Part shown: positions 1 to 64,000 of the stretch, piece after piece
How positions within the stretch are numbered: position 1 is the stretch's first letter
Layout of the letters: the number at the start of each line of letters is the position of its first letter
Source: a virus
Lineage: Duplodnaviria; Caudoviricetes
Reading direction: 5' to 3' (one strand)
DNA: 64,000 nucleotides
IMG/VR virus record: IMGVR_UViG_3300035520_001075
Location: 32,001 to 96,000 of that record
Position numbers and translations under genes: made by a program
Notes under the pieces: model-generated
The model's input: only the letters and a program-made list of their open reading frames with translations
Database searches by the model: none
What the model was told of the DNA's origin: nothing

Positions 1-196
1 TAATAAAGCGGATAATCAGCAGCTAAATTCTTAGGTTTTGAAATAATTTTTCTAAAATTTTAAAGAAGAAGTTCAACGACTATTGGTGATGAATGTAGCC
101 AAGTAAGATTACTTTAATCTGAAATAGAAGACAGCTTTATGCTGAAGATATAGTCTACTCCCCTTAGTAAATATCGGGAAACCGAGGGTAGAAAGG
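1..196 (+). mobile_element. Group I intron TMP-I1 (5' end outside the window)
   Basis: Core motifs Q AATCAGCAGC, R GTTCAACGACTA and S AAGATATAGTCT. Terminal G at 196 is followed by exon sequence encoding IARFTEL. Confidence 0.85.
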
Positions 197-3100
197 AATA
201 GCCCGTTTTACAGAATTGTCTGAAAACGTCTCAGCAGAAGATTCTGAATTTGATGACTTAGACTACAATGATGTAGATACGGCATTAAAATCTGTAGGTA
301 TCTCATTAAAAGATGCCACAGGACAATTTAGGGATTTGGACGATGTATTTTTAGAGTTAAGCTCTAAATGGAGTACATTGGACCGTAATACCCAGCGTTA
401 TCGGATACCATTCCATTTTTTAAATGTGTTTGTATCACAAGAAAAACATTTTTAAAATATTGACTTTAATAATATTTTGTGATATAATATTATTAGTAAA
501 GGAAAATCTTTACTAAATATTATAGTTAGGAGTGATATGAAAATGGTTGAAGGAAAACCAGTTATAATTAATGGAAAGGAAACACAGTATTTTTTATTTA
601 AGAATGGAGATTTATATAATGAAAATACGCATAGAATTGCACAAGGTGCAATAAATCAAGGGTATATAAGATTTACTCTTGAAATTGATGGAGAAACTAT
701 AGGCATTTATAAACATCAATTAATGGCTCAATTATTTATTCCAAACCCTGAAAACAAACCTATTGTTCATCATAAAGATGGGTGTCCAAGAAATAATACC
801 TTAGATAATTTAGAATGGGTAAGCCAAGAAGAAAATCTTAATAAAATTATTAATCCAGTTGAACATAAAATAACTGAAAAATTAACATTAGAAGAATTAG
901 AAGAAGAAGAATGGAGACCTTTACAAAATAGTAAATACGAAGTATCAAATATGGGTAGAATTAAAAATTTACAAACTGGAAAAATAACTTTTGGTAGTAG
1001 GAATAAAAATAGTGGCTATATTAGGTGGACATATAATGATTTAAATGGAAATCGACAAGAAATTCAAGCTCATAGAGCTGTTTATATGGTTTTCCACCCA
1101 GATGAAAAAATCAATGTTATTAATCATATTGATTCTAATAGAGGTAATAATAGATTAAGTAATTTAGAGAATGTTTCTCAAAGAGAGAATGTTATAAAAA
1201 GTTATTATCAAACAAAAACAAAACAGACAAAACTAACTGGACAATATGATTTAGAGATGAATTTAATTCAAGTTTTTCCTAGTACCTCAGAAGCTGCAAA
1301 AAATATTGGATTAAACAATTGTTCAAATCTCTCTCGTGCGATGAAAACTGGCGGCATTAGCCATGGTTATTATTGGAGGGAAATTTCAAAAGCAGAATAT
1401 GATGAATTCTTAAATAAAAAATAATAAAGCTAGGTAACGTAACCCATTGAATTGCGGGAATCTCCTTTAAAATAACACAACCAAACAATTCTAAGAATTG
1501 CGGCGAAGGTAATGACTAAGGTATGGTAATATCGTGTTATTTTGGACAATCCGCAGCGAACTTATTTACTTTTTAGTGAATAAAGCGTTCAACGACTATC
1601 GAAATTATAAGTAGAGTAGATTTTTGGAAATCGAAGTAGTGGGGAGTTAGTTATTAACTCATGATATAGTCTAGCTATTATTGAAAGATAATAGAAAAAC
1701 TGATAGCAACTACTGCGGCTTGACTTTAAACGGGTCGCATAAAATCTTTTGAATTGCGGGGACATAATTAAATTTTGAAATACTAAGCAGAAGCGGCGAT
1801 GGGTAATTCCAAAGGTATAGTAAAAAGTTTCAAAATATTATAATCCGCAGCGAATTTTTCTAATAGAAAAAACGTTCAACGACTATCGAAAGCAAATTGT
1901 AAGTAGAGTAGATTTTATAGAGTCGAAGTGGAAGACACTCTAAAAGAGTGAAGATATAGTCTAATATTTATTAATATAATAAATATAGGGTTCTCGTTAA
2001 AATGCTGGCGAAGTGTACAGCCTAAAAAAACACAATTCTTTCAAATGCTGGGACATCTTAAAGCCCATTATACCACAGCACAAAGAGAAATCTTAAATGC
2101 GAAGGTTCTAAAAAATAATGGGATTTATAGGATACTATAAAATAGACAATCAGCATCCAAGCACCGCCAAGGTGAAGGTTCACAGACTTAAAAGAGAATT
2201 ACTAATAGTAAATTATATAGTCGAGCTTTATTGAAAAATAAAAGGAAGTGATTTAATATGTATAAAACAATTATGATTAATGAGTAGATAACAGAATATT
2301 TAATTTTTGATGATGGGCGTTTATTTAATAAAAAGACAAATCATTATTTAAAAGGAAGCATTAGTTCAACTGGTTATAGAACTTATTAGCTAACAGTTAA
2401 GGGCAAATACTATAATATGCTTGCTCATAGATTAGTAGCGGAATATTTTTTAGACAATAAAAATAATTTGCCTTATGTTTATCATAAGGACGGTAATCGT
2501 CTTAATAATTATAAAAATAATTTAGAATGGGTTAGCTTTTCTGAAAATTCAATAGAAGCCTATGCGGCTGGCCGCAGAACGTCTCATGCTACTAAACAAT
2601 ATATTACAGAAGAAGAATTAGCTAATAAAGAATGGAGACAAATTGAACAAACTCAATATTATGTTTCTGAGTATGGAGATGTTTATAATTCTAATACGAA
2701 AGCAAAATTAAGACCAAAGAAAGATGGCTATTTACGCTATTCAATTTTTATTGATAATGAAATTAAAATAATTCCTGCTCATATTTTAGTTTATAAAGCT
2801 TTTGTTAATAAGGAAATTCATAATGAAATAGACCATATAGATGGTAATAAACTAAATAATCACTATACCAATTTAAGAGATATATCTCATTCTGAAAATA
2901 TGATTAATGCAATGAATAATGGTCATAGAAATAAAATAGCGGTAGAGCAAATTGATGAGAATGGAAATATTGTTAAAATTTTCCCATCTATAGCTGCCGC
3001 CGCAAAAGAAATGAAATGCCAACCTGCTCTAATAAGAAGGGCAATAAAAAACAAAAACAAAACTCATAATTACTATTGGAAAAAACATATTAAATAATCT

Positions 3101-6100
3101 ACTTGCAGCAGAGTAGATTCTTAGCTTAAAATTTAAGGCTACAATATTTGAATTGCTGGAAACTCCTTAGAGCCTAATAAACTACAACATAAAAAGAAAT
3201 TTTAAGTGTGATAGTTTAAAAATTATTAGGATTGGACAATCAGCAGCCAAGCATCGTTAAGATGAAGGTTCAACGGTCATTACGTAGGAATAAGCATTCC
3301 GAAGCGGAGAATTTCTGGAAAGATAAGATATGACCTTTTCTTATAGGAAACTATAAGCCATATTGGAAAGTTATTTAGCGAATAGCTTTAAAAATAAAAG
3401 TTAATGGAAGATTACGATAGAACAGTGGAACTTGTTGAAACAGCACAAGATTCTACTGGTAAATCCTCTGAACAATTTGCAAAATATCAAGATACACTCG
3501 AAAATAAAGTTAATAAATTAAACGTTGCCTGGGAAAAATTAAGGTAGAAATTTGTTAGCTCAGATATATTTAAGGGAGCTATTGAAAGTATTACAAAACT
3601 TGTTGATAAATTAAATAGCTTTAGTATTGCGGATTTTGCAGCATTGGGAACTGTATTTGTTACACTTGGCAATACTGCTGCAGAATCTTTTTTAAATGGA
3701 TTTCGTTCTACTCTAAAAGGAGTCGGACAAATAACAACCATGATGTCAGAAAAGTTTACTTTACAAGCCTTTCCTGAATTTAGTAAAAATTCAAAAGAAA
3801 AATTACAAAAAGAACTTGAAAAAAGTAATAATTGGGTAGAAAGAGCAACATCTAATTTGGAAGCTAATAAAACAGCAAGGTCCGAAAATTATAGTCTTTT
3901 AAATTCTCTGAAACAAAAGTAGGTAAAAAATCTTGAAGAAGTTAAAAATTTGAAAAATTCTCAACTAATAAGTCTCATGCGTGGAGACAGTGATGAGGTA
4001 CTACAAAGAATTGAGAATAGTTTACAAGAAAAACAAAAAATAGGAGAACAAATAGGAGAAGATCTTCAAGCAACAGAACAAGAACAAGAGAAAATAAATT
4101 AGGCTATTGTAAAAGGAAAAAAGGATTTAGCTGAAGCAAAAGCAGACCAAAGTTTTAAGACTCAAAAACTACAAGATTCTGTAGTTGTAGATTCTACAGA
4201 ATTAGCTGAAACTGCAAAAAATTCTTTCGTTACTGCATTTACCACTGGTATTACAGTAGCTTTTGCAACTGAAAATCCTATTAAAGCAGGGCTTTCTGCG
4301 GCAGTGGCAGGGGCAGTAGCTTTCTTGCCTATTATTTTTAAAACAATAAAAACGTTAATGACAAAACAATCTTTGAGTTTGGGTCAAGCAGCTGCAAAAG
4401 CCTTTAATTCAGGATTGGGCCCTTATGCAATTATTGTCGTGGCTGTTGCTGCTGCTATAGCTGCAGTTGTAGCTGGAATAAAAAAATTACAATCAACCAT
4501 GGAAGCCAATTCTATTGGTGGCCGCATTAGTGCTCTTGAAGAAGATATTGATAATGCCACAGAATCTGCGACGAAGTTAAAAGAGGCTTTATCAAAAACA
4601 ACAGAAGAGAAAAAATCATTAGAAGAAATTAAAGAAACTTATAATGAGCTAAAAAATAAGCTAATTTTAACAGAAGAAGAGCAAGAAGAATATAATTCAA
4701 TGGTAGAGACTTTAAAAGAGAGTTATCCAGAATTAATTACTTACTATGATGAACAAAATAATAAAATTACAATTTCCAACTCTTTATTAGACGAACAAAT
4801 AGAAAAGGTTTCGGCATTACAAAAATTAGAATCTCAGCAAGTGTTAGCAGCGGATTATAAAACAGAAGGATTGCAAAATCAATATGATACGTTAAATGAA
4901 ATACTAAGCGGTTATTCTAAGTTTGGCTTTGATGCGACGTGGGCGACAGAAGATGACAATATATTTAAAGAATCTTCTTTTAATACTAACACTATAAGTA
5001 TGATTGATGAAGAAGGCTTATTAGATATTTATAATAAATATCTCAATAAAAGCACACCTGTTGTTTCAATGTCAGCGGAAGATAGGAACGCTGTTATAAA
5101 TGCAATACAATATGCCTTCTCAGGTGATTATGCTTATCTTTCAGGTATTTCAGACAATTATAAAGAAGGAGCACAAGCATTAGCTAATGCAGCAGAATCA
5201 GAAAGAGAAATCATAGATGGATTAAAGAATGACTTTGCGGAACTCTATAGCTATGCTACCGATTATTATAGTACAAACTATTCTGATATGACAGAATCTG
5301 AGCAGGATATACGAGGGGCAATTGCCGCGGCATATATTGACAAGTTAAATGATATTGTTATTTCTGATAGTACCGATATGTAGGACGTATTGACATAGGT
5401 ATCGGAAATTCTTGGAGATTCAGGGATTGTAAATTTAGATTAGTTTGAAAACCAATTTACATCAGCATATGCCAGTCTTAAAAGTGGGTGGAAAGGAGCG
5501 AATACTTTAGCTTAGAACGATGCTTCTGCTAGGTCATTATTAGCTCTTTTGGGTATTACCACAGAACAAGAATATGCTGACCTTGGTATAAAAGATTGGG
5601 GTAATGATGATATTTTAGCTTATATGAATAGTAATTTTATTCCTTTATTATCAGAACAAATAACAGAAGCTTTAGGAGAAGTAGAAATAGATAGTAATGC
5701 ATTATCTGTAGCAAATGAACTTTTTACTGACGTAAACGAGATGTCAGCAGAAGAATATGCAAATGCTAAAAACACTTTATCTGAGGCATTAACCCAATAT
5801 GATGATATTGATATAGATACTGTTTTGGGAGCTCTTTTTGATTAGACTACAATTGATAATGCCGTAGAAAGTTTACAGGCCTATAATAACACGTAGGATT
5901 TTACCATTAGTAATTACACTACAATGGCATCTGCTTTAGCTAACTTACAAGACCGTTTCGGTTCTTTAGATGCATATGCACAAGACTCTTTCCAAGATTA
6001 TATTAATTTTATTCAAGGACAAAATTTATCAAGTGATGTCGCAAATGCATTATTTAATATTGATGTTTCTTCTTTTGATGGACAAACAAGAGAAGAAATA

Positions 6101-9100
6101 AAAGAGGCAATAATTGAACTAGTATCAAATGAAGACCTCGAAGGGGCATTGGGAGAGAAAGAAGCAAAAGCTTTTGCAGAGGGCTATATTAATGAATTAG
6201 AAACAGGAGCTTTGGCGGATTTTAGCATTACTTCTGTTGTTGGTTTTGAATCTGAAATTGATGATATAAAAGAATAGGCTAAAACTATTACAGATTCAAT
6301 GTCTTCTATTACTGATGCAATTACCAATTAGGCGGAAAAAGGATACATTACCGTTAGCAATTATGCTACTTTAGCAGAACAATTAAGCAGTTTAGACTTA
6401 GATGTAGATGATTATGTTTCTGTTAATGATAATGGAGATTATAGTTTAAATGCAGAGGCTTTAAGAGATGCTTATGCAGAACAACTTAATGATAAAGAAA
6501 ACTTAGTTGAATTGGCAAAAGAAGATTTACAAAACGGTATTGATGAATTAGATATTCAAATTCAAATCCTTGAAAGTATGCTCAACGGAGTTAATGCAGA
6601 AGATGCAAAGGGAGAAGCCATTGCTCGAAACAATAGACTTTATGCGGAACAATTAGCATTATAGGCTGGTCAAGACGTTGATACTTATTTAACAAATCAT
6701 AATATAAGTTTATCTGATGCACAAAGTTCGTTAACGACTGAACAAAAGAAAATAATACAAGATCAAATTGATTCCCTGTAGGCTCAAAAAACAGATATGG
6801 AAAATAAAAAGAATAACTTAACTGAGGATGAAGCAGAAAAGATAATATCTCCTTATTTAAATGACCTTTTACGTACATATACTGAGGCTTGGGATGATGG
6901 AGTAGAAAAAGCAGAAGACGCAGAAGATATTGAAGACGCTTTAGAAGCTATTGAAGAAGCAGAGCAAGATGTAATTGATAAAACAAAAGAACTTCAAGAA
7001 GCATATCAGGGCTCAGCTTGGTATGAGAGTGCAGTGGATTAGCTGTATAATTATACTACTGCTTTGGATTATGTTGCTGATAAAATTAGTGATTTTAAAG
7101 ATACTCTTGATGATTTAAGTGCTGATGATAATATTACTGAAAATTTAAATGGATATTTAGAGAATATTAAGAAATATAATACAATTTCAGAAGCAGAGAA
7201 AAAAGTTCTTGAACAAGCTAATCAGTCAATTATTGATGGACTTGACAATACTTTAACTAAAGAATTACAGGCTCTTAGCGAAAAATATAGTGATTATAAG
7301 ATTGATACAAATGTTTCTGATTATTATACTTATGATGAATATAGCGGAACTTATATGGTTAATAGTAATGCACTGGCCGCCGCCAAGATGTCAGATACCA
7401 TTAAGAAAGAAATCGAAACACAAGTTCAGCAGTTAAATAGTAATTTAAGTTCAATAAACGATATAAATGAAAATGTAAAGAAATATGAGTAGGAATTAGA
7501 AGATTTACAAGAAACAGCATTAAACAATCAAGTTGCTCTTGAAGATGAAGTAATTTCAACCTTAAAGCAAAAGTATCAAGAAGAAATTGATAATGCTAAA
7601 GATAAATATCAAGCATTAGAAGATGCTAATGATGAATATCTTGAAGCTTTACAAGATGCAATTCAGAAAGAAAGAGATTTAAGAAGTGAACAGGATAGTT
7701 GGGACGACTTAGCTAAGAAAGAAAAGAAACTGTCTTTAATTTCAAGAGATACTTCTGGGGCAAATCAATCTGATATTCAAAGTTTACAAGATGAAATTGA
7801 TAATGATAGACAAACATTATTAGATGATACTGTCGATAATATTCTTGAAACAATGAAAGAACAATATGAAACACAGAAAGAACAAAATGATACTCAAATA
7901 GAAATTCTTGAAAATCTTCATAGCGACGAAGCAATCACAAAAGAAGCTGTAAGTCTTATCGCAAGTTGGCAAACAACAGATGATATGATATTATGGATGA
8001 CTCAAAATTCAACAGAGTATGAAACTTGGTCTGATTCTAAATATCAGCAAATGGTTGAATCTTGGGAAAAAGAATTCCTAGCAAAACAAGCAGCAGATGA
8101 AATATTATAGACAGATTTATTATCTCAGACTAAGACAGACGCGGAAGAAATTGAACAAACATATGAAGCTTATGACCAAACAGCAACAACTCAGATAACA
8201 ACTGCTATTGGAGACGATATAGATACTGTTTCTACAGAAATTAGTGATGCTAAAAAGGCTTTAGAAGAGGCACAAAAAACATTAATAGAAAAGCAAGAAG
8301 CTTATAATGAATTAATAACTAATATTGATGAAAATGTTGCAGATATAGCAAACGGAAAAACAGCGGATAATGATAATAACGATAATAAAGATAATGATAC
8401 CGTTGCAGACGAAACAGCAGCATATTATAAGGAACAATATGATAAAAATGCTAATAATCCAGCTGCTCAAAGTGCTATAATTTCAACAGCTAAAAATAAT
8501 GGATATAATTTTTCTAATGGATTTTTTTATAAATCGTCTAGTATTTAGAATAATGACGATGATACTTCTAAACTAACAGAAGCCAAGGCATTATATACAC
8601 AATATTTAGCTAATGAAGGTAATGCTAATGCACAAACACAAATTGGTAATTTAATATCTAAAACTGGTTATACTGTTGAACAAATCAAAGAAACATATAA
8701 CAATTCAGGATTATCGTTGATAAATAAAGCAACAGTTTCAAGTGAAGATGCCGTAAAAGAAGGTCAGTGGTATTCTGTAAACACAGGAACAACTAATGAA
8801 TGGACTGAATACGGACAAGTTCTATGTGCAGACACCCAAACAGAGTTAGAACAAATTATACAACTCGGCAGAAAATAGGGCTATCTTGCTAATATAGAAT
8901 TTGCTATGACCCATAAAGGAACCGATGAACCTACATACTTTTTTAAATCAGGCGGCCTTGTTGACTACACTGGTCCAGCATGGGTAGATGGTACAAAAAC
9001 CAAGCCAGAAGCTTTCCTCTCAGCATCAGACACTCAACGTATAGGAGAAGCCGCAGAACTTCTTGCTAATATTCCAATACTCAACTCAACATCAACTTCA

Positions 9101-9265
9101 GCAACCAATCTTGCCACAAATGTTGGAGATACAACAATTGAAGTTCACATTAATATAGAAGAAATCTCATCAGATTACGATGTAGATTCAATGATTGATA
9201 GAGTTAAACAAGACATTGTAGATGTTTCTAATCCAATAGGAACACAAGTAATGTTGTCGAAATAA
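197..9265 (+). CDS. Tape measure protein (5'-partial, spliced, TAG read-through)
   Basis: Exons 197-401, 1703-1720, 1989-1997, 3106-3126 and 3401-9265. The spliced product reads DTALKSVGISLKD..GQFRDLDDVFLELSSKWSTLDRNTQRY-IATTAA-GSR-QQSRFLA-LMEDYDRT. Track ORFs 3644, 4304, 5549, 5924, 6797, 7064, 7853 and 8906 share one frame broken only by TAG. The protein is coiled-coil and Ala-rich, ends GGLVDYTGPAWVDGT...TAA, and lies upstream of Dit. Confidence 0.9.
460..488 (+). promoter_or_regulatory. SigmaA-type promoter for the intron HNH gene
   Basis: TTGACT-17 nt-TATAAT with an extended -10 TG. Same consensus as the - strand early promoters. Confidence 0.8.
537..1424 (+). CDS. Intron-encoded homing endonuclease with two HNH domains and a NUMOD1-like C-terminus
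   Basis: Motifs VHHKDGCPRNNTLDNLEW and INHIDSNRGNNRLSNLE, NUMOD4-like EEWRP..YEVSNMGRIK, C-terminal F.S..EAA. RBS GGAG. No internal TAG. Confidence 0.88.
   Translation: MKMVEGKPVIINGKETQYFLFKNGDLYNENTHRIAQGAINQGYIRFTLEIDGETIGIYKHQLMAQLFIPNPENKPIVHHKDGCPRNNTLDNLEWVSQEENLNKIINPVEHKITEKLTLEELEEEEWRPLQNSKYEVSNMGRIKNLQTGKITFGSRNKNSGYIRWTYNDLNGNRQEIQAHRAVYMVFHPDEKINVINHIDSNRGNNRLSNLENVSQRENVIKSYYQTKTKQTKLTGQYDLEMNLIQVFPSTSEAAKNIGLNNCSNLSRAMKTGGISHGYYWREISKAEYDEFLNKK
1721..1988 (+). mobile_element. Group I intron TMP-I3 (no ORF, 268 nt)
   Basis: P1: exon GCGGCT pairs with GGTCGC. Core AATTGCGGG, AATCCGCAGC, GTTCAACGACTA, AAGATATAGTCT. Terminal G at 1988. Confidence 0.88.
1998..3105 (+). mobile_element. 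Group I intron TMP-I4 with an HNH gene in the P9 region
   Basis: IGS TGCTG-GCGA: P10 TGCTG pairs with 3' exon CAGCA. Core AAATGCTGG, AATCAGCA, GTTCACAGACT, ATTATATAGTC. Terminal G at 3105. Confidence 0.85.
2258..3097 (+). CDS. Intron-encoded double-HNH homing endonuclease with two in-frame TAG codons
   Basis: RBS AAAGGAAGTG precedes ATG 2258, in frame with track ORF 2417. The N-terminus MYKTIMINE*ITEYLIFDDGRLFN..GYRTY*LTVKGK aligns with the N-terminus of the 537..1424 paralogue. Two HNH motifs. Confidence 0.82.
3127..3400 (+). mobile_element. Group I intron TMP-I5 (no ORF, 274 nt)
   Basis: P1: exon TAGCT pairs with GGCTA. P10 TTAA pairs with exon TTAA. R GTTCAACGGTCA and S AAGATATGACCT show a compensated P7. 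Terminal G at 3400. Confidence 0.88.
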
Positions 9266-9320
9266 AGAGAAGATTGAGAGTTCTCTATGAGGACTCTCAT
9301 CTTCCTATAGATGAGGTGAA

Positions 9321-12104
9321 ATGATGAGACAGATAAAGGATTTTGTTGGCTTTAGATTTGGTAATGTCCATTCAAGTGAACTTAATTTATTAGTAGTATC
9401 TTCCAGTGATAGATATGAAAAGAATTTACTTCCAGACCCAACAGATTATACAACTGAAATCCCAGGTTCAGATGGAACTTATTACTTTGGACAAACCTAC
9501 AAAGACAGAACTTTTACTGTTAATGTTGCTTTTGATAGAGTAAGTGAACCAATCTTTAGAAAAATTTCTTAGTTATTTGCTAATGATAAACTTCAAGATT
9601 TAGTCTTCGATGAAATGCCTTTTAAAACTTACAAAGCAAAAATTAAATCTAATCCAGACTTTAAATTCATTTGTTTTACAGATAGAGATACTGGAGAACG
9701 AGTTTATAAAGGAGAAGGAACTTTAGTATTTATTTGCTATTTTCCTTATGCTTTTGGTTTTAATAAGTACGTTGTAAGAGCGGCAGACTTCTATAAGTGT
9801 GCTCAGCCGAAAGACATTATTATTAACAAACTTGAAGATAATCCATATAGAAAAAAGAAAAAGCCAAAGTTTTGGCCTGCTATTATAAAAGACCATTATA
9901 ATGTTGAATATAATATGAGAACTCCTTGGAAGGGCGGCTACCCTACAATAGAACAAGTTCAATGGGGAGAACTTTATTTTAAAGGCCCAGAAGATTCTGA
10001 GAAAAAAATGATTATTGATGTGCGTAATTATTGGAAGAATATCCCAGAATGGCAGGGAACAGCAAAGTTATTAACAACTCCTACTCTTGATTATGACCAA
10101 GAATTGATTTTTGCACCGCAGTTTTCAAAGTGCAAGTTTATTAATATGGACACTGGTTATTATACTGAAAATGATATGATGGGTAGTAGAATTTTAGTTT
10201 ATAATCCAGGTGATTTACCAATTGAATTTGAATTAAAAATGGAAGAGAATAAAAGAACTTTCTGGTCTTCAAGAATGGGCAATGGTTTTAGAATTAGTCG
10301 CTTTAATGTTGAAAGATTATCTATTGAACAAGCAGTAGATTGGACTGGATTAACAACATTAGAACAAGTAGATGATAAACCTTATAAATATGGTAATAGA
10401 TATTTTAAGTTAGACGATAGCGAACCAGATGATACAGAGCTTTTAAAAAATATTGATGAGTATACTAATAAGAATTGGTTGGAAGAAGACATTCTTATGG
10501 AAGAAGGAGATACTCATAATTATGGCTATTATGATAGAGAAGGTAATGAAGTTATTACAGACGTGATAGTAGATGGAAAAGAGGGTAATACTGCTTACAC
10601 AACTCCTAATGGGGCGGCCGCTAAAGAAATTGCATATAATTTACATTTAAAAGAATATCAAGATTCATTATATAATTTTATTGACGAAAAAACCGAATAT
10701 CGTTTATTAAAAGCAGCCCACCCTCATCACACTTATATTGCTGAGCCAATTCCTCGCCAAAAGCTTGGACACTATATCAAATTATTCTATTGGCAGTCAG
10801 AACAGCAGTTTAAAGATAACTCAAAAAAATTAGCAAACCTTTATCCACAGTTAAAGTTTGAAGATGGAATTAAGATTGCAAATAGATATGATGAGTTAAG
10901 AAGTCTTTGTATAAATGAAGATGAAGAATATGAGTTATATTGGGAAACTTTGAAAATGGCCATTCTTGATAAATACAAGGATTGTAATGTTTTTTCTGAG
11001 AAAACTTCTACATATTATGATTCAACTTATACTTATGAAGATTTTGTAGAGAGCTTCTTATATCACCCAATGGAATTTATTACAGTCGATACAGATAAGG
11101 AACTTGATTATGGTCAAGATACTTTAAATATCTATAATTATCCTCAATGGATTACAGAAGATTACTTAGAAATCGACCCATCAGCACTTGCTTATGATGA
11201 GGATTATAGAACTTATAATAAAACCGAAAATATGCCAGATGCACTTTTCCTTGACACAGAAGAAAGAATTCTTTTTGAGAATCAAAATCCAGATGACTTT
11301 TATAAATATAAACCTACTAAAATACTTTACAATGATTCTATTAAAAAAGGAAAATGGTTTAAGTTGCCGCCAGGTTGGAGCTTAATAGCAATTGAACCTA
11401 TTTCTGATGAGGAATATTGGGGTGGAAAACGTTGGTTAGATGCAAGACCTTTTGATTGGGGCTATGGCGGTGATGAGAATCGGAATCCACGAGAAGTTCA
11501 ACAGTTATTTGATGGCGTATATGATTATTGTGTTAATAAATTTCTCAAAAACTCAGAAGATGAGGGAACTTATTATAAAGAAGAAGCTTTTAGTCGAGAT
11601 AACGTAAATACATGGTTGGCAAAAGGCTATAATAATGGACTTTTTGATTTAAACGGTGGAAAGAATTCTCCAGCAGAAAAATCGTATATTAATAATGATA
11701 ATCAGCCAGTGTTAGACATAAATACACTTGATGATGAAGATAGAATGAAGATTAGGAATTGGTTCTTCTATTATAAGGAACAAGCGAAGTCAAAAAATGA
11801 TACGTTTGCTTATCAGCTCTATTGTAAAAGAGAAACACAAGCAGAATACTCTTTCTTAAAATTATTATATCGAGTTTGGAATAAAATTTCCCCTTACTAT
11901 TCTTGGACTGCAGGAAAAGGCGTTTTTGAAGATGGAGAAGATTTGGACGATAGCGGCCGCCCTAAGAGATGTATCAATGCTCATATCTCAGATTGGTGGT
12001 ATTATGCTTGCAACTATATGTGGGCAAATTTCCCTCCTTTGTATTGGGGACTTGCAGATTTATTAAACGGATTACAAATTAAATATGTTCCACTATTTTA
12101 TTAA
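9321..12104 (+). CDS. Distal tail protein (Dit-like) with a large insertion, about 927 aa
   Basis: Track ORFs 9321 and 9615 join through TAG 9570-9572. Dit-like N-terminus (F.FG...S..L, IPGSDG.YY, LVFDEMPFK.Y.AK). Directly follows the tape measure gene. Confidence 0.75.
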
Positions 12105-12115
12105 GAGGTGAGAAA

Positions 12116-15100
12116 ATGAGTGTAGTAAAAAAGGAATATGAGTTAAGCGTTTGGAGCGAAACACTTAATGAAAATGGTATTAAAGAAGAACGCCGCGGCC
12201 CAATTATTGGAGCACACGACATGACTTTTTTAGGAAAGGCAACTTCCGTTAAATTAAAAAGAGAGATTAAAGGAACAAACACTCTTACTTTTCAAATGCC
12301 TTCAAAATATTTTGATTCTAAAATTGGAGAATATGTGCACAATGAATTTTGTGATATAATTTTTAATGAGACTAAGATTAAGTTGTATTATATGGACACT
12401 TGGTTTGAATTTTTTGTAAAGAAAATAACTGAAACTAAGCAATTCAAAGCAATTATGTACGAATATTCTTGTGAAGATAGCTTTATTGATGAATTATCGA
12501 GAACAGGCTATGAAATAGAATTTTCTCAGGATTTAAATAACAGCGTTGAAGAAGCAGGCACTTTTACAGAAGATATTTTAGAAGATAGTATTTGGGATTA
12601 TACACCACAATATAATAGTGGAGATTTTACAGAATATACAGAATAGAGATTTTATAAAATACCATTGTCGTAGTTTGGCGGCAGTATTATTGGTTATCCA
12701 ATTAATTTAGAAATTACTACAGATATGTTGTTAGACTCAAAAGGAAAGCCAAAAACTTATTTGACCAATTACTTAAAAGAAAAAGGCTTAGTTTGGGACA
12801 ATATGTCAGATGCAGAAAAAGAAACTGTATTAAATGATTTATTAACAATTCATAATATTTTTACTAATGAAGATAGATTGCTCCAGTTAGGAGATGACTT
12901 AGCAAGAGAAAGAGAAATTTTCTGGGACGCTTATTATGCTGATAACGGAGTTAGTCTTATAGATGAAAGTAGAAAGGTTGCTCTTAGCGGCGATTATATA
13001 TATGTTCCTTTGGCTGACCTTTCTACTATATCTGGTAGTATTTATGAAGATGCTTATAGTGCAGTAGAAGAACTTGCAAAATATGGAAAATATGGAGATA
13101 CAGATAGAGGCTATGCTTTACAGCCTTCCTCTGACAATCCAAAAGATTTTGTTTAGTTTATTTTTCTCCAAGATGGAGACGAGTATCATATTGATGAGGC
13201 TAATGTTTTAGCAGACAATGATTATCACTATGTAATCCCGATTGAAGATTGGAACGATTTATTAAAGGCTCAACTTCCATCAAAAGGCGGCCTTATTTAC
13301 TGGACACAATCAAAGCCAACGACTTCTTCTGGTGAAGAGGCGGTCAAATTAACTACAAAATATACGGTTGAAGAAGTTGAAGGAGAGAATATTGGTTATA
13401 CTACAGATGCAAGACCAGAATCTTCAACGATTGATGACTTTATTTGGTATCCAGTTTATTATGAGGGCTTCTTAGAATCTATTAATGATACTGAGGTCTC
13501 AGAGGCAAGAAAAATATCAATTACTGATAGAACGGAATATAATAAAGAGGCAGACAGTTATATTACTGTTTATAATAATAAATCAAGTGATTATAGGAAA
13601 TTATATACAGAAGAAGAATTAACAGAACAAATTTCTGATAATACGAATGAGTTTAGGGTTTGCTCAAAGTTAGATACAAGACAAATTCTTCCAACTTTAG
13701 CAAGAAACATTGTTGATAATGGAACAAGCATTACTGAAACTACTGGTTGGGAGGCAAAAACACAGAATAGAAATAGCGATACTACAACTGGAACAGGCTC
13801 TTACTATTCATTACTTGAAGTTAATTTAAAGAGTACCTTGCAAACTAATGCAAGTGAAAGTAGTACAACAGTTGAGGATTTAGATGAATTAGAAGGCACT
13901 ATAAATGATGAAAGTGTTAGTGATTATTATCTTGAAATTCTTAGCCCTTGTATTAATAAATGCGAAGATTTTTCTTTAGAAGGACAAGTTGAAAAAGATT
14001 ATGTTTTGAATTTCGGTTTCGTAAGCCAAGAGACTTCCATTGAAAAAGGCAAAGTCTATGCTATGAGAATGAGAACTGGAAGCACTGAAACAACTGGAGT
14101 AAAGATTACTTCAAGAGCAGGAAATGGTTCATCAAGTTATTCAACAAATCTTGATACTATTATTAATGATTATGAAACTGCCTATGACGATTATTATACA
14201 ATAATAACTGCTTTTTCAAAGTCAACGGCGGCCGAAGCAAAAACATATATGGGTAGTGTTTATAAGGATGATATGGAGGATTCTATTAATGCCTTTTATG
14301 ATTTAATTACAAAATGGCCGAAGGATAGCGATACTCAAAAGACAAATAAGATAAATTTAGTAGATTCTATTTTAAAAGCTATCTTATTTGGCGGCACAGC
14401 AAAGATGTGGGTAAATAGCACTTCTACAAGCAGTGGGAGCACTCTTGCTACAACTTCAATAAGCCTAAAGGGCTTAATTCCAGCATATGATTCAAGCAAA
14501 ACGAACGTTTATCAAAAATTATCAAACATTGCTGTTAAACCAACGACATCTTCTGACGGAACAATATCTTATACAAAATCAGATACTAACTATCTAAAAT
14601 ATTATTTATATACCCATCTATCTTCAGCGGCATCAGCTTCTGTTAGTGCTTATTCTCTTTCATCAGTATCTCAATTAACTAAAACTATAGTAAAGCAATG
14701 GAAAACAACTTATATTGCTTATAATAAAGAATTAGTTAAGCGTTTGAATGAGGACTTAGATAAGCTTGTTATTGGAGAAGGTTCAATTGATTTACAAGGA
14801 AATTATAGCGTAGATGGTACTGAAAGCAGTGGTAGTGATACTATAAACAAAGGGAGTGGACAGTATATTTCATTTAAGGACATTTTTAATGAAGCTTATT
14901 ACTATGTTCCTTCAAAAGATTCTGATACTTCAAAATCCTTTATTGAGCCTATGTATCATAATAAATCAAATGGTAAATGGACTTGGAGTACAAAAGCAGG
15001 AGCAACTTCTGTAGAAGATGAAGCATTTTTCTTATTTAAAGCAAATCAAAACATTGCTAATCCATATATCGGAATTAAAGTTGAGTCTGGCCCGCTTAAA

Positions 15101-15508
15101 ATAGTTTTTGACTCAATTACTCAGAATACCTATTCATCTACAATTACAGATGGTATTCAAATTAATACTGCAACAAGTATAACAACAACAGCAGTAGAAC
15201 CTAAATATTGCGACGGAGATTCGATTAAATTAGTTCCTATTACGTCATATACTACTTCAGAAACTTTTAGAAATGCAATTCACTATGATTACACTACAGA
15301 AACTTTCACAAGTATTCCAACAAGTTTTTCATGGAATGATGATTATCTTTTAAGCTCTTCTGGAGCGTGGACAGGGACGACTTCTACAACTTCTCCATTG
15401 GTTGATGGAACTTTTCTTAAGAATACAACTAATTCTGGTAGCATTGCCTATTTAGTTTTTGTAAATGGAGAATGTCAAGGAATTATTTACTTAGAAGGAA
15501 CAGAATAA
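12116..15508 (+). CDS. Tail/baseplate hub (Tal-like) protein, N-terminal part, about 1130 aa
   Basis: ORFs 12116, 12725 and 13838 share one frame joined by TAG codons (12644, 12671, 13154). The N-terminus KLKREIKGTNTLTFQM..KIKL..WFEFFVKKI resembles prophage tail proteins. Ends in TAA. Confidence 0.7.
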
Positions 15509-15522
15509 GGAGGTGAGATTAA

Positions 15523-18500
15523 ATGAGTATTATTCTTGTTGAATAGTCAAATATTGGTAGTTATACTACTACCACGACAACTCCACCAATTAGAATAAAT
15601 AAGAACAATGGTAAAATAACAAGTGTCCAATATTTATCATATAATCGTAATGTTGCAGGAGACGTAAAAACATTAACAGTTAGTAGTGATAGTTCTTGGT
15701 GTGCCTTTTTTATACAAAGTGGAGCTAAATATACTTCTGGTAATGTTCCAACAGTTTTTAATCAAAGTAATTTATGGCCGTTAGTACAAGCATCAGCTAA
15801 TTCTAATTTAGTATATTTAAATTCACATGAAAATAATAAAGCTTTGGCAATAACTCCATCTCCTACTGCGGCCGAGGCATTATCAAAATTTGTTTGGACT
15901 TTTAGAAGCTGCATTACTCCTTTTATAAATAACCGATTCTTTTTAAACAGACCATCTCAATATACGATATGGGGCGTTGTTTGTCTTTTTGGAGTTCCTT
16001 TTCTTTTTGCAGCCGATAGTTTTAGTGATTTAATTAGAGAAGATAAATTTACAATAAATAATACTACTGTTGATACTACTTCCTCATCTTATAGTAATTT
16101 ATGGAACTTAGAATTGTCAACAGGTTTCTATACAGGTTCAGGTTATCAAGTATATAATTCTTCTACTAAAACAAGAAGTTTTACAAATAAAACGACCTAT
16201 TATATAGGAACAAAAGAATCTTCTGATTCTACTGGCACTTATTTATCTTGCAGTGCAATAACTCAAACGATATCTACAATTTCAAGCGGCGGCTGGACTA
16301 AATTTTATTTATTAAAGCGAGCAACAGGAAAAACCAGCGGTGCATATTATCAAGAAGTTGATAAATTTGGTAGTTTAAAAAATAGTTCAACAAACACAGA
16401 AACAGGGGCAACAACATCTACGCCAACAACCACTCAAAATACAGTTGTGCTATCTGACCCTTATAGTAAGGCGGCAAATGTTTCCAGTAGTTATATATCT
16501 AATTTTTCTAATTATAAAATCCATTTTATTCCTTGCAATAATAAAAGTGCAAAAGTTAGTGGTTTAAGAATTGATTTTCTTAATGTTTCTGGAACAACCA
16601 GCGAAATTTTATACCCTTATGTAAAGACAGAAACGACTATTGTTGATGAAGAGGAAATGTTTGGTCAAATAGATAAAGCAATTTCAAGTTCAATATCAAA
16701 TTTAAAAAATCAAAAAGATAGTAGAACATACTTAAATTATATTCTAAAAATTGAATCAAAAAGCGGCAATAAATCATTAACGCTTTCAGATTATTTTAAA
16801 GATGATTCTAATGTGGGAAAATATAATTTTAATTACTATGGAATTAATGGAACAACATATTCTACTTTAAAATCTGGAATTACTTTTTCTCAATTCCTTT
16901 CTGATAATCAAATTAAAATTAGAAATTTAACATAGAGAGATTATAGTGCATCTTTATCATTGGAGCAAGAAAGAAAATCTTTAAATCTCTATAGCTTGGA
17001 AATTTTTGAAGCTTATACAAGAGGACATGATTTTATTCAGGAAAATTATACCACTGTTCGTGCAGAAGAAATGAATCCGAATGATTCATCAGAAACTTCA
17101 AAAATAATGAGTTTTGATGATAACTACTTTACTTATAAATATACTGGAAGAGATATTGATATTTTCTGCGGCAATGGTAATGTTCAGAACTTTAAAAAGC
17201 AATTACCAAATGGTACATCAATAACTGACCCAGTTTATTGTGCACTGATTCATAGCTCTGATTTATTATTAGAATCAGACGTGACCCTAGGAGAAAGCTA
17301 TGGAATTAGAAACTATTTTATTGAGGCTTTAAAATACCCTAAATGGGAAGACGATACCGCAGATATTAAAACGATTAAATTGGATTCAAATAGCAAGCCA
17401 CAATATCTATATAAAGATAGCTTTAAAATAACAGATTATATTTCTGATGAAGGTCTTGACGGCACTTTGTACACTGACGATGATATAACCGTTTTAACTT
17501 CTAAGATTGATTTAACACAATGTGAATATTATCAGCCTGAAAAAGCAAACTATAGTAATAGATGGTGTGATTGCTCTTATAAGACTGGCGGCGAAGAAGT
17601 TTCCACAGAATGTATTTATTAGAAGAGCGGCTATTGTCCTTATCGTTTTGAAACTGAAAAGCATCCAAGACGAATTAGAACATTAGCACAATCAAAATCT
17701 AATCGCTTTAATTTAATTCAAGAGCTTTGTAAAGTTTTTGAATTCTATCCTTATTTCTATATTGAACACGAAAAGAATGGTAAAATTAAGTTAGATGAAA
17801 ACGGCAATATGAAAAAGCACGTTTTCTATATGACTGAGAAAGGTAGTGAGAAATATTCTGGTTTTAGATATGAGAAAAATTTATCAAGTATTACAAGGAC
17901 AACAGACTCATCTTCAATAACAACAAAATTATATGTTGAAAGTAATGATTCTTCTACTTCTTCAACAGGCTTGTGTTCAATACAAACTGCAGAAGATAAT
18001 CTTGGAAAGACATCTTACATATTAGACTTCTCTTATTATACTGAAAAAGGAATGTTGAATGCAGAACAAACTCAAAGAGATATCTATGGAATTGAATCTG
18101 GCGACTTTGCTTTCTTACCAAGAATCGGGGCATATAATGATTAGTATGATGATTATTCTAATTTAATTATTACTATGACTGGCGAAGAGCTAACTGATAT
18201 GGAAGCACAAATTGAAGTTTCTGTAGCTGGAATTACAAGTGCTTTGGAAGAACGACAGAAAGTTGCTCAGACAATGTATCAGTATAAAGTTCAAGCACAG
18301 CAGACGGCCGCCGCAAGTTCATTAACAGATTTATCTTCTTATACAACCTCAGATACTTATAAAAATTATGTAATAAAATATCGAGAACAAGCAACAATAC
18401 TTTGGGGATTAATTGAGACCTTATTTTTCTCTAATAACTACTTTTCATATCCTGTTAAGTTCTATGATAACAAAGGTAAAACAAGTTATAAGTTCTATAC

Positions 18501-21153
18501 TTTTGATTATGATTCTTGCCAAATGATTTCTACTAATGTTGGAAGTAGTAATAGATTAACATGGGTTGCTCATGAACTTAAAACTTATAAGAGTAAGTAT
18601 TGTAAGGGAGAAATGTTCTGGAGATTAGTTTTAGAAGGGTTTGATGATGGAACTGATAAAGAAGATAGCGATACAGATTTACAATTTGCAAATTGGCAAG
18701 ACTTTAAAGAAAAAATAGTTGATACTAAACTTTATGAAGTAAATGGAACAATGGGTAAATATAAAAGTCTTTATAATGAAGTTCAATATTGGAAAAGAGA
18801 ACGAGCAAAAATATTGAATAAAATTAATGACTTAAGCGAGCAATTCTATAAAAAGTACGAGCCTTATATTAAAGAAGGAACATTTAGTGATAGCAACTAT
18901 TTAACTGATAATGAATACTATTGGGCAGGAGTACAAGTTCTCGATGATTCTTGTAAACCGCAAGTTAGCTATAATATTTCTGTAATTGATATAAGTCCTT
19001 TAGAAGAGTATGCCGACGATTATACTTTTGAATTAGCAGATACGACTTATATAGAAGATATAGACTTCTTTGGAATTAATTCTAAAACAGGATTACCAAA
19101 TAGAGAAAAAGTTTTAATTAGTGCTATTGATTACGATTTAGACCAACCAAAAAATAATTCAATTACTGTACAAAATTATACCTCTCAATTTGAAGATTTA
19201 TTCTCATCAATCACAGCATCAGTACAATCTTTAAGTTTCAACGAGAATATTTATAAGAGGGCTTCTAATTTTACAGCGAAACAATATATTGAAACAGATA
19301 GTCTACAAGATACTTTAGATATAGGAGATTTAACTCTTTTAGATACAGCTAAAGATAATATTGTGCTTGATGAAAACGGTGCGGAAGGTAATAACATTAA
19401 TAATTCTTCAAGTCAGTATAAATTATCTGGAGAAGGACTTTACTTCTCAACGGACGGCGGCACAACATGGGATTACGGTGTTGGGCCAGGTGGCATTAAT
19501 TTAGATTATGCTAAATTTGGTTCTTTAGATTCTTCTAAAATTCAAATTATGGATAGTGATTATATCTATTTTCTTTGGGATAAAGATGGAATTAATGCTT
19601 ATCGAGACCCGTCAACAAGTACAGAAGGATTAGTTGATTTTGCAAGATTTAATCGCTATGGATTAAGCTTAATTGAGAATAATAATATTCGCTTAAGAGC
19701 AGGTTATGAATATAGGTCTAATGCTACAGGAAATAATATTACTGGGGCTTATGATAAAGAATTAGATTTATCAGACCAAAATATTGGTTTTTATCTTTAT
19801 AACGATAGCGGCCAGCCTATTTTTAAAACAGAAACACGCTCTTCATATGCAGATAGTGAAGATACAGATTATACTGCAAGATTATCTTTAACTGGAGAAA
19901 TTTTCGTGACGAATAAAGTTTTAGATAGTGCAGATTTAAGTTCTTCAAGTGGTTCAACTGTTGCACAGTTAAGTTGCCAATATATACTGAATTATGAAAG
20001 TACTTATACATACTCAGAAGTGGACGAAACAAAAGCAATGAAATATATGTTGCAAAATGACTCTGATTATGTTTTAGTTGATGGAGGAGGAAATCTATAT
20101 TCACAAATAACAGTAAATAGTAGTTCTACAACAACTTATACTCTTTACTATAAATATAAATTTAATACTGTTGCTGAGGGAGAAGTAGATTATATATTCC
20201 TTTATAATTACAATGGCGTATTAATTACTGCTACTGATGAGACTAAAATTAGTGCTGAAAAAGTTTATGGTATTATTAATGGTACAGCCAGTGATGATTC
20301 AATTAATGTTTCGTATAGTTCTTCAAGTAGTAAGAAAAGAAACTATTGCGTTCAGAGCGGCGATAATTTAGGTAAAATGGCAGTGTCTACTACTGGAGAA
20401 AATTTAATTCTTAGTGGTATCTATGAATCGGCAACATTAGATATTACTAATAGCAATTTAACTCCAAAAACCATTACCTATTTAGCAAACGGAGTTTCTA
20501 CTTCAACAGAGTTATATGTCTACACAAGCGGCAATCAAACAACATACTGGAAAAATTTAACTTCTGACTATGGTCTTACATCTACTACTTCAAATAGCGA
20601 TTACTATGCCTCTGAAATTGGCATTTATATTAATAATAAAAAAGCCCTCCACGCAGGAGAAAGCGGCTATGAAGATAGAACAGATACAGGTGATTAGAAC
20701 ATTGCGTCAGACGCAGATGCTACAGAAAAAATGAATACGATTCTCGCTGGTGCAGAAAGAAGTTTCATGATTTCAACTGGCGGTGTTGTGGATAATGCTT
20801 TACAATGCAATAACGTATTATCAGTATTAAAGAACGGAGTACTGTATATGGGCGGAACAATTACAGATTACTATGGAAAGCCGCTGAACATTTCAAGTTT
20901 ATCCTATATGCCAGATGAAGTAAGAATTGCTAATCCTTCAATTGTAATGTCCAATACTGGACAAATGTGGTGTGATTGGAGTAGATTCTATAATACTTAT
21001 GTTGATGATGATGGAGTAAGACAATATACACTTTATTCACTAACAGACTTAGTTAATGAAATTAATAGCAATCTTAGTAATCTTAGTAGTGGAACTACTT
21101 CTGATTCAAGTAGTACTGTTGCAGGCTGGTATATTCCTGACCCAGCAGGCTAA
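15523..21153 (+). CDS. Large tail/adhesion protein carrying the rest of the Tal-like hub domain, about 1876 aa
   Basis: RBS GGAGGTG precedes ATG 15523. ORFs 15844, 16960, 17809, 18175 and 20731 share one frame joined by TAG (15544, 16933, 17620, 18142, 20695). Motifs SNRFNLIQEL, GFRYEKNLSSITRT and PQVSYNISVID. Ser/Thr-rich inserts. Confidence 0.72.
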
Positions 21154-21166
21154 TAAATTAAAAAAT

Positions 21167-21195
21167 AAAATGGGTACATATTGTGCCCATTTTTT
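21167..21195 (+). terminator. Intrinsic terminator
   Basis: AAAATGGGTAC-ATATT-GTGCCCATTTT followed by a T-tract. Confidence 0.6.
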
Positions 21196-21210
21196 ATAGA
21201 GGTGAATTTT

Positions 21211-22317
21211 ATGGCTTATTTTTATTATCCATTGGAGAATTATGTTCAAGGAAAATCTGGTGCTTATTATAATGGAGCAAAGACCTATGATGGGCACGGC
21301 ATTGGAAAATTAGATTTTCTCGCAAGTCGAGGAGACCCAGTATATAGCATGACAGATGGAACCGTGACGCACGCAGGAAAAGCGAATTCTGGCTATTAGG
21401 CAATTGTTATTGAAGCAACTGGCTATGCTGTATCTCCAATATATATTCATTACTGGCACACAGAGAATTATCAATTTGAAGTAGGATAGACAGTTAAACA
21501 GGGTGATTTAATAGCTTATGTTGGAGACGATGATGTCTCTGGACAACATTTGCACGTTGACTTTAGAAATGCAAGTATGCAGAAAGAGGAAAAAAACTTT
21601 ATAGGACCACAATTAAGTAGTTATACAGCTGAACAAAGCGAGGCTATTGAATTTTGGAAAGGGCAAGCAACATCTGCAAATGATTATCTTGGTTATTGCT
21701 GGGAAGTCTTTGCAACACCAGCACAAAAAATGTCTGGTGGCAATGGAGTTTTAAATATTAATAAAGATATTGATACTTATACTTATCTCCAACGAGCAGC
21801 AGATATATTGGGTAATGAATTTACAGATGCTAATATTATCGCTGGAATTTTAGGAAATTTTTGGCAAGAAAGCAAAGGAAATCCTTTTGCTTTGAGCCAG
21901 TCAGGCTATTATGGATTATATCAAACTAATGATAGTAATTTTATTCAAATAATGAGCAATAATGGCTTATTAAAATATTTTAATGGAACAGATACTCCTA
22001 AAGATGAACATAAGAAAAAATGCGTTGACTTAACAATGAATTATTTAATGAGCAATTGGAATGGCAGTTCTAACTATCCGAGTCAAGCAAAAAATGGTAA
22101 ATTGGTTTCTACAGAAAATATGACAGAGGCGGCCGCACAAGCAGAGCTTTTTGCAGTAATGATAGAGAGATGTGTCGGTGGCTCAGATAGCGTTCTATGT
22201 GCAAAGGTATAGGATTATATGAAGAAGTATTACAATGGAAAAATATATAGCTATCAAAATTTGAAGGAAAGAAGAGATGCTGCGGATTGCTTCATAAATG
22301 GAACAGCTCCAGCATAA
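21211..22317 (+). CDS. Cell-wall hydrolase: M23 peptidase plus phage tail lysozyme-like domain, 368 aa
   Basis: ORFs 21181 and 21550 join via TAG at 21397, 21487 and 22210. M23 motifs H....LD, VG*TVKQGDLIAYVG and HLH. Lysozyme-like motif IAGILGNFWQES.GNP..GYYGLYQ. Confidence 0.8.
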
Positions 22318-22335
22318 TAAGGAGGTTGAATTTAA

Positions 22336-22713
22336 ATGCTATTAAAAAGAGATAAGGCTTTAGAGGTTCAAAAATTTTTTAACTTAATAAAAAATAAAAA
22401 ATTCAGCATTCATACTCAATATAAATTAATTAAAATAAAAAAAGCTTTAGAAGAAGAACAAAATATCTATCAAGAACAAATAAAACTTAACTGTTCTCAA
22501 TATTTTGAAACAGATGAGCAAGGTTCTCCAATAATCAATGAGCAAGGCGGCTATAAGATAAAAAGTAATAAAATGAATGAGTGCTATCTTGTTTTAGATG
22601 AAATAAATAAATGTGAAGTTCAACTTCCAGACATTTATTTCTCCTTAGAAGAATTAGAAGAATTAGACCTAACTTTCGAGGAACTTGAAGTTCTCAACCC
22701 ATTCATAAAATAA
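22336..22713 (+). CDS. Hypothetical phage protein
   Basis: RBS GGAGG, 125-aa ORF. Confidence 0.7.
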   Translation: MLLKRDKALEVQKFFNLIKNKKFSIHTQYKLIKIKKALEEEQNIYQEQIKLNCSQYFETDEQGSPIINEQGGYKIKSNKMNECYLVLDEINKCEVQLPDIYFSLEELEELDLTFEELEVLNPFIK

Positions 22714-22739
22714 TTTGTTAATTCTAAATAAAATAAAAG

Positions 22740-22797
22740 AAATGACGTATCGAAGTCTTTGTTTAAAACAGAGAATTTTTTCGATACGTCATTTTTT
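22740..22797 (+). terminator. Long hairpin with T-tract (terminator or structured leader)
   Basis: AAATGACGTATCGAA ... TTCGATACGTCATTT forms a 15-bp perfect stem with an inner stem-loop, followed by T's. Confidence 0.55.
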
Positions 22798-22860
22798 ATT
22801 TACTAAGTTTTCGCTTAATTTCCACTTTAAAAATGTAAGATGAAACGAGGTGATGAGAAA

Positions 22861-23292
22861 ATGGCTTATGCATATAATTCTAATAGCCAATTGCTGCAAA
22901 ATCAGAACAATCCTCAGCAAAATTATAATAATGCTCAAATGTTCCAACAGCAGCAAAATATTCAACCATTATTTCCTCAGCCGCAAGGTAATGTTTACAA
23001 TATTAATTCAACTCTTGAAGTTGCAAATGTTCCTGTTGGTGCTGGCATTTCAGTAGCTTTATGTTTAAATGAGGGAGTAATGTATATCAAATCAATGCAA
23101 AACGGCAATCCTCTATTTTGGGTTTATAAGATAGAGCCTTATAATGATTCTCCAAAAAATGAGGCGGCCGCACAAGAAGAAGCAACATCTCAATATCCTA
23201 ATTACGATGAACGCTTCTTGAAAATTGAAAAACAAATTGATGAAATTCAAACCAATCTTAAAAATCAAAAAGGAGGGGAATTTCAATTATGA
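22861..23292 (+). CDS. Hypothetical Gln/Asn-rich protein, gene 1 of the five-gene module
   Basis: RBS GAGGTG precedes ATG 22861. Q/N/P-rich N-terminus, coiled-coil C-terminus. Confidence 0.75.
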   Translation: MAYAYNSNSQLLQNQNNPQQNYNNAQMFQQQQNIQPLFPQPQGNVYNINSTLEVANVPVGAGISVALCLNEGVMYIKSMQNGNPLFWVYKIEPYNDSPKNEAAAQEEATSQYPNYDERFLKIEKQIDEIQTNLKNQKGGEFQL

Positions 23293-23528
23293 TGAATATG
23301 AATCCAATGCAGTTAATTAGTTTGGTTAAAAACAGGAATCCAGAATAGTTTGTCAGGGAAATGGTTAAAAATAGTAATATCAACAATCCCATGATTAATG
23401 AGCTAATCGGATATGCAGAAAAAGGAGATTTAAATAATATTAATAAAATAGCTGAAAACTATTTCGGACAGCAAGGGTTAAATTTTGGTCAGGAATTTAA
23501 CTCTTTTATGTCTATGATAAATAAATGA
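23289..23528 (+). CDS. Small hypothetical protein (79 aa, one TAG), gene 2 of the module; missed by the ORF track
   Basis: ATGA overlap with the upstream stop and RBS AGGAGG. Reads MMNMNPMQLISLVKNRNPE*FVREM...MSMINK then TGA. Confidence 0.75.
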
Positions 23529-23557
23529 ATTAAAAAACATATTAGGAGGTTTTTTAT

Positions 23558-24457
23558 ATGGGAGAAAATGGTTTAACAGTAGCAGATGCTTTGGCTCTGC
23601 AGAACAAAGATAGTAATTCAAATGATGGTAATGCCTTTGGTGCAAATGGTGCTTGGTGGGTAATTATCTTAATTCTTTTCTTCGCTTTTGCTGGATGGGG
23701 AAGCAATAGAGGAGGAAATGGAAACGAAGGAACAAATACTGTAGTAATTCCTGCAAATATAGGTGGTAATAATGGTTATAATGCTTGTTGCACACCAGCA
23801 ACTCAGCAGGGAGTTGTAGATGAATTTAATTTCAATAATTTAAATAATGGAATTCGTGGAGTTCAGAATGGATTGTGTCAGGGCTTCTATACAACAAGCG
23901 GTGAAATTGCTGGACTTGGAACTCAGTTGCAGGCAGCCAGCTATGAAACACAGGGAGCTATAAATCAGAATGCCAATGGAATTAATCAGAATTTAAATTG
24001 TGGATTTAATGGACTCCAGTCAGCAATTGCACAGACAAATTATAATATGAAAGATTGCTGCTGTGAAACAAGAGAATCTATAATGCAGGCCAACTTTAAC
24101 AATCAGGCTAATGCCAATAATATCCAGAACTCAATGCAGCAGGGCTTCTGTGGAGTTCAGAATGGACAGGAAGGATTAAAATATGCTCTTGCTCAATCAA
24201 CTTGTGATATTATAACAAACGCAGATAAGAATACTGATAGAATTATTAATCACTTAGTTCAGTCAGAAATTGATACTCTGAGAACACAATTACAGTCTGC
24301 TAATTTCCAGTTATCACAGCTTTCACAGACAAGCAACATTGTAAACGCATTACAGCCTGTACCTCAGCCAGCATATATAGTACAGAGTCCATATACCTCT
24401 GTACCACTTGGAGGGGCTTTTCCAATAAATGGTAATAATTGCGGCGGATGCTGCTAA
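23558..24457 (+). CDS. Membrane-anchored Gly/Asn/Cys-rich coiled-coil protein, gene 3 of the module
   Basis: Hydrophobic segment WWVIILILFFAFAGWG, motifs CCTPAT and DCCCET, C-terminal CGGCC. RBS AGGAGG. Confidence 0.8.
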   Translation: MGENGLTVADALALQNKDSNSNDGNAFGANGAWWVIILILFFAFAGWGSNRGGNGNEGTNTVVIPANIGGNNGYNACCTPATQQGVVDEFNFNNLNNGIRGVQNGLCQGFYTTSGEIAGLGTQLQAASYETQGAINQNANGINQNLNCGFNGLQSAIAQTNYNMKDCCCETRESIMQANFNNQANANNIQNSMQQGFCGVQNGQEGLKYALAQSTCDIITNADKNTDRIINHLVQSEIDTLRTQLQSANFQLSQLSQTSNIVNALQPVPQPAYIVQSPYTSVPLGGAFPINGNNCGGCC

Positions 24458-24477
24458 CTAAAAAGAGATGAGAAATT

Positions 24478-24906
24478 ATGAGTTGTTCAGCATCAAATAA
24501 ATTATGTGAGCATTTAGTAATCTCTCAATCTGTTGCCTTTACTAATAATCAGTTAGTAATCAATATTCCTGCAGGAAGTTATGAAGATGACGAAAAATAT
24601 TGTATTATAGTAGGTCAATCAATTCCTGCTACTACAACAATTGCCGCTAATGTAGTAATTACAATAGGAAGTGGAACAACTACTTATCCATTAGTTAATA
24701 ATGATTGTACAAATGTTAGTGCGTGCCAGATTAGCAGTCGTACAAGATACTCAGTAAGAGTCCACACAAATATCCAATCAGGAGTATTCAAATTAATAGG
24801 AAGAGCTAATTGTACCCAGTGTGGTTCTACAATTGCGGCACTTCCTATTACAAAGGCGGCTACGGCTATAACAGATTCAGAGCAAGGAGATGAAGAAGAT
24901 GCATAA
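24478..24906 (+). CDS. Cys-containing beta-rich hypothetical protein, gene 4 of the module
   Basis: 142-aa ORF in the operon. Confidence 0.75.
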   Translation: MSCSASNKLCEHLVISQSVAFTNNQLVINIPAGSYEDDEKYCIIVGQSIPATTTIAANVVITIGSGTTTYPLVNNDCTNVSACQISSRTRYSVRVHTNIQSGVFKLIGRANCTQCGSTIAALPITKAATAITDSEQGDEEDA

Positions 24907-25231
24907 GTTAGAAGAACGAGTTTCTAAAGAACTTGAAAACATTGCAGAAAGAGGTTTAACTTCTACAAATCTTGATACCACTTTTAAGCTAATTGATATT
25001 TATAAAGATATTAAAGAGGCCTGTTATTATGAGTTAAAGGCGAAGAAAATGGAGAATTGGGTAGAAAGTGAGGAAAAAGAGGAGCATTTCTTAACAGAAA
25101 CTCATGATGAATATATTAATAAAATAATGGATTATATTGATAAGTTAATTTATGAGCTTTATAATTATACTGGAACTAAGGAGGAGAAAAATATAATTAA
25201 AAGACACATCGAGAAACTTAAATCAATGTAA
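24890..25231 (+). CDS. Hypothetical helical protein, gene 5 of the module
   Basis: Overlaps the previous stop. RBS AAGGAG. Confidence 0.7.
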   Translation: MKKMHKLEERVSKELENIAERGLTSTNLDTTFKLIDIYKDIKEACYYELKAKKMENWVESEEKEEHFLTETHDEYINKIMDYIDKLIYELYNYTGTKEEKNIIKRHIEKLKSM

Positions 25232-25235
25232 AAGA

Positions 25236-25270
25236 AAAGAGAGTAGAAAATTAATTCTACTCTCTTTTTT
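25236..25270. terminator. Bidirectional terminator where the two gene blocks converge
   Basis: AAAAGAGAGTAGAA-AATTAA-TTCTACTCTCTTTTT, flanked by A and T tracts. Confidence 0.8.
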
Positions 25271-25994
25271 AGAACTCAATTATTTGTTGTGAAGAATTCT
25301 CATAAACTGCCCATCTTCCTATTAGTATTGCATCTGCAGTATCATTATCAACGCTAATATCATAATACTTTTTAACTTTAAGTTGTGCATTTACTTTCTT
25401 ATCGTTTCTTGTTTTACCTTTAATTTCATTATAAGCCCTCCAAGTCGCTGAAGAAACTACTTTATAAGGCATTCCAATTTCATAAAGATAATTTTTAAGA
25501 ACTCCTTGTAAATGAGCAAGTTTTTTAAAAGTAATAACTCCTTCTGAATTCTCTCCAAATTTTTGAAGTTGAATATCTTCAAGTATAACTAAATCAGGGC
25601 CATATTTTTCTATTTGAGAAATAAACCAGTATTTAGTCTAAGCAATTCTTTCTGTACTGCGGCTTCCGTTAGAACTCCATTTACCATGCCCAATTAAATT
25701 TCCGTCTTCAAACAAAGACCAGCCGCTTGTAATAGAAGCTTGGTCAAAAGCAAGAATTCTAAAGCCATTTTTCTTAGAGGGAGTATGAACTCCTTGAAAG
25801 TATGGATTGGTTTTACAAGTTGGACACTGATAATTTTTTCTACGAAATTTTTCTAAAGAACAGAAACAAATATGACCTTCTGGGCATTTTATTTCCAAAT
25901 CTGATTTTAAGTTAGAATATTCGGTTGACAGTAATTGCCAACCGTTTTTTTCTACCTCTTCTCTTATCTCTTTTATATCAATTTTCTTTCCCAA
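25269..25994 (-). CDS. ruvC: RuvC-like Holliday junction resolvase with an N-terminal Zn-binding domain (one TAG)
   Basis: ORFs 25638..25994 and 25269..25472 are in frame across TAG 25640-25638. Motifs ILAFDQASITSGW, PDLVILEDIQ and DNDTADAILIG. N-terminal CPEGH and CPTC. Confidence 0.82.
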
Positions 25995-25996
25995 GA

Positions 25997-26788
25997 TTAT
26001 TCTCCGCTACTTCCAAAGCCGCCTTCTCCTCTATCAGTATCATCAAGTTCTTCAACTTCTTCCCAAGTAATCATTGGAGATTTAGCGAGAATTAACTGGG
26101 CAATTCTGTCTCCTTTATTAATTATCTGAGAAAGATTTCCAGTATTTTCCATTATAATTCCAACCTCTCCACGGTATGCACTATCAATTGTTCCCGTAGA
26201 ATTGGCAATTCTAAGAGAAGTTTTAAGTGAAAGTCCTGAACGAGGACGTACCTGAATTTCATAGCCTACTGGAATGGCAATCTTAATTCCTGTTTTAATA
26301 ACCTGCGTTGTATGAGGTTTAAGAGTTGTTGTTTCCAAAGCAAATACGTCAGCACCAGCATCACTGTCATGAGCGTACTTAGGAATTATAGCATCTTCAC
26401 TAAGCTTCTGAATTTTTATTTTAACTTTTTCTCTTGGATTTTTATAAAGGTCATAGATTGAAAGAACTGTATTTTCAATTATAAGGCTGAGAAATTCTTT
26501 TTTATTATCAGAAATACTATCATCTTTTTTAATTTCTTCCAAGAAGTCCTTAATTCCTTTTGACTCTTCTTCAAAATTCTTAATTGGATTTGTTTCAAGA
26601 GTTTTAAGTATTTCGTCCTGAAAAGCTTTTGAGCTAAACACATCAAGTATCTTTTCTTTAAAAGAAGGATACATTGCATCAAACTGTTCATCAGGTAGTT
26701 CCAGAATCTGAGTAAACTGTTCCGCTGTATCTGCATTACTATTCTTTTCTAAAATTTCACTAATCTGTTCTTTAATTTCTTTATTCAT
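25997..26788 (-). CDS. dut: Trimeric dUTPase with a roughly 120-aa N-terminal helical extension
   Basis: Motifs AGADV, RPRSGLS, GTIDSAYRGE, RIAQL and RGEGGFGSSG. Probable start ATG 26788. Confidence 0.9.
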   Translation of the reverse strand: MNKEIKEQISEILEKNSNADTAEQFTQILELPDEQFDAMYPSFKEKILDVFSSKAFQDEILKTLETNPIKNFEEESKGIKDFLEEIKKDDSISDNKKEFLSLIIENTVLSIYDLYKNPREKVKIKIQKLSEDAIIPKYAHDSDAGADVFALETTTLKPHTTQVIKTGIKIAIPVGYEIQVRPRSGLSLKTSLRIANSTGTIDSAYRGEVGIIMENTGNLSQIINKGDRIAQLILAKSPMITWEEVEELDDTDRGEGGFGSSGE

Positions 26789-27560
26789 TATTATCTTCAC
26801 TCCTATTTTCTTCAATTATTATTTCTTCATTTTCTTCTTCAAACAAATCATCAATTGTATTAATAACTTTATCAATGACTCCAAAATTTAAAGCTTCTGT
26901 GCAATTAAGACACCAGTCGTCTTTAAAATGCTTATCATATTCTTCTGCACTAATCTTTGTATGATTTATCGTCACGCTTTTTAAACTATCAAGTTGTGCT
27001 CTATAAAAATCAACTCTTTGGAGAAATTTATGAGCATCACCCATATCTCCTGAAGAACCCTCATGGAAGAGGAAAGTACTATAAGGAAAAGCAAATCTCT
27101 TAGTTCCGCAAATTCCAATAAAGAAGCCGCCACTATAACTTGTTCCAGTTGTTATTGTATAAATTGGCGTTGTCGACGTTTCCATTGCTCCTATTATACT
27201 GAATACTGCTTCAAGTTCTCCGCCTGGCGAGTTAATAAACATTTTAATTGGCACTCTTGCTTCTTTTGGAATATTGTTAATATTATCAATTCTATTCCAA
27301 AAATAAATTAATTCTGTTATCTGATTTGCCATTAGAGAAGTAATTTCTTCTGATACATAAAGATGTCTTTCATAGAAATCAAATGTTCCTATCGTAGCTT
27401 CTACATCTACTTGTTTATCAGGATTTGTTAGTTCATCAAGAATATCTTCGCCGCAACTCATACAAGCTTTATCATAGAAATTCTCAACTGTTTGTAGAAA
27501 TTCTTCTTTTGTTTTCATCGTTCCATCATCATTATAAATTGTAATTAGTTCTTCATTCAT
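26781..27560 (-). CDS. clpP: ClpP-like protease
   Basis: PIKMFINSPGG, catalytic Ser in SYSGG, His in FLFHE, C-terminal EALNFGVID. Confidence 0.85.
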   Translation of the reverse strand: MNEELITIYNDDGTMKTKEEFLQTVENFYDKACMSCGEDILDELTNPDKQVDVEATIGTFDFYERHLYVSEEITSLMANQITELIYFWNRIDNINNIPKEARVPIKMFINSPGGELEAVFSIIGAMETSTTPIYTITTGTSYSGGFFIGICGTKRFAFPYSTFLFHEGSSGDMGDAHKFLQRVDFYRAQLDSLKSVTINHTKISAEEYDKHFKDDWCLNCTEALNFGVIDKVINTIDDLFEEENEEIIIEENRSEDNNE

Positions 27561-27738
27561 TCATTAAATCCTCCAAATGTGATTTTTCTTTTTCTAAGAA
27601 TACTATTTCGTCAATGAGTTCGCTTAATCTTGGATTTAAAACAAAAATATCAAGCTTAATTTTTTCAAGTTCATTTTTTCTTTCTTTAAGGTCAAAGCAA
27701 GTTTTATCATAAACTGATTTAATATCTTCACTACCCAT
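27553..27738 (-). CDS. Small coiled-coil hypothetical protein
   Basis: RBS AAGGAGG precedes ATG 27738, just downstream of a promoter. Confidence 0.65.
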   Translation of the reverse strand: MGSEDIKSVYDKTCFDLKERKNELEKIKLDIFVLNPRLSELIDEIVFLEKEKSHLEDLMNE

Positions 27739-27773
27739 TTTATTTCCCTCCTTTTTTCTCATTTACTATAATA

Positions 27774-27802
27774 ATTATAACACAATTTGTATTAAAAGTC
27801 AA
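27774..27802 (-). promoter_or_regulatory. SigmaA-type early promoter
   Basis: TTGACT-17-TATAAT, followed by TATTATAGTAAATGAGA. Confidence 0.8.
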
Positions 27803-28730
27803 TACTTTTACTTTCAAAAGTTAATGGATTTTGCTTTAATAATAGTCTAATTTCACTATCGCTTTTATTCATTAGAGAAATAGCCTTGCTATCTTCTTTA
27901 TAGAAATTATAGTAAGATAACTGCGAATCTGAGTAATACCATTTAAAAATTTTATTAGATAGTTCATCTTGGACTTTGTAATCTTTAGATAATTTAAGTT
28001 GTTGGCGGCCGCCTATTTTTTTGAGATAAATTATTGTTTTTAAATCTTTTATAGGATGGCCGCCTTTGTAGAGAATTTTAATCGGTTTATCAATATTATT
28101 GATAATGAATGAACTATCATAATCAAAATCAGCTATTAATTCTCTATTCTTAAATGATTTAGAATAATAAGCAAAATCCTCGCATAGTTGTTGGTCTGAG
28201 AAAATTAAAGGATACAAGAAAATGAATTTGTGATTTTCATGATAATCTCTTAAAAAGTCTAATGCATTTGATTGTTCTATAAAATTATAGTCTGCAATAT
28301 AAATATCTTTTCTCTCTGGTTTAAAACCGCTAAAATCATTTGTTCCAACTCTTATATAAGAATTTTTCTGCATTTTATCTAAAAGTTTTTTATCTGCTAA
28401 TCTTTCCGTAAATGCTACATAAGGGAGATATGAAGGAGGGATTGCCGCAATTTCAGGAATTAAATTTGGATTTTTATGATAGAAGTTATACCCTAAGCAA
28501 TCGACTTTTTTATCACCTAAATCAATTTTAATTTTCTTATTAATTAAAGTATTTGGTTTCTCTTTGAAGACAAATACTTTATTAAAACGTTCAATACTAT
28601 CTTGCGGCCGAAGCATAGCCACGACATGATTATTCTAATAACAATAATTATAAATCTTCATTAATTCTAAATTGGGGTAGTTCTTTCCGCCACCCCATAG
28701 GTCTAAATCTAAAAAACCGTATGAACTCAT
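27792..28730 (-). CDS. Hypothetical protein (one TAG)
   Basis: RBS AGGAGGGAG precedes ATG 28730, in frame with track ORF 28622 across TAG 28637-28635. The N-terminus MSSYGFLDLDLWGGGKNYPNLELMKIYNY recalls PNL.LMK phage proteins. Confidence 0.65.
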
Positions 28731-28744
28731 TTACTCCCTCCTTT

Positions 28745-31700
28745 TTATTCATCAATTTCTATTCTTTCTATTGCACTTGACTTAATATAGCCATTTTCGT
28801 CAATCTCTTCTATTTTTTCAAAGAGCGGCCATTCTGTATTTTTATATTTCTTTGGAACAAAAGTGTCTCCACGTCTTATTCCTGTTATAATTAATTTTGT
28901 ACCTTTTGTAAACCAAGACTTTTCAATAACGTGTTTTACTCCGTTATTATCTCTTTGAGAAATTTGTTTATCCCAAACAGCGTATTGATTCTTCCAAATT
29001 TTTACTGTGATAACTGAACCGTCTACTGTAAGAAGAATAATTTGACTTTTATTTTTATCTTTGTCAATTACCGTTCCTGCTATTCTATTTAATTGGAAAA
29101 TATTAATTTCAGTTCCTTCTTTTGTTTCAAATGAACGTTCAATTTCTGGCTCTGGATTTAAACAGCTAAAATTTGAGATTCCATAGGCATTATATTTAAT
29201 TTTTGCTAATTCATGTGGGTGATAGTAAAAGCTAAGGCTTTCCATTTCCCACTGGGATATTGAGCCGCCTGCATACTTTTGATAGGTTTCGTCCAATAAT
29301 GAAGAATTGAGTTTGTTGAGAATTTCTTCTTGATTATCCTTAAACCATTCTCTTATTTTATCCATTCCTTTTTTATAGATATTATCCCAAATATTTTGCT
29401 TAATTGATGCACTTTGATTATTGCCAACATTAACATCTTCTAATAAACTATCATCATAATTTTCATTAAAGAAATTTAAAGCAATCTCATCTAGAATATA
29501 ATATTGACCTTTCTTAAAAGATTTTAAGTACTTATTAAAATTAAATAATCTTTTTTCATAATCAAACTCTTGCGGTAAAAGATTTTTATCAATTAACATC
29601 TGCATATTTTGTAAGGTAATTCTTTTCTTTTTATCACTAACAGTATCTAAATATTTCTCCATTATTTTAACTCTATTGCCATTATAGAGATTATCAAAAG
29701 CTCCCGACTTAATTAAACTAATCATTTGGATTTTATTAATTTTTACTTTGGATAGAAAGTCTTCTAAAGAAGTGTAAGGTCTGTTATCAAAAATTTCATA
29801 AACTAATTGAGTCCCAATTCTTGTGATACCTTTCATTCCATAAATTATCGCATTATCTTTTATTGAAGGAATGAATATTAAATCTGATTTATTTATATCT
29901 GGTGGGAGAACTTTAATTCCTTTTGAGATTGATTCACCTATTGCTGCGGCGATTTTGCCATAATTAACAGTTTTATTCCTTTTCTTTTCATCATTATCTT
30001 CATCATTAAAATCAGATTCTAATAAATCTGAACCACCTGCGTTGACTATTAAACAAGCACAATTCCAATAAATTTCAGGAAAATTTGTTGCTAAGTATAA
30101 GGTTTGAATGCCTACAAACGAATAAGCCAAACCATGCGTATGAAATATAAAATTTCATTACTGACTATTTTTTAAACGTTTTACAATGATGACTAATTCA
30201 TTAACGTTTACACTATTTCCAGTTATGTATCAATAATAACTGTACTTCTCATCTCACTGAGAATAGTCGATACAATATTTTTAAGACAGAGTACCTAAGA
30301 TTTTTTGATTTTTTTCTTTATTTTTGTTTAGAGGATAATATAAATTTTTATCAACCCTACTTTTACCACTATTAATTTTTTTTATAGTTGAATAACAAAT
30401 ATTATATTTTTTAGAAATCTCTAATAAAGTCATATTTGAAAAAATAATATCATATTTACATTTTTTTGACCAACTATCTTTACTCCTATCATATAAGGGA
30501 TAATTATTATTTGGGTTAAACCATTTATCTCCTTTATTAATCTGAGATAAATAACTTCGTGAGATATGATATTCTTTTGCTATTTCAGTTAAAGAACGAG
30601 AAGTCTTTAGTTCTTCAATTATTTTTTCTTTTAATTCTTTACTATATTTTCTACTTTTTGAACCTTTTAATAAAGGATAATTTAAGTCTTCTCTTTTAAA
30701 ATTCCAACCAGTATTGATATTTTGAAGAAAACTATCTTTTAAAAAGGGATATTTTTTCTGAATTTCAAAATATTGATATTTTTCACATAACATTCTCTGA
30801 ATGTCTCTAACTTGTTCTTCATTTAAAATTTTTGACGCTTTACAACATTCTTCAAAAGTTTTCTTTGGCTTCGCGCAACCATCACCACCAACTGTAAGAT
30901 TATATCCATTTTGTGTGGTTAATGTCTTAAAATAATCTATAAAGAATATTTCTCTTTCATTTAAATAATCTCTACCCATTTCATCAGGAATTTCTTCTAT
31001 AATTTCAAATTTAAAATTTTCCCATCCATATTTTCTAATTGCATTATGAAAAGGGAGTTTATAACTATGACTTTTAGTATTATAACTATCTGATTTATGG
31101 CCTCTTTTTCTTTTTTCAATATTGTTAGTTTGGCCTATATATGATTTGGAATTTATTTTATTAGTAAATTTATATATATAAAGCATAATTTCACCTCCTT
31201 TTCTTAGTTAAATTTAGTCTGTCTTAAATTTATCACGAGATTTTACCCTCGTTAGCCATATAATTTATCTTTAGTCCTCAGATAAAATATTTTATATAAC
31301 CTCATTGATAAAATGATTAAGTGTATTAACCCCATTACAAGGTTTTGCAAACGCGTATGACATTTGAGGCATCATAACTGTTTCCCAAACATATTCTCCC
31401 ATCGCTACAGTCGGGCATTGAGAAATAAATTTTTTTCTTAATTCTGGAACTTTTTTTACTTGTTTTTTGGAGACAATTTTTCTGGCTACATTTGATTCGG
31501 CTAAAGTAAAATGTGCTACATTTTTATCCATACAAATTAACATCAAATCCTCTTGGCTAGCTGGTACACCAAAATTAGGAAGATAATATGGTTCTAATAT
31601 CTTTATTTCTTCTTCTGTTAATCCAGCATCTCTTACTTCTTGATACCATAAATCCATATTGTTTTTTAATCTACAATATCTGTCGAGAGGACGTTCTTTT

Positions 31701-33868
31701 CCTTTTTCACCCATTAATCTCATCAAGCAATTTGCAGAAGTTAATTGAGTTGGATTAATTGGTTTAATTTTTTTTGCAGTATCTAAGCCAACTCCTGTTG
31801 AAAATTGAAATACATCTAAAACAGAGCCTGCGGCCAAAGCGTTCCAAAGTTTTTCGTCTTTTGTGTTTAAAACTGCTGGGTGAAGATATTTATTGTAAAT
31901 TTGTCTTAATGTTAACTCTTTTTCAAAATAATTATCTTTTTGTAAAAGCTCAATACAAGTTGTAATTTTATTACAAACTTCCGTCACCAAAAAGTCAAAC
32001 TTGGTATCACCCATTTTATCTGAATCATGGAGTTCAAATTGAGTAGTTAAATCTCCGTTTGGACTTCTCATTAAGGCATTAGTATCAAATGGAGAATTAT
32101 TATACATCATTACTCCTGATGCGTGTTGACCTCGGCGGCAGACTAATCCTTCAATTGATTCTATTATTTCTAAAAGACCAGGATATTTATCAAGTTCGTT
32201 GACTAAAGCTTGAATTGGCTTCCAATCTTTTTCTTCATTTCCATAAACTGAATCATGAACTGAACGTAAAAAACCTCTTTCAACAGGAATTAAACTACTT
32301 AAATATTGAGTTGTTTCAACTTCCAATCCATTTGGAAATTCTTTACTTCGATAACCTCTCCCTGCCGCCGCAATTGCACTACGTGTGCCTTCTGTTCCAA
32401 ATGTAGCAACTTGAACTACATTTAATTCTCCTCGCTCTTTTCTAATTTCTTCAAAGATTTTTTTGCGTTTTGTTGGCGTTAAATCTATGTCGATATCAGG
32501 CAATTCCACTCTTTCTTTATTTAAAAATCTAAAGTAAGGTAGCTCCCATTCAATAGGGTCTAATTGAGTAATACCTAACAAATAATTTGAAAGATAGCAA
32601 ACAGAGCTTCCTCTTCCTGGTCCAACGATTGAGCCACAATCCCAGAATAAATCTATATAATGTTGAAAAGTATTGAAATACTCAAAAAGACAATTACCTA
32701 ATTTTTCGCCAACTGTTTTTATTACATCAGCTTCAATTTCAATTCTTTCTATATAATTATCTTTTACTAAATTTTTATTATATAAACCTTCTAAACATTG
32801 ATTAATCCAATATCTTTCTTGATTATTTCCTTTTAATAAAGAAGTTATTATTGGATATTTTGACAAATTTATATCTTGATATTGGATTTGAATTGGATAT
32901 TCTTTAACCCTAACTTGTGGAATAATTGGATTATGATATAAATTATAACTCTCAATTTTGCCGTAAATTTCCATTGTATTACTACATATCTGTTTGAATT
33001 CATTTTCAGAATAGAAGTCTTTTAAGTTTTCATATGCTTCATTATTATCCATCATATGAGCGTCCCAATAAAATTCATCAACCTCTCTTTCACCCTCTTT
33101 TGAATTAAGATAAGCTTTATGAATTGGGCGTTCTTTTGCTGTTAAATAATGAGCATCAGACCCTATTATTATTTTTAAATTATATGCTTTTGCAATTGAT
33201 TTAATTCTTTGATTAAAAAGCCTTTGGTCTTTTGAACTTCCTGCAGCAATTTCAAGATAGAAATCATCATGAAATAAATTAATGTTCCATTTAATAAAAT
33301 CATCAATTTTTAATTTAATTGAGTAAATTTCATCTTCATTATTCTCTTTTTCTTCCGCTTTGATTAATTGCAAAACTAAATTATCTAATTCTGACCCTAA
33401 GCACGCACTTGAAGCTACTAATGAATTTGGATATTTTTTAATAATTTCTTCTAATTCATTCTTTTGAGTAGGAACTCTTGTCATTCCCCTTGAATTATAA
33501 CTATAATACCATGCTTTAGAACTTAATTCCCTTAAAGCTCTATGTCCCTGATTATTTTTAGCTATTAAAATATAGTGCCAATATCTTTCAATATTATACC
33601 TATCGTCAACTAAATAAATTTCATTTCCTAAAGCAACTTTAAAATCTTCTGGAAGTTTATTCTCTTTTTTTAATTGTTCTTCTGTTTGAAGCATTTTAAG
33701 ATGGCCGCAAAGGCATTCATGGTCTGTAAGAGTCAAACCTTTCATACCCAGATTATATGCTGTAGTGAGCATATCTGGTAGTTTATTGATTGCATCAATT
33801 AGACGGATATTTGAATATTCACTATGACAATGATTATCAAAACGAGGAACTAAATTTAAATTACTCAT
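28745..33868 (-). CDS. dnaE: DNA polymerase III alpha subunit (spliced, about 1300 aa)
   Basis: PHP motifs HCHSEYS and LTDHE, plus GPGRGS, PDIDID and GQHASG. Exons 33868-31340 and 30136-28745 join as SYAFAKP|HGLAYS. Confidence 0.92.
30137..31339 (-). mobile_element. Group I intron in dnaE carrying a GIY-YIG gene
   Basis: P1: exon AACCT pairs with GGGTT. P10 ATG pairs with exon CAT. R GTATCGACTA and S AAAATAGTCAG. Terminal G at 30137. Confidence 0.85.
30281..31186 (-). CDS. GIY-YIG homing endonuclease (intron-encoded)
   Basis: YIYKFTNKINSKSYIGQT, LNEREIFFI and GYN motifs, with repeated C-terminal HTH-like units. RBS GGAGG. Confidence 0.88.
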   Translation of the reverse strand: MLYIYKFTNKINSKSYIGQTNNIEKRKRGHKSDSYNTKSHSYKLPFHNAIRKYGWENFKFEIIEEIPDEMGRDYLNEREIFFIDYFKTLTTQNGYNLTVGGDGCAKPKKTFEECCKASKILNEEQVRDIQRMLCEKYQYFEIQKKYPFLKDSFLQNINTGWNFKREDLNYPLLKGSKSRKYSKELKEKIIEELKTSRSLTEIAKEYHISRSYLSQINKGDKWFNPNNNYPLYDRSKDSWSKKCKYDIIFSNMTLLEISKKYNICYSTIKKINSGKSRVDKNLYYPLNKNKEKNQKILGTLS

Positions 33869-33899
33869 AATTTCCTCCTTTTCCTTATTTTCTATATTT

Positions 33900-33928
33900 A
33901 TTATATCATAATTTAAAAGAAAAGTCAA
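33900..33928 (-). promoter_or_regulatory. SigmaA-type promoter of dnaE
   Basis: TTGACT-17-TATAAT with TG. 27 bp are identical to the promoter at 35529-35555. Confidence 0.8.
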
Positions 33929-34911
33929 ATATTATTTAACTTATTATATGCCATTGTTAAAATTTGATAGGCTTCTATAAAGCCAATTCTTTTTCTATTG
34001 TTATCTCGATAATTTGTTAAGCAGATATTATAAGTTGATTTTCTAAAATCATTTAAAATTTGATTGGCTTCCTTAATTAATTCCTTTTGAAAATCTTCAG
34101 AAAGTTTTTCTTTATAAGCAATTGTAGCCAAATTTCTGTCAGTTTGTTTGCCTATGATAGTATTTGTACTATAATAAAAATTAATTTTTTCATTTCTTTT
34201 ATCAATACACATAACATTAATATTTGTTGCTTGGCTTTTATTGTTTTCTATTACTCTTGAAAATATAGGCTCTGTTTGATTTAATTCATAAAAAAAATCG
34301 CCGCCAATTCTATAATCGTATAATTCTTCTAATGACAGCATTGTTTCTTTAATTTCGTTATCTCCATAAAGAAAAGTTTTTATAAGATTAGAATTATTAT
34401 TTTCTCTTCTTTTAAAAACAAAACTACAGACATTGTAATTAGTTTTTTCAAACATTGAATCGAAATAAATATTAAGTCTTTGTACTGAAAAATTTTTAAA
34501 GAAAAGTTTTCTGATATTTTTAGATTTTTCGTCTGCAAAAAAATTGATTGGAATTATTAAGATGCCGCCACAGCATTCTAACATTGTATTGATTGCTATT
34601 TTATATAAATCATCAAAATTATTATTAATAAAATATTTTTTATCTTTAGCTTTGTTTTTGGCTAAATAAGGTGGGTTCGTTATAACCCATTTATTTCTAT
34701 AATCTGGCGGATTTAATAAGGTATCTCTATAATGCTCTGATTCCTTACTAAAAGAAATATCGTAGTATTCTTTGATTTTTATATCCCTTACCATATCGCC
34801 CCTTCCATAAAAAGGTTCGATAATATAGGCATCATTAGGAATAAAATCTAATAAGCCATCTAATAATAGACTATTTATCGAGTAATGTTTTGTTTTTTCT
34901 ATATCAGTCAA
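33925..34911 (-). CDS. Amino (N6-A/N4-C) DNA methyltransferase
   Basis: Motif I IIEPFYGRGD followed by motif IV VITNPPY, and DDLYK. Confidence 0.75.
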   Translation of the reverse strand: MTDIEKTKHYSINSLLLDGLLDFIPNDAYIIEPFYGRGDMVRDIKIKEYYDISFSKESEHYRDTLLNPPDYRNKWVITNPPYLAKNKAKDKKYFINNNFDDLYKIAINTMLECCGGILIIPINFFADEKSKNIRKLFFKNFSVQRLNIYFDSMFEKTNYNVCSFVFKRRENNNSNLIKTFLYGDNEIKETMLSLEELYDYRIGGDFFYELNQTEPIFSRVIENNKSQATNINVMCIDKRNEKINFYYSTNTIIGKQTDRNLATIAYKEKLSEDFQKELIKEANQILNDFRKSTYNICLTNYRDNNRKRIGFIEAYQILTMAYNKLNNI

Positions 34912-35494
34912 ATACTATTCCTCCTTGAAGAATTTCATCTACACTAAAAATCTTTACCTTACTGTTATTTTGAAAATATTGTTTTAATTCATCTCTTTTA
35001 CTATCCCAAAAATCTCCATCTAAAATTGCCGCAACATAATGCTTGATACTTCCTTTGATTAAAAAAGAAACAACATCATTATACTGATTATCCTGCGACC
35101 CACCACAATCTTTTGTATATTTTTGCGTAATATAAGTGTTATTAATTTTAAAATCTGCTGATTTTGTTGTATTGATTTCTTTTTTATTAGTTATTTCTCC
35201 ATTATCATTAAATCTAATGGCGTTTTTACCGCTTTGAGGCAATGTTTTTGTATTTAATAAATCCGCTACTATTTTTTCAATATAATTTTGCTTTAGTGGG
35301 TTCTTTATAAAATATGATGCAACATAATCATTACACATAATTTGATTATTTAAATCGTCAATATTAAATCCATAAAGTTGACAATAATTTTTAACTTTAA
35401 GTTGGTATTCATCTGAAAATAGATTTTTTCTTAATTCTAAAAAATTATTTTTTATTAATTCTTTTCTCTTCTTTTCTATAATTTCTTTTAACAT
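34904..35494 (-). CDS. Putative restriction endonuclease partner of the methyltransferase
   Basis: Overlaps the methyltransferase start. Contains a PD-(D/E)xK-like stretch KSADF....YITQKYTKDCGGSQDNQ. Function is inferred from context. Confidence 0.5.
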   Translation of the reverse strand: MLKEIIEKKRKELIKNNFLELRKNLFSDEYQLKVKNYCQLYGFNIDDLNNQIMCNDYVASYFIKNPLKQNYIEKIVADLLNTKTLPQSGKNAIRFNDNGEITNKKEINTTKSADFKINNTYITQKYTKDCGGSQDNQYNDVVSFLIKGSIKHYVAAILDGDFWDSKRDELKQYFQNNSKVKIFSVDEILQGGIVFD

Positions 35495-35526
35495 TTTAAA
35501 ATTTTCCTTTCTTATCTATTATTAAT

Positions 35527-35570
35527 ACTATATCATAATTTAAAAGAAAAGTCAAGACAAAATCTTGACT
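35527..35570 (-). promoter_or_regulatory. Terminator hairpin fused to a promoter (TTGACT-17-TATAGT)
   Basis: On the - strand AGTCAAGA-TTTTG-TCTTGACT-TTT. The 3' arm of the stem is the -35 box. Confidence 0.7.
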
Positions 35571-35578
35571 ATTCTCTT

Positions 35579-35734
35579 TTATTCTAAAATCTCATCAATT
35601 TTACGAATCAATTCTTTTGCATCTTGTGATAATTCTTTTCTTTTCTCAAACTGATTTAATAGCTTATCAATTTGATTAATTTTCTTTGCATATCTTTTTG
35701 CTCTTGCTAATATTCTCTTATCAAATAACCTCAT
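35579..35734 (-). CDS. Small basic hypothetical protein (51 aa), below the track cutoff
   Basis: ATG 35734 follows the previous stop. Reads MRLFDKRILARAKRYAKKINQIDKLL...EILE then TAA. Confidence 0.55.
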   Translation of the reverse strand: MRLFDKRILARAKRYAKKINQIDKLLNQFEKRKELSQDAKELIRKIDEILE

Positions 35735-35738
35735 AATA

Positions 35739-35927
35739 TTACCATACCTTAACTAACTTAACAATATAATATAAGTCGTCTTTCTTTTCTTTTCTTGTTG
35801 AAGAATATGAAGTTAATTCATATCCTTCATTGTCTGGGTCTTCTTTTGCTTTCCTAATGAGGGCTTCTGCCTCTTCCTCAGAATTTGTTCTCCATTCTTC
35901 TGTTCTTTTTAAAATTATTTCTTCCAT
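35739..35927 (-). CDS. Small hypothetical protein
   Basis: RBS AAGGAG and an upstream promoter TTTACA-17-TATAAT (35993-35965). Confidence 0.7.
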   Translation of the reverse strand: MEEIILKRTEEWRTNSEEEAEALIRKAKEDPDNEGYELTSYSSTRKEKKDDLYYIVKLVKVW

Positions 35928-36044
35928 AATATTTTCTCTCCTTTTTTTCTTATTTACTATAATAATTATAGCATAATTTATTTAAAATGTAAAATCTTAT
36001 GATTAAGATAAAAAAATTACGTTCTATTTAGTATTTTGCATATT

Positions 36045-36509
36045 TTATAATGGCATTTTACTAAGAATCTCTTCAGGAGTTTCCCAATAATCTTTTTCTT
36101 CGTTATAACAAAAAACAATCGCATTGTTGTTGTTGTTGTTTGTTTTGTGGCAAAGAAGATTGTTTTTAAGACGACAAAAAAGACTTTTTTCTTTGTTTTG
36201 ATATTCCTTTTGTGTTTGTTCAAACAAATCTAATAAAAATTTTTGACAATCTTGATTACCAAAATAAATGGCCGTAATATTACTATTTATCTTTGTTAAA
36301 AAATCTTCAAAATTTTCGGGTGTACTTGTTAACATATCAAATTTTTTATTACTAATATCATTATCATAAAAATCTTGTTTTAACAAAATTGTATGAATAT
36401 TATCAAAAAAATTATCTTTGTTTATTTTATTCTCTTTTTTTTTCTTATCATAGTTCTGAAGAACAGAACTTTGAATCATCAAAGCTATATACGTTAATCT
36501 AGTTTTCAT
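36045..36509 (-). CDS. Hypothetical protein
   Basis: RBS AAGGAGG, 154-aa ORF. Confidence 0.65.
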   Translation of the reverse strand: MKTRLTYIALMIQSSVLQNYDKKKKENKINKDNFFDNIHTILLKQDFYDNDISNKKFDMLTSTPENFEDFLTKINSNITAIYFGNQDCQKFLLDLFEQTQKEYQNKEKSLFCRLKNNLLCHKTNNNNNNAIVFCYNEEKDYWETPEEILSKMPL

Positions 36510-36559
36510 TATCCTCCTTAAATCTGTTTATAATATATTTTAATATTTTTTGAATAAAA

Positions 36560-38904
36560 TTAAAATGAAACATCAATAATTTCCATCTCATCTGCTAATA
36601 TCTGCGGCTTTCTCTGGCCGCCCCATTCATTTATATTTGCTCTACCAGCAATCGTAATCATTAAATCATCACTAATATTATCAAGCATTTTAATTATTTC
36701 TTCTGCTTTAAATTTTATATAAGTAATTCCATTGTAAATAAGTCTTATAGTATCATGATTTTTACCAATTACAGAAATTTCATTTTTATTAATCTGAATG
36801 TTTTTTATAATAATAATTGGCTCATCATTACCTTGCGACCATAGGGCTTTTCCTTTATCCATTTCCTCAATTAAAGTGGATAATGCAGGATAGTTTCCGT
36901 TAACAACAAAATCAGCTTCATAGAATCCTTCATTGAAATTGATATCCGCCAATTCATAATTAGCATAATTAGTTAACTTATCAATATTAGAAATTTTAAC
37001 TGATTGCCCAAAAGCTTGAGAATGTCCTTCTGCAAAATCCATATAGCCACTATCTAAAAGAAACTGTCTAAAGTCCTGTAATTCGCTCCCATTGCGGCCG
37101 CGGCCTGAGCCTTTTAAAAATCCATCTGGACTTGTTCTGCCAAGCAGCACTGGCTTCTTATATTTAGCACTAACTCCCATTGCTATTAATCCTGTCAATG
37201 AATTAGGAACATCTAATTCATCAGCATTGAGAATTAATATTTTATTTTCATCTAAGCAATTTTCAAGAATTTGAATATCAAGTAATTCCATTGCTTTTTC
37301 TTTTTCTCGATTTTGTTTTGATTTTGCATTTACGCAATTTCTTACACTTTGGACGCTAACTGTTTCAAGTAGTCCTGATTCTCCTCTTTTTGTAGATGGA
37401 ATTTCTTTTGTGCCATTAATAAAAGATTCAAAAAGTTTTTCTTTTTCATTCATTGTTCCCACTCTTATTAAAGCATTAATAAGTGGGGTTAGATAAAATG
37501 CCACTCCTGTTGGTGTTAGCGGCCCAGTGCCTAATGAATAGGATTGTTTTTCAATTAAATCTTTTAGGAATTGATTATTGATGTGATTTAAACCATACTG
37601 GCAAATATAACGATTTTCAAGCGTTGTTAAGTAGCACATATCGCTTATTCAAGTACCCCTAAATTTCTTTAGGGCTTTGACTATATTTTACAATTAATAA
37701 TTGTACATCTCTTTCGGTTCTCATTAGCTTCGTTTCCTAAAACTAAAATACGTATTAATAGTATTCCTACTCCCCAGCTTTCCAACCTAAGGGATAGTCG
37801 ATACAGGTTAAATGTTTTTGTACATTTAAAAGAGAAAAAAACATTCATTCCCACGGTATTAGCATATTTTTCAACTTAGCCTTCACCGTTAGCCATTTTA
37901 AATGACTCTTATTAATAAAATAAGTAAAGATGTATTAGCACAATACTCTTATGCCTAATGCCACTAAATCTAAATACTTATCTGCGGCATTACCCAAATT
38001 AAATTGCTCATCACAATATTGAAGAAATTTATAAACAACTCCAACACCGCTTAGCTCTTTATTAGGATAGTTCTCAGATAATTGATTATTAATTACAACT
38101 GCATTTTCACTATAATGCGTTGTAAGATGGTGGTCTTCTACTAAAATATCATATCCTAAATCTTTGAGTATCTGATGCTCTTCAAAATCATTACTGGAAG
38201 AATCGGGGCAGACAATTAAATCACATATTTTTCCATTAGTAAATTCGTTCATAATCGTTGAAAGACCATGGGCTTTTGCTTCTGGGATATGATATTTAAT
38301 TTCTACATTAGGATATTTTTCTTTTAGATTATCATTAAAATAGTTAATAAAGATTGATGAAGAAGTGAATCCGTCAACCATTTATACCCTGCATTTCTGC
38401 ATATTTAAAAAGGGGATTAGACTATATCTTTTTAATCTTCTATTTCGAGAAAAACTCTACTCTACTTACACTTTCTGCTTTCGATAGTCGTTGAACATTC
38501 TACTCATTAGAGTTAGCTTTGCTGCGGATTATCCAATTCTTAATGATTTTACTATACCTTAGTCATTACCCTTGCCACTATATTATTACTAATATAGTTT
38601 AGTTATTAAGACTCTAAGGACGTTCCCGCAATTTAAAGGATTTTATTTTATGATTGAAACCTTGACTGAATTAATCACAATCAATAACAAAATATATTGT
38701 ACTATCATTATCTAAATGCTTTTTAAATAAACTAAAGCCTTCTTCCATATTATCTAATAAAGTTGGCTCTAATAAAAAACTTTTCTTAGGATTTGTAAAA
38801 TTCTCATAACTTTCATTAGAAGAGGTAATGATTTCTCTATCAATTAATAAATTCCTAAGAAAGTCGCTATTTATCTCTGTCTTAGTCTTTCTTACATACT
38901 TCAT
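36560..38904 (-). CDS. recJ: RecJ-like ssDNA exonuclease (DHH family; spliced, 582 aa)
   Basis: Exons 38904-38674, 38378-37951 and 37649-36560 give IDCD|VDG, EDHH, SGVGV, DLVALGI|ISDM, KGSGR and GHSQAFG. Confidence 0.9.
37650..37950 (-). mobile_element. Group I intron recJ-I2 (no ORF, 301 nt)
   Basis: P1: exon GGCAT pairs with GTGCT. P10 TATT pairs with AATA. R GTATCGACTA and S AATATAGTC. Terminal G at 37650. Confidence 0.85.
38379..38673 (-). mobile_element. Group I intron recJ-I1 (no ORF, 295 nt)
   Basis: Core AATTGCGGG, AATCCGCAGC, GTTCAACGACTA and AAGATATAGTCT. Removal restores DCDVDG. Confidence 0.87.
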
Positions 38905-38922
38905 TTTAAATTATCTCTCCTC

Positions 38923-39981
38923 TTATAGCCATATCGTATTATTATATAATTTCATAAATGTTTCTTTTCCCTTGTCAGTCGGGCTTTCTTTTAAAGACAA
39001 TAGATTTTGGAAGTCATAAATAAAACCCATATTACAAATGTTTTTATAACGACTACAAATTGTCTTCAATTTACTATAATATTTTTCTTTTTTCTTCCAA
39101 TCTTCCCCTTCCTTATCAAAAGCTAAGATAACTCTTTCTGCACCAGCGGCCAGCAGTAATTCAAGTTGATATTTATGAAACGAACTTCCGCAGGCCGCCA
39201 CAGCAATATTTTTATCATGACCTAAGATTGTATTTAATTGTAGAACTCCTTTTTCACCCTCTGTTATAATTGCTGTTTTAAATTTTTTAATATTACCCTT
39301 AATAAAATTTAACCCATATAAATTATAACCTAATGGGTGAGAATAGAGTTTACCTTCTATTTGAACAGGCATATATTTACCAACTTCAATATCATCTTCA
39401 TTAAGAGAACGACCTCTAATTCCAATTAAATAACCATTTGAATCATAATGAGGAATTATAATCTTATTTTCAAGAGAAGAATAGCGGATTTGATATTCTC
39501 TCATTGTCTGCTCGCTAATTCCATCACTTAACCATTCTATTGTTGGATAGAATTCATAGATATTTAAAAGAGCAGGGTTAATTTTAGGAATATTAACTTC
39601 TATCTTCTGTCTTTTATATCTATCAAATTCTGTTTCATATTTTTGAACAAATTCTAATCCTTTTTCCTGATAATTATTACCAGCTATTTTCAAAACAATA
39701 TCCTGATAGAAATTATATTTAATTCCTAATAATTTATATCGTTTTTTAAATAATTCAAAAATATTAAAATTTTCTGAGCACTCAGTGAAACAATGGAATT
39801 GTTTATTATTCTTATAATAATAAAGCTTTAAACTCGCTTCCGCAGGGTCAATATTATGACAGATTGTTTTAAAAATAATTGCATTTGGAGTATCTTTATA
39901 CTCATCTGAGCCCAACTCCATAACCAACTCGATAATTCTTTCATCATCAAGACTTTGCTCTAATTCTTTTAAATCTATCAT
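38923..39981 (-). CDS. dnaG: DNA primase
   Basis: Zn-binding CHN...HCFTEC, IIIPHYD..G.LIGIRGR, and TOPRIM motifs ITEGEKG and LAFDKE. Confidence 0.85.
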   Translation of the reverse strand: MIDLKELEQSLDDERIIELVMELGSDEYKDTPNAIIFKTICHNIDPAEASLKLYYYKNNKQFHCFTECSENFNIFELFKKRYKLLGIKYNFYQDIVLKIAGNNYQEKGLEFVQKYETEFDRYKRQKIEVNIPKINPALLNIYEFYPTIEWLSDGISEQTMREYQIRYSSLENKIIIPHYDSNGYLIGIRGRSLNEDDIEVGKYMPVQIEGKLYSHPLGYNLYGLNFIKGNIKKFKTAIITEGEKGVLQLNTILGHDKNIAVAACGSSFHKYQLELLLAAGAERVILAFDKEGEDWKKKEKYYSKLKTICSRYKNICNMGFIYDFQNLLSLKESPTDKGKETFMKLYNNTIWL

Positions 39982-41675
39982 AATAAATCTCCTATCTCAA
40001 CATCTTGTAATCGTTTCTTATTATCTTCATCATCACCAAATGCTTTCTCCACTGACTCTAATAAGCTTTCTGGCGGCTCTTCTGAAACCATAGTCAAACT
40101 CTCATCAAAATCTGGAGCGGCGATAATTTCACCATCATTGTAAATAGCTTCTAATTCTCTTATCTTTTTCGTATCTATTGATTCAAAATCAACGATTTGG
40201 AAGTCTTCAATTGGTTTATTGTCTGCCGTTGTGATAAATAAGTCATAAGTCCTACAAGTTCCCAAATCTTTTCTCGACCAAATTCTCACCATATTCCAGC
40301 GGCCGCGTCTATTTTTAAAGACATCGGTTATACAATTTGGGGTGAAGTTATAACGTTTTTGGAAATTTGCTATTTCTTTTAGTTCTTCATTTGATGGTCT
40401 TGACATTATACATCCGCAATCGACAAGGTCTGATATAGAACGTGAACCTCGAATTCTTTTATAATCTCTAAATCCGCCATTTTCGTCATCATCACCGCTA
40501 ATCTGAGTACTTGTTAAAATAAAAGCATTTAATTCAACTGCTAAATTCTTTAACGTTGTTGTAAACAAACGTAAACAAACGTGTTCTGGCAATTTTAAAT
40601 CTCTATACTCATTAAGCATTGCTGGAGATGAGAAAATATAATCGTAGAAAAAATTTTCAACCCCATATTGAAAACTATATTTTCTAAATAAATTTTTAAT
40701 AACTGAGGCACAGGGGTCTGGAACTCTTGCAAACAACATATTATCTTTATAAGTTTCCATTATACGGATAGCTTTATTAATTCGTCCCATATGTTCTTCT
40801 GTGTAAGTTCCATAGAGAAACATTTCTTCATTATAGCCCGTTAGATAGGCTAAAATCATCGTTTGAATTTCTGCTGGGTCTTGTTCTGTCATTACGTATA
40901 GAATTTTTTCTGAATGACCTGTTGCGACCCATCTTCCAATTTTTGGCTCATAACGAATTGGATAGGCAATGTTGCAGGCATCACCAACCATTGAACGGGT
41001 CTTGCCTATACTCGTTGAGCCTGACCTCAAATACATTTTTCCCTTGCGGCCGCCCCTAATAATTGTATTAAAAATATCACCTTGTAAAGGGCATCCAACT
41101 TCTGGAATCGTTTTTAATTCTTCAATTAAATCTTTAACACCATCATAAGCATTACTTTCTTCAATTACGCTATTTAAAACATATTTATTTTCAAAAGTTG
41201 CTATTTCTCCTTTTAAAGAATTAATTATATCTTCTGTGGTCATTACTTCAAATTTCTCATTAATTTTATTATAATTAGCATCCAGCGGATTTTCAGAATA
41301 GAATTCGCTAATATCTCTTCCAGCTTTTTGCAAATCTCTTAATAAATTAATTTTCTTTAGTTTTGAGTAGTAATAATTAAAATTTTCAATTTCGCAATAA
41401 GCTTCACAATCCTGCAAAAAACCAATTCCATTTTCTTTTTGCATGATATCTTTGGCTAAAGAATTTGATTGTAGGTACATATCTATATCAATTGTGTGTA
41501 TACTTTCTGCACCGCCTTGATATAGGTTATAAATTGCAGAGAAGACAAACTTATCTAATTGGTTTGTAAAATCGCTAACTTCTAATTGATATTTATCAAT
41601 ATCGCTTAAGATTTGTGGTCTTTTCATTAGACAGCCAAGAATTTGAACTATTATTTTTCTATCAGTTTTAATCAA
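39978..41675 (-). CDS. dnaB: Replicative DnaB-like helicase
   Basis: Walker A GSTSIGKT, Walker B FFYDYI, plus TSTQI and FKNRRG. Confidence 0.82.
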   Translation of the reverse strand: MIKTDRKIIVQILGCLMKRPQILSDIDKYQLEVSDFTNQLDKFVFSAIYNLYQGGAESIHTIDIDMYLQSNSLAKDIMQKENGIGFLQDCEAYCEIENFNYYYSKLKKINLLRDLQKAGRDISEFYSENPLDANYNKINEKFEVMTTEDIINSLKGEIATFENKYVLNSVIEESNAYDGVKDLIEELKTIPEVGCPLQGDIFNTIIRGGRKGKMYLRSGSTSIGKTRSMVGDACNIAYPIRYEPKIGRWVATGHSEKILYVMTEQDPAEIQTMILAYLTGYNEEMFLYGTYTEEHMGRINKAIRIMETYKDNMLFARVPDPCASVIKNLFRKYSFQYGVENFFYDYIFSSPAMLNEYRDLKLPEHVCLRLFTTTLKNLAVELNAFILTSTQISGDDDENGGFRDYKRIRGSRSISDLVDCGCIMSRPSNEELKEIANFQKRYNFTPNCITDVFKNRRGRWNMVRIWSRKDLGTCRTYDLFITTADNKPIEDFQIVDFESIDTKKIRELEAIYNDGEIIAAPDFDESLTMVSEEPPESLLESVEKAFGDDEDNKKRLQDVEIGDLL

Positions 41676-41679
41676 ATTC

Positions 41680-42369
41680 TCACTCTCCTATCTCATTTAA
41701 ATTGATTAGTTTTTTCTTCTTATTACTTCTCTTGCCACTTGGGTTATATCTAATAGTAAGTCTACCTTTCTCTAACTGCTTCTGAATCGCAGCATCAATT
41801 TCATCTTTTCTTTTTGCCTCTTTCTGATAATACTGTTTAGATTTATCCCAAATATATGGGATTATTCCGATTGAGCCGTTAGCTTTTTCAATTGGGCTTT
41901 TCTTAACCTCAAAAAAATATTTTAAAGCTAATAATTGTCCTCTATATGGCATTCCTTGTTTTTTAAAACGGTTCATTTGAACTAAATTCCAAGAACTTAC
42001 TGGTTGTTCTTTTGAACATTCACCAAATAAGTCGCAAATGTAATAATATAGAGCTTCTTTATCATCGCCTTGTTTTGACAAAATTTCTAAACTTTCTTCG
42101 TTAAGATGCTTTTTTACTGTTGATGTCGCACAGCCAAGTTCCCTTGCAACCATTGTTATTTCCTCATATTCTTTAAATTTTTCATTAATCAATTTAATTG
42201 TCTCTTCATCAATTCTTACTTTGCTTCGCGGCGAGTCGATATTTGATAGAGCCAAATATTTGGACACCGTTTGTGCTGAAATACCCATTTCTTTAGCTAC
42301 TTTAGCCTTACTACCAAGTTCATTATAAAGCTTAATCATTTCTTGAATCTTTTCTTCGTTTATCTTCAT
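41680..42369 (-). CDS. HTH-containing protein upstream of the helicase (possible loader or regulator)
   Basis: Two HTH-like repeats (KVAKEMGISAQTVSKY and MVARELGCATSTVKKH) and GIIPYIW. Promoter at 42402-42430. Confidence 0.65.
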   Translation of the reverse strand: MKINEEKIQEMIKLYNELGSKAKVAKEMGISAQTVSKYLALSNIDSPRSKVRIDEETIKLINEKFKEYEEITMVARELGCATSTVKKHLNEESLEILSKQGDDKEALYYYICDLFGECSKEQPVSSWNLVQMNRFKKQGMPYRGQLLALKYFFEVKKSPIEKANGSIGIIPYIWDKSKQYYQKEAKRKDEIDAAIQKQLEKGRLTIRYNPSGKRSNKKKKLINLNEIGE

Positions 42370-42401
42370 AATTTTATCACCCTTTCTCATTTACTATAAT
42401 A

Positions 42402-42430
42402 ATTATATCATAATTTGTGAAAAAAGTCAA
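42402..42430 (-). promoter_or_regulatory. SigmaA-type early promoter
   Basis: TTGACT-17-TATAAT, followed by TATTATAGTAAATGAGA. Confidence 0.8.
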
Positions 42431-42467
42431 ATATTTATAAGGGAGGCATATTGCTATGCCTCTCCAT

Positions 42468-43742
42468 TTAAAGAATTTCAGAATCTTCTAACCACTCGGC
42501 TGCCTGTGCAGTAAAACTGCGTTCAGTTTTAACAAGATTAACAGCAGCGAAGATTTTTGAATATAATTTTGAAAGTCTTAATTTAAAAAGAGATTTCAAA
42601 CCATTTTTATTCTTAAAAGTTTTCTTATCAATTTGATAGAGGCTTCCATCAAAGAATATACGAGTTCCTTCACCGCATCTTGCTATTAAAAGCTTAATAT
42701 GGGATTCTGTTAAATTTTGAGCTTCATTTACAATAATAATACTATTATTAAAACTTCTTCCTCTCATATATCCTATTGGACATATTTCCAATTTTTCATC
42801 TTGAATTAATTTTGAGACATAATCAATTCCAATTAAATCTGTTAGTGTTCCAAACATTGGAGCTAATTTATCTAAAGCTTCTCCAGGCAGAGCACCTATA
42901 TCCATAGAGTCTTCTGTATAAGAGTTGTTAGGTACGTAGACTATTTTCTGGATATTTTCTTTTTCTAATTCTTGGAGGGCATAATTGTTTAGGATAAAGG
43001 ACTTTCCTCGTCCTTGCTTGCCGCCAGCACAGATAATTGAAATTTCTTTATTATTTAAAGCTTCAAATAAACACATCTGTTCCGTATTTCTTGGAACAAT
43101 ACAATTAATCCATTGATTCTTGATTTTAAGATTATCAACATAATGAAGTTTCTTATTTCGATAGACGAAAGTTGCCATTACTTCATAATCTTCAATTCCA
43201 TATTTATCCTTAATAACAGAATTCTTATTTTTAACAATTAAATATTGATTTTCAAACAGCTCTATATCCTCAGGCTTTTCTCCTGTTTGAAGAATATTAT
43301 CCAATATTTCATTATAACCATTCTCATCAAATTCCAGAATTAAGTATTCAATTCCAGTATAATTTTCCTTAATACTATATCCCTTAGTACTAATTCCATG
43401 AATAATAGCTTTAACCTTTAAGTAAACATCGTTAGTAAGTAAAATCCCATTAACTTTTTCTGTTATTTTAAGTAGCTGGTCATCAACTGGAATTTTCTGC
43501 CAATCTTCATTCTCACATTCATAGAACCAAGTTAAATTATCCAAATTATTTGAAATATAAACTGCTGCTTTTCTTGCGGCCGCCGCCGTCTCAGGATTAA
43601 TATTCTTTTTAAGTCCATCTAATTCCCTTAATACGCTTGTTGCAATTATCAATTTATTATCTGTCTTCTCAACTATTTGTGGATATTCTAAAAGTACACA
43701 AGTATCTATTACATAATTCTCAGCATTTTCGTAAGTTTCTAT
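42468..43742 (-). CDS. phoH: PIN-PhoH (PhoH2-like) ATPase, probably starting at ATA
   Basis: PIN motif YVIDTCVLL lies upstream of the track start. Also VLRELDGLK, LLTND..L, Walker A GGKQGRGKS, MRGRS and IVNEAQN. RBS AAGGAGG lies 8 nt before in-frame ATA 43742. Confidence 0.8.
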   Translation of the reverse strand: METYENAENYVIDTCVLLEYPQIVEKTDNKLIIATSVLRELDGLKKNINPETAAAARKAAVYISNNLDNLTWFYECENEDWQKIPVDDQLLKITEKVNGILLTNDVYLKVKAIIHGISTKGYSIKENYTGIEYLILEFDENGYNEILDNILQTGEKPEDIELFENQYLIVKNKNSVIKDKYGIEDYEVMATFVYRNKKLHYVDNLKIKNQWINCIVPRNTEQMCLFEALNNKEISIICAGGKQGRGKSFILNNYALQELEKENIQKIVYVPNNSYTEDSMDIGALPGEALDKLAPMFGTLTDLIGIDYVSKLIQDEKLEICPIGYMRGRSFNNSIIIVNEAQNLTESHIKLLIARCGEGTRIFFDGSLYQIDKKTFKNKNGLKSLFKLRLSKLYSKIFAAVNLVKTERSFTAQAAEWLEDSEIL

Positions 43743-43795
43743 TTTAATTCCCTCCTTAAATAAAAAAAGAGATAGGATTGCTCCTATCTCCTTAA

Positions 43796-45013
43796 TTAGA
43801 ATAATTCCTTTATCAAGATAAGAGTTTCTTTTAGCTTGTCAATATCTTCTGGCTTAATTTCTGAAAACTTTGTTGGTTTTCCAAAAACTTCTGCTAAAAT
43901 TCTCTGAGCCTCCTCTATCTTTTCATTTACAACAGCTTTATTCCATAATTCTTTTGCTTCTGTCATTAATTCGTCAAAATCCTGAACTAAATATGGATTT
44001 TTATCTTCTGAACTTTCACCGCCGCTATGAGCAACTTCTTCATCAATTGCGTCATGAATAGCATTAACAAAAGCATCATAATCCAATTCAATTTTTGGTG
44101 CTATATATTTAAAACGAGATTTACAAAGGAAACGCTCATCTCCCCTAAAGAACATATAACGTTTTCTTTCAATCTTATCTCCAATTTCAGTTGAGATTTC
44201 TCTTATATAACCAATTATATCAACCATTTTATTAATTAAATTAAATGGTCGATTCGGAAGAGCAGGAATTATTTTTGAGTATTCCTGACCTTTATCATCA
44301 GTGTAGGTTTTTTCTGTTTCATGAGAAATAAATACTATACCATAACCAGCATAAGTTAAATCTCTAAAAGGAGTTATGAAATTATCATCAAGCATCTTAT
44401 ATCCACCGCCATATGCCGCAATATCTCGTACTTGCTCAACTCCTGCTTGAGAACAAGTCCATTTCTCACAAAGCTTAAAAGCTTCATCAACAGTATCAAT
44501 AACTAATACGTTGAATTTTTCCTGCAATTCTGGCTTTTTAATTAACTGAGAAGCCATCTGTCGCCAATCCTGCCATGTTTTAACTGGCTGGACATAGATA
44601 TTATTTAAGGCGTTTGTCCTTTCTACCGTTCCTTTCGGAATACTTTAACACCCCTTAAGGGTCGGAGTAGACTATATCTTCTTCATTTTATTAATGAAGC
44701 GTAATATTTCAAAATAATTAATATTTTTACTTCCTAATGGAATAGTCGTTGAACCTTTCACTGGTTAAGTGATTTGGCTGCTGATTACCATATTAATTAA
44801 TTTAGGCTTTCCAGCAATTAATTACGTTATTCAATATATATTACTATATAAGGGAGCTACCAATTAACCCTGCTCGAATCCGCATATAAGTGCTTTGTCG
44901 AACTTCGATGCGAATGTTGTTTTTCCGCATCCAGGCTGTCCATAAATAAGAGAAAACTTCCCTCTTAAATCTCTACTAATTTTCTGTGGCTCTAAATTAA
45001 GTAAATCTATCAT
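43796..45013 (-). CDS. AAA_24/Sak4-like ATPase (spliced, 322 aa)
   Basis: Exon 45013-44867 has Walker A GQPGCGKTT and ends FEQG. Exon 44617-43796 begins TNALNN and has LVIDTVD, FISHE and CKSRF. Adjacent to an SSB-like gene. Confidence 0.82.
44618..44866 (-). mobile_element. Group I intron in the AAA ATPase gene (no ORF, 249 nt)
   Basis: Core AATTGCTGG, AATCAGCAGCC, GTTCAACGACTA and AAGATATAGTCT. Terminal G at 44618. Confidence 0.87.
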
Positions 45014-45063
45014 TTAATAATCCTCCTAAAAACAAAAAATCTAAAAGTAAAACTTAGGATTAA

Positions 45064-45954
45064 TTAAAATCCTAAGTCTCTTTTGACTGATTTGCTCTGA
45101 GGCTTACTTGAAGTCTTACTCTTTGCAATAAGCTCTTCATTACGAGCAGAACGTTCGCTAAGTACCTGCTTAACTGAATCTGCATCATATGAAAGAGATT
45201 CTTCAAGACCGCAAGGTGAACCGCCTGTGATAAGAAGTTCCTTTCTTGACTCTGTTCTTGAACGAGTGATTGGTTCTCCAAATCCCTGCTCTTCTGTCCA
45301 AGTGACGATTTTCTTGGTCACGTTAATTCTGCCAGTGACCTGAACTGTATCACCAACGTTCCAGTTAGTTTCAATGTAATCTCTCTTAGAACCATCAGCT
45401 ATCAAATCAATACGATTTGCCTTGCCGTTATAACCAATAACGATAAACTGAACAATTGCTCTACCTGTTTCCTCGCCTTCTCTATTATATTCTGGAATTA
45501 TTTTTCCAACTACTCCAGAGAAAATGAACTTCGCAGCCTCTTCATCTGAATCTCTTTTGTTGTTAATAAAGTTAGAAGTAAGCTGCCATGTAGAAACAAG
45601 CTGTCCATCCTTTGAAACAAAAGGATTCTCTTCAATCTTGGCGGAAACCGTTACCCTCGATGCCTGACTTTCGTCATCAGCGGCCGCCAGAGAAGTAAGT
45701 CTATCCTTATAACTTGCAATTATATCATAGATTTTATTATCTGAACCATCTTTCTTAGTTCTCATTGAAAACATTTTAATAGGAACAATATCTTCTGTCA
45801 TCTGACCATTTATTTCCTGATCAATTTTAACATTTGCTGTTCCTCTTATCCATTTTCTGCCGTCTTTTGTAATTCCTTCTACTATATCAAGTTCATTCAA
45901 AATACCGCTTACATATACTTCATTTTTACTTTCTACTTTTCTAATATCTAACAT
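45064..45954 (-). CDS. Single-stranded DNA-binding protein-like (tandem OB folds)
   Basis: NEVYVSGIL and VGDTVQVTGRI resemble OB-fold strands. Located next to the Sak4-like ATPase. Confidence 0.55.
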   Translation of the reverse strand: MLDIRKVESKNEVYVSGILNELDIVEGITKDGRKWIRGTANVKIDQEINGQMTEDIVPIKMFSMRTKKDGSDNKIYDIIASYKDRLTSLAAADDESQASRVTVSAKIEENPFVSKDGQLVSTWQLTSNFINNKRDSDEEAAKFIFSGVVGKIIPEYNREGEETGRAIVQFIVIGYNGKANRIDLIADGSKRDYIETNWNVGDTVQVTGRINVTKKIVTWTEEQGFGEPITRSRTESRKELLITGGSPCGLEESLSYDADSVKQVLSERSARNEELIAKSKTSSKPQSKSVKRDLGF

Positions 45955-46039
45955 AAATTAATTTCCTCCGACTTTTCTTTTAATTTTAATTTTAATTAAT
46001 AGTAGAAGAGAGGGTTAATCCCTCTCTAAATTAGTTTAA

Positions 46040-46309
46040 TTACTCAGCATCTTCTGGATTGTAAGATACTCCTGCTTCGTTAAGTGCAAAATATTTAACT
46101 TCCTTAATCTTACCATTTTCATCTTCAACAGATTCTACGAATCTTTCAATAAGACCTTTCTTTTCAAAACCTCTTACTGAACCTACGACTGCACCAGCCT
46201 TTTCAAAACCAAGTGCTGTCTGAACATCCTTAACTGTGAACTTTACTCCTGCACCTGCTGCCTGTAAGTAATTTAAAACCTTTGCTGAATTTTCTGTAAT
46301 TTTTGCCAT
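46040..46309 (-). CDS. Small winged-helix DNA-binding protein
   Basis: Pattern KVLNYLQ...FTVKDVQTALG...GFEKKGLIER...YFALNEAG. RBS AAGGAG. Confidence 0.6.
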   Translation of the reverse strand: MAKITENSAKVLNYLQAAGAGVKFTVKDVQTALGFEKAGAVVGSVRGFEKKGLIERFVESVEDENGKIKEVKYFALNEAGVSYNPEDAE

Positions 46310-46426
46310 AATAACAATCACTCCTTTAAAAAATTAATTAATTTAAAATATTTTTTTATAAATAAAAACTAATAACAGGTGTGATGAGATTTCATCAATT
46401 TTGCTATTGTTTTATTTTCTATTAAT

Positions 46427-46548
46427 ATTATATCATAAATTATTGATAAAGTCAAATAGTTTACTTTTGTTAATTTTTAATAAAATCTGGAAATTAGCTT
46501 TATCTCATTTACTATAATAATTATAACATAATTTTATTCTAAAGTCAA
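46427..46548 (-). promoter_or_regulatory. Tandem sigmaA-type promoters (46520-46548 and 46427-46455)
   Basis: Two TTGACT-17-TATAAT matches 93 bp apart. Confidence 0.75.
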
Positions 46549-46929
46549 GTCTTTTGGTATTTCAGACATTAACTTTTCTGTGATATCCTCAATTTCCTCG
46601 CAAGCTTTAGTTATTTGTTCTACTTGTTTCTGCATTTCGAGTTTGCTATAATAGAACACAATACCAATTCTTGCAATTTCAGCGAGAGATAAATTAAAGT
46701 CATCTGATAAGATTTTCTGTCTAACAATTTCAAATCCAGTTGCTTTTTCTCGAAGGTCGAGAAGGTAAGTTTCAAGTTTTTCATCTCGTTTTAATCCTTC
46801 TTTTAATTTATTATCCTTATCAAAGAAAGTATCTGTCATATTATAAATTTTATCAAGATATCTATTAAAAGCGGCAACAGCCGCATCTTTATTTTCTTTA
46901 ATTAAAGATATTTTTTCTTCTACCGTCAT
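46534..46929 (-). CDS. Hypothetical protein
   Basis: 131-aa helical ORF directly after gyrA. Confidence 0.65.
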   Translation of the reverse strand: MTVEEKISLIKENKDAAVAAFNRYLDKIYNMTDTFFDKDNKLKEGLKRDEKLETYLLDLREKATGFEIVRQKILSDDFNLSLAEIARIGIVFYYSKLEMQKQVEQITKACEEIEDITEKLMSEIPKDLTLE

Positions 46930-46939
46930 AAAATAATGT

Positions 46940-49900
46940 TCACTCCTTTATTAAATCAATAGCAAAATCTCCCTCACCTAAATCAATACCCTTAACTCCA
47001 ACGGCTGTTCTTGATAAAGGTCTTAATTCAGAAGTTGAAAATTTAATGCATTTCTTATTTACTATAATAATTATATCACAATCTGTTGAAATAGCCAAGC
47101 ACTTTATTATTTTATCATTGTCTTTTACATCAGATATTCGCTTACCTTTAATTCCTCGATTACAAGTTGGAAAATCATTAAGACTTGCTTTTTTAATTAT
47201 TCCTTCTTTTGAGAGGGTTATTAGATATTTGTCTGTTTCTTCAACTAAATGAGCATCAATTATAAAATCGTTCGTAGCCAAATTCATTGCTTTTACACCA
47301 GCGGCCACTCTGCCAATAGCATTAATTTCTGTTGAGTTAATTATTATATAGTTGCCATTATTAGATAATATTCCCATTCGTTCGTTATCTAAAAATAGAA
47401 CTTTTACAACTTCATCATCTTCTTTGAGATTAATTGCTTTGATAGACTTTCCTCTACGAATATTATATTCTTTCGCCTCGGTTTTCTTTATTAAGCCTTT
47501 TTTAGTTAGGAATACATAATATTTCTTAGAGTCTTTCTTATTAAATGATGTAATTGCAGTTGGGCGTTCATCACCATTAAAGTCAAATAATTGATTTATA
47601 TTAATTCTACCATTAATTGGCAAATCGTCTATTGAAAGATGATACATTTGACCTTTATTGGAGAATACTAATAGAGAATTAAAGTTGTCATCTCTAATTG
47701 TTTTAATAATTGCTTCATTATTAGCTAACTTAATTTTCTTACCTGAGCCGCCACGTTTTGAAGTTAAAAGAGTTGTAGTTTCTTGGGTGTAGATATTACC
47801 AAGATTTGTATAGTGGATTAAGAGCTCTTTCTTTTCAATTGGTTCTGCATCTTCTTCTTCGGAAGTAAAGTCGAGATTTATGCATTTGGTTTTTCTTTCA
47901 TCTCCATATTTATTTTTAATTCTTAAAATTTCGTCTATAACAATTTTTTTAAATTTATTCTCATTTGTAAGAATAATATTAATATCATTAATATTATTAT
48001 TCAATTCAGCTCTTTCATCAATTAATTTTTGTAATTCTAAATTAGCAAGTCTTGAAAGTTTTAAATTTAAAATTGCTTGACTTTGCTCTTCTGATAAATT
48101 AAAATTTTCTTGTAATTTTATTTTTGCAAGAGATGTTGAAGGGGATGACTTAATAATTTTAACTACTTCCTCAATATTCTGAATAGCGATAATCAATCCA
48201 TCTACAATATGAAGTCTTTGTTTTAATTTCTTTAAGTCAAATTCATATGATTTTCTAAGGACGTTGCAAAGATGTTCCAAGTATGTTTCCATCATTTCTT
48301 TCCATGTAAAACACTTAGGATATTTCCCATCCGCGAGCATATTCATATTGATTCCATAGCTACCCTGTAGTAAAGTGTGCTTATATAATAATTTAGTAAT
48401 TCTGTTTACATTAGCGTTCTTTGATAATTTTATAACTATTTTTACTCCGTCAAGGTCTGTTCCGTCAAATACGCTTTCAATACCATAAATTTTCCCTTCA
48501 TCTATTGCATTCTGTATAGAAACTGTAGCATTAGAAGAAAATACCATATAAGGAAGATTGGTTGCTATTAATTCATTTGCATCTTCATCATATACCATAT
48601 CTGCTCTAATAATAGCAGCCTTTCCAGTTCCTCTTTTATGACTTTCTTTAACTTCTTCGGAATTAATTATAGTTCCTCCTGTCGGAAAATCAATTGGACA
48701 GTAAATTTCATCAAAATCAATCTCAGGATTATTTAATAATTTTATTAAAGCATCTGAAACCTCATTTAAATTATGAGAAGGAATAGAAGAAGCTAAACTT
48801 ACTCCAATTCCAAAGTTTCCATTCACTAAACTATTTGGAAAAGTTGTTGGGAAATAAGTTGGATATTCTTCTTCTTCCGTATAATTAAGTTTCCATTTAT
48901 CAATAGTTTCCTTTTGTAGCAAATTCGTCATTTCATCTGCAATTTCGCCGCTTCTCATCTCAAGATATCTATCTGCTGCATAATCATTGTTGTGCATTAA
49001 ACTGCCATTATTTCCATGAGTATCAATTAAAGGATAACGCAAAGAAAAGTCTTGACTCATTCTTACAGCATTTCCATAAATACTTGCATCCATATTATTC
49101 CCACATTTCTGTAGGTATCGACTATATCTTATCTATAAAATAGAAATACCCATTTCAGAGAAAATAGTTCTCTTACTCCTTCGTTCCAAGGATAGTCTGT
49201 ACAGGTTTTAATTTATTTCTTTATAGGTTTTTCTTGTTAGCATTTGCCTAAAAGCACTATAAGAGCATTGTATATTATATTTATCATAAAGTATTTTTGA
49301 CTGATGTCCATTATTGTTATACTCTTCTCGATACTGCTTGACTTCATCATCTGAGAATATTCTTCTAGCCCCTTTTTGCTTAAAAACTCTAATTGGATAG
49401 GACATATTCTCGTGCTTATAAGTAATACCATGATTAATTTCAGAAATAGCATTAAAGCAAATATTATATCTTTTAGCTATCTCTCTATCACTTAAAATAT
49501 TTTCTTTTAATAATTTATATATTTCTAATACTTGCTCTTCTGATAACTTTGCCCGAGAAGCTTTTTCTCCTCTGGCAACTTTGCAAACTTTTTTCACCGT
49601 ATTATATAACAAATTTTTATCATATTTATTAATTTCCTCTTGCTCTTTTTCTTCCAGTTCAGAAAGTTTACATTCACAGAGAATTTCAAAAGTAAAATTA
49701 TCAATACCAAAAGTATACATATCATTATATAATTTATTAATTCTTTTATCATTATAAGTTTTACCAAATCTAAAATGATATTCTTTTCTATCTTCTATAT
49801 GAGAAGAGCTTCCTATGTAAACCATATTATTTAAAAGATTAGTTATTTTATAAATTCCAACCATTTTTTCACCTCCTTTATTTTAGTACAAAAAAGAAAT

Positions 49901-50235
49901 AAATTAATTCCCACGGGATTAGCATAGAAACCCTTAGCTTTCCCCGTTAGCTTTTACACCCTCATTACTGAGAAAAGGTATAACAGGCAATATTATTTAC
50001 CATGTGGACTGAACATCATTGCTGCTGATTTTGTAGCTGTGGCTTTTCTTCTTTTGTTCTTAAAAGTATTCTTATTTTTATACTGAGCGTATAAAATAAA
50101 ACGTGCTCCTGTTTTTAATCCATCTCTTGCATCTGGTAATGCTCTTGTTTGAATTACATACGATGCATAAGGAACATAAAAATTAGGAAGAGCATCAGAT
50201 ACTTCTAATTCTCCATCTATAACAATTTCTCTCAT
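46940..50235 (-). CDS. gyrA: Type IIA topoisomerase subunit A (gyrase A-like; spliced, 795 aa)
   Basis: RALPDARDGLK in exon 50235-49999, joining exon 49090-46940 as SPHG|DASIY. Catalytic AADRY, PDF-like IDFPTGG, and C-terminal beta-pinwheel repeats. Confidence 0.9.
49091..49998 (-). mobile_element. Group I intron in gyrA carrying a GIY-YIG gene
   Basis: GCTAACGGGG...AATCCCGTGGG before the ORF, GTACAGACTA and AAGATATAGTC after it. Terminal G at 49091. Removal restores PHGD. Confidence 0.85.
49208..49864 (-). CDS. GIY-YIG homing endonuclease (intron-encoded)
   Basis: MVGIYKITNLLNNMVYIGSS and LYN motifs, with a C-terminal HTH. RBS AAGGAGG. Confidence 0.88.
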   Translation of the reverse strand: MVGIYKITNLLNNMVYIGSSSHIEDRKEYHFRFGKTYNDKRINKLYNDMYTFGIDNFTFEILCECKLSELEEKEQEEINKYDKNLLYNTVKKVCKVARGEKASRAKLSEEQVLEIYKLLKENILSDREIAKRYNICFNAISEINHGITYKHENMSYPIRVFKQKGARRIFSDDEVKQYREEYNNNGHQSKILYDKYNIQCSYSAFRQMLTRKTYKEIN

Positions 50236-50265
50236 ATAATCACTCCTTTTTTTTACTATATATTT

Positions 50266-50294
50266 ATTATATCATAATTATAACAAAAAGTCAA
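50266..50294 (-). promoter_or_regulatory. SigmaA-type promoter of gyrA
   Basis: TTGACT-17-TATAAT. Confidence 0.75.
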
Positions 50295-50297
50295 ATA

Positions 50298-52393
50298 TTA
50301 ATCAAGGGCATCAAAGTCTGCATTTTTACTAATATATTTTTTACGTTCTTCAATATTTTCTCCGAGCAATACATCAAAATAATAATTTGCTTTTTCCGCA
50401 TCTTCAAAACTAAAAGGAATATATCTGCCTTTTTCTGAGAAAAGTGTATTCTTAAAATCTTCTGGTTCAAGCTCACCAATTCCTTTTGCTCTTAAAATAT
50501 CACCATCTGGCAATGATTCAAGTTCTTTTTCTGTATACGCATAATAAATTTTATTCTGCTTAGTGGTGACTTTAAACAATGGTGTTTGTCCCCAAAATAT
50601 CTTTTTTTGTCTTAATAATTCTGGATAATATTTATACATAAAAGCCAGTAGCAAACACATGATTGAGTAACCATCTTCGTCTGCGTCGCATACAAAGACA
50701 ATTCTTCCATATCTCATTTTTTTCATATTAAAATTATGATTAAAGCCTGCTCCAATAGCAGTATGAAGATTTTTTAAAACTTCATTTGAGAATTGCTCAT
50801 CTTCTGTACTTTTTAATACATTAAGGATTTTACCAGTTAATGGAAAGGCGGCTGTATAATCACTATTTCTTGATTTTACTATGCCTCCAAGGGCTGACAA
50901 TCCCTCCACTACGATTAGTTGAGATTTTTCATCATGATATCTACAGTCAGCAAGTTTACCAGCTAAAACAGTCTTCTTTCTTAATTCTTTACTGATTTCA
51001 CTATCTTGCTTTAAAGCATTTTCTCTTGCTCTATCCGCTGCTTTTTCAGCCTTCTCAAATCTACTCATCATCTCAATAATATTACTACATTCTGGAATTC
51101 TTGAAAATTCTTCTAAGCCCTCTTTTAGAGCTTTAGTCGTTAGAGTTCCTAAAGAAGGATTTAAAATATTATTTTTTGTTTGATTAGAAAATGAAGGCTC
51201 TCTAACCTTACAATTAATAGCATAAACCAATCCTCGTCTTATTGATTCTGGAGAAAAAGATTGATTACTAATTTTCTTAATTGAATTTGTAAAAGTTCTT
51301 TTTGCCGCAGTTATAGGAGAGCCGCCAGAGCAACAATAGAGTCCATTTGCAAAAACATAACTATTTTCTGTTCCACCTGTCCAAAGAAAAGCAACTTCTA
51401 CTTCATCAATTCCATCAGTAGCGGAACAAATAATTGGCTTTTTCATTAAAGGCTTCTTTGCAATATCTACTATGAAATCTGCAATTCCATGTTCTGAATA
51501 GAATTCTTTTTTCTTTATTTCTTTATTATTATCATCAACTGCAGTAATATTAAAATAAATACCTTTATTGAGATAAGCAATGTTCTTAATTTCATCACAA
51601 ATTCTATCAAAAGAAAAATTCTCTGTGGTATTAATAAAGACTTCACTATCTGGTTTAAAAGTAATTGTAGTACCAGTTGGAAGAGTTGTTGACTCTTCTT
51701 TATATTCCATTAGTATACCTTGTTTAAATTTTGCTGTCGCCGCCGTCCCATCTCGTCTACTTTGAACAGTAAACTCATAAGAAGACATACAAACAGCTGT
51801 TCCTCCAATCTTACTATTCAGCAATACTCATTAATTTATTGCTCGTTAATAACCGCTTATAGTTTCCTATAAGAATAGACTATATCTTCTGTGGATTCTT
51901 TTTCGAGTTATTTAACTCTACTCTACTTTGATATTATTGATATCATTTCGATAGTCGTTGAACATTCCCCAACTTGTTATTACAGGGGCTTTGCTGCTGA
52001 TTCTCTTTTAAGAGTTCCAGCAATTAAAAATCTTTTATAACGGCTATGGTATTAACCGTTTAAACCACTACTATTTTTATAAGAATTTTTATCAAATTTA
52101 CCGCCAGTATGGGCTTCTGTAAAAATAGCAACAAGAGTATTATGTCCATTTTCGCAAGAGAATGGAATTCCACGTCCTTCATCTGTTATGCTAACATATC
52201 CGCTATTTTCATTAATCTGGATATCAATTTTATTTCCATATCCAGCCAAAGCTTCATCAGTAGAGTTATTAATAATTTCTTTTAAAGCTTGATACATTCC
52301 TTCTAAATCTGCACTGCCTAAATACATAGGAATCTTTTCTCGCATTGCTTCACGAGTATCAAGATGTCTAATACTATCTGCATTATAACTCAA
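50298..52393 (-). CDS. gyrB: Type IIA topoisomerase subunit B (gyrase B-like; spliced, 616 aa)
   Basis: EIINNSTDE, DEGRGIP and HTGGKF in exon 52393-52055, joining exon 51809-50298 as SGLNG|IGG. TOPRIM motifs VEGLSA, PLTGKILN and DADEDG. Confidence 0.9.
51810..52054 (-). mobile_element. Group I intron in gyrB (no ORF, 245 nt)
   Basis: P1: exon AACGGT pairs with GCCGTT. Core AATTGCTGG, AATCAGCAGC, GTTCAACGACTA and AAGATATAGTCT. Terminal G at 51810. Confidence 0.87.
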
Positions 52394-52425
52394 TTAACTT
52401 CACTCCTTTTTTATTTTCTATTATA

Positions 52426-52470
52426 ATTATATCACAATCTAAATAAAAAGTCAAGATTTTTAATCTTGAC
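52426..52470 (-). promoter_or_regulatory. Terminator hairpin fused to the gyrB promoter
   Basis: GTCAAGATT-AAA-AATCTTGAC-TTTTT, with TTGACT-17-TATAAT. Confidence 0.75.
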
Positions 52471-52474
52471 CATT

Positions 52475-53002
52475 TTAATCTTCTATTAATTCTTTAAAAA
52501 TTAAATCTTTAGGTAAAAAATCTTTACAAACATAAATACTTGCAAAACTAATTCCTTTTAAAACCTCTTTAGTTTCCCAATCGTTAAAAAAGTTAATTCT
52601 TTTATCAAAAATTAGTGCTTGACAGCCTTCTAAATATTTAAACCTTTTTCTCCCTTGTAATGAAGAAAGCGGCAATAAAATAGCGAAAGGCTTATTTAAT
52701 TCATATAATCTTCTAAGCACTTCATCTTTTAGAGAAAACGGAGCATTAGAGATAATACAGTCATATTCCTCCTCGGGCTCATATTTAAAGAAATCTTGTC
52801 CATTATCAATATGAGAATTAATAACCTTAAATCCTTTTGCCCTTAAAAGTTGAACATACTCACTTTGCTCCATATCAAAAGGACACCAAATTACAGAATT
52901 GGGCTTAATATATTCTATAATTGGTTTAACCGCATATGCAGGAGTATATTGTTCATCAGATTCTTTGGTTCTTTCTCTTTTTATATAACCCACATTAGCC
53001 AT
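52475..53002 (-). CDS. Small phage adenine methyltransferase-like protein
   Basis: Motifs SDEQYTP, IWCPFD, GQDFF, and ISNAPFS (NPPF variant). Confidence 0.65.
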   Translation of the reverse strand: MANVGYIKRERTKESDEQYTPAYAVKPIIEYIKPNSVIWCPFDMEQSEYVQLLRAKGFKVINSHIDNGQDFFKYEPEEEYDCIISNAPFSLKDEVLRRLYELNKPFAILLPLSSLQGRKRFKYLEGCQALIFDKRINFFNDWETKEVLKGISFASIYVCKDFLPKDLIFKELIED

Positions 53003-53556
53003 TAATCTTCTCCTTTCTCCTTGAAATACTCATCACTTATGAAATACTCATCACTTATATTAAAATAGCCAATTACATCTCTACTTTCATTTATTATAGG
53101 GTGAATGGCTTTCTGATTAGTGCTGCCTCGATAGTCTAATCCTTTAGTCGGCTTTGTTTTATCATATCTACCCTCAATTAATATACTTATAATTGATAAC
53201 AAATGCATATATTTTTCTTTACCCCAAATTTCTTTTAAAGTATATCCAGTATAAACAATTATAGTAATGCCAGGAACATTCTTATAAATCTGTCTACATA
53301 ATTTAATAGTATCGTCTATATTTTTTGGATGCAAGGGGTCGCCGCCGCTTAGTACAAAATTTTTAATATGAGTGTTTTTTAAAGATTCAATAATTTCTTG
53401 GATTTTATCTTGTGTTAATTCTTTCCCACTATCAAAACTCCAAGTTTCCTTATTAAAACAATCTTCACAATGATGCTCACAACCGCTAATCCAAAGAACT
53501 GTTGATAGTCCTCTGGCATTTGCAGTATCAAAATAATTAATTTTTTGATAGTTCAT
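53002..53556 (-). CDS. nrdG: Anaerobic ribonucleotide reductase activase
   Basis: Radical SAM motif GCEHHCEDCFN, plus LSGGDPL, VYTGY and RGSTNQ. Confidence 0.9.
   Translation of the reverse strand: MNYQKINYFDTANARGLSTVLWISGCEHHCEDCFNKETWSFDSGKELTQDKIQEIIESLKNTHIKNFVLSGGDPLHPKNIDDTIKLCRQIYKNVPGITIIVYTGYTLKEIWGKEKYMHLLSIISILIEGRYDKTKPTKGLDYRGSTNQKAIHPIINESRDVIGYFNISDEYFISDEYFKEKGED
53023..53058. repeat. Perfect 18-bp tandem duplication (ISDEYF twice) near the nrdG 3' end
   Basis: GAAATACTCATCACTTAT occurs twice in tandem. Confidence 0.9.
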
Positions 53557-53986
53557 TCTTATTCACCTTTAATTTCTTATTTCTTTCATAAATGTTTTCA
53601 TTGTTTTCCGCCCATAAAATATCTCTTTTATCTGGATAAAGACGTGCATCATCATCAAATAAAGTTCTCCATCTATCATCAAGAAAATATTCTAGCTGAT
53701 AGATTTTTCTTTTTAAAATGTAGATTTTATTTGGGTCAGTTTCTTCTTCTAAACAACGATTATAATACTCATAATCTCTTTCAATAATTGCTGGTAGATT
53801 TTTATCAAATACCTTGTGATTTTTTGCTAAGTACTTGGAATCCTTTAATATCTTGTTCCAAAATTTTACACCAAATGGACTATCATAATCATGAATTCGC
53901 TGGTTTTCCTTTACCAAATTTTTAATTACGTTCTTACGAACACGCTTAACTGGCTTCTTCGGGCCTTTCTTTTTCTGCTGTTCCAT
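53537..53986 (-). CDS. Basic hypothetical protein
   Basis: RBS AAGGAGG, 149 aa. Confidence 0.7.
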   Translation of the reverse strand: MEQQKKKGPKKPVKRVRKNVIKNLVKENQRIHDYDSPFGVKFWNKILKDSKYLAKNHKVFDKNLPAIIERDYEYYNRCLEEETDPNKIYILKRKIYQLEYFLDDRWRTLFDDDARLYPDKRDILWAENNENIYERNKKLKVNKNELSKN

Positions 53987-54202
53987 TTTAATTTCCTCCT
54001 TAGTTTTTATTTTATTATATCATATTTTAAATAAAAAATTAAGTTATTTTATTATATTCCTCTTTATAATTTTTTAATTTATTAAAAACTCTACTTTTGT
54101 CTGTCTTTATGAATTGTGATATACGTAGGACTAACATTCCTTAAATCTTTTTTTTAAAAATTAAGTAAAAGATATATAATCTTTTACTATCTTTTTTATT
54201 GA

Positions 54203-54553
54203 TTAAAATAAAAGATTATTAAAAAAAAGAAATAAATGTGCTGTATTTTTCATTGTAATTTCAAATATTTCTCCTTCAGAACCTATGCCAGTTTGAAGAA
54301 GAATAGAATAGTCTGGCTTGCTTTTATCAAATCCTAAATTTGACTCATAAAAAATTTTATTCAAATAAGGAACTATACTTTTTTTACTATAATCCTCTCT
54401 TTCTTCTTGCGATGTAAAATAATCAGAATATTTTACTGGAGAAAAAGTTAAATAATATCCCAAAAATTCTATTAGTTCCTTTCTCTTTTGTTCATTTTCC
54501 TCTTCAAGAATATCATTAAATATCCTATCAAATTCAAAATAATTATACAACAA
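54203..54553 (-). CDS. Hypothetical protein
   Basis: RBS AAGGAGG, TTG start, own promoter at 54587-54615 (TTGACT-17-TATAAT). Confidence 0.6.
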   Translation of the reverse strand: MLYNYFEFDRIFNDILEEENEQKRKELIEFLGYYLTFSPVKYSDYFTSQEEREDYSKKSIVPYLNKIFYESNLGFDKSKPDYSILLQTGIGSEGEIFEITMKNTAHLFLFFNNLLF

Positions 54554-54621
54554 TTCAGTTTCCTCCTTAGTTTTTATTATACTAATATTATATCATAACT
54601 TTAATAAAAAGTCAAATATTA

Positions 54622-55038
54622 TTAAATCTCTATTTGAAAGTCTTCATATCCTTTTACTTCTTTTGGACTTTTACTAATTAATTCCTTTAAATTAATTATT
54701 TCTGGTCTACTAAGTCCGCCTGCATTACACATCGGAATGGCTATTTCTTTGAAATAATCATCATCATCAATTTCATTATCCCATAGCATCAGGTGGCTGC
54801 GAAATCCTCTTGCATTCAAAGCTTCATATGAAAGAATTTGAAGCCTATTTTCTGAATATTTATAAATAAATTGTGAAACTTGTTCACAACGTTGAGTCAA
54901 AACATATTCTTTTTCAAGATAACTTTTAGTTTGTTTTACTCTTTGTAAATTTTTACAGACTATAGCTAAATTATAACCAATATTATGATGATATGATAGT
55001 AGTAAGTCTACTATCATATCAATTTTTTTATCTTTCAT
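54622..55038 (-). CDS. Hypothetical protein
   Basis: Starts 3 nt after the spliced nrdD stop, 138 aa. Confidence 0.65.
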   Translation of the reverse strand: MKDKKIDMIVDLLLSYHHNIGYNLAIVCKNLQRVKQTKSYLEKEYVLTQRCEQVSQFIYKYSENRLQILSYEALNARGFRSHLMLWDNEIDDDDYFKEIAIPMCNAGGLSRPEIINLKELISKSPKEVKGYEDFQIEI

Positions 55039-55040
55039 TT

Positions 55041-58000
55041 TTAATTTTCCTCAAAATTTAAATGTTTACATCTAAAATAAACGTCTTCTGACCTTCCTCT
55101 ATTCGGCGTGTAATTACTAATATCATTACTACCCTCAGTTTCCCGATATTTATTAGGGTTTAGACTATACCTTCATTATTATAATAATGTCGCTATTATA
55201 GTCGTTGAACGTCTCTCCTTTTCTTAAAAAGGAGATTTCGCTGCGTTTGGTTATCCAATCCTTAATGATTTTACTATACCAATCCCATTACTGATTGCCA
55301 TTATAATATTACTATTATAATTTAGTTATTAAGGCTCTAAGGACTTTCCCGCAGTTTAAGCGATTTAAAGTGACCTATTAGTTAAGCCACATATTCTATA
55401 GCTTGTTCTAACTTTTTCTGGGTCTTTTTCTCCACATTTTGGACATTGCCAGCGAATAGTTCCATCTTCCACCAAAATCTTCTTAAAATCATACCCTTCA
55501 AAGCCACAGGTCTTGCAGGAAGAAATTTCTGAGTTAATTTCTGAATATAAACAATTTTCTCCAATAAAATTAATTATTTGTAAAATTCCTTCGATATTAT
55601 TGCTCATATTAGGAACTTCCACATATGAGATTGAACCCGATGTGGTTTTATCGCTAAATTGTTCTTCATCTAAAAGTTTTGTAAAAGCATCTACTTTATC
55701 TCTTACGTGATGATGATAAGAATTAGTAAGAAAATGACTCTGAGTTCCATCGCCAATTTGACCAAAATTCTTAATACAAGCTTCTGCAAAATCATCTGTT
55801 GTTGATTCCATCATTTAATACCCTCGGTTTCCCGATATTTATTAAGGGGATTAGACTATATCTTCTTCCTTTAAAAAGGAAGCTCTACATTTCGATTTTT
55901 TGATATTATCTCATCTACATTTCGCCCTATTATTAAGCCTACTCGGTTCAGTTTTATAACTGCCTTTCCCTAGTCGTTAGACTTTTATTATTTTACTTAT
56001 TTACTTGATACTTTTAAAATTCTATTTTGTCATTTTATTTTTACTTCTTTTTTTTGTATTATTAATCATAAATAAGTAAAATAAATTTAGTACGGTATTA
56101 CCTCTATCCAAAGGACTTAGGCTCTCTTACCAGCTTATTATTAGTATTCAGCTATGACCGTTTAGTAGAGTTCGCATTAACAATTACTCATTAATGCCCC
56201 ATGTATATCTAGGAGTCCCATATAATCCTGCGGCAAGACCTGTTGTGGCTGTCAACTCGTCGTTCCTCTGATTCATATAATCAATAATTTTATGAGCTAA
56301 TTTATTACCTTTTTCACCGAATTGGTCTTCATCACAAATATAATAAACAGCTTCTCGCAGGCCCGCATAGCCCAAAGAAATTGAAAAATATTGATTATAC
56401 ACATATTTTTCAAGAGTCTCTTCTGGGTCAAGTCTTAGAATTCCGCCGTAAACAAAATGAAGAGGATTATCTTTTGCTTTTATTTTAGCTATATGATTAG
56501 CTCTCCATAACATATCTCTTTGAGCAATGTCAATATAATGAGATAAATTTTCAAATAATATTTTTTCGTCTTTATTAGGATTATTTTCCATTGCAATATA
56601 CGGAAGATTTAATGTCTGAACGCCGAGGTTTCCACGTCCAAAAACCACGTAATTACCATCTTCGTCTTGCCATGGATTTAACATACTTCTACACGTATTA
56701 TCCTTTATCGCTAAAGGTACTGACTATATTATCTATCACTTTTGATAGTCTTCTGCTTCGAGAAAAATCTCTACTCGGCTACATTCATCACCGATAGTCG
56801 ATACACCTATTAATTGGCACGGTCTCAACAATTAATGCCCTAACCGTTTTCAAAAGATTTTAAATGGGCTATAGTATTCGCTTACCCATTGGACAAGTTG
56901 GAACTTTTTTAAGCTCTCTATGTTTTTTAACACTTAAATAATCTGGAACTAATCTTTTAGCGCTACATTCTGCACAAAGCTTAGTAGTATTATAATATTT
57001 TCCGCCTTCCATAGTATTTTTATCAAGAAAATATAGAATTTTTGGAAAATTAGGATTTAAATAAGTTCCATCTTCTTGTCGCATTCCCTGTATTCTTTGT
57101 CTAATCATTTCTTCAAAAACAAGAATTAAATCTTCAGAATATTCTTCATCTTCACTAAGCCAACAACCAACACTTAAAAAGGCCGCCTGACCAGTTCCCG
57201 AACAAAGAGTATTTGTTTGATACAAGAATGTTTGAATTCCATCTTTAATTTCTTTCTTTAGTCTTTTTTCAGTAATTCTATTAATATCTTTTTCATTAGC
57301 AATTCCAACAGATTCTAACTCTTCAGCGACTTCTTTTTTAATTTTTTCTCTGCTAACACGAACAAATTTTGCTAAATGAAGTAAATTAATCGTTATACCT
57401 CCATATTGCGAGCTTGTTGCATGGGTCAGAGCCTGACTTGCTACTGTACAAGCTGTTTTAAAAGATTTTGGAGTTTCAATATAAATTCCATTAATATTAC
57501 AACCTTTAAACATCTCTTCTAAATTCCAATTGCAGCAGTTAAACATGGCTCGGGCACTATAAGAAAAATCATGGAATTTAACCACGCATCTATCATGAGC
57601 ATCTAAACAATCTTTTGGTAGTAATTTTCTCATCATTTCTTTACTTGGAATTTCCGCAAGATAGGCATTTTTAATATGAACTAAATGAGGATTTTTATTA
57701 CCATTTTCATGCTCAATTTCTGGATTAACATAAAGAACTTTCTCAATTTCTGTGGGGTTCTTTATTGCTCTCTCCTTATCCATCTTATAAGCACTATATT
57801 CTCTTGCTACATCTGGAACTTCACTATAGAGAACGCTCATAACAAAATTTTCAATTCTTTCAACTTCAATTTCATCCTTCTTATTATTTTTGGCTTCTTT
57901 CTGTACCAAAATGTTAACTACATTAACCAAATCATTAATTTTATTAAAGTCTGGATAACCAATCTGATTCCAAGCTTGAGTTATTGCGTGCTGAATTTTA

Positions 58001-58044
58001 GTATCATCATAATCAAATTTTCCAGTTTTCTTTATTACTATCAT
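55041..58044 (-). CDS. nrdD: Anaerobic ribonucleoside-triphosphate reductase (spliced, 717 aa)
   Basis: ATP-cone N-terminus, NCC and SSQYGG. Exons 58044-56884, 56693-56211, 55811-55385 and 55123-55041 give PMG|CRS, YGTP|MES and the glycyl-radical motif RICG-Y-IS (split within the Tyr codon). Confidence 0.92.
55124..55384 (-). mobile_element. Group I intron nrdD-I3 (no ORF, 261 nt)
   Basis: P1: exon GTGGCT pairs with GGTCAC. R GTTCAACGACTA and S AAGGTATAGTCT. Terminal G at 55124. Confidence 0.87.
55812..56210 (-). mobile_element. Group I intron nrdD-I2 (399 nt)
   Basis: P10 CAT pairs with exon ATG. R GTCTAACGACTA and S AAGATATAGTCT. Terminal G at 55812. Confidence 0.83.
56694..56883 (-). mobile_element. 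Group I intron nrdD-I1 (no ORF, only 190 nt)
   Basis: P1: exon ATGGGT pairs with GCCCAT. R GTATCGACTA and S AATATAGTCAG. Terminal G at 56694. Removal restores MG|CRS. Confidence 0.85.
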
Positions 58045-58077
58045 TCTGAAAACCTCCTTTTCATTTACTTTACTATA

Positions 58078-58121
58078 ATTATATCACAAATAATAGAAAA
58101 AGTCAAGAGATACTCTTGACT
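58078..58121 (-). promoter_or_regulatory. Terminator hairpin fused to the nrdD promoter
   Basis: AGTCAAGAG-TAT-CTCTTGACT-TTTT, with TTGACT-17-TATAAT. Confidence 0.78.
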
Positions 58122-58129
58122 TAATCTTT

Positions 58130-58573
58130 TTAAAATTCTTCCCATTCTTCCATATTTTGTGTTATTGTTTTTACATAAGAATTTCCATTAAGACGGGTAT
58201 ATCTTTCATATAAAGAAAGCCAGTCCTATTTGGCTCGTGTTGGAATTCGTTTTTCATCCTTATAAGCGACATACAGAGTAGTAATCTCGTGTCTTAACAT
58301 TACCAAATCATTTTGATTCTGAGCATTTAGCTGTCCCTTAATGTCATCTAAAACAGCCTTAATATCACTCATATCCTTATTAATCTGATTAGTATTCTCG
58401 CCTTCTTTAATTCCTCTTTCCTCATACGCTTCTGCGGCGGCCTCTTTGGCTATTTTCTTAATCCAATCTCTTGGCTTTTTAAAAACCATCCCCCATAATG
58501 CCGCTAAAGTAATAATTGCTCCAGCCGCTCCGCCAATTGTTTTTAGTATTTCTAAAAAATCTAACCAACTCAT
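58130..58573 (-). CDS. Putative holin-like membrane protein (one TAG)
   Basis: N-terminal hydrophobic helix IGGAAGAIITLAALWGMVF, then a coiled coil and LRHEITTLY. After TAG 58228-58226 the frame continues LYERYTRLNGNSYV...EEF to TAA, a C-terminal pattern typical of Firmicutes phage holin-like proteins. Confidence 0.6.
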
Positions 58574-58574
58574 T

Positions 58575-58988
58575 TCAAAAACCTCCATGTGATATAATAT
58601 AATCATTATGATATATATCCCTCACACGATAAGAAGGTTCTGTTATTATTTTGCCCAAAGTTAATCCTTCTAAATCCCAATAAGGAATTCTTATCAATGG
58701 TATATTATGTAGTATGCAATATTTGTTTTTACGTCTATCCCATTCTCGTTGCTTTTTAAAACCGAAAATGTTCTTATGAAAATGTTTTGTAAATTTGTAG
58801 TGTTGAATCCCATCTACTTCAAGGAGAAATAATATTTTATTATTCTTATAAACAGCAAAGTCAAATCTTAATGGAACTTGCTTTTTACCTACTAAATCAG
58901 TAAATGATATTTCCCTTTTAAATGCTATTCCGTTCTTATTAAAAATATCAATAAGTTTTTGTTCACCTTTAGAAGTCTTAATACTCAT
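58575..58988 (-). CDS. PD-(D/E)xK nuclease (DUF559/Vsr-like)
   Basis: Motifs SKGE, LRFDFAV, LEVDGIQH, D..KNKYC and IPLIRIPYW. Start ATG 58988. Confidence 0.75.
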   Translation of the reverse strand: MSIKTSKGEQKLIDIFNKNGIAFKREISFTDLVGKKQVPLRFDFAVYKNNKILFLLEVDGIQHYKFTKHFHKNIFGFKKQREWDRRKNKYCILHNIPLIRIPYWDLEGLTLGKIITEPSYRVRDIYHNDYIISHGGF

Positions 58989-59781
58989 CTCTATCTCCTC
59001 TTCTAATAGGCTTTTCTCTGAATTCTGTAGGAACTGGATAAGGCGGCAAAACGCAAGGAAAACCAGTAGGGATTTCTTTTGGTTGTTCCATTTCCTTAAC
59101 TTTATGCGGCTCAATATGATATGTTGCCACATGATGAAGGTGTGGATAATCTTCTGGTCTTTTCTTTTCTTTATTAAATTCGTAGAACTGACAATCTAAT
59201 TCAGCAGTGAAGTAGGTTGTGTTAATAAGGTCTAACTCTTTTCCGTCTTTTTCTTTTTTCTCCATATCTTCTCTCCAAACTAATAAGTTAATTTGGAAAT
59301 TCTCTACGGTTTCATCGGTTAAAGTATATTTTAAATGATAAAAGATTTCCTTGCCTTCACTAATATCATATTCATTTGTCTTATCGTTCCAAATAGCAGT
59401 TATTATTGCTAAATAATCTTCAAAATCACAGAGGAATTGTATAAAGTCTTTATTGTGATATTTAACTTCTTTTATTGAGCCAGATTCTTTCTTATCCTGT
59501 ATTGTGGCGGCCATATCAAAGGTAAAATAATCAGCATAGTTTTCTAAATCAAATCCTTCAAAGTTTGGCAGCGGTCTTGGAAAATACTTAGATTTGTACC
59601 ATTTAAGCTCTAAATCCTTATTTGGATTACCAAGCAAATTTTCAATTAATGAAGCCGCTTTTAAATAATCCTTACGAATTGAACAAATAGGAAACTTCTT
59701 ACAAGAATAACATTTTGGCTGAACTTTCGTAGGCTCTGGCGGCACATTATTAGCTGGCTTTAAATAACAATTATTTCTCAT
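58978..59781 (-). CDS. Hypothetical protein with a Cys cluster
   Basis: CYSCKKFPIC near the N-terminus, Pro-rich ends. RBS AAGGGGTG. Confidence 0.7.
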   Translation of the reverse strand: MRNNCYLKPANNVPPEPTKVQPKCYSCKKFPICSIRKDYLKAASLIENLLGNPNKDLELKWYKSKYFPRPLPNFEGFDLENYADYFTFDMAATIQDKKESGSIKEVKYHNKDFIQFLCDFEDYLAIITAIWNDKTNEYDISEGKEIFYHLKYTLTDETVENFQINLLVWREDMEKKEKDGKELDLINTTYFTAELDCQFYEFNKEKKRPEDYPHLHHVATYHIEPHKVKEMEQPKEIPTGFPCVLPPYPVPTEFREKPIRRGDRDEY

Positions 59782-59862
59782 TCTATCACCCCTTTACATA
59801 AAATAAAGAGAAAAATCTCTTCTCTATGTTAAGTAAAAGGGCTTCTTTTAAGTTCTAATATT

Positions 59863-60996
59863 TTAATTATTTTCAATTTGCGACCAATCACAGTCGGCGG
59901 CCGCTTTATCAGGACGTTCTTGGACTATTTTACCATGTCTTAAAGAATAGTGTCCTGATATATATTCAAGCTCCATGCAAGTAAGTTCATAGACCTTATT
60001 AAGGTATTTCTCAGGATTTTCAACAATTCCTTGCTTCATTTCATCTGTAATTCCAGAAATCCAGCCTATACGAATTGGTTTTCCATCTTTCATTACTGAG
60101 AACGAAATTGCACTTGCCCAGCCATAATAATAAGCTTTTGTAATTGGAGTTAAAGCTCTACCTTGGTAATAATCATAGTACATATTTTTATTAATCTTTT
60201 CTCCTGTTTTATCATTAATCCAGTAATTCCAATTCTCAATTTCTTTGCCATTATATTCTTTAGTAGGGCTCTTATATTCTCCATCAATAAAAGCGTCTAT
60301 TGTCTGTTCTATTTCCATTTTAACTTTAAGAGTTTTTCTACTTGTTCTCTTGCCTGGCTCAGCAATTCCGTTCTTTTTGTAAAGTACCATTCCTTCGTCG
60401 CCACGTTTTAAAATTTCACCTAATTCATTCCAAGCCTCTTCTCCTTCTAAATATTTAGCTATATCTATATATTCTTTTCCCTTACTGGCGGCCGCTATAA
60501 AAGTATCTAAATATTTTCTAATTCTATCTTCAAATTTAGTATTGAGTAGACTTTTTCCATTATAAGCCCAGACATCAAACACATAGTAGTGGAGTTTCTC
60601 ACCTTTTTCTTGTCTATCAAGAGCTTTATTAAGTAAACACCCAAGTATTGTTCCTACTTTACGACTTCCTCTTTGTTCAGGAAGATATAATTCTCCAAGT
60701 AAACAAGTTCCATTAGGTAGACTATCAAAGAATTCTTGGCACTGAGGTGTCCATTCTATTTTATTTAAATATCCTCCTTCTACACTTTCAGAGCGGCCTT
60801 GTAATCTCATGTTTCCATTATTATCTTTTATAAATCTTGCATAGTGGCCATCATTCTTTAGAGCTCCAAGGTACTGTTTAGAGAGGAACATTTGTTTTGT
60901 TTCTTCTTTTTTATTACCTTTATAGGATTTAGCAAATGACCAATAACGTTCTGCAGGAAGTTCTTCAAAATCTACATTATCAATTATCATACTCAT
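59863..60996 (-). CDS. lig: ATP-dependent DNA ligase
   Basis: Motif I KNDG, III LLGELY, IIIa YYVFDV, IV EGMVL, V LKVK, and VI SLRHG..RPDK. Confidence 0.85.
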   Translation of the reverse strand: MSMIIDNVDFEELPAERYWSFAKSYKGNKKEETKQMFLSKQYLGALKNDGHYARFIKDNNGNMRLQGRSESVEGGYLNKIEWTPQCQEFFDSLPNGTCLLGELYLPEQRGSRKVGTILGCLLNKALDRQEKGEKLHYYVFDVWAYNGKSLLNTKFEDRIRKYLDTFIAAASKGKEYIDIAKYLEGEEAWNELGEILKRGDEGMVLYKKNGIAEPGKRTSRKTLKVKMEIEQTIDAFIDGEYKSPTKEYNGKEIENWNYWINDKTGEKINKNMYYDYYQGRALTPITKAYYYGWASAISFSVMKDGKPIRIGWISGITDEMKQGIVENPEKYLNKVYELTCMELEYISGHYSLRHGKIVQERPDKAAADCDWSQIENN

Positions 60997-61112
60997 ATTT
61001 TATCTTATCTCCTTATTATTATTATTATTATTAATTATATTATATATTATATACTAATGATAATATATAATAACCAATATCAACCAACCTATTTCTTTTC
61101 TCCAAAACTTAT

Positions 61113-61913
61113 GTGAACGGCTACGAGCGGAGCGAGTAGCGTTCACCGCCACTCGATGCACAACTTGTTGTGCATCCTGTGGCGTTTTGTGTAGGCATAT
61201 CAATGTAGGCACATCAGTATTGAAAAGACGGCATTAAATGTTGTATGCCCTATAGGCTACTGATTTTTTGATATTTCACCCATCACAAGAAATAAAAAAA
61301 AGAATTATTGAAATTCTTTATTTCACTTTCAACTATCGTTAATTTAGTTTCTTACGAAATCTCTGATACTTAACAGTTCAATTAACAGTTGCCCTTATAG
61401 CGTTCTCCTTTAAGGGAAAGTATTTTCTAAAACTATCGCCCCAACCTCAACTTTTATTATAATACGTTTATAATAGGTTTTAACTACCTTTTTGACGATT
61501 AAGATTACGTTGAGATTCATAACCGCTTACGAGTTATTAGGCATACTAAATATTTAATCTTAATAGAAAATAAATGTACCCTCAAATACAGAGTAAGAAT
61601 TGTTCTCAAATTCTTAAACGAGTAGATTTACGCTGCAAGGCTTACCAAACCATAAAGACGTAGAAAAACAGAGCCTATCATCTCGACAGTCCCTGTTTCC
61701 CTTTTTGATATCGCAGTGTCTTTTACAGTGTCATCACTGCGTTAAGGTATAATCTAACTTTAATCTCCACAGAGAGTTGAACATTGACCTTAAATTTGAA
61801 TGTACAGTGGTATAATCCTTTTGTTATATCAGTTCCATTCTATTCAATTGTTAGCCGTAATTTACGGAGATAATCAGGTTTTAATAACCAGAAATGAGTT
61901 TTTCTCATTTATT
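61113..61913 (-). ncRNA. Candidate large structured non-coding RNA
   Basis: A region of about 950 nt without a credible gene, directly downstream of a consensus promoter. It has many local hairpins and several long-range complementary pairs. Confidence 0.5.
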
Positions 61914-61919
61914 ATAATA

Positions 61920-61948
61920 ATTATAACACATTTTTATTTAAAAGTCAA
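61920..61948 (-). promoter_or_regulatory. SigmaA-type promoter firing into the non-coding region
   Basis: TTGACT-17-TATAAT with TG, followed by TATTATAATAAATGAGA. Confidence 0.8.
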
Positions 61949-61953
61949 GTAGT

Positions 61954-62508
61954 TTAGTATAATGACTTGGCGGCCGCAGCAGTTTTAATTACAGAATAGA
62001 TTTCTTCCCAATCATTACATCTATGAATAGAGGGGTCAATAACATTCTTATTCCACGGATAAGCAAGACAAATTTTTAATGGTTGAGTTGTACTAAAATT
62101 GGATAAGCAATCATCTATTAAAGCATCACCAATGACCATACTTTTATCATAACAAACAATCAGATGCTTTCTTATATCCATATAAGGGAAAATTCTTTGG
62201 AGATAAGATTCTTTTTTAGGAGCATTCTTCATTTCTGTTTTAGTACAAAAATAAATTTCGTGTCCATCATTAAATAATTTTGCCATATATTTCTGAACAT
62301 TTGGTACTAATTTCATTCTATTCCATGTTCTTTTATCAAGAAAATAATGATAGAATGTTTCCTTATACTGCGGCTTGACAAAATTTTCGATATTATACTT
62401 AGTAATTTTATCTACAGTAAGATTATCTTCACTATCTTCATTATAAACATCTAATACTGCTGTAGTTAAGTCTCCTACTACATTATCAACATCACATAAA
62501 ATTCTCAT
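61954..62508 (-). CDS. 5'(3')-deoxyribonucleotidase (HAD, NT5C-like)
   Basis: Motifs ILCDVDNVV, K..YL...FP, DK......LIDD and PWN. Confidence 0.85.
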   Translation of the reverse strand: MRILCDVDNVVGDLTTAVLDVYNEDSEDNLTVDKITKYNIENFVKPQYKETFYHYFLDKRTWNRMKLVPNVQKYMAKLFNDGHEIYFCTKTEMKNAPKKESYLQRIFPYMDIRKHLIVCYDKSMVIGDALIDDCLSNFSTTQPLKICLAYPWNKNVIDPSIHRCNDWEEIYSVIKTAAAAKSLY

Positions 62509-63057
62509 TTAGTCCTCCCATCTTAGCCTAATAATACTACAATTTCTCATTTTTCCATCTACATATCTTTTTGATTCTACTACATCAAAGCCTTTAGAGA
62601 TAATTTCTTTTTTGACAGTATTCCATTTTAAGATATTGCCTCTTTTATCTTTGATTTTAAAGAATTGACTTAATTGGTCTTTATCTTCTTTAAATAATGG
62701 CTTTTCAAGTAAAGAAGTTATCATTCTAATAATTTCTTTTTTGGAAGGCGGCAAAGCCTTTTTTGAGTCAAAAATATTCTGGGCGGCCGCTATCTTATTA
62801 TAGCCATTATTAATAGTATCGTACTTTTCAATATAATATTTTTCTTTATCACTTAGCTCTTCTTCTTCACATAATTCTATAATAGAAAAAGTAAAGTTAT
62901 TAGAATTGTGATAAAGATTAAAATGGAATTCGTCATCAATAGAAGTAGAATATTTACCTTGTTCTAAATGCTCATTCCATCTACGAAAAATATCAATTGA
63001 TTTTCCAATATACTTCTTTTGAGTAGTTTTATTTTCTATACAATAAATACCAATCAT
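62509..63057 (-). CDS. Free-standing GIY-YIG endonuclease
   Basis: MIGIYCIENK...KYIGKS..I.RRW.EH, E.YYI and GYN. Own promoter at 63089-63117. Confidence 0.8.
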   Translation of the reverse strand: MIGIYCIENKTTQKKYIGKSIDIFRRWNEHLEQGKYSTSIDDEFHFNLYHNSNNFTFSIIELCEEEELSDKEKYYIEKYDTINNGYNKIAAAQNIFDSKKALPPSKKEIIRMITSLLEKPLFKEDKDQLSQFFKIKDKRGNILKWNTVKKEIISKGFDVVESKRYVDGKMRNCSIIRLRWED

Positions 63058-63124
63058 TTTTATTGTCCTTTCTTAACTTACTATAATAATTATAACATTA
63101 ATTATAAAAAAAGTCAAAACTTTT

Positions 63125-63637
63125 TCAGTTTTGACCTTTAATAAACAATTCATAAAATGTTGTAGCTTCTTCTTTTAATTCTTCAATGCCTTGTGTATTA
63201 TCAATTTCAATATCATAGCCGCCTTCTCTAACATTATCATCAGCTCTATTACCATAGGATTGTTCTTCTACATCTCTTTTAATAGTAAGAGTTAAAGCAT
63301 TATAGTCTTTAGATAGTCTTTCAATGTCTTTATCTTCTCTACAATCTACAAAAACCGCTTTAGAGCCTAATTTTCTATGTTGTTCTATTTTAGATATCAA
63401 TTCTCTATAAGGGTAATCATTCCATTCTTCTAAAACATCTTTTAGGTCTGCAAGCATTTTTCTATCATTAGCATCTTTTTTCCCATTCCAACCAGCAAAT
63501 AGTGCTACATCTTTAATACTATCAACAATAGAAAGAACTCCCACATCATCTCCATTATTGGCGGCTGCCTCTCTGACAAAGGACTCAAAAAGAGTTTTTC
63601 CTGTTGTTGGTTTTGAATTTACTATAAATACTTTCAT
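63125..63637 (-). CDS. P-loop nucleotide monophosphate kinase-like protein
   Basis: Motifs VNSKPTTGKT, GWNGKKD..DRKML, VFVDCRE and YDIEIDN. Confidence 0.65.
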   Translation of the reverse strand: MKVFIVNSKPTTGKTLFESFVREAAANNGDDVGVLSIVDSIKDVALFAGWNGKKDANDRKMLADLKDVLEEWNDYPYRELISKIEQHRKLGSKAVFVDCREDKDIERLSKDYNALTLTIKRDVEEQSYGNRADDNVREGGYDIEIDNTQGIEELKEEATTFYELFIKGQN

Positions 63638-64000
63638 TCAAAAATTTCCTCCTCTAATTCTACAAATTTTCCATCTATATATTTATAAGGACGTTTAATG
63701 ACTTTATCATCTTTCCAATGAACTTCTATAATTTCATTTCCCCATCTTTCGGCTAAATATTTAGGTATGCTTAAATCATTATAATTGTAATATTCCAATT
63801 TTGGTATATTTGTTTTATTCTTCAAATATAAAGGAAAATAGCTCTTACTGATGATTTCTGGCTCTTCTAAACTGTCATACCACATATAGAATATCATATC
63901 ATTTAAGTCTTGCACTTTTTGAGCAATTTTTTTATCAATCTCAAAATTATTTTCCCAAAAAACAACGTAAATTTTTTTCTCTGTATGCCAAGTATAGCCG
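63634..64000 (-). CDS. Hypothetical protein (5' end outside the window)
   Basis: The frame of track ORF 63634..63915 stays open to the window edge. Confidence 0.6.
   Translation of the reverse strand, partial: GYTWHTEKKIYVVFWENNFEIDKKIAQKVQDLNDMIFYMWYDSLEEPEIISKSYFPLYLKNKTNIPKLEYYNYNDLSIPKYLAERWGNEIIEVHWKDDKVIKRPYKYIDGKFVELEEEIFE

Follow-up and report, generated by a model that had tools for sequence, protein, structure and literature searches.

The tape-measure gene of the TAG-recoded, SPbeta-like phage described here is divided into 10 exons by nine putative group I introns of the RF00028 type, which are predicted to splice with guanosine. All nine are housed in codons 510-672, a 162-codon stretch where the PhageMin_Tail core is best conserved. 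From comparison of the sequences, this arrangement very probably reflects the accumulation of selfish introns and endonucleases in a mosaic tape-measure gene, with splicing most likely constitutive.

Architecture of the tape-measure gene

The phage is uncultured, and its record of 157,483 bp (here G000) has direct terminal repeats and an estimated completeness of 100%. The window analyzed here is the stretch of 64,000 nucleotides for which adding 32000 to a coordinate gives the G000 coordinate. The initial annotation had described a tape-measure gene split by five introns. These five are indeed present in the window, which starts inside the gene; upstream of it, the gene has a further four introns and two micro-exons of 12 and 17 nt, for nine introns in all. 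The features are given below with their matches to the Rfam RF00028 covariance model (core P3-P9; gathering score, 50).

G000 26914-28443: exon 1
G000 28444-28862: intron a; only the P7'-P9 part matched, 21.7 bits
G000 28863-28983: exon 2
G000 28984-30081: intron b; only the P7'-P9 part matched, 20.4 bits
G000 30082-30164: exon 3
G000 30165-31617: intron c; RF00028 match outside the window, 62.3 bits
G000 31618-31629: exon 4, micro-exon of 12 nt
G000 31630-31905: intron d; RF00028 match outside the window, 69 bits
G000 31906-31922: exon 5, micro-exon of 17 nt
G000 31923-32196: intron e (I1 of the initial annotation), 274 nt, without an ORF; its 3' part is window 1-196 (+), with G196 as the last base; RF00028 match at window 1-178, 43 bits (5'-truncated), or 57.1 bits with the upstream DNA (L011 7904-8178)
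Window 197-401 (+): exon 6 (IARFTEL...NTQRY), 205 nt; PF10145 profile positions 151-191; 77-100% identity to relatives
Window 402-1702 (+): intron I2, 1301 nt; endonuclease ORF within the P1 loop and ribozyme core spanning about 1425-1702; RF00028 match at 1399-1693, 54 bits
Window 460-488 (+): promoter-like site (TTGACT, 17 nt, TG-TATAAT) within I2, preceding the HNH ORF; consensus match only
Window 537-1424 (+): I2 HNH homing-endonuclease ORF, 295 aa, no TAG codon; HNH_3 (5e-18), NUMOD4 and NUMOD1 (Pfam); phrog_59 (1e-53)
Window 1703-1720 (+): exon 7, micro-exon of 18 nt (IATTAA), colinear with IAT[ITV]AA of homologues
Window 1721-1988 (+): intron I3, 268 nt, without an ORF; RF00028 match at 1710-1982, 69.8 bits
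Window 1989-1997 (+): exon 8, micro-exon of 9 nt (GSR); GSR is invariant in nearly all homologues
Window 1998-3105 (+): intron I4, 1108 nt; core at the 5' end (1998-2250), with the ORF filling the 3' part and ending 8 nt before the 3' splice site; RF00028 match at 1985-2243, 46.7 bits, below the gathering score
Window 2258-3097 (+): I4 HNH homing-endonuclease ORF, 279 aa with two in-frame TAG codons as sense; HNH_3 (2.6e-13; Pfam); phrog_59 (6e-61)
Window 3106-3126 (+): exon 9, micro-exon of 21 nt (QQSRFLA), colinear with QQSRF[IL]A of homologues
Window 3127-3400 (+): intron I5, 274 nt, without an ORF; RF00028 match at 3090-3357, 32.5 bits, below the gathering score
Window 3401-9265 (+): exon 10, 5865 nt (LMEDY...), the remainder of the tape-measure protein; 18 in-frame TAG codons and a TAA end

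The spliced coding sequence of 7881 nt is in frame for 2626 codons, and its only internal stops are TAG. Exons 2 to 9 would contribute 486 nt to it, out of the 6,957 nt that separate exons 1 and 10 in the DNA. Single exons match profile positions 2-63 and 151-191 of PF10145 (PhageMin_Tail, TP901 core), each below the cutoff alone, and the spliced product aligns without gaps to PF10145-bearing homologues and to the annotated tape-measure protein of phage Perkons. The next gene (window 9321-12104) is Dit-like, matching the Dit families phrog_33 and phrog_202; the gene thereby occupies the tape-measure position before Dit in the tail module, and relatives carry YomU tube-like genes upstream. The recoding and intron load had raised the possibility of a crAss-like phage, an identity that we rejected in view of the SPbeta-like tail module and of a Psychrobacillus phage as the closest isolate.

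Intron cores, splice sites and homologues

The five group I cores proposed for window positions 1-3400 were all matched by RF00028 (E values, 1.5e-16 to 2.2e-5). Across the gene, seven of the nine introns matched the full model, five of them at or above the gathering score; the matches of introns a and b are partial because insertions or ORFs split the core. In I5, the P7 pairing is kept through compensatory changes, with GGUCA/UGACC replacing GACUA/UAGUC. A match to SNORD38 at window 81-150 (E value, 0.79) was attributed to chance.

Intron ends were read by hand, and their positions were fixed independently by protein colinearity. This reading reproduced to the base the annotated intron ends (G196, G1702, G1988, G3105, and G3400) and exons (197-401, 1703-1720, 1989-1997, 3106-3126, and 3401 onwards). 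Every one of the nine 5' exons ends in a U paired with a G of the internal guide (P1), the terminal U and a guide having been pointed out earlier for I2 to I5, and all introns have a terminal G (omega G). The junctions of I2 to I5 are all phase 0, as had been reported for the four around the micro-exons; that of intron e is phase 2 and yields TAMKT-I-IARF, as in homologues. An in-frame TAA or TGA is found at the start of five introns and TAG at the start of none. For intron c, a splice site one base later (L011 6165) would break the frame, which 6164 fits. An 18-nt exon 5 would need an intron ending in A; we kept the 17-nt version because it gives both the U.G in P1 and a terminal G.

The guide pairings are individually distinct. 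P1 pairs AGACCAU with GUGGUCU in intron e (U.G at the splice site), exon CGUUAU (window 396-401) with guide GUAACG (window 1434-1439) in I2, UGCGGCU with GGUCGCA in I3 (U1720.G1733), UCGU with GCGA in the proximal part of I4 (U1997.G2008), and UAGCU with GGCUA in I5; in intron c, it comprises only three exon base pairs. The guides of c (L011 7275-7282) and I2 lie beyond the ORF. P10 pairings include UAGC with GCUA in I2, CAGCA with UGCUG in I4 (5 bp), and UUAA with UUAA in I5. The P10 helices of the nine introns measure 5, 6, 4, 5, 2, 4, 3, 5, and 4 bp, that of intron e being unconvincing, and sum to 38 bp compared to 21 +/- 3 for random exon starts, a value reached in none of 5000 trials. The P1 and P10 guide sequences differ among all nine introns.

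Relatives bear out these assignments. The motif TQRY-IATTAA-GSR-QQSRFLA-LMEDY, which the initial annotation had rebuilt across the micro-exons, is colinear without gaps with uninterrupted homologues in four IMG/VR phages, Psychrobacillus phage Perkons, and about 85 database proteins, and the spliced coding sequence shows no gap at any of the nine junctions relative to the intron-free loci L013 and L017. Two independent contigs from other samples, L012 and L015, share these introns and their positions, with about 77 to 98% nucleotide identity, and include orthologues of I5. Exact empty sites are seen for I3 in both contigs, where exon 7 is directly joined to exon 8, and for intron a in L015. 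The 9 nt of exon 8 are identical in L012, L015, and L018. Taken together, three close relatives use eleven intron sites. Relative to L012 and L015, P1 covaries with the exon in introns b, c, I2, and I5; in I2 of L012, for example, P1 is AGAUAU with GUAUCU, amounting to two compensatory double changes. Gene finders miss the intron-exon structure entirely and break the 2626-residue protein into fragments, and many database homologues are themselves fragments, so misannotation of tape-measure genes is systematic in this phage group.

Each intron would fold as a ribozyme whose internal guide pairs with the last 3 to 8 exon bases (P1), placing U.G at the cleavage site. GTP would attack there, and the freed exon would then attack after the terminal G, aligned by P10. 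A micro-exon would be almost wholly used in the process, its first bases by P10 of the preceding intron and its last by P1 of the following one.

Endonucleases and the origin of the array

Endonuclease ORFs occupy four of the nine introns (b, c, I2, and I4). Those of I2 and I4 encode HNH_3 with NUMOD domains; that of b encodes a Zn-ribbon/DUF723 protein matching phrog_559 and phrog_681; and that of c matches phrog_314 (homing endonuclease) and has no Pfam match. They are predicted homing endonucleases of the HNH, GIY-YIG-type, and Zn-ribbon families, which are known from Herelleviridae introns (PMC11878797). The promoter-like site in I2 agrees with 11 of 12 consensus positions, has an extended -10, and is among the two best plus-strand matches in 8.9 kb. 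The overall promoter count in these data was not above that of shuffles (55 versus 46 +/- 6). Both 11/12 sites lie ahead of endonuclease ORFs.

The five ORF-less introns each lie 9 to 121 nt from an ORF-bearing one. Kinship among the cores was assessed by local alignment, global identity being uninformative (62% in shuffled controls). Adjacent introns share local identities of 76% (a-b), 72% (I2-I3), 70% (I4-I5), and 67% (c-d), and these pairs make up four of the top five among 36 (hypergeometric estimate, about 0.005). Introns a, d, I3, and I5, all ORF-less, are each most similar to their ORF-bearing neighbor; for I3, the closest relative is the core of I2. Because the ORF-less introns are near, and four of them most similar to, ORF-bearing neighbors, local copying and hitchhiking are suggested. 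Judging from similarity and spacing, intron copies would have been retargeted to nearby sites, and the ORF-less introns may now be carried along in co-conversion tracts of their neighbors' homing events. Few copies of the tape-measure protein are needed per virion, so the gene may tolerate the cost of its introns. As a counterpoint, inefficiency at any step would build up over nine successive ribozyme reactions.

Splicing order, exon skipping and known systems

The initial annotation held that the 9-nt exon, as partner for both P10 of I3 and P1 of I4, may force a splicing order. No order is forced through such an overlap, since different nucleotides are used: P10 of I3 takes GUU (1990-1992), and P1 of I4 takes UCGU (1994-1997). 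An order with I3 ahead of I4 is still suggested by a distal extension of the I4 P1, GGCUG with CAGCC (window 2018-2022), which reaches across the junction of exons 7 and 8, its exon strand being the last four bases of exon 7 and the first base of exon 8. In relatives that lack I3, the two strands read GGCCG and CGGCC, a single compensatory change of U-A to C-G. Predicted folding is -15.1 kcal/mol with I3 removed and -6.7 kcal/mol with I3 in place, and P1 of I3 and the distal helix of I4 are mutually exclusive because both use bases 1717-1720. These features suggest that I3 leaves before I4 forms its full P1. The extended P1 of I4 was also sought in the more distant relatives L020 to L022, but there the intron is displaced by one base downstream and is of a different family.

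This 5-bp helix, its compensatory change, and the energy difference are what could speak for an ordered cascade or gate, in which intron removal follows a fixed sequence (I3 ahead of I4 as a minimum), delaying tape-measure production or tying it to GTP or folding late in infection. We consider such a gate unlikely: the covarying pair is a single case, a G.U wobble was also tolerated in a swap test (-14.4 kcal/mol), and two group I introns of placozoan cox1 that flank a 1-nt exon are spliced in either order (PMC5436844). Quite unlikely, too, is the fuller version, an ordered hand-over chain of all nine ribozymes in which each micro-exon would go from P10 of the preceding intron to P1 of the following one, and I4, at the least, would lack its full substrate helix until I3 is gone. 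The nine GTP-dependent steps would then time tape-measure synthesis late in infection or gate it by energy, and in-frame skipped isoforms might arise as by-products.

That exon skipping yields functional in-frame tape-measure variants lacking 3 to 16 residues is very unlikely. The phase 0 junctions of I2 to I5 would permit it. The I2 and I3 cores, paralogous and 72% identical, flank an 18-nt exon, and introns 2 and 3 of Twort orf142, likewise paralogous, skip a 23-nt exon (PMC10136302); an exon of the phage SIOphi polymerase transcript is skipped in 47% of reads (PMC11878797). Yet the P1 and P10 guides of I2 and I3 differ, as do all nine guides, and skipping in engineered tandem introns was suppressed when their P1/P10 elements were distinct (PMC10136302). 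Moreover, the 16 residues of the micro-exons are nearly invariant in about 100 homologues, so their deletion would probably be harmful. Finally, although the sequence is a metagenomic assembly without an isolate, a dead gene or misassembled contig whose introns need not splice has no direct support and is extremely improbable given the terminal repeats and estimated completeness, the frame intact over 2626 codons, and the sharing of introns and sites by L012 and L015 with compensatory P1 changes and conserved exons.

The array is an extreme case of a known phenomenon. The initial annotation's precedent, the tail gene orf142 of Staphylococcus phage Twort, has three group I introns, with a 23-nt exon between two similar ones (PMC10136302, PMC11878797). 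Both are virion genes of a Firmicutes myovirus or siphovirus with several IA-like introns and a short exon between similar introns; here, however, there are nine introns rather than three, exons down to 9 nt, and four endonuclease ORFs, and exon skipping, known for Twort, is hypothetical here. The precedent was also incomplete, as group I introns TMP-IVS1, IVS2, and IVS3a/b have been published for tape-measure genes of Bacillus cereus-group prophages (Tourasse and Kolsto 2008, PMC2504315). These interrupt a host gene of the same family. There, too, similar introns occupy different sites, with P1 retargeted (80% identity between IVS1 and IVS2), the introns are in frame and begin with stop codons, and only some have endonuclease genes. 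They differ in occupying three sites, no gene having more than two or three and no micro-exons being reported, compared to nine introns in one gene here.

Introns of Bastillevirinae (Herelleviridae) likewise have phrog_59, phrog_559, and phrog_314 endonucleases and IA-like cores, and their covariance-model matches are interrupted by endonuclease ORFs lying in loops, but they occur only in DNA metabolism and terminase genes, at most three per gene (PMC11878797), rather than nine in a tape-measure gene. The crAss-like Zeta-group phages combine TAG or TGA recoding with as many as 14 introns in a genome and a capsid gene split five ways (PMC7886860); they are another lineage, without a tape-measure gene, and that paper did not map individual introns and micro-exons. 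Mitochondrial cox1 offers a further parallel, an essential gene whose conserved core holds many group I introns and has micro-exons between two ribozymes: Agaricus bisporus cox1 is, by the title of the paper describing it, the largest reservoir of mitochondrial group I introns (PMC2987802), and in placozoan cox1 a single exon nucleotide separates two group IB introns (PMC5436844). Those introns, however, are organellar and often maturase dependent, and transcription and translation are uncoupled there, unlike in bacteria.

Phage genes in the searchable literature have at most three or four introns; nine in 162 codons, with exons of 9 to 21 nt, is the densest arrangement that we found in a phage or bacterial gene. 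The array provides a natural test bed for two group I ribozymes sharing a substrate of 9 to 12 bases, and it bears on how intron guide sequences are retargeted to neighboring sites and on how introns without ORFs are maintained next to those with endonucleases.

Exon and intron layout of the tape-measure gene

An Rfam scan of window positions 1-8000 with the group I model RF00028 gave five matches, all on the plus strand, with E-values from 1.5e-16 to 2.2e-5.

RF00028 matches in window 1-8000
1-178, +, 43 bits, clipped by the window edge
1399-1693, +, 54 bits
1710-1982, +, 69.8 bits
1985-2243, +, 46.7 bits
3090-3357, +, 32.5 bits

These cover the five introns that the initial annotation had placed in the tape-measure protein (TMP) gene, and direct reading of the sequence agreed with it to the base on the intron ends (G196, G1702, G1988, G3105, and G3400) and on the exons E6 to E10 in the list below. 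All five introns are real, but the gene exceeds the window and has nine in total. The parent record is a 157,483-bp IMG/VR virus with direct terminal repeats, estimated complete; its DNA upstream (L011, window coordinate plus 8000) holds three more full RF00028 matches (7261-7572, 7598-7854, and 7904-8178) and partial matches at 6040-6071 and within 4784-4815. Using intron-free homologues as a ruler for exon/intron borders, we divided the TMP gene, whose ORF starts at L011 2914, into ten exons and nine introns.

Exons and introns of the TMP gene, with predicted P1 (5' splice-site helix with guide) and P10 (helix of guide region and 3' exon); ^, splice site
E1: L011 2914-4443
Intron a: L011 4444-4862; P1 GGCGGCU/GGUCGCU; P10 5 bp
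E2: L011 4863-4983
Intron b: L011 4984-6081; P1 AGCAU/GUGCU; P10 6 bp
E3: L011 6082-6164
Intron c: L011 6165-7617; P1 CCU^UGAAA/UUUCAGGG (L011 7275-7282); P10 4 bp
E4: L011 7618-7629; 12 nt, ENIG
Intron d: L011 7630-7905; P1 ACAUUGGU/GCUAAUGU; P10 5 bp
E5: L011 7906-7922; 17 nt, TAMKT plus two bases of Ile
Intron e (I1 of the initial annotation): L011 7923-8196, ends at window G196; P1 AGACCAU/GUGGUCU; P10 2 bp
E6: window 197-401; 205 nt
I2: after E6, ends at window G1702; P1 CGUUAU/GUAACG (window 1434-1439); P10 4 bp
E7: window 1703-1720; ATA GCA ACT ACT GCG GCT, IATTAA
I3: after E7, ends at window G1988; P1 UGCGGCU/GGUCGCA; P10 3 bp
E8: window 1989-1997; GGT TCT CGT, GSR
I4: after E8, ends at window G3105; P1 UCGU/GCGA; P10 5 bp
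E9: window 3106-3126; QQSRFLA
I5: after E9, ends at window G3400; P1 UAGCU/GGCUA; P10 4 bp
E10: window 3401-9265; LMEDY...

The spliced coding sequence is 7881 nt (2626 codons, ending in TAA), with all nine introns confined to codons 510-672. Their phases from a to I5 are 0, 1, 0, 0, 2, 0, 0, 0, 0, confirming the phase 0 proposed for the four micro-exon junctions (I2-I5). The frame from window 3401 to 9265 is interrupted by TAG alone (18 codons); therefore, TAG is a sense codon in this phage. The complete spliced sequence contains 19 in-frame TAG and zero internal TAA or TGA. An in-frame TAA or TGA opens five of the nine introns, and TAG opens none. Related loci have TAG at Gln positions of this phage (ETT*EAP, NT*RY, and TA*NS in L015; RNT*RY in L020). 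The only tRNAs found by ARAGORN were tRNA-Gln(UUG) and one odd tRNA at 123400-123473 of the whole record (G000, window coordinate plus 32000).

Protein colinearity and intron content of relatives

The core of the protein is uninterrupted in four of seven related IMG/VR loci (L013, L014, L016, and L017), where it reads ...SQMTAA-LRGF...KTASIA-SSAGM...TTQEAP-ENIG-TAMKTI-IARFTEL...NSQRY-IATIAA-GSR-QQSRFIA-MMENY.... Against L013 and L017 the spliced product is gapless at 9/9 junctions, the sole indel being one residue within E6, and the micro-exon residues IATTAA, GSR, and QQSRFLA have gapless counterparts in the intron-free homologues. The annotated TMP of Psychrobacillus phage Perkons reads ...KAY-VATTIA-GTY-QQSRFLN-LMEGY. 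Among the best 120 of 133 database matches to E6, QRY-[IV]AT[ITVQM]AAGSRQQSRF[IL]A is uninterrupted in ~85, with a break directly after QRY in ~10 and directly after GSR in ~17. The micro-exon residues are therefore close to invariant, and introns are frequent at both positions in this TMP family. One homologue is labelled as from a Clostridia MAG. E1 and E6 fall on positions 2-63 and 151-191 of the Pfam profile PF10145, and the gene after TMP is Dit-like. In the more distant relatives L020-L022, genes upstream of TMP match the YomU tube, YomV, YomW, and YomX families, pointing to an SPbeta-like tail module in this phage group.

L012 and L015 derive from other samples, and the exons of L012 are 94-100% identical to those of this phage. 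Introns b, c, I2, I4, and I5 are common to all three at identical sites. P1 covaries with the exon in I2 (CGUUAU/GUAACG here and in L015, AGAUAU/GUAUCU in L012), in intron b (AGCAU/GUGCU here versus AGCGU/GCGUU in L015), and in intron c, whose P1 is UGAAA/UUUCA on the intron side here versus UGUCU/AGUCG in L015. I3 is absent from L012 and L015, which read unbroken ...GCGGCC^GGTTCTCGT, an exact empty site. L015 also lacks intron a, both loci have other introns instead of d and e, each has an intron after ACGGC, and L012 has one after GAAAACAU with a LAGLIDADG ORF; L018 has intron c only. Counted over three close relatives, eleven sites in this stretch thus bear an intron.

In two unrelated intron families of the relatives (L015 6699-7056, L012 ~2975-3356, L020 ~5970-7150, and L022 ~5930-7080), the apparent last exon base is C, not U; it faces an A of P1, which makes the pair at the 5' splice site a C.A wobble. 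The junctions ACGGC^...G^AAUGAAAAC and GUCGAC^...G^AACAAUCA were placed there because protein colinearity demands them. The P1 pair next to the wobble covaries between L020 and L022 (A-U versus G-C).

Splice-site helices, splicing order and exon skipping

U ends 9/9 5' exons of this phage, and G ends 9/9 introns. The U and internal guides initially noted for I2-I5 are borne out by predicted P1 helices with U.G at each cleavage site. P10 totals 38 bp over the nine introns, versus 21 +/- 3 with random exon starts (0/5000 trials). The endonuclease ORFs of c and I2 lie within the P1 loop, so that P1 spans ~1 kb in these two introns. I5 has the lowest model score, yet keeps its P7 pairing via compensatory changes (GGUCA/UGACC versus GACUA/UAGUC in the others).

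The micro-exons are used almost entirely, with 5' bases in the P10 of the upstream intron and 3' bases in the P1 of the downstream intron, without overlap. The initial annotation had proposed that the 9-nt exon may force a splicing order by serving both P10 of I3 and P1 of I4; these helices use different bases (1990-1992 and 1994-1997), so this ground for a forced order fails. In placozoan cox1, a 1-nt exon is spliced in either order (PMC5436844). With I3 gone, GGCUG at the E7/E8 junction can pair with CAGCC at 2018-2022, extending P1 of I4 to ~12 bp (-15.1 kcal/mol, versus -6.7 with I3 present). L012 and L015, without I3, have GGCCG with CGGCC, a compensatory change, and bases 1717-1720 belong to I3's own P1 too. 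This one covarying pair is modest evidence that I3 leaves before I4.

Alternative splicing by skipping of micro-exons is speculation. Skipping would keep the frame, and the flanking pair I2/I3 is paralogous, like the Twort pair whose 23-nt exon is skipped (PMC10136302); however, the micro-exon residues are nearly invariant in homologues and guide sequences differ among all introns.

Endonucleases and intron origin

The ORFs of I2 and I4 encode HNH_3/NUMOD proteins (phrog_59), that of intron b a Zn-ribbon/DUF723 protein (phrog_559 and phrog_681), and that of intron c a homing endonuclease of phrog_314, the same families as reported for Bastillevirinae introns (PMC11878797). The L012 intron after GAAAACAU adds LAGLIDADG as a fourth family at this hot spot (ORF at 2322-2950, motifs LGFLYADGYV and GLFDGDGSI); its G+C-richer core was not recognized by RF00028. 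The I4 HNH ORF (window 2258-3097) has two in-frame TAG and the I2 ORF none. Translation of these endonucleases under different code regimes is one possible reading, decay of the I4 ORF another. Judged by near-perfect match to a sigma-70/sigma-A type consensus, the two top plus-strand promoter-like sites of the region (11/12 positions plus TG) directly precede the ORFs of c and I2, which suggests that these endonucleases are transcribed independently of the TMP gene.

Promoter-like sites
L011 6207-6235, +, intron c: TTGACT, 17 nt, TG-TATAAT
Window 460-488, +, intron I2: TTGACT, 17 nt, TG-TATAAT

In intron a, otherwise ORF-less, a strong ribosome-binding site (AAGGAGG) at L011 4608-4756 is followed, within the P6 loop, by an ORF of 44 codons, perhaps a relic of an endonuclease gene since lost.

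Local alignment showed the highest core similarity between adjacent introns (a-b 76%, I2-I3 72%, I4-I5 70%, and c-d 67%), each pair comprising one ORF-bearing and one ORF-less intron. The ORF-less copies would have acquired guides for sites close by, a retargeting of the kind that Tourasse and Kolsto reported for TMP-IVS1/IVS2 (PMC2504315), and would be kept via co-conversion when the neighbour's endonuclease cuts an intron-free allele.

Further RF00028 matches lie at window 37657-37960(-), 38398-38682(-), 44648-44876(-), and 51856-52064(-) and at G000 16249-16579(+), and the core motif AGATATAGTC recurs at window ~49129(-) and 55863(-); from these, the group I introns of the genome probably number well above 14. 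In crAss-like Zeta-group phages, one capsid gene is split into five pieces and a genome can have up to 14 introns (PMC7886860). Twort orf142 has three introns against nine here, Bastillevirinae genes have at most three, none in a tail gene (PMC11878797), and Bacillus cereus prophage TMP genes have three intron sites (PMC2504315). Mitochondrial cox1 has comparable intron arrays and smaller exons (PMC2987802, PMC5436844). The nine-intron TMP gene is a real and extreme form of a known kind, and its mechanism, as read from sequence, is ordinary group I splicing.

Follow-up and report, generated by a model that had tools for sequence, protein, structure and literature searches.

Phage T4, with a genome of 169 kb, has three introns, each of them in a gene of nucleotide metabolism. 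Staphylococcus phage Twort carries three introns in orf142, with an IA2 ribozyme and reported exon skipping (PMC11878797). In the Bastillevirinae, 45 introns were found in 26 invaded genomes, at most six per genome and in four gene families only, and the DNA polymerase gene of Bacillus phage SIOphi was spliced in vivo (PMC11878797). The jumbo gut (Jug) phages, with genomes of 360–402 kb, average 18.5 group I introns per genome, or about one per 20 kb, and have terL, nrdD and the DNA polymerase gene split (PMC12880540). A preliminary description of the locus studied here took T4 as its reference, a comparison that understates the known loads, given the Jug average (PMC12880540).

We analyzed a 64-kb window of a phage genome, comprising bases 32001–96000 of a 157,483-bp record with terminal repeats and an estimated completeness of 100%. 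Within this window 14 group I introns interrupt seven genes at their most conserved codons. The kind of intron is already known; its density, host genes and strain-level turnover are unusual.

Intron inventory and interrupted genes

The window introns lie in the genes for the tape measure protein (five), DnaE (one), RecJ (two), an AAA_24 (Sak4-like) ATPase (one), GyrA (one), GyrB (one) and NrdD (three), and sum to 7.2 kb, 11% of the window. The whole genome holds at least 19 introns, spread over eight genes and occupying about 7% of its length, a spacing of one per 8 kb compared with one per 4.6 kb within the window. A Pfam search with the gene interrupted at 16.2 kb of the genome returned no match. 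In all interrupted genes the Pfam profile coordinates continue across every gap, and the spliced models are in frame without an internal stop. The 14 interruptions listed in the preliminary description were all present, at the genes and motifs that it named.

Exactly four of the 14 introns contain endonuclease ORFs identified by Pfam, two HNH and two GIY-YIG, as had been claimed, and the other ten are ORF-less. The domains are HNH_3 with NUMOD4/1 (537–1424), HNH_3 (2258–3097), GIY-YIG (49208–49864) and GIY-YIG with HTH (30281–31186). From their catalytic domains and DNA-binding modules, these four are predicted to be intron-encoded homing endonucleases. A freestanding endonuclease-like GIY-YIG ORF lies nearby (62509–63057).

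The tape measure gene, on the plus strand, has nine introns in total, separated by exons of 9–21 nt, together with the longer exon A. Intron i0 starts 77 nt ahead of the window, so that its 3' 196 nt occupy positions 1–196, ending in G196 (RF00028, 57.1 bits for the full copy; P1 AGACCAU/GUGGUCU). Exon A (197–401, 205 nt) matches positions 151–191 of the PF10145 PhageMin_Tail profile and is colinear with intron-less relatives. Intron i1 (402–1702; 54 bits at 1399–1693) carries its HNH_3/NUMOD ORF (537–1424) within the P1 loop, and the guide sequence GUAACGU, just ahead of the core, pairs with exon GCGUUAU. Micro-exon B (1703–1720, 18 nt) encodes IATTAA, which aligns gap-free with VATTIA in phage Perkons and IATIAA in intron-less relatives. 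It is followed by the ORF-less intron i2 (1721–1988, 268 nt; 69.8 bits; P1 UGCGGCU/GGUCGCA) and by micro-exon C (1989–1997, 9 nt), which encodes GSR, found in the same place as GSR in relatives and GTY in Perkons. The HNH_3 ORF (2258–3097) of intron i3 (1998–3105; 46.7 bits, E 1e-8, at 1985–2243) has two in-frame TAG codons, and its Pfam match was obtained with TAG read as sense. Micro-exon D (3106–3126, 21 nt; QQSRFLA, QQSRFIA in relatives and QQSRFLN in Perkons) precedes intron i4 (3127–3400, 274 nt; 32.5 bits, E 2e-4). In i4, P7 is GGUCA/UGACC compared with GACUA/UAGUC in the other copies, a triple compensatory change. Exon E (3401–9265) is open only with its 18 TAG codons read as sense.

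The remaining introns are on the minus strand. The dnaE intron (30137–31339, 1203 nt) encloses the GIY-YIG ORF at 30281–31186, separates AKP from HGLAYSF, and has P1 AACCU/GGGUU, a terminal G and the R/S elements GTATCGACTAT and AATAGTC. In recJ, intron 1 (38379–38673, 295 nt; 45.1 bits, E 2e-11) falls between DCD and VDG and intron 2 (37650–37950, 301 nt; 29.6 bits, E 8e-7) between ALGI and ISD. The ATPase intron (44618–44866, 249 nt; 75.3 bits) separates FEQG from TNAL. In gyrA the intron (49091–49998, 908 nt) with the GIY-YIG ORF at 49208–49864 separates PHG from DAS, equivalent to E. coli G81 and D82, and the gyrB intron (51810–52054, 245 nt; 66.1 bits) splits the ATP lid between GLNG and IGG, equivalent to E. 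coli G117 and V118. Three introns interrupt nrdD. Intron 1 (56694–56883, 190 nt; P1 AAUGGGU/GCCCAUU) lies ahead of the thiyl-radical Cys codon, between CPMG and CRS (T4 NrdD G289 and C290); intron 2 (55812–56210, 399 nt, with an AT-rich insert) lies between GTP and MES; and intron 3 (55124–55384, 261 nt; P1 GUGGCU/GGUCAC and, by eye, P10 UAUUAG/CUAAUA) lies one base past the glycyl-radical Gly codon, between RICG and Y, where the Gly is T4 G580 and the cut follows the first base of the Tyr codon.

Core structure and splice sites

Comparison with the RF00028 covariance model, for which the curated cut-off is 50 bits, gave six introns at or above 50 bits, five that were significant but lower (27.7–46.7 bits), and three without a significant score, namely nrdD introns 1 and 2 and dnaE. 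A whole-window Rfam scan matched six gaps, three of them above the cut-off, and the whole-window and 8–9 kb scans missed eight because of speed filters, not absence. With the filters bypassed, gyrB rose from no match to 66 bits and nrdD intron 3, scanned alone, to 56 bits. Filtered RF00028 is known to miss IA-type phage introns, the model and its filters both being weak on this type. Failure of covariance models on these intervals had been put forward as grounds for refutation; this is not a valid standard, since a whole-window scan would wrongly fail eight introns.

We built an nhmmer profile from 11 Rfam-supported copies. It found nrdD intron 3 (5e-24), the 3' halves of nrdD introns 1 (3e-8) and 2 (2e-7), and gyrA (0.01); RF00028 gave nothing for nrdD intron 1 and a non-significant 13.6 bits for nrdD intron 2. 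The 3' part of the gyrA intron scored 27.7 bits (E 1e-4) with RF00028, and its 5' part is similar to recJ intron 2 (nhmmer 4e-5). The dnaE intron gave no match to RF00028, its halves as single-sequence nhmmer queries matched only themselves, and its sole significant match to the other copies is 50 nt to the gyrA intron (E 7e-5). We assign it as a probable group I intron on its motifs, P1, terminal G, one by-eye covarying P4 and its presence/absence pattern. A PDB search using the last part of dnaE exon 1 lacked the strength to place the junction. A megablast search of the window against known phages returned no close relative and short intron-core matches only, and a tblastn search with GyrA reached at most 36% identity. 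The cores of the nrdD introns match a SIOphi DNA polymerase intron in three pieces, at about 88% identity.

Covariation was measured in alignment A2 of 11 paralogues, seven of them within the window, over helices P3, P4, P5, P6 and P8 and the P7 pseudoknot. In this alignment 94% of cells are paired, compared with 37–48% when the partners are slid, and 24 of 33 pairs show compensatory changes, a number reached by none of 500 shuffles. The seven window introns outside the alignment have the same P/Q/R/S elements, as judged by eye. Both strands together hold 28 occurrences of the paired R/S core motif, compared with 9.4 expected in shuffles, where every core is counted twice since the motif reads on both strands, and the clean GTTCAACGACTAT...AAGATATAGTC type is confined to the intron gaps. 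About 60 alignment columns separate the covarying 3' strand of P3 from the 5' strand of P7 that precedes it, with hairpins in between, and these extra helices (P7.1/P7.2) indicate subgroup IA, probably IA2-like, the exact subgroup being tentative.

The splice sites follow the same rules throughout. All 14 introns come after a U-ending exon, with the U paired to G at the start of P1, and all end in G; predicted exon ligation restores the open frame in every case. P1 comprises 4–8 bp and lies 6–14 nt inside the intron, except in i1, where it immediately precedes the core; it is only 4 bp in i3, nrdD intron 2, the ATPase intron and recJ intron 1.

Related strains, mechanism and alternative explanations

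The survey of insertion sites in related phages proposed in the preliminary description revealed uninterrupted alleles, colinear with the spliced models, at 13 of the 14 sites among related viral contigs. Intron-less tape measure alleles (L050, L053 and L055) share 80–84% identity over 196 aa covering all nine junctions, with a gap at none. At the dnaE site, eight related contigs read an uninterrupted SYAFAKPHGLAYSF or a variant by one or two residues. The recJ gene is uninterrupted in L021–L023 and nrdD in L029, and the ATPase site between FEQG and T is continuous in L027 and L029. The gyrB intron is absent to the exact predicted bases from L027, a 99%-identical strain, and the L029 allele is also intron-less. 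The exception is gyrA, for which close relatives yielded no intron-less allele; L029 has a 239-nt gap at the intron site.

Comparison of near-identical strains indicates turnover. Contigs with other metagenome numbers carry seven of the nine minus-strand introns at the same sites and are 98–99% nucleotide-identical outside the intron differences. Strains 99% identical elsewhere differ in five or more intron sites. One strain, with flanking DNA that is 98–99% identical, has a related copy of the ATPase intron 63 nt farther upstream, where it splits the Walker A codons (between GQPG and CGKT). The two intron copies are 83–89% identical and agree in their 3' end and in the guide sequence, UAGCUC; GGGU is the end of the 5' exon in each case. 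In the tape measure gene, introns u1 and i2 are preceded by one and the same hexamer, GCGGCU, and their guide sequences (GGUCGC) are essentially alike. One tentative explanation, possible but on the doubtful side, is that ORF-less introns of this phage lineage reach new sites by reverse splicing, directed by the short guide sequence alone, which if true could explain nine introns in one gene.

We are confident that all 14 gaps represent genuine group I introns, of the IA type known from phages, which would be spliced in the cell to restore one open frame per gene. Each intron would be transcribed within its host gene, fold, and leave by two guanosine-started transesterifications, cut at the 5' end after the U that forms the U-G pair of P1 and at the 3' end after the terminal G, so that the tape measure protein, DnaE, RecJ, AAA_24 ATPase, GyrA, GyrB and NrdD could each be read in one open frame. 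The four endonuclease-carrying introns could spread via double-strand-break repair. The ten ORF-less introns would persist through clean splicing; recombination with related phages, or possibly reverse splicing, would account for their gain, loss or movement. We suggest an explanation for the position of the introns in the most conserved codons: sequences of this kind are common to related phages and unable to mutate away. The proposal that replication depends on splicing appears sound from the gene models, as DnaE, GyrA, GyrB, RecJ, NrdD and the ATPase are unreadable unspliced and stop-free once joined. Some phage introns require cell factors for splicing (PMC11878797), and strict self-splicing of each of the 14 may not hold.

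Some of the 14 could instead be decayed introns, non-splicing or protein-dependent, leaving the interrupted genes dead or weakly made. The three introns without a significant RF00028 score, the several 4-bp P1 helices and the ten ORF-less copies would suit such decay, as would the Bastillevirinae, in which four of eight spliced genes were spliced only in infected cells (PMC11878797). We consider this unlikely, since P7, the terminal G and the U-G pair are retained in all cores, all spliced frames are intact, and the host genes, for replication and the tail, are essential ones in a record with an estimated completeness of 100%; moreover, independent near-identical contigs carry the same introns without change, which points to selection on function. 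Variation in intron content between related strains at several sites makes a mixed population plausible, and the high count might then be a metagenome assembly artefact, with a consensus mixing the intron-plus alleles of co-occurring strains. This is very improbable: contigs with other metagenome numbers share seven of nine minus-strand introns and are 98–99% identical outside the intron differences, the introns are 68–81% identical to one another over long stretches and hence are not collapsed repeats, and their flanks join unbroken.

Other kinds of insertion have next to no likelihood. Inteins were ruled out, as the gaps hold stops in all frames and shift the frame, and group II introns were ruled out, as ORF-less gaps of 190–400 nt are too small. 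Split genes acting as two polypeptides occur in T4-like phages, and the GIY-YIG ORF at 62509–63057 shows that free-standing endonuclease-like genes, which can split polypeptides, are at hand, translational bypass being a further option. However, exons of 9–21 nt are too short for separate proteins, and both GIY-YIG ORFs within the gaps have group I core elements on either side.

Comparison with known intron systems

If the group I reading is correct, this phage tolerates predicted self-splicing RNA over about 7% of its genome, or 11% of the window, inside indispensable genes: those for a polymerase and the two subunits of gyrase, an anaerobic ribonucleotide reductase gene with three interruptions and a tail gene with nine. 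Phage intron hosts would extend beyond the nucleotide-metabolism, polymerase and terminase genes (PMC11878797). The tape measure, RecJ, gyrase and ATPase genes would be new hosts, and the earlier remark that RecJ, the ATPase and the tape measure gene are unusual is consistent with our literature searches, as absence of evidence only. Intron-plus, -minus and -moved alleles in near-identical strains offer a natural series for the spread of ORF-less introns, and could show whether introns with only 9 nt between them are removed in a fixed order or cause exon skipping. With standard gene callers and a filtered Rfam scan, most of the interrupted genes would be wrongly annotated as fragments.

In fungal mitochondrial cox1, many group I introns are crowded into the conserved core with very short exons between them, but this is an organelle in which splicing is usually maturase-dependent. 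The gyrA and dnaE introns presumably resemble T4 td/I-TevI, with the GIY-YIG ORF placed between the P4-P6 region and P7 and P4 strands of the AACGGGGAA/CCCGUG type, and the extra helices between P7 and P3' are present in the Twort and T4 td introns as well as here. Twort is also similar in infecting low-G+C Gram-positive bacteria and in having several group I introns in its genome, with more than one of them in a single structural (tail) gene. However, it has three introns in one gene compared with nine here, where exons are as short as 9 nt and the hosts include tape measure, RecJ, gyrase, DnaE and the Sak4-like ATPase. The Bastillevirinae introns, such as those in the SIOphi DNA polymerase and in terminase, likewise have IA-like cores, with loops that contain HNH or GIY-YIG ORFs (PMC11878797), whereas here at least 19 introns occupy eight genes of one genome. 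Relative to the Jug phages, the introns are denser (one per 8 kb) and in other host genes, and they form a tiny-exon array unreported in that group (PMC12880540).

Genome layout and split genes

The virus record comprises 157,483 bp with direct terminal repeats and is estimated to be complete; the window covers its positions 32001–96000. Pfam places tail genes on the + strand of the window (1–25 kb; tape measure, Sipho_tail protein and tail lysin) and replication genes on the − strand (25–64 kb), with a G+C content of about 30%. Megablast of the window and tblastn of GyrA found no close relative among deposited phages. Two − strand ORFs resemble free-standing mobile-element genes: a GIY-YIG protein ORF between unrelated genes (62509–63057), and an ORF between phoH and dnaB (41680–42390) whose product combines a resolvase-type HTH with a weak match to NUMOD1. 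A stretch of about 950 nt (61000–61950) that precedes the DNA ligase gene lacks long ORFs in both directions, and neither Rfam nor the intron profile described below gives a match there.

Pieces of − strand genes were taken as stop-to-stop frames and placed on Pfam profile coordinates. The genes are split, since these coordinates continue from piece to piece: NRDD at profile positions 1–265, 263–414 and 416–542, DNA_topoisoIV at 1–49 and 50–431, and AAA_24 at 6–33 and 34–195. HATPase_c is followed by DNA_gyraseB in gyrB, and DNA_pol3_alpha plus the finger domain by HHH_6 in dnaE, while the DHH match of recJ begins at profile position 12. On the + strand, a tape measure piece at 192–401 matches PF10145 positions 151–191. 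Every spliced model restores an open frame.

Identity and core structure of the introns

The preliminary description assigned all 14 gaps to group I introns. A plain scan with RF00028, the Rfam group I covariance model (curated cut-off 50 bits), matched only six of them, and scans of 8–9 kb segments brought no more. The misses are largely filter losses, since further introns score once pre-selected (gyrB 66.1 bits, recJ intron 1 45.1 and recJ intron 2 29.6) or cut into short excerpts (nrdD intron 3 56 bits, the 3' part of the gyrA intron 27.7). In all, RF00028 scores 11 of the 14 significantly, six of them at or above the cut-off; nrdD introns 1 and 2 and the dnaE intron have no support from this model.

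The P, Q, R and S core elements (AATTGCGGGAA, AATCCGCAGC, GTTCAACGACTAT and AAGATATAGTC, or close variants) were found by eye in all nine − strand gaps. An nhmmer profile built from 11 Rfam-supported copies, seven of which lie in the window, matched nrdD intron 3 (5e-24), nrdD intron 1 (3e-8), nrdD intron 2 (2e-7) and gyrA (0.01), and the 5' part of the gyrA intron resembles recJ intron 2 (4e-5). The cores of the nrdD introns match a DNA polymerase intron of Bacillus phage SIOphi piecewise, at about 88% identity. Apart from 50 nt shared with the gyrA intron (E 7e-5), the dnaE intron did not match the other copies significantly in sequence; it carries the R and S elements, a terminal G and a P1 that includes the U-G pair. 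Its P4 (CGAG with CUCG) covaries by eye with those of recJ intron 2 (CGGU with ACCG) and gyrA (CGGGG with CCCG).

RNAalifold recovered P3, P4, P5, P6 and P8 from the 11-copy alignment, to which P7 was added as a pseudoknot. Pairing holds in 94% of cells, versus 37–48% after a shift of the 3' partners by 1–3 columns, and compensatory changes occur in 24 of 33 pairs, a count reached in none of 500 shuffles. Tape measure intron i4, for example, has GGUCA with UGACC at P7 in place of GACUA with UAGUC. P7 is followed by hairpins and only well after it by the 3' strand of P3, which is the layout of IA introns (P7.1/P7.2). In all 14 introns the last base of the 5' exon is a U, paired to the G that opens a P1 of 4–8 bp, and the last intron base is G.

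Insertion sites and intron-less alleles

In the splicing models, the RecJ, GyrA, GyrB and DnaE junctions and two of the three NrdD junctions fall at the motifs originally proposed. The nrdD junctions (slashes mark insertion points) are CPMG/CRS (T4 NrdD G289/C290), presumably at the thiyl-radical Cys (T4 C290), GTP/MES (near T4 residue 445) and RICG/Y (T4 G580), which we take to be the glycyl-radical residue. The gyrB junction, GLNG/IGG (E. coli G117/V118), presumably lies in the ATP lid, and that of gyrA, PHG/DAS (E. coli G81/D82), adjoins Ser83. We assume that DCD/VDG and ALGI/ISD in recJ are DHH motifs I and IV, and that AKP/HGLAYSF in dnaE is an FNKSH-type finger motif.

Related IMG/VR contigs were compared with the spliced protein models, and intron-less alleles fix 13 of the 14 junctions. 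Three contigs carry recJ without interruption (L021, at 86% identity, L022 and L023), and L029 lacks interruptions in both nrdD and gyrB. In the near-identical strain L027 (99% identical DNA), the gyrB intron is missing to the base (between window positions 52055 and 51809), with one synonymous difference on either side. The dnaE junction reads uninterrupted in eight contigs, as SYAFAKPHGLAYSF or with one or two residues changed, and other contigs have a dnaE interruption at this junction or no more than three codons away. Three contigs (L050, L053 and L055) have an uninterrupted tape measure core, 80–84% identical to the spliced model over 196 residues, and the alignment spans all nine tape measure junctions with no gap at any. 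L027 and L029 both have a gap at the gyrA site, of 908 and 239 nt respectively.

The near-identical strain also carries interruptions absent from this genome: a 1.09 kb dnaB insertion (L027 18065–19157, window ~41010), a third recJ interruption of 254 nt at residue 429 (L024 3127–3382) and an extra dnaE interruption of ~815 nt near residue 455 (L031 1800–2616). The ORF-less ATPase intron (window 44618–44866) interrupts FEQG/T; L027 instead carries a related intron (14165–14406) 63 nt away, within the Walker A codons GQPG/CGKT, with flanks 98–99% identical. Both copies have the guide sequence UAGCUC and the 3' end in common, and each is preceded by GGGU. ORF-less introns of this kind might, though less probably than not, move to new sites by reverse splicing.

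The tape measure gene and intron load

The tape measure gene runs on the + strand from genome position 26914 to window position 9265 and contains nine introns, one across the window start, four within the window and four before it (genome 28444–28862, 28984–30081, 30165–31617 and 31630–31905). Two of the latter contain ORFs, one GIY-YIG-like by motif and one Cys-rich. The internal exons measure 121, 83, 12, 17, 205, 18, 9 and 21 nt, and the spliced core, ...NTQRY/IATTAA/GSR/QQSRFLA/LMEDYD..., aligns ungapped with phage Perkons (AY-VATTIA-GTY-QQSRFLN-LMEGY). The micro-exons of 18, 9 and 21 nt (1703–3126) are each divisible by three and the four surrounding introns lie between codons, so skipping any one would preserve the frame. 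The same exon hexamer, GCGGCU, precedes the pre-window intron u1 (junction region genome 28432–28470) and i2 (junction region window 1709–1740); their guide sequences are essentially identical (GGUCGC), although elsewhere these introns show no particular similarity.

The + strand late genes (3401–22317) are open only with TAG as a sense codon, and their true ends are TAA. Tape measure exon E has 18 TAG codons, the four genes that follow have 1, 3, 5 and 3, and the replication genes have almost none. At the few conserved aligned positions these sites are mostly Gln in relatives, two of which have TAG at matching positions. The HNH ORF of i3 (2258–3097) contains two in-frame TAG codons, so its translation could not be completed before TAG decoding sets in; the HNH ORF of i1 and both early-gene GIY-YIG ORFs contain none.

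Five further group I introns lie beyond the window, the four in tape measure and one in a + strand gene near 16.3 kb (genome 16243–16600, RF00028 58.8 bits). RecJ, the Sak4-like ATPase and tape measure had been considered unusual hosts, in keeping with a literature search that yielded no published case of an intron-bearing tape measure, recJ, gyrase or Sak4-like gene, although this is absence of evidence only. In Bastillevirinae, 45 introns are distributed over 26 invaded genomes, with at most six per genome, and their host genes belong to four families; for some of them splicing takes place in vivo only, and exons can be skipped (PMC11878797). In jug phages, whose genomes span 360–402 kb, the mean number of group I introns in a genome is 18.5 (PMC12880540), so the high number here is not unprecedented. 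The density here is greater: the genome of 157 kb has at least 19 introns, and the 64 kb window has 14.

Follow-up and report, generated by a model that had tools for sequence, protein, structure and literature searches.

Reassignment of the TAG stop codon has already been published for gut phages (Borges et al. 2021, Babkin et al. 2023, Peters et al. 2022). The preprint of Borges et al. (doi 10.1101/2021.08.26.457843) described stop-codon-recoded gut phages, including TGA-recoded members of the large 'Agate' clade, and mentioned recoded phages that infect Firmicutes. RF2 was reported in two TAG-recoded Agate genomes. Suppressor tRNAs were detected in only approximately 40% of the TAG-recoded phages and remained undetected in approximately 60%, for which non-canonical tRNAs were guessed. 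Babkin et al. (PMC10607447) described phAss-1 and the proposed Phassvirus, human-gut siphovirus-like genomes of approximately 136 kb with predicted Clostridia hosts; the three published genomes share 82.7-86.4% nucleotide identity. In phAss-1, TAG occurs in 41 ORFs, including those for the large terminase subunit (TerL) and the tape-measure protein, and is read as Gln; the phage encodes no aminoacyl-tRNA synthetase and carries three ordinary tRNA-Sup-CTA genes and 36 tRNAs. Proteomic proof of code 15 was provided by Peters et al. (PMC9523058) in the crAss-like/Lak setting.

The DNA analyzed here (the window) comprises 64,000 nucleotides, positions 32,001 to 96,000 of virus record IMGVR_UViG_3300035520_001075. 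The genome is complete (157,483 bp) and contains a siphovirus tail module. Its terminase falls in one group with SPbeta YonF and those of the Geobacillus E3, Tsamsa, and Lactococcus 949-type phages, which infect Bacillota. The best TerL matches were to Geobacillus E3 (39%), Enterococcus, Brevibacillus, Bacillus Tsamsa-like, and Lactococcus 949-like phages, and the terminase matches belong to phages of Bacillus, Lactococcus, Enterococcus, and Clostridium. With a probability of about 0.85, we read the virus as a siphovirus with a complete genome of 157 kb in which TAG codes for Gln (NCBI table 15); its host is probably a gut member of the Bacillota. A sequence-only reading of the window had proposed the same recoding, had named coding density, the residues aligned to TAG, and a genome search for tRNA-CUA, RF2, and GlnRS as ways of checking it, and had placed it in the context of crAss-like and Lak phages. 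The recoding was borne out by homologue columns, by a likelihood analysis over six related genomes, and by near-identical contigs. The context was not: by its terminase, the virus is a large siphovirus of another lineage, and neither crAss nor Lak phages appeared among the 30 listed terminase hits or in the listed organism tally. The code-15 phages of the crAss-like/Lak setting share the reassignment and its late-gene logic with this virus and differ in lineage. Membership in Phassvirus was also rejected, since TerL shows 30.5% protein identity to that of phAss-1; the likeness consists of TAG read as Gln, recoded TerL and tape-measure genes, and no encoded aminoacyl-tRNA synthetase, whereas the tRNA complement is two recognizable genes plus one split gene here, compared to 36 in phAss-1. 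With the recoded phages of Borges et al., the virus shares TAG as Gln, the strongest recoding in structural and lysis genes, standard-code close relatives, and homing-endonuclease genes carrying recoded stops. The likeness to the Agate and large clades extends to genome size range and predicted Bacillota host alone, and unlike the two Agate genomes with RF2, no RF2 was found in this phage.

Analysis of window positions 3404-23528 revealed eight plus-strand ORFs with 31 in-frame TAG codons and no internal TAA or TGA. The following features carry TAG:

3404..9265, plus strand: tape-measure protein, large 3' exon, 1953 sense codons with 18 TAG, ending in TAA
9321..12104, plus strand: distal tail protein (Dit; PF05709, 1.6e-11; phrog_33), 1 TAG at 9570
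12116..15508, plus strand: large tail protein of 1130 aa, 3 TAG (12644, 12671, 13154)
15523..21153, plus strand: large tail protein of 1876 aa, 5 in-frame TAG
21181..22317, plus strand: lysin with M23 peptidase (PF01551, 1.1e-14) and phage tail lysozyme/SLT (PF18013, 7.7e-08) domains, 3 TAG
23289..23528, plus strand: small ORF of 79 aa, no family match found, 1 TAG

For the tape-measure exon, the sequence-only reading had given at least 15 TAG; 18 were counted, and its statement that the five other genes are likewise broken by TAG alone agreed with the counts of 1, 3, 5, 3, and 1. The N-terminal part of the tape-measure gene (PhageMin_Tail, phrog_167) lies upstream at genome positions 26914-28446, and group I introns are located between it and the 3' part. 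The two alternative frames of the exon contain 71 and 114 TAA and 15 and 133 TGA. Calculated from base composition, the probability that 1953 random codons lack both TAA and TGA is approximately 1e-57, and that of all 18 of 18 stops being TAG is approximately 8e-12.

If TAG were a true stop, these genes would be decayed, would contain sequencing errors, or would yield products truncated on purpose. They do look fragmented under table 11, and the public gene calls contain a 441-aa terminase fragment (P0013) from this same genome. Against this, 6626 codons contain neither TAA nor TGA, while the alternative frames are full of both; homology runs across the TAGs, and conserved genes that are cut by in-frame TAG alone become whole when TAG is sense. 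Four contigs from other IMG/VR records, 98-99% identical to this genome, retained TAG at 51 of 53 sites and had CAG at the other two, so the TAGs are not assembly errors. Five related complete genomes show the same TAG-only pattern. The true-stop reading is hardly credible and is refuted at the sequence level.

With TAG as a sense codon, ORF density rose from 0.78 to 0.87. Across the genome, approximately 110-130 in-frame TAGs, varying with the ORF length cut-off, lie in otherwise intact genes. Every ORF of the TAG-sense set terminates with TAA or TGA, as the sequence-only reading had stated for the genes it checked. The sole candidate TAG terminator under code 11 is at window position 56869 in NrdD; it may lie in intervening sequence, because NrdD is truncated there (the Pfam profile was covered at 1-265 of 562). 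Among the six related genomes, five gained 0.15-0.24 in ORF density under the TAG-sense code, and one (G008) is a standard-code relative. Most relatives in the clade are TAG-recoded as well.

To assign the amino acid, the residues aligned to TAG were compared. Terminase columns were compared with up to 120 homologues: at residue 92 (TAG), Q was present in 78 of 79 homologues, residue 155 (TAG) aligned with Q in 63 and E in 21 of 88, and residue 150 (TAG) falls in a variable column. Comparison of 79 TAG sites with the six related genomes revealed Gln as the commonest counterpart (64; CAA 52, CAG 12), followed by TAG (34), Glu (29), Lys (26), and Ser (13). In the reverse direction, TAG of the relatives aligned with 6% of the Gln sites of this phage and with 0.7% of its Lys sites. 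As the aligned codons show, TAG exchanges with CAA and CAG at these sites in the course of evolution. The convincing single sites are terminase residue 92 and window positions 9570 in Dit (relatives Q, Q, TAG, Q, N, Q), 13154 in the 1130-aa tail protein (Q, Q, Q, Q, TAG, Q), and 17620 in the 1876-aa tail protein (TAG, Q, TAG, Q, Q, Q). In the same two tail proteins, position 12644 aligned with Q, Q, E, E, E, E and position 18142 with L, K, TAG, TAG, TAG, K. The three lysin TAG columns in remote homologues contained mostly G, D (64) with Q (35), and a mixture, and many single sites, chiefly in the tape-measure gene, fall in poorly conserved columns and are uninformative.

The next commonest residues raise the question of whether TAG encodes Glu (through a Gln-type tRNA charged by a non-discriminating GluRS, with no amidation), Lys, or Ser. 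Two motifs from which the sequence-only reading had argued, VG*TVKQGD (21481) and NPE*FV (23337), point in this direction: both are present, but its expectation of Gln there did not hold, as relatives carry Asp and Glu (Glu in four relatives at NPE*FV), which makes them poor examples of a correct conclusion. However, the empirical likelihood over the TAG sites was best for Q, with E, K, and S worse by 129, 140, and 182 log units. The residue spectrum at TAG (Q 27%, E 12%, K 11%) mirrored that at real Gln codons (Q 36%, K 12%, E 12%), and the only TAG changes among near-identical strains were to CAG. These comparisons, in which TAG columns were enriched for Gln as proposed, support TAG as a sense codon with Gln as by far the best assignment and make another amino acid very unlikely.

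The TAG codons cluster in the block for packaging, tail, and lysis and are nearly absent from the replication genes. The structural block contains 4.1 TAG per 1000 codons, versus 0.76 in the replication block, where most TAGs are artefacts of N-terminal ORF extension. The minus-strand features are as follows:

28745..60996, minus strand: replication/nucleotide-metabolism block (Pfam: DNA polymerase III alpha, DnaB-like helicase, PhoH, gyrase A and B, NrdD, DNA ligase)
25269..25994, minus strand: gene with a genuine TAG at codon 119; homology runs across it (relatives CAA, CAA, TTA, TAG, AAA)
27792..28730, minus strand: gene with TAG at codon 32; relatives align across it
58130..58606, minus strand: gene with TAG at codon 127, aligned across (relatives GAA, GAA, CAA, GAA, AAG)

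The partition into early and late genes is not absolute, because these three TAG-bearing genes are located in the 'early' minus-strand block. The host presumably uses the standard code, in which case early genes could be translated at once, while TAG-bearing late genes would have to await an active phage amber suppressor.

The window contains no tRNA, as previously stated. Its lack of a suppressor tRNA, likewise noted, holds for the window and not for the genome: 25 kb past the window, at genome positions 121450-121589, lies the sole tRNA-CUA gene, interrupted by a 46-nt insert between C32 and U33. The genome-wide search also revealed no release factor (no PF00472 match) and no GlnRS or GluRS, so Gln charging would depend on host enzymes. 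Standard tRNA finders miss the split gene. ARAGORN called it in the intron-allowed mode; in the plain mode it called a tRNA-CUA when the insert was deleted and nothing when the insert was present. Removal of the insert would yield the anticodon loop C|UCUAAA on a tRNA with Gln-type U1:A72 and G73. We infer that this gene is the only candidate suppressor. The plain tRNA-CUA genes of four recoded relatives have a CUCUAAA loop and U1:A72, and U1:A72 is present in all eight suppressors of the clade, which argues against charging with another amino acid. The variable arm of this phage's suppressor is long, which, like G73, is a feature used by bacterial SerRS and would fit a Ser assignment. It is therefore the codon comparison, and not the tRNA, from which the charging identity is taken.

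Alternatively, the split gene may be dead, with TAG decoded by a suppressor of the host or a co-infecting phage or by a near-cognate tRNA-Gln(UUG). Maturation of the split tRNA is a prediction from sequence, and a plain tRNA-Gln(UUG) gene is located 56 nt upstream (genome 121319-121393). TAG accounts for 7.5% of the Gln-type codons, compared to 15-31% in the relatives, so that weaker suppression might suffice for this light recoding, and the share of published TAG-recoded phages with a detected suppressor is low. However, if tRNA-Gln(UUG) read UAG through wobble at the first position, it would read UAA as well, and UAA is the main terminator in this genome. In addition, 18 TAG codons in one 1953-codon gene demand efficient decoding. 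The split form is present in exactly the two recoded genomes that have no plain suppressor (this phage and the relative G003), and exons and insert are conserved, with compensatory changes, across several lineages and in identical copies in separate contigs. A dead split gene is accordingly improbable, and the split gene is preferred as the candidate suppressor.

The unusual part of this system is the tRNA-like hairpin that interrupts an amber suppressor tRNA gene, for which no description was found; a non-canonical, insert-bearing suppressor, guessed at for the recoded phages of Borges et al., is actually seen here. The insert consists of a 7-bp acceptor-like stem, a 5-bp T-like stem, a GGCAGUA loop, and an ACCA end, from which we infer the shape of a tRNA acceptor/T-arm minihelix. 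Inserts of the same type (46-51 nt), with compensatory changes, are present in a relative's suppressor and, in other phage contigs, in two kinds of tRNA(UAA) genes. Their helices (7 bp + 5 bp) are 98.5% paired, compared to approximately 38% in slid controls, and in 8 of 12 pairs both bases have changed in a compensatory manner. The layout equals that of the tRNA-like end of alpha-type permuted tmRNA (Rfam RF01849), whose T loop is GGC(A/G)GUA, with a 5-bp T stem, a 7-nt acceptor strand, and ACCA; in the Rfam alignment, the shared elements are the 5-bp stem, a GGCAG(U/A)A loop, the 7-nt strand, and ACCA. The gene of two-piece tmRNA is processed at the corresponding ends by host enzymes. Unlike tmRNA, the insert has no G3:U70 (Ala identity) and no mRNA-like part and lies inside a tRNA anticodon loop.

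Other classes of intervening RNA were rejected. A group I intron requires a core of at least approximately 200 nt, and the insert gave no RF00028 match, while the same Rfam library did detect the true group I introns that the genome carries elsewhere. Inspection of sequence and fold revealed no bulge-helix-bulge at the junctions of the kind expected for an archaeal/eukaryal protein-spliced intron; the 7-bp helix adjoins the 5' junction, and a single-stranded stretch of 10 nt contains the 3' junction. Theta (minimal HDV-like) ribozymes located 3' of phage suppressor tRNAs (Kienbeck et al. 2024, PMC10879173, whose text does not mention introns) are also small structured RNAs on tRNA-Sup(CUA) and are thought to control its maturation. 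The insert differs in its position within the anticodon loop and in its loop sequence; that of this phage (G000) had no Rfam match at E up to 1, and a nested double-pseudoknot reading was judged by eye. Downstream of the G003-type split suppressor, there is a weak HDV-like match to RF02682, whose 29.5 bits fall short of the cut-off (44).

Two RNA-repair genes are located 2-3 kb downstream of the split tRNA-CUA gene. They encode an Rnl1 ligase (PF09511, 7.3e-14, 52.6 bits, cut-off 28.3) and a PNK-HD protein of 301 aa (AAA_33, 1.1e-21; HD, 1.4e-07). Both are free of TAG, and each is preceded by a near-consensus sigma-70-like promoter match. In T4, Pnkp and Rnl1 carry out heal-and-seal repair of anticodon-loop breaks. 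Here, too, the gene for an Rnl1-family ligase neighbors that for a 5'-kinase/phosphoesterase, and both adjoin tRNA genes; the phosphoesterase is an HD domain instead of the acid-phosphatase type of T4 Pnkp, and the proposed junction is 32|33 instead of 33|34. The two genes are not tied to split tRNAs: each of the six relatives has them, among these the ones with an intact suppressor and G008, a standard-code phage. Alternatively, their role could be the repair of host anticodon nuclease damage or the healing of tRNA ends left by 3' HDV-like ribozymes; a role in insert removal is conjecture.

The most likely, if speculative, mechanism would begin with a host tRNA-end enzyme, e.g., RNase P, cutting at the 5' side of the minihelix and some nuclease cutting after ACCA, although we know of no nuclease with such a precise cut. 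The phage PNK-HD and Rnl1 proteins, read as early and encoded without TAG, would then heal and seal the anticodon loop, and suppressor maturation may act as a timer for the code switch. We tentatively propose that a tRNA intron of a kind new to bacterial viruses gates the switch from the standard code to TAG as Gln. If true, this would partly account for the 'missing suppressor' problem in recoded phages and would represent protein-dependent tRNA splicing in a bacterial system.

The genes in the plus-strand block at 3.4 to 23.5 kb of the window are fragmented under the standard bacterial code (table 11) and form long ORFs once TAG is read as a sense codon. In-frame TAG codons were counted in the following genes of this block.

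3404-9265, plus strand: tape-measure exon, 18 in-frame TAG, no internal TAA or TGA
Plus strand: distal tail protein (Dit), 1 in-frame TAG
Plus strand: two large tail proteins, 3 and 5 in-frame TAG
Plus strand: M23/lysozyme lysin, 3 in-frame TAG
23289-23528, plus strand: 79-aa ORF, 1 in-frame TAG

The sequence-only reading had described the first frame as broken by TAG alone, at least 15 times, and had claimed the same pattern for the other genes; both statements hold. The other two frames of 3404-9265 contain 71 and 114 TAA codons, and the probability of 1,953 random codons without TAA or TGA, calculated from base composition, is about 1e-57. In total, the region contains 31 TAG in 6,626 codons, corresponding to 10% of its Gln-type codons. 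The proposed comparison of coding density revealed a genome-wide increase in ORF density from 0.78 to 0.87 with TAG as sense; with TGA as sense, the gain was almost nil. No convincing TAG terminator was found in this genome, in line with the earlier observation that genes end in TAA or TGA. Comparison with four contigs of 98 to 99% identity, which come from other IMG/VR records, showed TAG conserved at 51 of 53 sites and replaced by CAG at the remaining two. This conservation rules out assembly error as the source of the TAGs.

The large terminase gene (genome 3536-5362), which contains three TAGs, was aligned using MAFFT with homologues of 47 to 72% identity. Residue 92 corresponded to Gln in 78 of 79 aligned sequences, residue 155 corresponded to Gln 63 times and to Glu 21 times, and residue 150 fell in a column that varies among homologues. 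Around one-third of the homologues were gene calls truncated N-terminally, which suggests that the phages they come from are also recoded. Each TAG-sense ORF was also aligned to the DNA of six complete related genomes. The codons aligned at 79 TAG sites encoded Gln 64 times (CAA 52, CAG 12), Glu 29, Lys 26, Leu 16, and Ser 13 times and were TAG 34 times, so that Gln was the commonest residue in the tabulation suggested earlier. A likelihood test with substitution profiles drawn from the same six-genome alignments gave Gln as the best residue, with Glu, Lys, and Ser 129, 140, and 182 log-likelihood units worse; these values, like the codon counts, are inflated by kinship of the genomes, and their direction is unambiguous. 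The residue spectrum at TAG sites matched that of true Gln codons, and in the reverse test, TAGs of the relatives fell on 6% of the phage's Gln sites and on less than 1% of the sites of any other residue. Informative TAG sites inside the window were 9570, 13154, 17620, and 12644. Tape-measure TAG sites lie mostly in unconserved columns, and the lysin columns were ambiguous among 150 representative remote homologues (G, D/Q, and mixed). The likelihoods, terminase residue 92, and the CAG replacements in near-identical contigs agree and support, at the level of sequence comparison, the assignment of TAG to Gln made in the sequence-only reading. Two motifs cited there as Gln sites did not bear this out, as the aligned residues in relatives are Asp and Glu.

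Reading TAG as sense increased ORF density by 0.15 to 0.24 in five of the six relatives; the sixth (G008) uses the standard code. TAG accounts for 7.5% of the Gln-type codons here, compared to 15 to 31% in the recoded relatives, relative to which the phage is lightly recoded. TAG frequency per 1,000 codons was 4.1 in the packaging/tail/lysis block, 1.9 in the right-hand plus-strand block, and 0.76 in the minus-strand block, which encodes DNA polymerase III alpha, a DnaB-like helicase, gyrase A and B, PhoH, NrdD, and DNA ligase. The minus-strand TAGs are for the most part ORF-extension artefacts; three genes contain genuine TAGs, and homology runs across them.

The phage contig (157,483 bp, 31% G+C) has direct terminal repeats and was rated 100% complete by CheckV. 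The two ends of the assembly overlap by 99 nt (genome 1-99 and 157385-157483), and a 53-nt tandem repeat lies within this overlap. The terminase belongs to the SPbeta YonF type; among isolates, the best match is Geobacillus virus E3 (39%), and the next are Enterococcus, Brevibacillus, Tsamsa-like Bacillus, and 949-like Lactococcus phages. Judged by these terminase affinities, the phage is a large siphovirus of Bacillota, and membership in the Lak or crAss-like phages is ruled out. More than 500 relatives are present in IMG/VR. A search for close relatives of the 1130-aa tail protein revealed nothing beyond one near-identical contig, and the lysin had one real homologue in the protein database.

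Six matches to group I introns were obtained with Rfam (54 to 75 bits; cut-off, 50), four of them in the stretch that separates the two tape-measure gene parts.

Window 1399-1693 and 1710-1982, plus strand: group I intron matches (Rfam)
Window 44648-44876, minus strand: group I intron match (Rfam)
Genome 31261-31572, 31598-31854, and 16249-16579: group I intron matches (Rfam)
Window 537-1424 and 2258-3097, plus strand: HNH_3/NUMOD homing-endonuclease ORFs in the tape-measure intron region

The word "exon" for the tape-measure frame is supported by the four group I intron matches that separate the gene parts. The second homing-endonuclease ORF (window 2258-3097) contains two in-frame TAGs when TAG is read as sense. 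NrdD (window 56869-58044, minus strand) ends at profile position 265 of 562, and DNA polymerase III alpha (window 28745-33928, minus strand) is distributed over two ORFs, one with the PHP, NTPase, and finger domains and the next with HHH_6. Both genes are probably split by intervening sequences.

The sequence-only reading had seen neither a suppressor tRNA nor a release factor in the window. In a search of the whole genome, including the proposed one for GlnRS and release factor, the release-factor, GlnRS/GluRS, and RtcB families had no match; a tRNA-CUA is present. Besides tRNA-Gln(UUG), standard tRNA searches detected only two odd tRNA-like genes.

Genome 121450-121589: tRNA-CUA with insert, 56 nt after tRNA-Gln (ARAGORN, introns allowed)

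The acceptor stem of this tRNA is a perfect 7-bp helix (U1:A72, G2:C71, G3:C70), followed by G73 and an encoded CCA; D and T arms are present, and the variable arm is long. The anticodon arm consists of a 5-bp stem and a loop composed of C, a 46-nt insert, and UCUAAA. Plain ARAGORN called the tRNA-CUA without the insert and nothing with it. The long variable arm and G73 raised Ser as the residue at TAG, which was rejected on its likelihood deficit relative to Gln. Ordinary tRNA-CUA genes in four recoded relatives have the same U1:A72 and a CUCUAAA loop. G003, the only other recoded relative without an ordinary suppressor, carries a tRNA-CUA with a 51-nt insert in the same place; contigs carrying one relative's split tRNA are labelled human gut metagenome. 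We estimate at roughly two in three the probability that the split gene is the functional suppressor.

The same type of insert interrupts tRNA(UAA) genes of two kinds in another relative and eight other IMG/VR contigs and is therefore not tied to suppressors.

G007 21781-21914, minus strand: tRNA(UAA) with 47-nt minihelix insert between C32 and U33
L279, L287, L292, L305, L319, L322, L364, and L369: tRNA(UAA) with the same insert

Comparison of four independent versions revealed a common plan, in which the insert follows C32, precedes U33, ends in ACCA, and comprises a 7-bp helix, an 11- to 16-nt linker, a 5-bp helix, and a 7-nt loop GGCAG(U/A)A. The helices are 98.5% paired (about 38% in a slid-partner control), and double changes that are compensatory were seen in 8 of 12 pairs. 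The shape can be read as the top-half minihelix of a tRNA. The insert pattern also matched permuted alpha-type tmRNA genes, and the minihelix reading is supported by their tRNA-like end, which has the same layout (T-loop consensus GGCgGUA). L270, L375, and L390, matched by tighter patterns as apparent insert variants, proved to be such genes (RF01849, 209 bits for L375) and were removed.

L375 297-594, minus strand, and the contig end of L390/L270: permuted alpha-type tmRNA of viral/metagenome contigs, with T-loop GGCAGUA and ACCA end

Searching 14 related genomes for the split tRNA at the DNA level yielded insignificant matches only, and a structure-aware search was required. The pattern GGGGCAGWACC-N-ACCAT was too loose, with 119 matches in IMG/VR and none in a tRNA. 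According to Rfam models, the insert is neither a group I intron nor a recognisable ribozyme. An HDV-like double-pseudoknot, read by eye, was rejected, as no model matched and the loop sequence differs. The HDV-like theta ribozymes described by Kienbeck et al. (2024, PMC10879173) lie 3' of phage suppressor tRNAs and in no case within them, and a weak match after the G003-type split suppressor, which lacks an encoded CCA in L394, has a similar placement.

L394 554-621 (G003-type contig): weak HDV-like ribozyme match directly after split tRNA-CUA 429-553 (RF02682, 29.5 bits; cut-off, 44)

Analysis of the neighbourhood of the split tRNA revealed an endonuclease gene and two putative RNA repair genes.

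Genome 121617-122276 (L001 2617-3276): GIY-YIG endonuclease gene directly after the split suppressor, TAG at codon 4
2 to 3 kb downstream of the split tRNA: Rnl1-family RNA ligase (PF09511, 7e-14), TAG-free
2 to 3 kb downstream of the split tRNA: polynucleotide kinase fused to HD phosphoesterase, TAG-free

Given its TAG at codon 4, expression of the GIY-YIG gene would itself depend on suppression. A tRNA-like gene at genome 122968-123035 (L001 3968-4035; Rfam tRNA, 48.9 bits) has an anticodon arm with a stem of about 4 bp and a 4-nt loop and therefore cannot decode. A further tRNA (genome 123400-123473, L001 4400-4473), directly upstream of the Rnl1 gene, has a 6-nt anticodon loop AUUUAU and an encoded CCA (ARAGORN: Lys or stop). 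Both repair genes are preceded by a near-consensus promoter-like site, and in composition, their predicted products match a heal-and-seal pair for tRNA repair. They occur in all six relatives, including the phages with intact suppressors and the standard-code phage, and are therefore permissive for a splicing hypothesis, not diagnostic. In such a process, host RNase P would cut on the 5' side of the minihelix, a second nuclease would cut after its ACCA, and the phage repair enzymes would reseal the tRNA loop. This scheme is coherent and is put forward tentatively, as a rather doubtful route.

TAG-to-Gln recoding of late genes has been described in many clades, including large Firmicutes-associated ones, and only some 40% of the genomes with recoded TAG had a detected suppressor (Borges et al. 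2021, doi 10.1101/2021.08.26.457843). Most TAG-recoded phages in published surveys have no detected suppressor, and non-canonical tRNAs are suspected. Proteomic proof of TAG-to-Gln decoding exists for crAss-like phages (Peters et al. 2022, PMC9523058). The suppressors of phAss-1, a distant relative (TerL 30.5% identical), are ordinary (Babkin et al. 2023, PMC10607447), whereas the candidate suppressor of the present phage bears an insert. A limited literature search found no published description of a phage tRNA whose anticodon loop is interrupted by a minihelix. Recoding in gut phages is already established, and the interrupted suppressor is new within the literature searched.

SPbeta/E3-like gut siphoviruses form a large clade that can be added to the lineages with this well-documented recoding. 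Table 15 (TAG as Gln) is needed to annotate these genomes, whose public gene calls now hold fragments; the public record of this genome's terminase is a 441-aa piece. A candidate suppressor is present yet masked by a conserved, covarying tRNA-like insert, beside genes for RNA end healing and ligation. Should removal of the insert occur in infected cells, late-gene translation would have a concrete and testable timing mechanism, and bacterial viruses would have a new class of intervening sequence in tRNAs.

Follow-up and report, generated by a model that had tools for sequence, protein, structure and literature searches.

GCGGCCGC sites in an AT-rich SPbeta-like phage as part of a wider accumulation of short G+C-only blocks

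HIP1-type words have been unexplained for decades, the leading idea being a cognate methylase. Chi sequences are another class of short word, of which AGCGG from Bacillus subtilis and GAAGCGG from Staphylococcus aureus both contain GCGG. HIP1 is GCGATCGC, and GCsGC is listed as an alternate HIP in Cyanothece PCC 7822; HIPs reach densities of 1,000–2,000 per Mb, and every HIP genome studied had a cognate methylase (Elhai 2015, PMC4390886). Phages rich in Chi are also known (Zheng et al. 2025, PMC12315714), and gyrase sites have been described as an extended motif of ~130 bp whose flanks show a 10.5-bp phasing (PMC6379681). The words considered here come from the complete genome of an AT-rich gut/rumen phage (G000), a virus record of 157,483 bp that bears terminal repeats and has a GC content of 31.3%; a 64-kb stretch of it is called the window in the following.

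In an initial annotation of the window 13 copies of the NotI-like octamer GCGGCCGC had been listed, with G and C each estimated near 0.15 and about 0.02 copies expected. All 13 starts are exact, a fourteenth copy at 28005–28012 had been overlooked, and the near-matches given at 14228, 15868, 18304, 28604, 31830, 39146 and 47301 were all found. The estimates were close: base frequencies in the window are 0.144 for G and 0.161 for C, which gives a zero-order expectation of 0.0185 copies, and dinucleotide shuffles yield a mean of 0.01. In the whole genome there are 26 copies where 0.055 are expected, which confirms that the excess of NotI sites is real. As stated originally, the sites lie in genes of both strands and encode Ala-Ala-Ala, Ser-Gly-Arg, Gly-Gly-Arg or Arg-Gly-Arg. 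The features of the window are:

1..64000, both strands: GCSGC words, dispersed over genes and spacers; 138 copies in 113 tiles (90 single, 21 double, 2 triple)
10614..10621: GCGGCCGC, double tile, Ala-Ala-Ala, + strand gene
11953..11960: GCGGCCGC, Ser-Gly-Arg, + strand gene
22129..22136: GCGGCCGC, Ala-Ala-Ala
23164..23171: GCGGCCGC, Ala-Ala-Ala
28005..28012: GCGGCCGC, the copy overlooked at first, Gly-Gly-Arg, - strand gene
37094..37101: GCGGCCGC within the run GCGGCCGCGGCC, Arg-Gly-Arg, RecJ-like gene
40299..40306: GCGGCCGC, Arg-Gly-Arg, DnaB-like helicase gene
41046..41053: GCGGCCGC, Gly-Gly-Arg, DnaB-like helicase gene
43576..43583: GCGGCCGC extended to GCGGCCGCCGC, triple tile, Ala-Ala-Ala, PhoH-like gene
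45680..45687: GCGGCCGC, Ala-Ala-Ala
59897..59904: GCGGCCGC, Ala-Ala-Ala, ATP-dependent DNA ligase gene
60488..60495: GCGGCCGC, Ala-Ala-Ala, DNA ligase gene
61970..61977: GCGGCCGC, last codons (3' end) of the NT5C-like gene 61954–62508, - strand
62783..62790: GCGGCCGC, Ala-Ala-Ala, GIY-YIG gene
58575..59132, - strand: homing/HNH-type endonuclease ORF, at first termed Vsr-like; PHROG 9084 at 1.8e-22, PHROG 559 at 8e-22

The octamer is, however, not itself the selected word. It consists of two overlapping copies of GCSGC (GCGGC/GCCGC), a word that tiles as (GCS)nGC and that is found 370 times in the genome versus 29 expected (12.7-fold, ~2,350 per Mb) and 138 times in the window versus 10.5 expected. 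GCSGC is the top 5-mer by z-score with zero-order and with codon-shuffled controls alike. The k-mer comparison with codon-shuffled and Markov controls that the initial annotation had suggested gave z-scores of 28 (GCSGC) and 21 (octamer) after codon shuffling, and showed the octamer to be derivative: it is only 1.9-fold over the 5-mer-based expectation and is wholly accounted for by its 6-mers (52 observed versus 54.6 expected on both strands), Markov orders 4–5 being sufficient. The double tiles of the genome are 26 sites of GCGGCCGC, 24 of GCGGCGGC/GCCGCCGC and a few of the CGCG-bearing GCCGCGGC. The spacing of GCSGC genome-wide is Poisson-like with a coefficient of variation (CV) of 1.05, and regular spacing was therefore rejected. 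Outside the 5-mer the flanks carry no information except G/T at −1; no strand or end polarity along the genome and no association with indels or conserved residues were found, and pairs of sites less than 50 nt apart, as hairpin or terminator pairing would need, are few. In an intergenic element that is repeated in the right arm GCGGC has a fixed orientation, and some DNA-binding factor may therefore read this word.

The excess is not private to this genome but shared by relatives. Most of the ~110 loci of relatives with at least 46% PolIII identity are 4- to 16-fold enriched in GCSGC, and whole relative genomes show values of 9.0, 6.1, 5.6 and 4.7, with G+C runs of at least 8 nt being 6- to 11-fold enriched. 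In SPbeta and Enterococcus phage VRE9_3 GCSGC is near 1-fold and in distant prophages 0–0.8. Thus, a clade of large (~115–200 kb), AT-rich, gyrase-encoding, SPbeta-like gut/rumen phages amasses short G+C-only blocks, which are poor in homopolymers, have GCGGC/GCCGC as their favourite word and occur in every frame and in non-coding DNA. In the non-phage contigs of the same bins, which may not be those of the true hosts, GCSGC is observed 25 times versus 23.5 expected, and with the same proviso mimicry of the host was rejected because the co-binned contigs are not enriched. For example, in a 1.5-Mb bin 21 of the 23 double tiles are within its 163-kb phage contig. Word density parts phage contigs from co-binned bacterial DNA 40- to 80-fold and could help to flag phage contigs in bins. 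As to the host, an Atlas search pointed to Bacillota only; a genome scan with the adenine deaminase of locus L011 gave no match, and this gene is a phage auxiliary gene.

Which blocks survive in a genome depends on what has been purged from it. Relative to codon-preserving controls, the coding sequence contains CCGG 3 times versus 50, GCGC 4 versus 68, CGCG 11 versus 39 and GCWGC 85 versus 175, the last word being counter-selected in this genome with z = −12.6. GATC and CTAG are at ~0.03–0.05 of expectation, and outside the tiles GGCC, too, is depleted (36 versus ~93 expected), whereas inside them it is tolerated. With CCGG, GCGC and CGCG nearly absent and GCWGC rare, the G+C blocks that remain are (GCS)nGC tiles, and GCGGCCGC is their tolerated palindromic double tile. 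Relatives have other vocabularies: G006 avoids GGCC and CGCG and has CCGGC as top word, in G025 words with GCGC are abundant, the phage of bin G032 has 12 copies of GCCGCGGC and one of GCGGCCGC, and L011 combines a 12-fold excess of GCSGC with no GGCC at all (15 expected). Indeed, the block vocabulary of each genome follows its own purge of short palindromes cut by the restriction enzymes of the hosts. Conversion of GCWGC to GCSGC in Ala-Ala codons covers at most ~90 of the ~220 excess coding sites.

Codon-pair or dipeptide preference, or mimicry of the oligonucleotide usage of the host, is a highly improbable cause of the block excess. It is true that over half of the core-gene sites are in Ala-Ala, followed by Gly-Gly, and that genes generally avoid words of the GGAGG type, both of which would fit such an artefact. 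But the excess persists under synonymous shuffling, occupies all feasible reading frames and is stronger in non-ORF DNA (observed/expected 17) than in ORFs (12), as it also is in the relatives G028 and G006, while SPbeta, VRE9_3 and co-binned bacterial contigs show none despite the same coding constraints; protein sequence alone, as had been supposed from the start, does not explain the sites. Before GCN, Ala is encoded by GCC/GCG in 71% of cases versus 15% elsewhere, and after NGC, Gly is encoded by GGC in 61% versus 21%. Ala-Ala dipeptides are 1.75-fold enriched, so that the pressure must be strong enough to alter proteins, which fits mutation or selection equally. A tRNA supply for GC-rich codons was discarded, since aragorn returned only tRNA-Gln(UUG) and one tRNA-like gene whose anticodon loop is irregular, and neither of the two fits a GC-rich codon. 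Very unlikely, too, is the model of the initial annotation, in which GCNGC/GGCC is methylated by a phage C5 enzyme and T:G repair coupled to this methylation (Vsr-like or the G-5mC-directed mismatch repair of Elhai) ratchets the sites up. The search for a C5 methyltransferase that had been proposed did yield one in this genome (117,323–118,249), the tolerance of GGCC inside the tiles would fit a protective GCSGC/GCNGC methylation, and the GCsGC excess of Cyanothece PCC 7822 has been tied to GCsGC methylases (Elhai 2015, PMC4390886). Yet none of the 26 long relatives encodes a C5 methylase, including 10 that are at least 90% complete, several of them 5- to 9-fold enriched, and the 163-kb phage contig of G032 likewise has none at 9- to 14-fold GCSGC; methylation-coupled repair is thus not the general cause. 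Homologues of the enzyme (52–57% identity) do not track enrichment, being found in phages with 12-, 2.3- and 0.4-fold GCSGC. The SPbeta methylase marks GCNGC and GGCC, and SPbeta shows no excess; it should be noted that the alignment of its MtbP with the G000 enzyme is confined to the catalytic motifs. N6/N4 methylases, found in only 4 of 27 genomes, were rejected as a clade-wide alternative, as was the NPPY methylase adjoining PolIII (33925–34911), which is private to this species. The repair arm of the model fares no better: the T-containing precursors GTSGC/GCSAC and GCSGT/ACSGC are not depleted against codon-shuffled controls (z −0.7 to +2.5), candidate host contigs are not enriched, and a profile search of the genome for Vsr (PF03852) gave no match. 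The ORF at 58575–59132, once speculatively linked to the words as a Vsr-like nuclease, has neither a Pfam Vsr match nor a PDB relative and, judged by its PHROG matches (E ~1e-22), is a homing/HNH-type endonuclease that stands outside the phenomenon.

A physical role, in which G+C-only blocks would act as duplex-stability clamps in an AT-rich genome highly supercoiled by the phage gyrase, is also unlikely. For it speak the flexible but homopolymer-poor sequence of the blocks, the importance of density rather than position, and the finding that gyrA and gyrB, with a MarR-like gene next to them, are the chief DNA-transaction genes that the enriched clade has but the non-enriched outgroups lack. 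This correlation has, however, a single phylogenetic origin, some gyrase-bearing members of the clade are only 1.3- to 2.4-fold enriched in GCSGC, and the AT-rich Bacillota phages 949, Tsamsa, FADO, AR9 and 9183, with gyrase or topoisomerase II, contain 0–13 GGCGGC versus 160 here. GC content around GCSGC is back to background within ~8 nt and shows no 10–11-bp periodicity; without phased flanks, and with independent gyrase-encoding phages not enriched, GCSGC as a gyrase site was rejected. Of greater weight, though still more doubtful than probable, is the possibility that a protein reads GCGGC or G+C blocks and that selection keeps their density high, either because the blocks, like Chi, attenuate AddAB/RecBCD of the host, an effect that would also limit the supply of CRISPR spacers and Argonaute guides, or because they mark phage DNA as self. 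Throughout a deep clade the density persists even as individual positions change; like Chi, the word is rich in G+C although the genome is AT-rich, and it shares GCGG with known Chi. The oriented element of the right arm and the Ala-Ala excess also speak for this possibility. On the other side, individual sites are not constrained between strains, the genome shows neither strand nor end polarity, the flanks carry no signal but that at −1, and co-binned bacterial contigs, which may not be from true hosts, have an observed/expected ratio of ~1. The phage moreover encodes its own Sak4-like annealing protein and RecJ-like exonuclease, whereas Chi-rich lambdoid phages are without such a module, and the word varies among relatives (CCGGC, GCGC-rich), which argues against one conserved reader.

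Constraint at the motif was assessed between two strains that differ by 1%. S<->W differences affect 3.34% of motif columns versus 3.04% elsewhere (p = 0.58; the comparison is unpolarised), where a selection-drift equilibrium sufficient for a 12-fold enrichment predicts ~0.22 of the background rate. In orthologues with an amino-acid identity of 54%, only ~9% of the sites recur at the same position. Of the 24 single-step strain differences at the motif, 12 are between GCSGC and GCWGC, and since GCWGC itself is counter-selected, part of the local GCSGC excess could be selective. Weak selection on GCSGC density may act, too, because the strain differences are partly unfiltered polymorphism and unpolarised. 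In the collections searched there are only two strain lineages, to which a metagenome scan added no close strain, and the G003 cluster differs internally by 0–4 bases.

The surplus of NotI sites results from two processes acting together on the DNA, the accumulation of G+C blocks and the purge of palindromes, both of which are shown by the data above. The explanation that we favour, tentatively and at somewhat less than even chances, is that the first of them is kept up mainly by gain-biased substitution. The bias would be intrinsic to phage replication or repair, and A/T-to-G/C changes that complete a G+C word would arise or persist ~8 times more often than elsewhere. Upkeep of the blocks would then involve neither site-wise purifying selection nor methylation-coupled very-short-patch repair nor a copying of host composition. 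The lack of constraint on motif bases between strains favours, with modest confidence, such a gain-biased process over site-wise selection; that no enzyme or polymerase property yielding the bias was identified counts against it.

Comparison with known systems delimits the phenomenon further. Restriction-site avoidance as in other phages explains why GATC, CTAG, CCGG, GCGC and CGCG are almost missing and why GCWGC is in deficit, and hence which blocks survive, but it removes words and cannot alone make a 12-fold excess of GCSGC. The Dcm/Vsr signature of Escherichia coli (CCWGG up, CTAG down) is likewise an oligonucleotide excess attributed to biased repair and not to function; here, in contrast, there is neither a Vsr gene nor a depletion of T-containing one-off words, and the effects of very-short-patch repair are ~10 times smaller than the enrichment in this phage. 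With Chi-rich lambdoid phages the clade shares a short GC-rich word enriched by density and not by position; in those phages, which have no recombination module, the word is the known Chi of the host and clustered towards the ends (PMC12315714), whereas here a Sak4/RecJ-like module is present, polarity and clustering are absent and the word varies among relatives.

The closest likeness is to the HIP class, and the resemblance to HIP1 noted from the beginning holds, since GCsGC itself is among the alternate HIPs (PMC4390886). It is conceivable, albeit rather doubtful, that the clade carries its own machinery for writing or reading short G+C-only words, be it a context-specific bias of the phage replisome towards A/T-to-G/C changes, by mutation or by repair, or a protein that recognises phage DNA among the equally AT-rich DNA of the host by its GCSGC density; if so, the cyanobacterial HIPs would have a virus-borne counterpart that needs no cognate methylase. 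With GCsGC hyper-abundant, most members of the clade devoid of a C5 methylase and candidate hosts devoid of the word, the phenomenon is separable from methylation and from the cellular chromosome, and because phages are small, fast-evolving and easily recoded they offer a tractable system for distinguishing biased mutation from a reader protein. As in Cyanothece PCC 7822, the word is the five-base, all-G+C GCsGC, an extreme outlier for its length, independent of frame and present in genes and spacers, and its density of ~2,350 per Mb is similar to the 1,000–2,000 per Mb of HIPs. Unlike them, it belongs to a phage lineage and not to a bacterial chromosome, being confined to the phage contigs of bins (which may not be those of hosts), it lacks a cognate methylase in 26 of 26 relatives, and it tops a wider family of G+C-only blocks whose membership shifts with the restriction avoidance of each genome.

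The octamer GCGGCCGC, a NotI-like palindrome which the initial annotation regarded as strongly over-represented, is exact at all 13 of the sites reported, to which a 14th at 28005 has to be added (0.01 copies per window in shuffled sequence); genome-wide there are 26 copies versus 0.055 expected. The reported near-matches are present in the window, and the coding contexts of the GCGGCCGC sites (Ala-Ala-Ala, Ser-Gly-Arg, Gly-Gly-Arg and Arg-Gly-Arg; both strands) also hold. The over-representation is thus confirmed, but the octamer is not the unit: an order-4 Markov model brings its excess down to 1.9-fold and an order-5 model accounts for it (54.6 expected versus 52 observed, both strands). 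The outlier word is GCGGC/GCCGC (GCSGC), with 370 copies in the genome versus 29 expected, of which a 6.8-fold excess remains against a second-order Markov model. G+C-only runs of at least 7 nt are nearly all (GCS)nGC tiles (266 single, 46 double, 4 triple). The double tiles are GCGGCCGC at 26 sites and GCGGCGGC/GCCGCCGC at 24, the form with CGCG inside, GCCGCGGC, being rare in this genome. GCGGC and GCCGC are equally frequent all along the genome, regardless of gene orientation; their spacing is Poisson-like (CV 1.05), their flanks carry little information except G/T at −1, and the GC content around them is back at background within 8 nt.

That protein sequence is not the explanation, as had been proposed, is borne out, since the excess survives synonymous codon shuffling within genes (GCSGC 297 observed versus 76 expected, z = 28.8; GCGGCCGC 23 versus 1.3) and is higher outside ORFs (17-fold; ORFs of at least 60 amino acids) than inside (12-fold), an order repeated in two relatives. 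Alanine before GCN is encoded by GCC or GCG in 71% versus 15% elsewhere, glycine preceded by NGC by GGC in 61% versus 21%, and in Gly-GGC pairs the first glycine codon is GGC in 50 of 60. Ala-Ala dipeptides are at 1.75-fold of expectation here, 1.6-fold in the nearest complete relative and 0.9–1.4-fold in others, and the word pressure therefore seems to extend into protein sequence.

The source virus record (157,483 bp, 31.3% G+C; the window being bases 32,001–96,000) is complete with terminal repeats. With TAG read through in ORF calling, it encodes a split PolIII alpha, a DnaB-like helicase, a primase, a RecJ-like exonuclease, a Sak4-like annealing protein, an ATP-dependent ligase, NrdD and its own GyrA and GyrB. 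These replication genes place the phage near SPbeta and large Enterococcus phages, with PolIII identities of 38–41%; no close relative was found among named phages. The replication genes of window 28745–33928, 36560–38381 and 46940–52393 are in pieces, with homing-endonuclease ORFs or introns between them:

31292–33928 and 28745–30130: PolIII alpha, with a GIY-YIG ORF between (30281–31186)
33925–34911, minus strand: NPPY amino-methyltransferase (PHROG 18657), directly upstream of PolIII alpha
37935–38381 and 36560–37639: RecJ-like gene, two pieces
49993–50235 and 46940–49093: gyrA, with a GIY-YIG ORF between (49208–49864)
52052–52393 and 50298–51824: gyrB, two pieces

Outside the window, an intergenic element recurs about nine times among the small ORFs of the right arm (G000:C1:147536–156960 of the source genome, plus strand), with the layout ATTACGAAATTGTGAACT, 4–9 nt, GGCGGC, gACTyAATACCTACT...ATAGGAATT and GCGGC in constant orientation in all copies; the element resembles a repeated promoter/operator or an iteron.

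A PolIII alignment search yielded 80 loci from viruses and 34 from prokaryote assemblies. GCSGC was enriched 4–16-fold in most loci at 46% PolIII identity or above, and of the 80 viral loci 51 have it as their leading G+C-only 5-mer. A subgroup at 50–51% identity is low (1.3–2.8), as is locus L038 (0.7), and values of 0–3 were found in SPbeta, Enterococcus VRE9_3 and outgroups at 37–42% identity and in SPbeta-like prophages of Paenibacillus, Lysinibacillus, Bacillus, Sarcina and Clostridium. G+C-only runs of at least 8 nt are enriched 6–11-fold in the relatives' whole genomes versus 1.2–1.5-fold in outgroups. The preferred G+C words vary among these genomes: relative G028 has GCSGC at 9.0-fold, G006 avoids GGCC and CGCG and has CCGGC at 6.7-fold, GCGC words are abundant in G025, the 163-kb relative in bin G032 has GCCGCGGC 12 times and GCGGCCGC once, and contig L011 has GCSGC at 12-fold and wholly lacks GGCC. 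In the genome studied here CCGG (3 versus 93 expected), GCGC (9) and CGCG (13) are purged, GCWGC is at 85 versus 175 in codon-shuffled controls, and GGCC is at 1.2-fold overall with just 36 copies outside GCSGC context. Since the block trait is common to the clade and the words differ with each genome's avoidance, the NotI-site excess results from both together, the G+C-block trait of the clade and this genome's own purge. The purge is wide and, genome-wide, extreme for GATC (12 versus 452) and CTAG (22 versus 452), with TCGA, CATG and GTWAC depleted too, while the phage encodes only two methylases.

The cause proposed in the initial annotation, methylation-coupled repair with a Vsr-like nuclease, is largely rejected. 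The single C5 methylase (117,323–118,249, outside the window) is private to the species, as is the NPPY methylase, which is confined to this species and its 99% strain, about 100 PolIII neighbourhoods of relatives being without it. C5 methylases are missing from all 26 long relatives, 10 of which are at least 90% complete and have GCSGC at up to 9-fold, and from G032's 163-kb phage contig; N6/N4 enzymes were found in 4 of 27 genomes. The phages carrying C5 methylase homologues (52–57% identity) have GCSGC at 12-, 2.3- and 0.4-fold. One of these methylases (57% identical) is on L010 (172-kb contig, ERZ27256817; GCSGC only 2.3-fold), which by its TAG=Q reading is another recoded phage. A 182-kb rumen phage contig (L011/L022, ERZ28653742) has two C5 methylases beside gyrase, and also an adenine deaminase, two xanthine/uracil-type permeases, a nucleoside deoxyribosyltransferase and a PAPS-reductase-like gene, a purine-salvage set unusual for a phage. 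The genome has no match to the Vsr family, the ORF at 58575–59132 taken as Vsr-like matches homing/HNH endonuclease PHROGs, and words expected to be depleted by very-short-patch repair are not.

The main functional rival is a Chi-like role of GCSGC. Chi-rich phages are documented (PMC12315714), but this phage has a recombination module, the word shows no polarity along the genome and changes among relatives, and candidate host DNA is unenriched. Several relatives are single contigs in metagenomic bins labelled Erysipelotrichaceae, Bacillales, Bacilli, Mollicutes or Clostridium, whose non-phage contigs hold 25 GCSGC versus 23.5 expected, as compared with 5–14-fold in the phage contigs; 21 of 23 double tiles of G032 (1.5 Mb) are on its phage contig and 7 of 12 of G034 within 55 kb. 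The AT-rich bacterial DNA sampled has no excess anywhere, and bins are no proof of host. G032:C1 (163 kb, Erysipelotrichaceae bin), G034:C8, G035:C1 and G036:C3 are whole clade phage genomes binned as bacterial contigs in species-representative MAGs. GCSGC density cleanly divides binned phage contigs from the remaining bin, and G033:C1 (4.6-fold) and G035:C3 (6.2-fold) may be further phage contigs. Among eight complete genomes, those enriched have, and the outgroups lack, gyrA, gyrB, a MarR-like winged-helix protein, PNK-HD, an NT5C-like protein and one protein of unknown function; both gyrase genes are split by introns or homing endonucleases, and the small MarR-like protein adjoins them. Gyrase as correlate fails to generalise: GGCGGC counts are 0–13 in five unrelated AT-rich Bacillota phages that themselves encode gyrase or topoisomerase II, versus 160 here. 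Nor do the GCSGC sites have phased flanks like those of gyrase motifs.

Between the genome and its 99% identical strain (G003; 83 kb aligned) there are 831 single-base differences, 92% of them transitions, and several extra insertions of 0.3–1.1 kb in the strain, which are likely mobile introns or endonuclease genes. The two have 188 GCSGC in common and 29 differing, 12 of the latter by GCSGC<->GCWGC. S<->W differences per G/C column are 3.34% in the motif versus 3.04% outside (p = 0.58), whereas selection-drift equilibrium at 12-fold enrichment would give about 0.22 of background turnover. Orthologues at 54% amino-acid identity share only about 9% of GCSGC positions, and no association with conserved residues or indels was found. 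Because motif columns turn over at the background rate and so few positions are shared, the data favour an elevated gain rate over site-wise purifying selection; the high density would be maintained by biased mutation or repair. Weak selection on word density is also possible, since the comparison of the two strain lineages found is unpolarised.

New are the independence of the GCSGC excess from a phage methylase, the lack of the word in co-binned bacterial DNA, restriction avoidance as the reason why NotI sites show in this genome, the lack of strain-level constraint and the failure of the gyrase correlate. The likeness to HIP1 of cyanobacteria, also proposed in the initial annotation, holds for form only: the methylase link is absent in the 26 relatives. 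The closest published description of the pattern is that of GCsGC as an alternate HIP of Cyanothece PCC 7822, which has GCsGC methylases alongside (Elhai, 2015; PMC4390886); the methylase accompaniment fails in the phage clade, whereas the form of the word is the same.

Follow-up and report, generated by a model that had tools for sequence, protein, structure and literature searches.

TAG, read as glutamine in this phage, has probably been purged from genes that are needed early, and translation of a RuvC-like Holliday junction resolvase and a few other genes would be delayed until a suppressor tRNA acts. The window (the whole 64,000-nucleotide stretch analysed) is part of a 157-kb, circular-looking phage genome, nearest by DnaE and portal, at a distance, to siphophages of the SPbeta, Enterococcus EF1 and Phass-1 type; its host is probably a Firmicute of the class Clostridia. 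Its recoded relatives share the partition of TAG between genes, whereas the codons concerned differ in position. The features discussed are collected in Table 1.

Table 1. Positions of the features discussed, in window coordinates unless marked as genome
Feature	Position	Strand	Basis or remark
Terminator-like hairpin, 14-bp stem and T run	25235..25268	-	directly 3' of the RuvC stop; closes the - strand array
RuvC-like Holliday junction resolvase, 241 aa, N-terminal Zn-finger domain	25269..25994	-	translation, PHROG
dUTPase-domain protein	25997-26815	-	Pfam dUTPase, 1e-29; no TAG here
ClpP-family protease	26781-27560	-	Pfam CLP_protease, 3e-25; no TAG here
69-aa ORF	27553-27762	-	no TAG here
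Host-type promoter, sigma-A-like, extended -10	27774..27802	-	11/12 consensus match plus TG
Conserved gene, 312 aa	27792..28730	-	translation; TAG at codon 32 (28637-28635)
TAG-free replication and nucleotide-metabolism genes	28745..58044	-	Pfam, TAG counts
Terminator-like hairpin 3' of the membrane-protein gene	58100..58122	-	shares positions with the -35 element of the early-type promoter of NrdD (58106-58078)
Single-pass membrane protein, 158 aa	58130..58606	-	TAG at codon 127 (58228-58226); PHROG 4105
Neighbour gene p267, 267 aa	58978..59781	-	no TAG here
TAG-free ATP-dependent DNA ligase and small genes upstream	59863..64000	-	Pfam DNA_ligase_A_M
Amidase_2 lysin	genome 104675-105925		about 13 kb from the membrane-protein gene, on the opposite strand
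Candidate suppressor tRNA, CUA anticodon	genome 121450-121589		ARAGORN, found only if a 46-nt anticodon-loop insert is allowed

Genetic code and suppressor tRNA

TAG is read as glutamine in the window phage. In-frame TAGs inside conserved genes align with Gln in relatives, and a likelihood computed over 775 aligned TAGs of these relatives puts Q ahead by over 450 log units. In many of them TAG sits on the invariant RuvC residues Q85, Q142, Q144 and Q204. At codon 127 of the membrane protein, contigs L058-L060 have CAG and L061 has TAG, these contigs being 99% identical. TAG is not used as a terminator: no minus-strand gene of the window ends in it, and the choice of code alters minus-strand 3' ends only in the three TAG-bearing genes and at the boundary between exon 1 of NrdD and its intron.

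The acceptor end of the candidate suppressor tRNA is Gln-like and its variable arm is long; Rfam does not recognise this tRNA. The long arm prompted serine as a candidate meaning of TAG, which is ruled out by the alignment likelihood in relatives and by the CAG/TAG polymorphism of the window genome. Two early-type promoters, recognised as consensus matches, precede the tRNA, so that a 'late' gene may simply be one translated once the tRNA is mature. Any delay imposed by the suppressor may be short, or it may depend on removal of the 46-nt insert.

Scarcity of TAG in the minus-strand block

Within the minus-strand block (window 25269-64000), 3 of 340 Gln-type codons are TAG (0.9%). The share is 9.9% in the plus-strand virion block and 6.7% in the other plus-strand block, and the depletion relative to the virion block is highly significant (Fisher P = 2e-9). 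An earlier note on this DNA had listed three exceptions with a single TAG each and had described the other replication genes of this strand as free of in-frame TAG. The TAG counts confirm both points: there are exactly three credible in-frame TAGs, one per TAG-bearing gene, lying where that note had placed them (codon 119 of RuvC, 25640-25638; the others in Table 1). The comparison with Gln codon counts that it had proposed as a check argues against a random distribution, since 23.6 TAGs would be expected at the genome-wide rate (binomial P = 7e-8). By reading frame, the genes of the block hold 3 TAGs in frame, 293 in frame 2 and 214 in frame 3. TAG-prone families, defined from the relatives alone, account for 10% of the block's Gln-type codons and carry all three TAGs (P about 0.001), which supports the view that the trio is no random draw.

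The TAG-free set between 28745 and 58044 comprises DnaE, a methyltransferase-like protein, RecJ, a primase-like Toprim protein, a DnaB-like helicase, PhoH/PIN, AAA_24, GyrA, GyrB, NrdG and NrdD. Several of these genes are split by group I introns, one of which Rfam locates at 44648-44876; DnaE has two exons and a GIY-YIG gene, RecJ two exons and NrdD three. In the ligase segment, early-type promoters are found as consensus matches at 61920 and 63089. Four small minus-strand ORFs with TAG (35579-35764, 37669-37854, 58694-58864 and 61000-61212) were rejected as intronic or non-coding, of low complexity, devoid of ribosome-binding sites or overlapping an upstream gene, and the TAG-gaining 5' extensions of ORFs 33925, 39978 and 46940 were discarded on the same grounds. 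A sense reading of the NrdD 'TAG' at 56869 was likewise dismissed, this being the exon 1/intron boundary.

It is very improbable that the pattern is due to chance, or that the TAGs are true stops marking truncated genes, pseudogenes or two-product genes. Such stops would agree with the single TAG per gene in the window genome, and the standard code would give a 118-aa Zn-finger fragment of RuvC. However, chance is contradicted by the depletion and placement statistics, and each TAG falls within a real gene, PHROG and homolog alignments crossing those of RuvC and the membrane protein. Residues past each TAG are conserved, among them E139, D218 and D221 of RuvC and, in the membrane protein, an invariant motif at the C-terminus. 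Moreover, the TAG positions of RuvC in relatives span codon 12 to codon 240, so no defined truncated product is conserved.

The earlier note had also equated TAG-free genes with early genes translated in the host code. This equation fails, since four large virion genes lack TAG as well, as do those for the portal and the putative capsid; TAG content thus also tracks another factor, which is probably expression level. In the TAG-free virion genes, glutamine is nearly always written CAG (for example 0 CAA and 12 CAG, 0 and 14, 2 and 27). Expression level by itself, with TAG decoded less efficiently than CAG and avoided in abundantly translated genes regardless of timing, is nevertheless an improbable account of the whole distribution. 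The nearly pure CAG usage of the portal gene, the gene for the putative capsid and several large genes of the virion, all without TAG, is a sign of the translational selection that it invokes, whereas the TAG-free replication genes are mostly CAA (237 versus 100 CAG) and lack that signature. Nor would one expect DnaE and ligase to outnumber tail proteins.

TAG usage in recoded relatives

The relatives were found by alignment queries, as single-sequence scans of viral contigs gave near-identical copies only. They form 18 independent recoded lineages, the window phage's own lineage being excluded, and were compared over about 20 kb each of genomes of 150-190 kb. RuvC carries TAG in 17 of the 18, and 37% of its Gln positions are spelled TAG, which places the resolvase among the most TAG-rich gene families tested, together with the membrane protein (TM158; 39%). 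This share is higher than in DnaE (0-1%; Wilcoxon P = 3e-4, n = 18), higher than in the adjacent dUTPase and ClpP genes (0.09-0.10; P = 3e-4, n = 18) and higher than in late genes on the tail side at the same loci (P = 0.027, n = 18). The 312-aa gene, with a share of 20%, also exceeds DnaE (P = 0.003) and shows no difference from the late genes; p267 reaches 0.28. The values are 0 for ligase, 0-0.05 for NrdD, 0.01-0.02 for gyrase and near 0 for NrdG.

The positions themselves are another matter. Whether they are conserved in related phages was a check suggested by the earlier note, and they turn out to vary: codon 119 of RuvC is CAA or CAG in 24 loci and TAG in 6, and codon 127 of the membrane protein differs between near-identical strains, as described above. 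Because one of the three TAGs is thus replaced by CAG in such strains, an individual TAG is dispensable.

These data bear on an explanation by constraint only, according to which TAG is a nearly neutral Gln synonym arising through CAG-to-TAG transitions, tolerated where the product can wait until the suppressor is working and removed only from genes whose products are required immediately. We consider this possible, if rather unlikely. It would account for the free variation of TAG positions among lineages and for the CAG/TAG polymorphism between 99%-identical contigs. It is also in keeping with a 312-aa gene that stays at the late-gene level without rising above it, and with the intermediate values of dUTPase and ClpP, which suggest a gradient rather than a switch. 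Against it stand the TAG share of RuvC, which at the same loci surpasses even that of late genes, and the sharp jump from dUTPase to RuvC inside one operon. Constraint would still imply that the products of TAG genes are not needed early, and so differs from the preferred explanation, a translational delay of the TAG genes, on adaptiveness alone.

The resolvase and its operon

The RuvC-like protein matches the Holliday junction resolvase families PHROG 827, 159 and 1770 (E 3e-16 to 2e-9), in an alignment that spans the TAG. Pfam yields only a weak DUF3882 match; PF02075 is carried by one homolog in a precomputed list, and a profile search against solved structures gives no meaningful match. 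D84, E139 and D218 never vary among 42 homologs, and D221 is conserved in at least 90% of them; from their motif likeness to RuvC we take these four residues to be catalytic. Codon 119 lies between D84 and the other three, and the TAG does separate the first catalytic Asp from the remaining acidic residues, as had been noticed earlier.

The gene stands at the boundary of the replication and virion modules, as the last member of an operon in which a promoter is followed by the 69-aa ORF, ClpP, dUTPase, RuvC and a terminator. The promoter belongs to a family with 64 copies in the genome by consensus scan, against 2.6 in shuffled sequences. The members of this family stand in front of TAG-free genes, are nearly missing from the 57-kb virion block and are presumably early, judging from sequence and location. 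Inspection by eye of the sequences before the virion genes reveals no late-promoter motif. Of 19 recoded lineages, 16 keep the promoter of the RuvC operon at a distance of about 1.7-1.8 kb before RuvC. Because RuvC shares this promoter with the TAG-free ClpP and dUTPase genes, any discrimination between them would act at translation; a promoter common to RuvC and low-TAG genes thus fits a translational gate.

The 312-aa gene and the membrane protein

The C-terminal exon of DnaE is followed, at a distance of 14 nt, by the 312-aa gene, which has a strong Shine-Dalgarno sequence (AAGGAGG) 7 nt before its ATG at 28730. The 31 residues preceding its TAG are conserved, and full-length homologs keep the N-terminus. 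A representative library holds 355 relatives, many of them fragments. Neither the protein nor ten distant homologs match Pfam or PHROG, and Foldseek finds nothing in the PDB at E <= 0.001. The AF2 model (pLDDT 82) weakly resembles a flavodoxin-like plus radical-SAM-barrel arrangement (Z 7-7.8). A B12/radical-SAM enzyme was considered and rejected, since a common arrangement can give VIA-align scores of this size and the protein has no Cys motif.

The membrane protein has one transmembrane segment (about residues 20-41 by TM scan) and a conserved helical C-terminal domain. Homologs invariably keep Q127, the residue spelled TAG here, and conservation extends over the 31 residues after it. The protein had been called holin-like. 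This label finds no support among holin families, none of which the protein matches, and the genes for lysis are elsewhere. Its gene lies between those of ligase and NrdD, away from the endolysin, and the lysin is preceded by holin-type genes, namely a multi-pass membrane protein (three hydrophobic segments, 2 TAGs) and a 1-TM protein (1 TAG). No Pfam family is found, and the matching PHROGs, 4105 and 1009, are both annotated as 'unknown function'. A low-confidence model (pLDDT 64) hits 'Holin protein' entries of BFVD at E 0.02-1 over 70-100 columns of simple generic helices. The consensus scan detects no early-type promoter before p267 or the membrane-protein gene.

A proposed translational delay

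In the mechanism that we favour, selection would exclude TAG from genes translated by unmodified host machinery, namely DnaE, helicase, primase, gyrase, ligase and the ribonucleotide reductase (RNR). A minority in the same leftward array (RuvC, the 312-aa gene, the membrane protein and, in relatives, p267) carries TAG at the level of tail genes. Since RuvC ends a conserved operon, its mRNA is probably made together with TAG-free messages. Full-length resolvase would then appear only once charged suppressor tRNA outcompetes the host release factor 1, and the branch-cutting nuclease would thereby be held back until replication is under way. We infer here both the actual timing of the TAG genes and that their TAGs were selected for delay rather than merely tolerated.

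The earlier proposal of TAG as a timing gate survives in part. The TAG genes are a non-random set, they hold late-level TAG in relatives, and RuvC shares its promoter with low-TAG genes; on the other hand, TAG-free does not equal early, the positions are unconserved and the suppressor tRNA lies behind early-type promoters. A bolder version, which we put somewhat below an even chance, would make the resolvase the preferentially recoded gene, its amber codons a selected, purely translational lock during recombination-dependent replication, and the 312-aa gene, the membrane protein and p267 further locked genes whose products are late or harmful to the host.

A single transcription unit mixing standard-code and amber-dependent genes offers a clear instance in nature in which control at translation comes apart from control at transcription, a separation that the published timer model (see below) requires but did not demonstrate by experiment. 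The resolvase, the widespread 312-aa gene and the membrane protein offer concrete genes for a direct test of the timer. There is also a warning for annotation: a missing TAG does not mark an early gene, and gene calling in the standard code splits precisely the genes that bear TAG.

Comparison with known systems

The idea of a timing gate is already published, and the window phage fits that model. Borges et al. (bioRxiv 10.1101/2021.08.26.457843) described gut phages of code 15 (TAG to Gln) with replication genes in the standard code and recoded structural and lysis genes, proposed recoding as a translational timer, and reported a recoded intron endonuclease inside an early gene as well as recoded transmembrane proteins. 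Like these phages, the window phage has TAG at Gln positions, its own CUA tRNA, TAG-free replication genes, recoded tail and holin-type genes, and single recoded genes embedded among early ones. Unlike them, it belongs to another lineage, the siphophage one named above, and carries a resolvase of a TAG-rich family within an operon behind a conserved host-type promoter. The papers searched do not name a Holliday junction resolvase among preferentially recoded genes.

Phass-1, of the proposed Phassvirus (PMC10607447; OQ749652), has TAG-to-Gln recoding in 28% of its ORFs, a genome of 136 kb and 36 tRNAs, whereas three tRNA-like genes are found in the window phage. Its CUA suppressor tRNAs measure 72 and 88 nt, the length of the latter suggesting a long variable arm like that of the window phage. 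Homology between the two phages is distant (27% for the portal, 29% for the RuvC-like protein). Unlike that of the window phage, the Phass-1 RuvC-like gene is devoid of TAG, which counts against a resolvase gate.

Phage Holliday junction resolvases such as T4 endonuclease VII, T7 endonuclease I and RuvC-like proteins of Firmicute phages remove branches from DNA ahead of packaging, a role in line with the proposed delay. The window RuvC resembles phage resolvases in its matches to PHROG resolvase families and in its conserved D-E-D-D acidic set, and its gene is found where replication and virion modules meet, as in Enterococcus phages VRE9 and EF1. It differs from T4 endonuclease VII, T7 endonuclease I and the RuvC-like proteins of Firmicute phages by an extra N-terminal Zn-finger domain of ~70 aa, and by the proposed in-frame amber control, which would operate instead of, or besides, promoter timing.

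In-frame TAG codons in the minus-strand block

The window covers positions 32001-96000 of a single contig of 157,483 bp (about 31% G+C) with a 99-bp overlap between its ends. Even the nearest phages with names are only distantly related; by DnaE they are SPbeta and the Enterococcus phages VRE9 and EF1 (about 40% identity), by the portal Phass-1 (27%). Group I introns split several minus-strand genes, namely NrdD (three exons), RecJ, DnaE and AAA_24.

Three minus-strand genes had been named as carrying a single TAG each: the RuvC-like Holliday junction resolvase (RuvC), a conserved gene for a 312-aa protein (unk312) and a membrane protein gene (TM158). All three are recovered at the same coordinates when TAG is read as glutamine. 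Each TAG is within true coding sequence. Codon 119 of RuvC is spanned by resolvase profiles and by 120 full-length homologs. For unk312 the start codon is ATG 28730, with AAGGAGG seven bases before it, and the residues ahead of its TAG are kept in ten homologs. TM158 homologs have an invariant glutamine at the TAG site, and the 31 residues beyond are also conserved. The remaining minus-strand ORFs that gain a TAG under this code were judged artefacts, and the TAG at the end of NrdD exon 1 was rejected as a sense codon, being an intron boundary.

TAG makes up 3 of the 340 Gln-type codons of the block (0.9%; 41 genes counted). In the virion block its share is 9.9%, in the third block 6.7%. The number expected among the 340 codons was about 23.6 (P = 7e-8), so TAG does not follow the random expectation from glutamine counts. 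In the other two frames of the same 41 genes the trinucleotide occurs 293 and 214 times. Chance and true-stop readings of the three TAGs are ruled out by the statistics and by the conservation downstream of each. Among relatives, 775 TAG codons aligned to the proteins of this phage are by far best explained as glutamine (log-likelihood -1764 versus -2223 for lysine). Three 99%-identical contigs have CAG at codon 127 of TM158, where a relative of 69% identity has TAG.

Coordinates of the features considered
Feature	Position	Strand	Remarks
Virion block	genome 1-57.2 kb	+	terminase, portal, tape measure, Dit, tail proteins
Minus-strand block	genome 57.27-96.6 kb = window 25269-64623	-	
Third block	genome 96.7-150 kb	+	
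RuvC	window 25269-25994	-	TAG at codon 119
unk312	window 27792-28730	-	TAG at codon 32
TM158	window 58130-58606	-	158 aa; TAG at codon 127
p267	window 58978-59781	-	267-aa neighbour of TM158
Interrupted genes NrdD, RecJ, DnaE, AAA_24	window 55365-58044, 36560-38381, 28745-33928, 43796-44876	-	
GIY-YIG genes	window 30281-31186, 49208-49864		
Group I intron	window 44648-44876		Rfam
Two further group I introns	1399-1982		Rfam; tape measure region
Early-type promoters, examples	window 27774, 33900, 42402, 50266, 52426, 54587, 58078, 61920, 63089	-	
Early-type promoter, example	window 488	+	
Virion genes without TAG	genome 6936-10951, 13688-23045; window 23558-24457		
tRNA-Gln(UUG), then CUA tRNA	genome 121319-121589 (window-equivalent 89319-89589)		outside window
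Holin-type gene, 152 aa	in genome 103609-105925	+	outside window; multi-pass, three hydrophobic segments; 2 TAG
Holin-type gene, 105 aa	in genome 103609-105925	+	outside window; 1 TM; 1 TAG
Amidase_2 lysin, 416 aa	in genome 103609-105925	+	directly after the holin-type pair; no TAG

TAG use in recoded relatives

Alignment-based scans covered 52 RuvC loci and 23 TM158 loci on contigs of up to 186 kb. TAG shares were obtained per family in recoded lineages by tblastn with code 15 and subsequent codon look-up, loci being clustered at 93% identity. TAG accounts for 0.37 of the Gln-type codons in RuvC, 0.20 in unk312, 0.39 in TM158 and 0.28 in p267. The share is 0.11-0.43 in tail-side late genes, 0.09-0.10 in dUTPase and ClpP, 0-0.05 in NrdD, 0.01-0.02 in gyrase, 0-0.009 in DnaE and 0 in ligase and NrdG. 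In paired tests that left out the phage's own lineage (n = 18), the RuvC share exceeds that of DnaE (Wilcoxon P = 3e-4), of the adjoining dUTPase and ClpP (P = 3e-4) and of the late genes at the respective loci (P = 0.027); that of unk312 likewise exceeds DnaE (P = 0.003).

In the RuvC genes of relatives, TAG occurs at the codons for the invariant residues Q85, Q142, Q144 and Q204, as well as at many variable sites. The earlier note had asked whether its TAG positions are conserved in related phages; since 6 loci have TAG at codon 119 and 24 have CAA/CAG there, it is the set of TAG-bearing genes that is conserved, not the positions. When only relatives are used to define the TAG-prone families, these account for 10.3% of the Gln-type codons of the block in this genome, yet for all three of its TAGs (P about 0.001). 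The RuvC-like gene of the distant recoded phage Phass-1 has no TAG. Evidence from across the family now underlies the TAG observation, which is confirmed.

It had been interpreted as a timing gate, and this is partly supported. We lean towards the view that full-length RuvC, unk312 and TM158 would be made only once the suppressor becomes active, a delay in suppression thereby holding back a branch-cutting nuclease and two unknown proteins. The main alternative, which is less probable, is that TAG is merely tolerated wherever early translation is not needed; selection for the delay is all that separates the two.

Transcription units and the suppressor tRNA

A very uniform sigma-A-like promoter is predicted in 64 copies genome-wide, versus 2.6 in shuffles (-35 TTGACT or TTTACT; extended -10 TRTGNTATAAT). 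Hardly any of these early-type promoters lie outside the minus-strand block and the region at 97-157 kb; the 57-kb virion block has three, two of them in front of HNH or homing endonuclease genes carried by introns. The genes immediately downstream are nearly all without TAG.

One copy (27802-27774) lies just 5' of a 69-aa ORF, ClpP, dUTPase and RuvC, and a predicted 14-bp hairpin terminator directly follows RuvC. In 16 of 19 recoded lineages the same promoter stands ahead of RuvC, at a distance of 1.7-1.8 kb. RuvC is therefore probably co-transcribed with low-TAG genes, the discrimination being made at translation. The unk312 gene starts 14 nt after the last DnaE exon, which would place it in the DnaE transcription unit. 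On one side TM158 and p267 are bounded by the weak hairpin that follows the ligase gene, on the other by a predicted terminator (58122-58100); the genome-wide scan found no early-type promoter of their own. In the 3' arm of this terminator hairpin lies the NrdD promoter's -35 hexamer.

ARAGORN calls the CUA-anticodon tRNA encoded in the genome only with a 46-nt insert permitted in the anticodon loop. The variable arm of this tRNA is long, and its acceptor end is Gln-like (U1-A72, G2, G3, G73). Two early-type promoters, ending at genome positions 121084 and 121275, lie upstream of the tRNA pair; the clock, if one exists, would therefore be accumulation or maturation of the suppressor tRNA, not its late transcription. 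Two odd tRNA-like genes are found beyond the window, at genome 122968-123035 and 123400-123473: the anticodon loop of one, which reaches 48.9 bits against the Rfam tRNA model, is much shortened, and the other is an ARAGORN call with a 6-nt anticodon loop.

The proteins concerned

The label "holin-like" given to TM158 is not supported: no holin profile matches, the lysin is not adjacent, and this protein with one TM helix shares only a generic helical likeness with holin-named entries. The likely lysis cassette is at genome 103609-105925.

The unk312 family is widespread: a representative library yields 355 matches, many being short fragments with the look of gene calls split at TAG. The predicted model of the protein bears a weak likeness to the combination of a flavodoxin-like domain and a radical-SAM-type barrel; the Cys motif is absent.

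Virion genes without TAG

The equation of TAG-free with early is not borne out either, as TAG is also missing from the portal and putative capsid genes and from those of four large virion proteins. Their glutamine codons are almost exclusively CAG (CAA/CAG counts of 0/12, 0/14 and 2/27), while TAG-rich neighbours favour CAA. A subset of the late genes thus seems to be under strong translational selection, and such selection therefore also shapes TAG use. Expression level as the rival explanation accounts for these virion genes but fails on the replication genes, which favour CAA, and we regard it as very improbable.

A sigma-factor-like gene (genome 1106-2293, plus strand, outside the window; PHROG 5767, E 4e-25) contains 5 TAGs in frame. 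Should it direct late transcription, that process would itself depend on amber suppression. A 1256-aa protein (genome 106069-109839, plus strand, outside the window) has 4 TAGs and no family match. Its gene is preceded by an early-like promoter (TTGACT, 17 nt, GATATAAT) and may be a second amber-dependent gene in an early-type transcript.

Comparison with known recoded phages

A full-text search of a limited collection found no mention of a Holliday junction resolvase in recoding papers. Borges et al. (bioRxiv 10.1101/2021.08.26.457843) describe replication genes in standard code and recoded structural and lysis genes; recoding varies within replication modules, and an intron endonuclease in an early gene and transmembrane proteins are recoded. 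The timer hypothesis was put forward there, and the Phass-1 paper (PMC10607447) sums up the same view.
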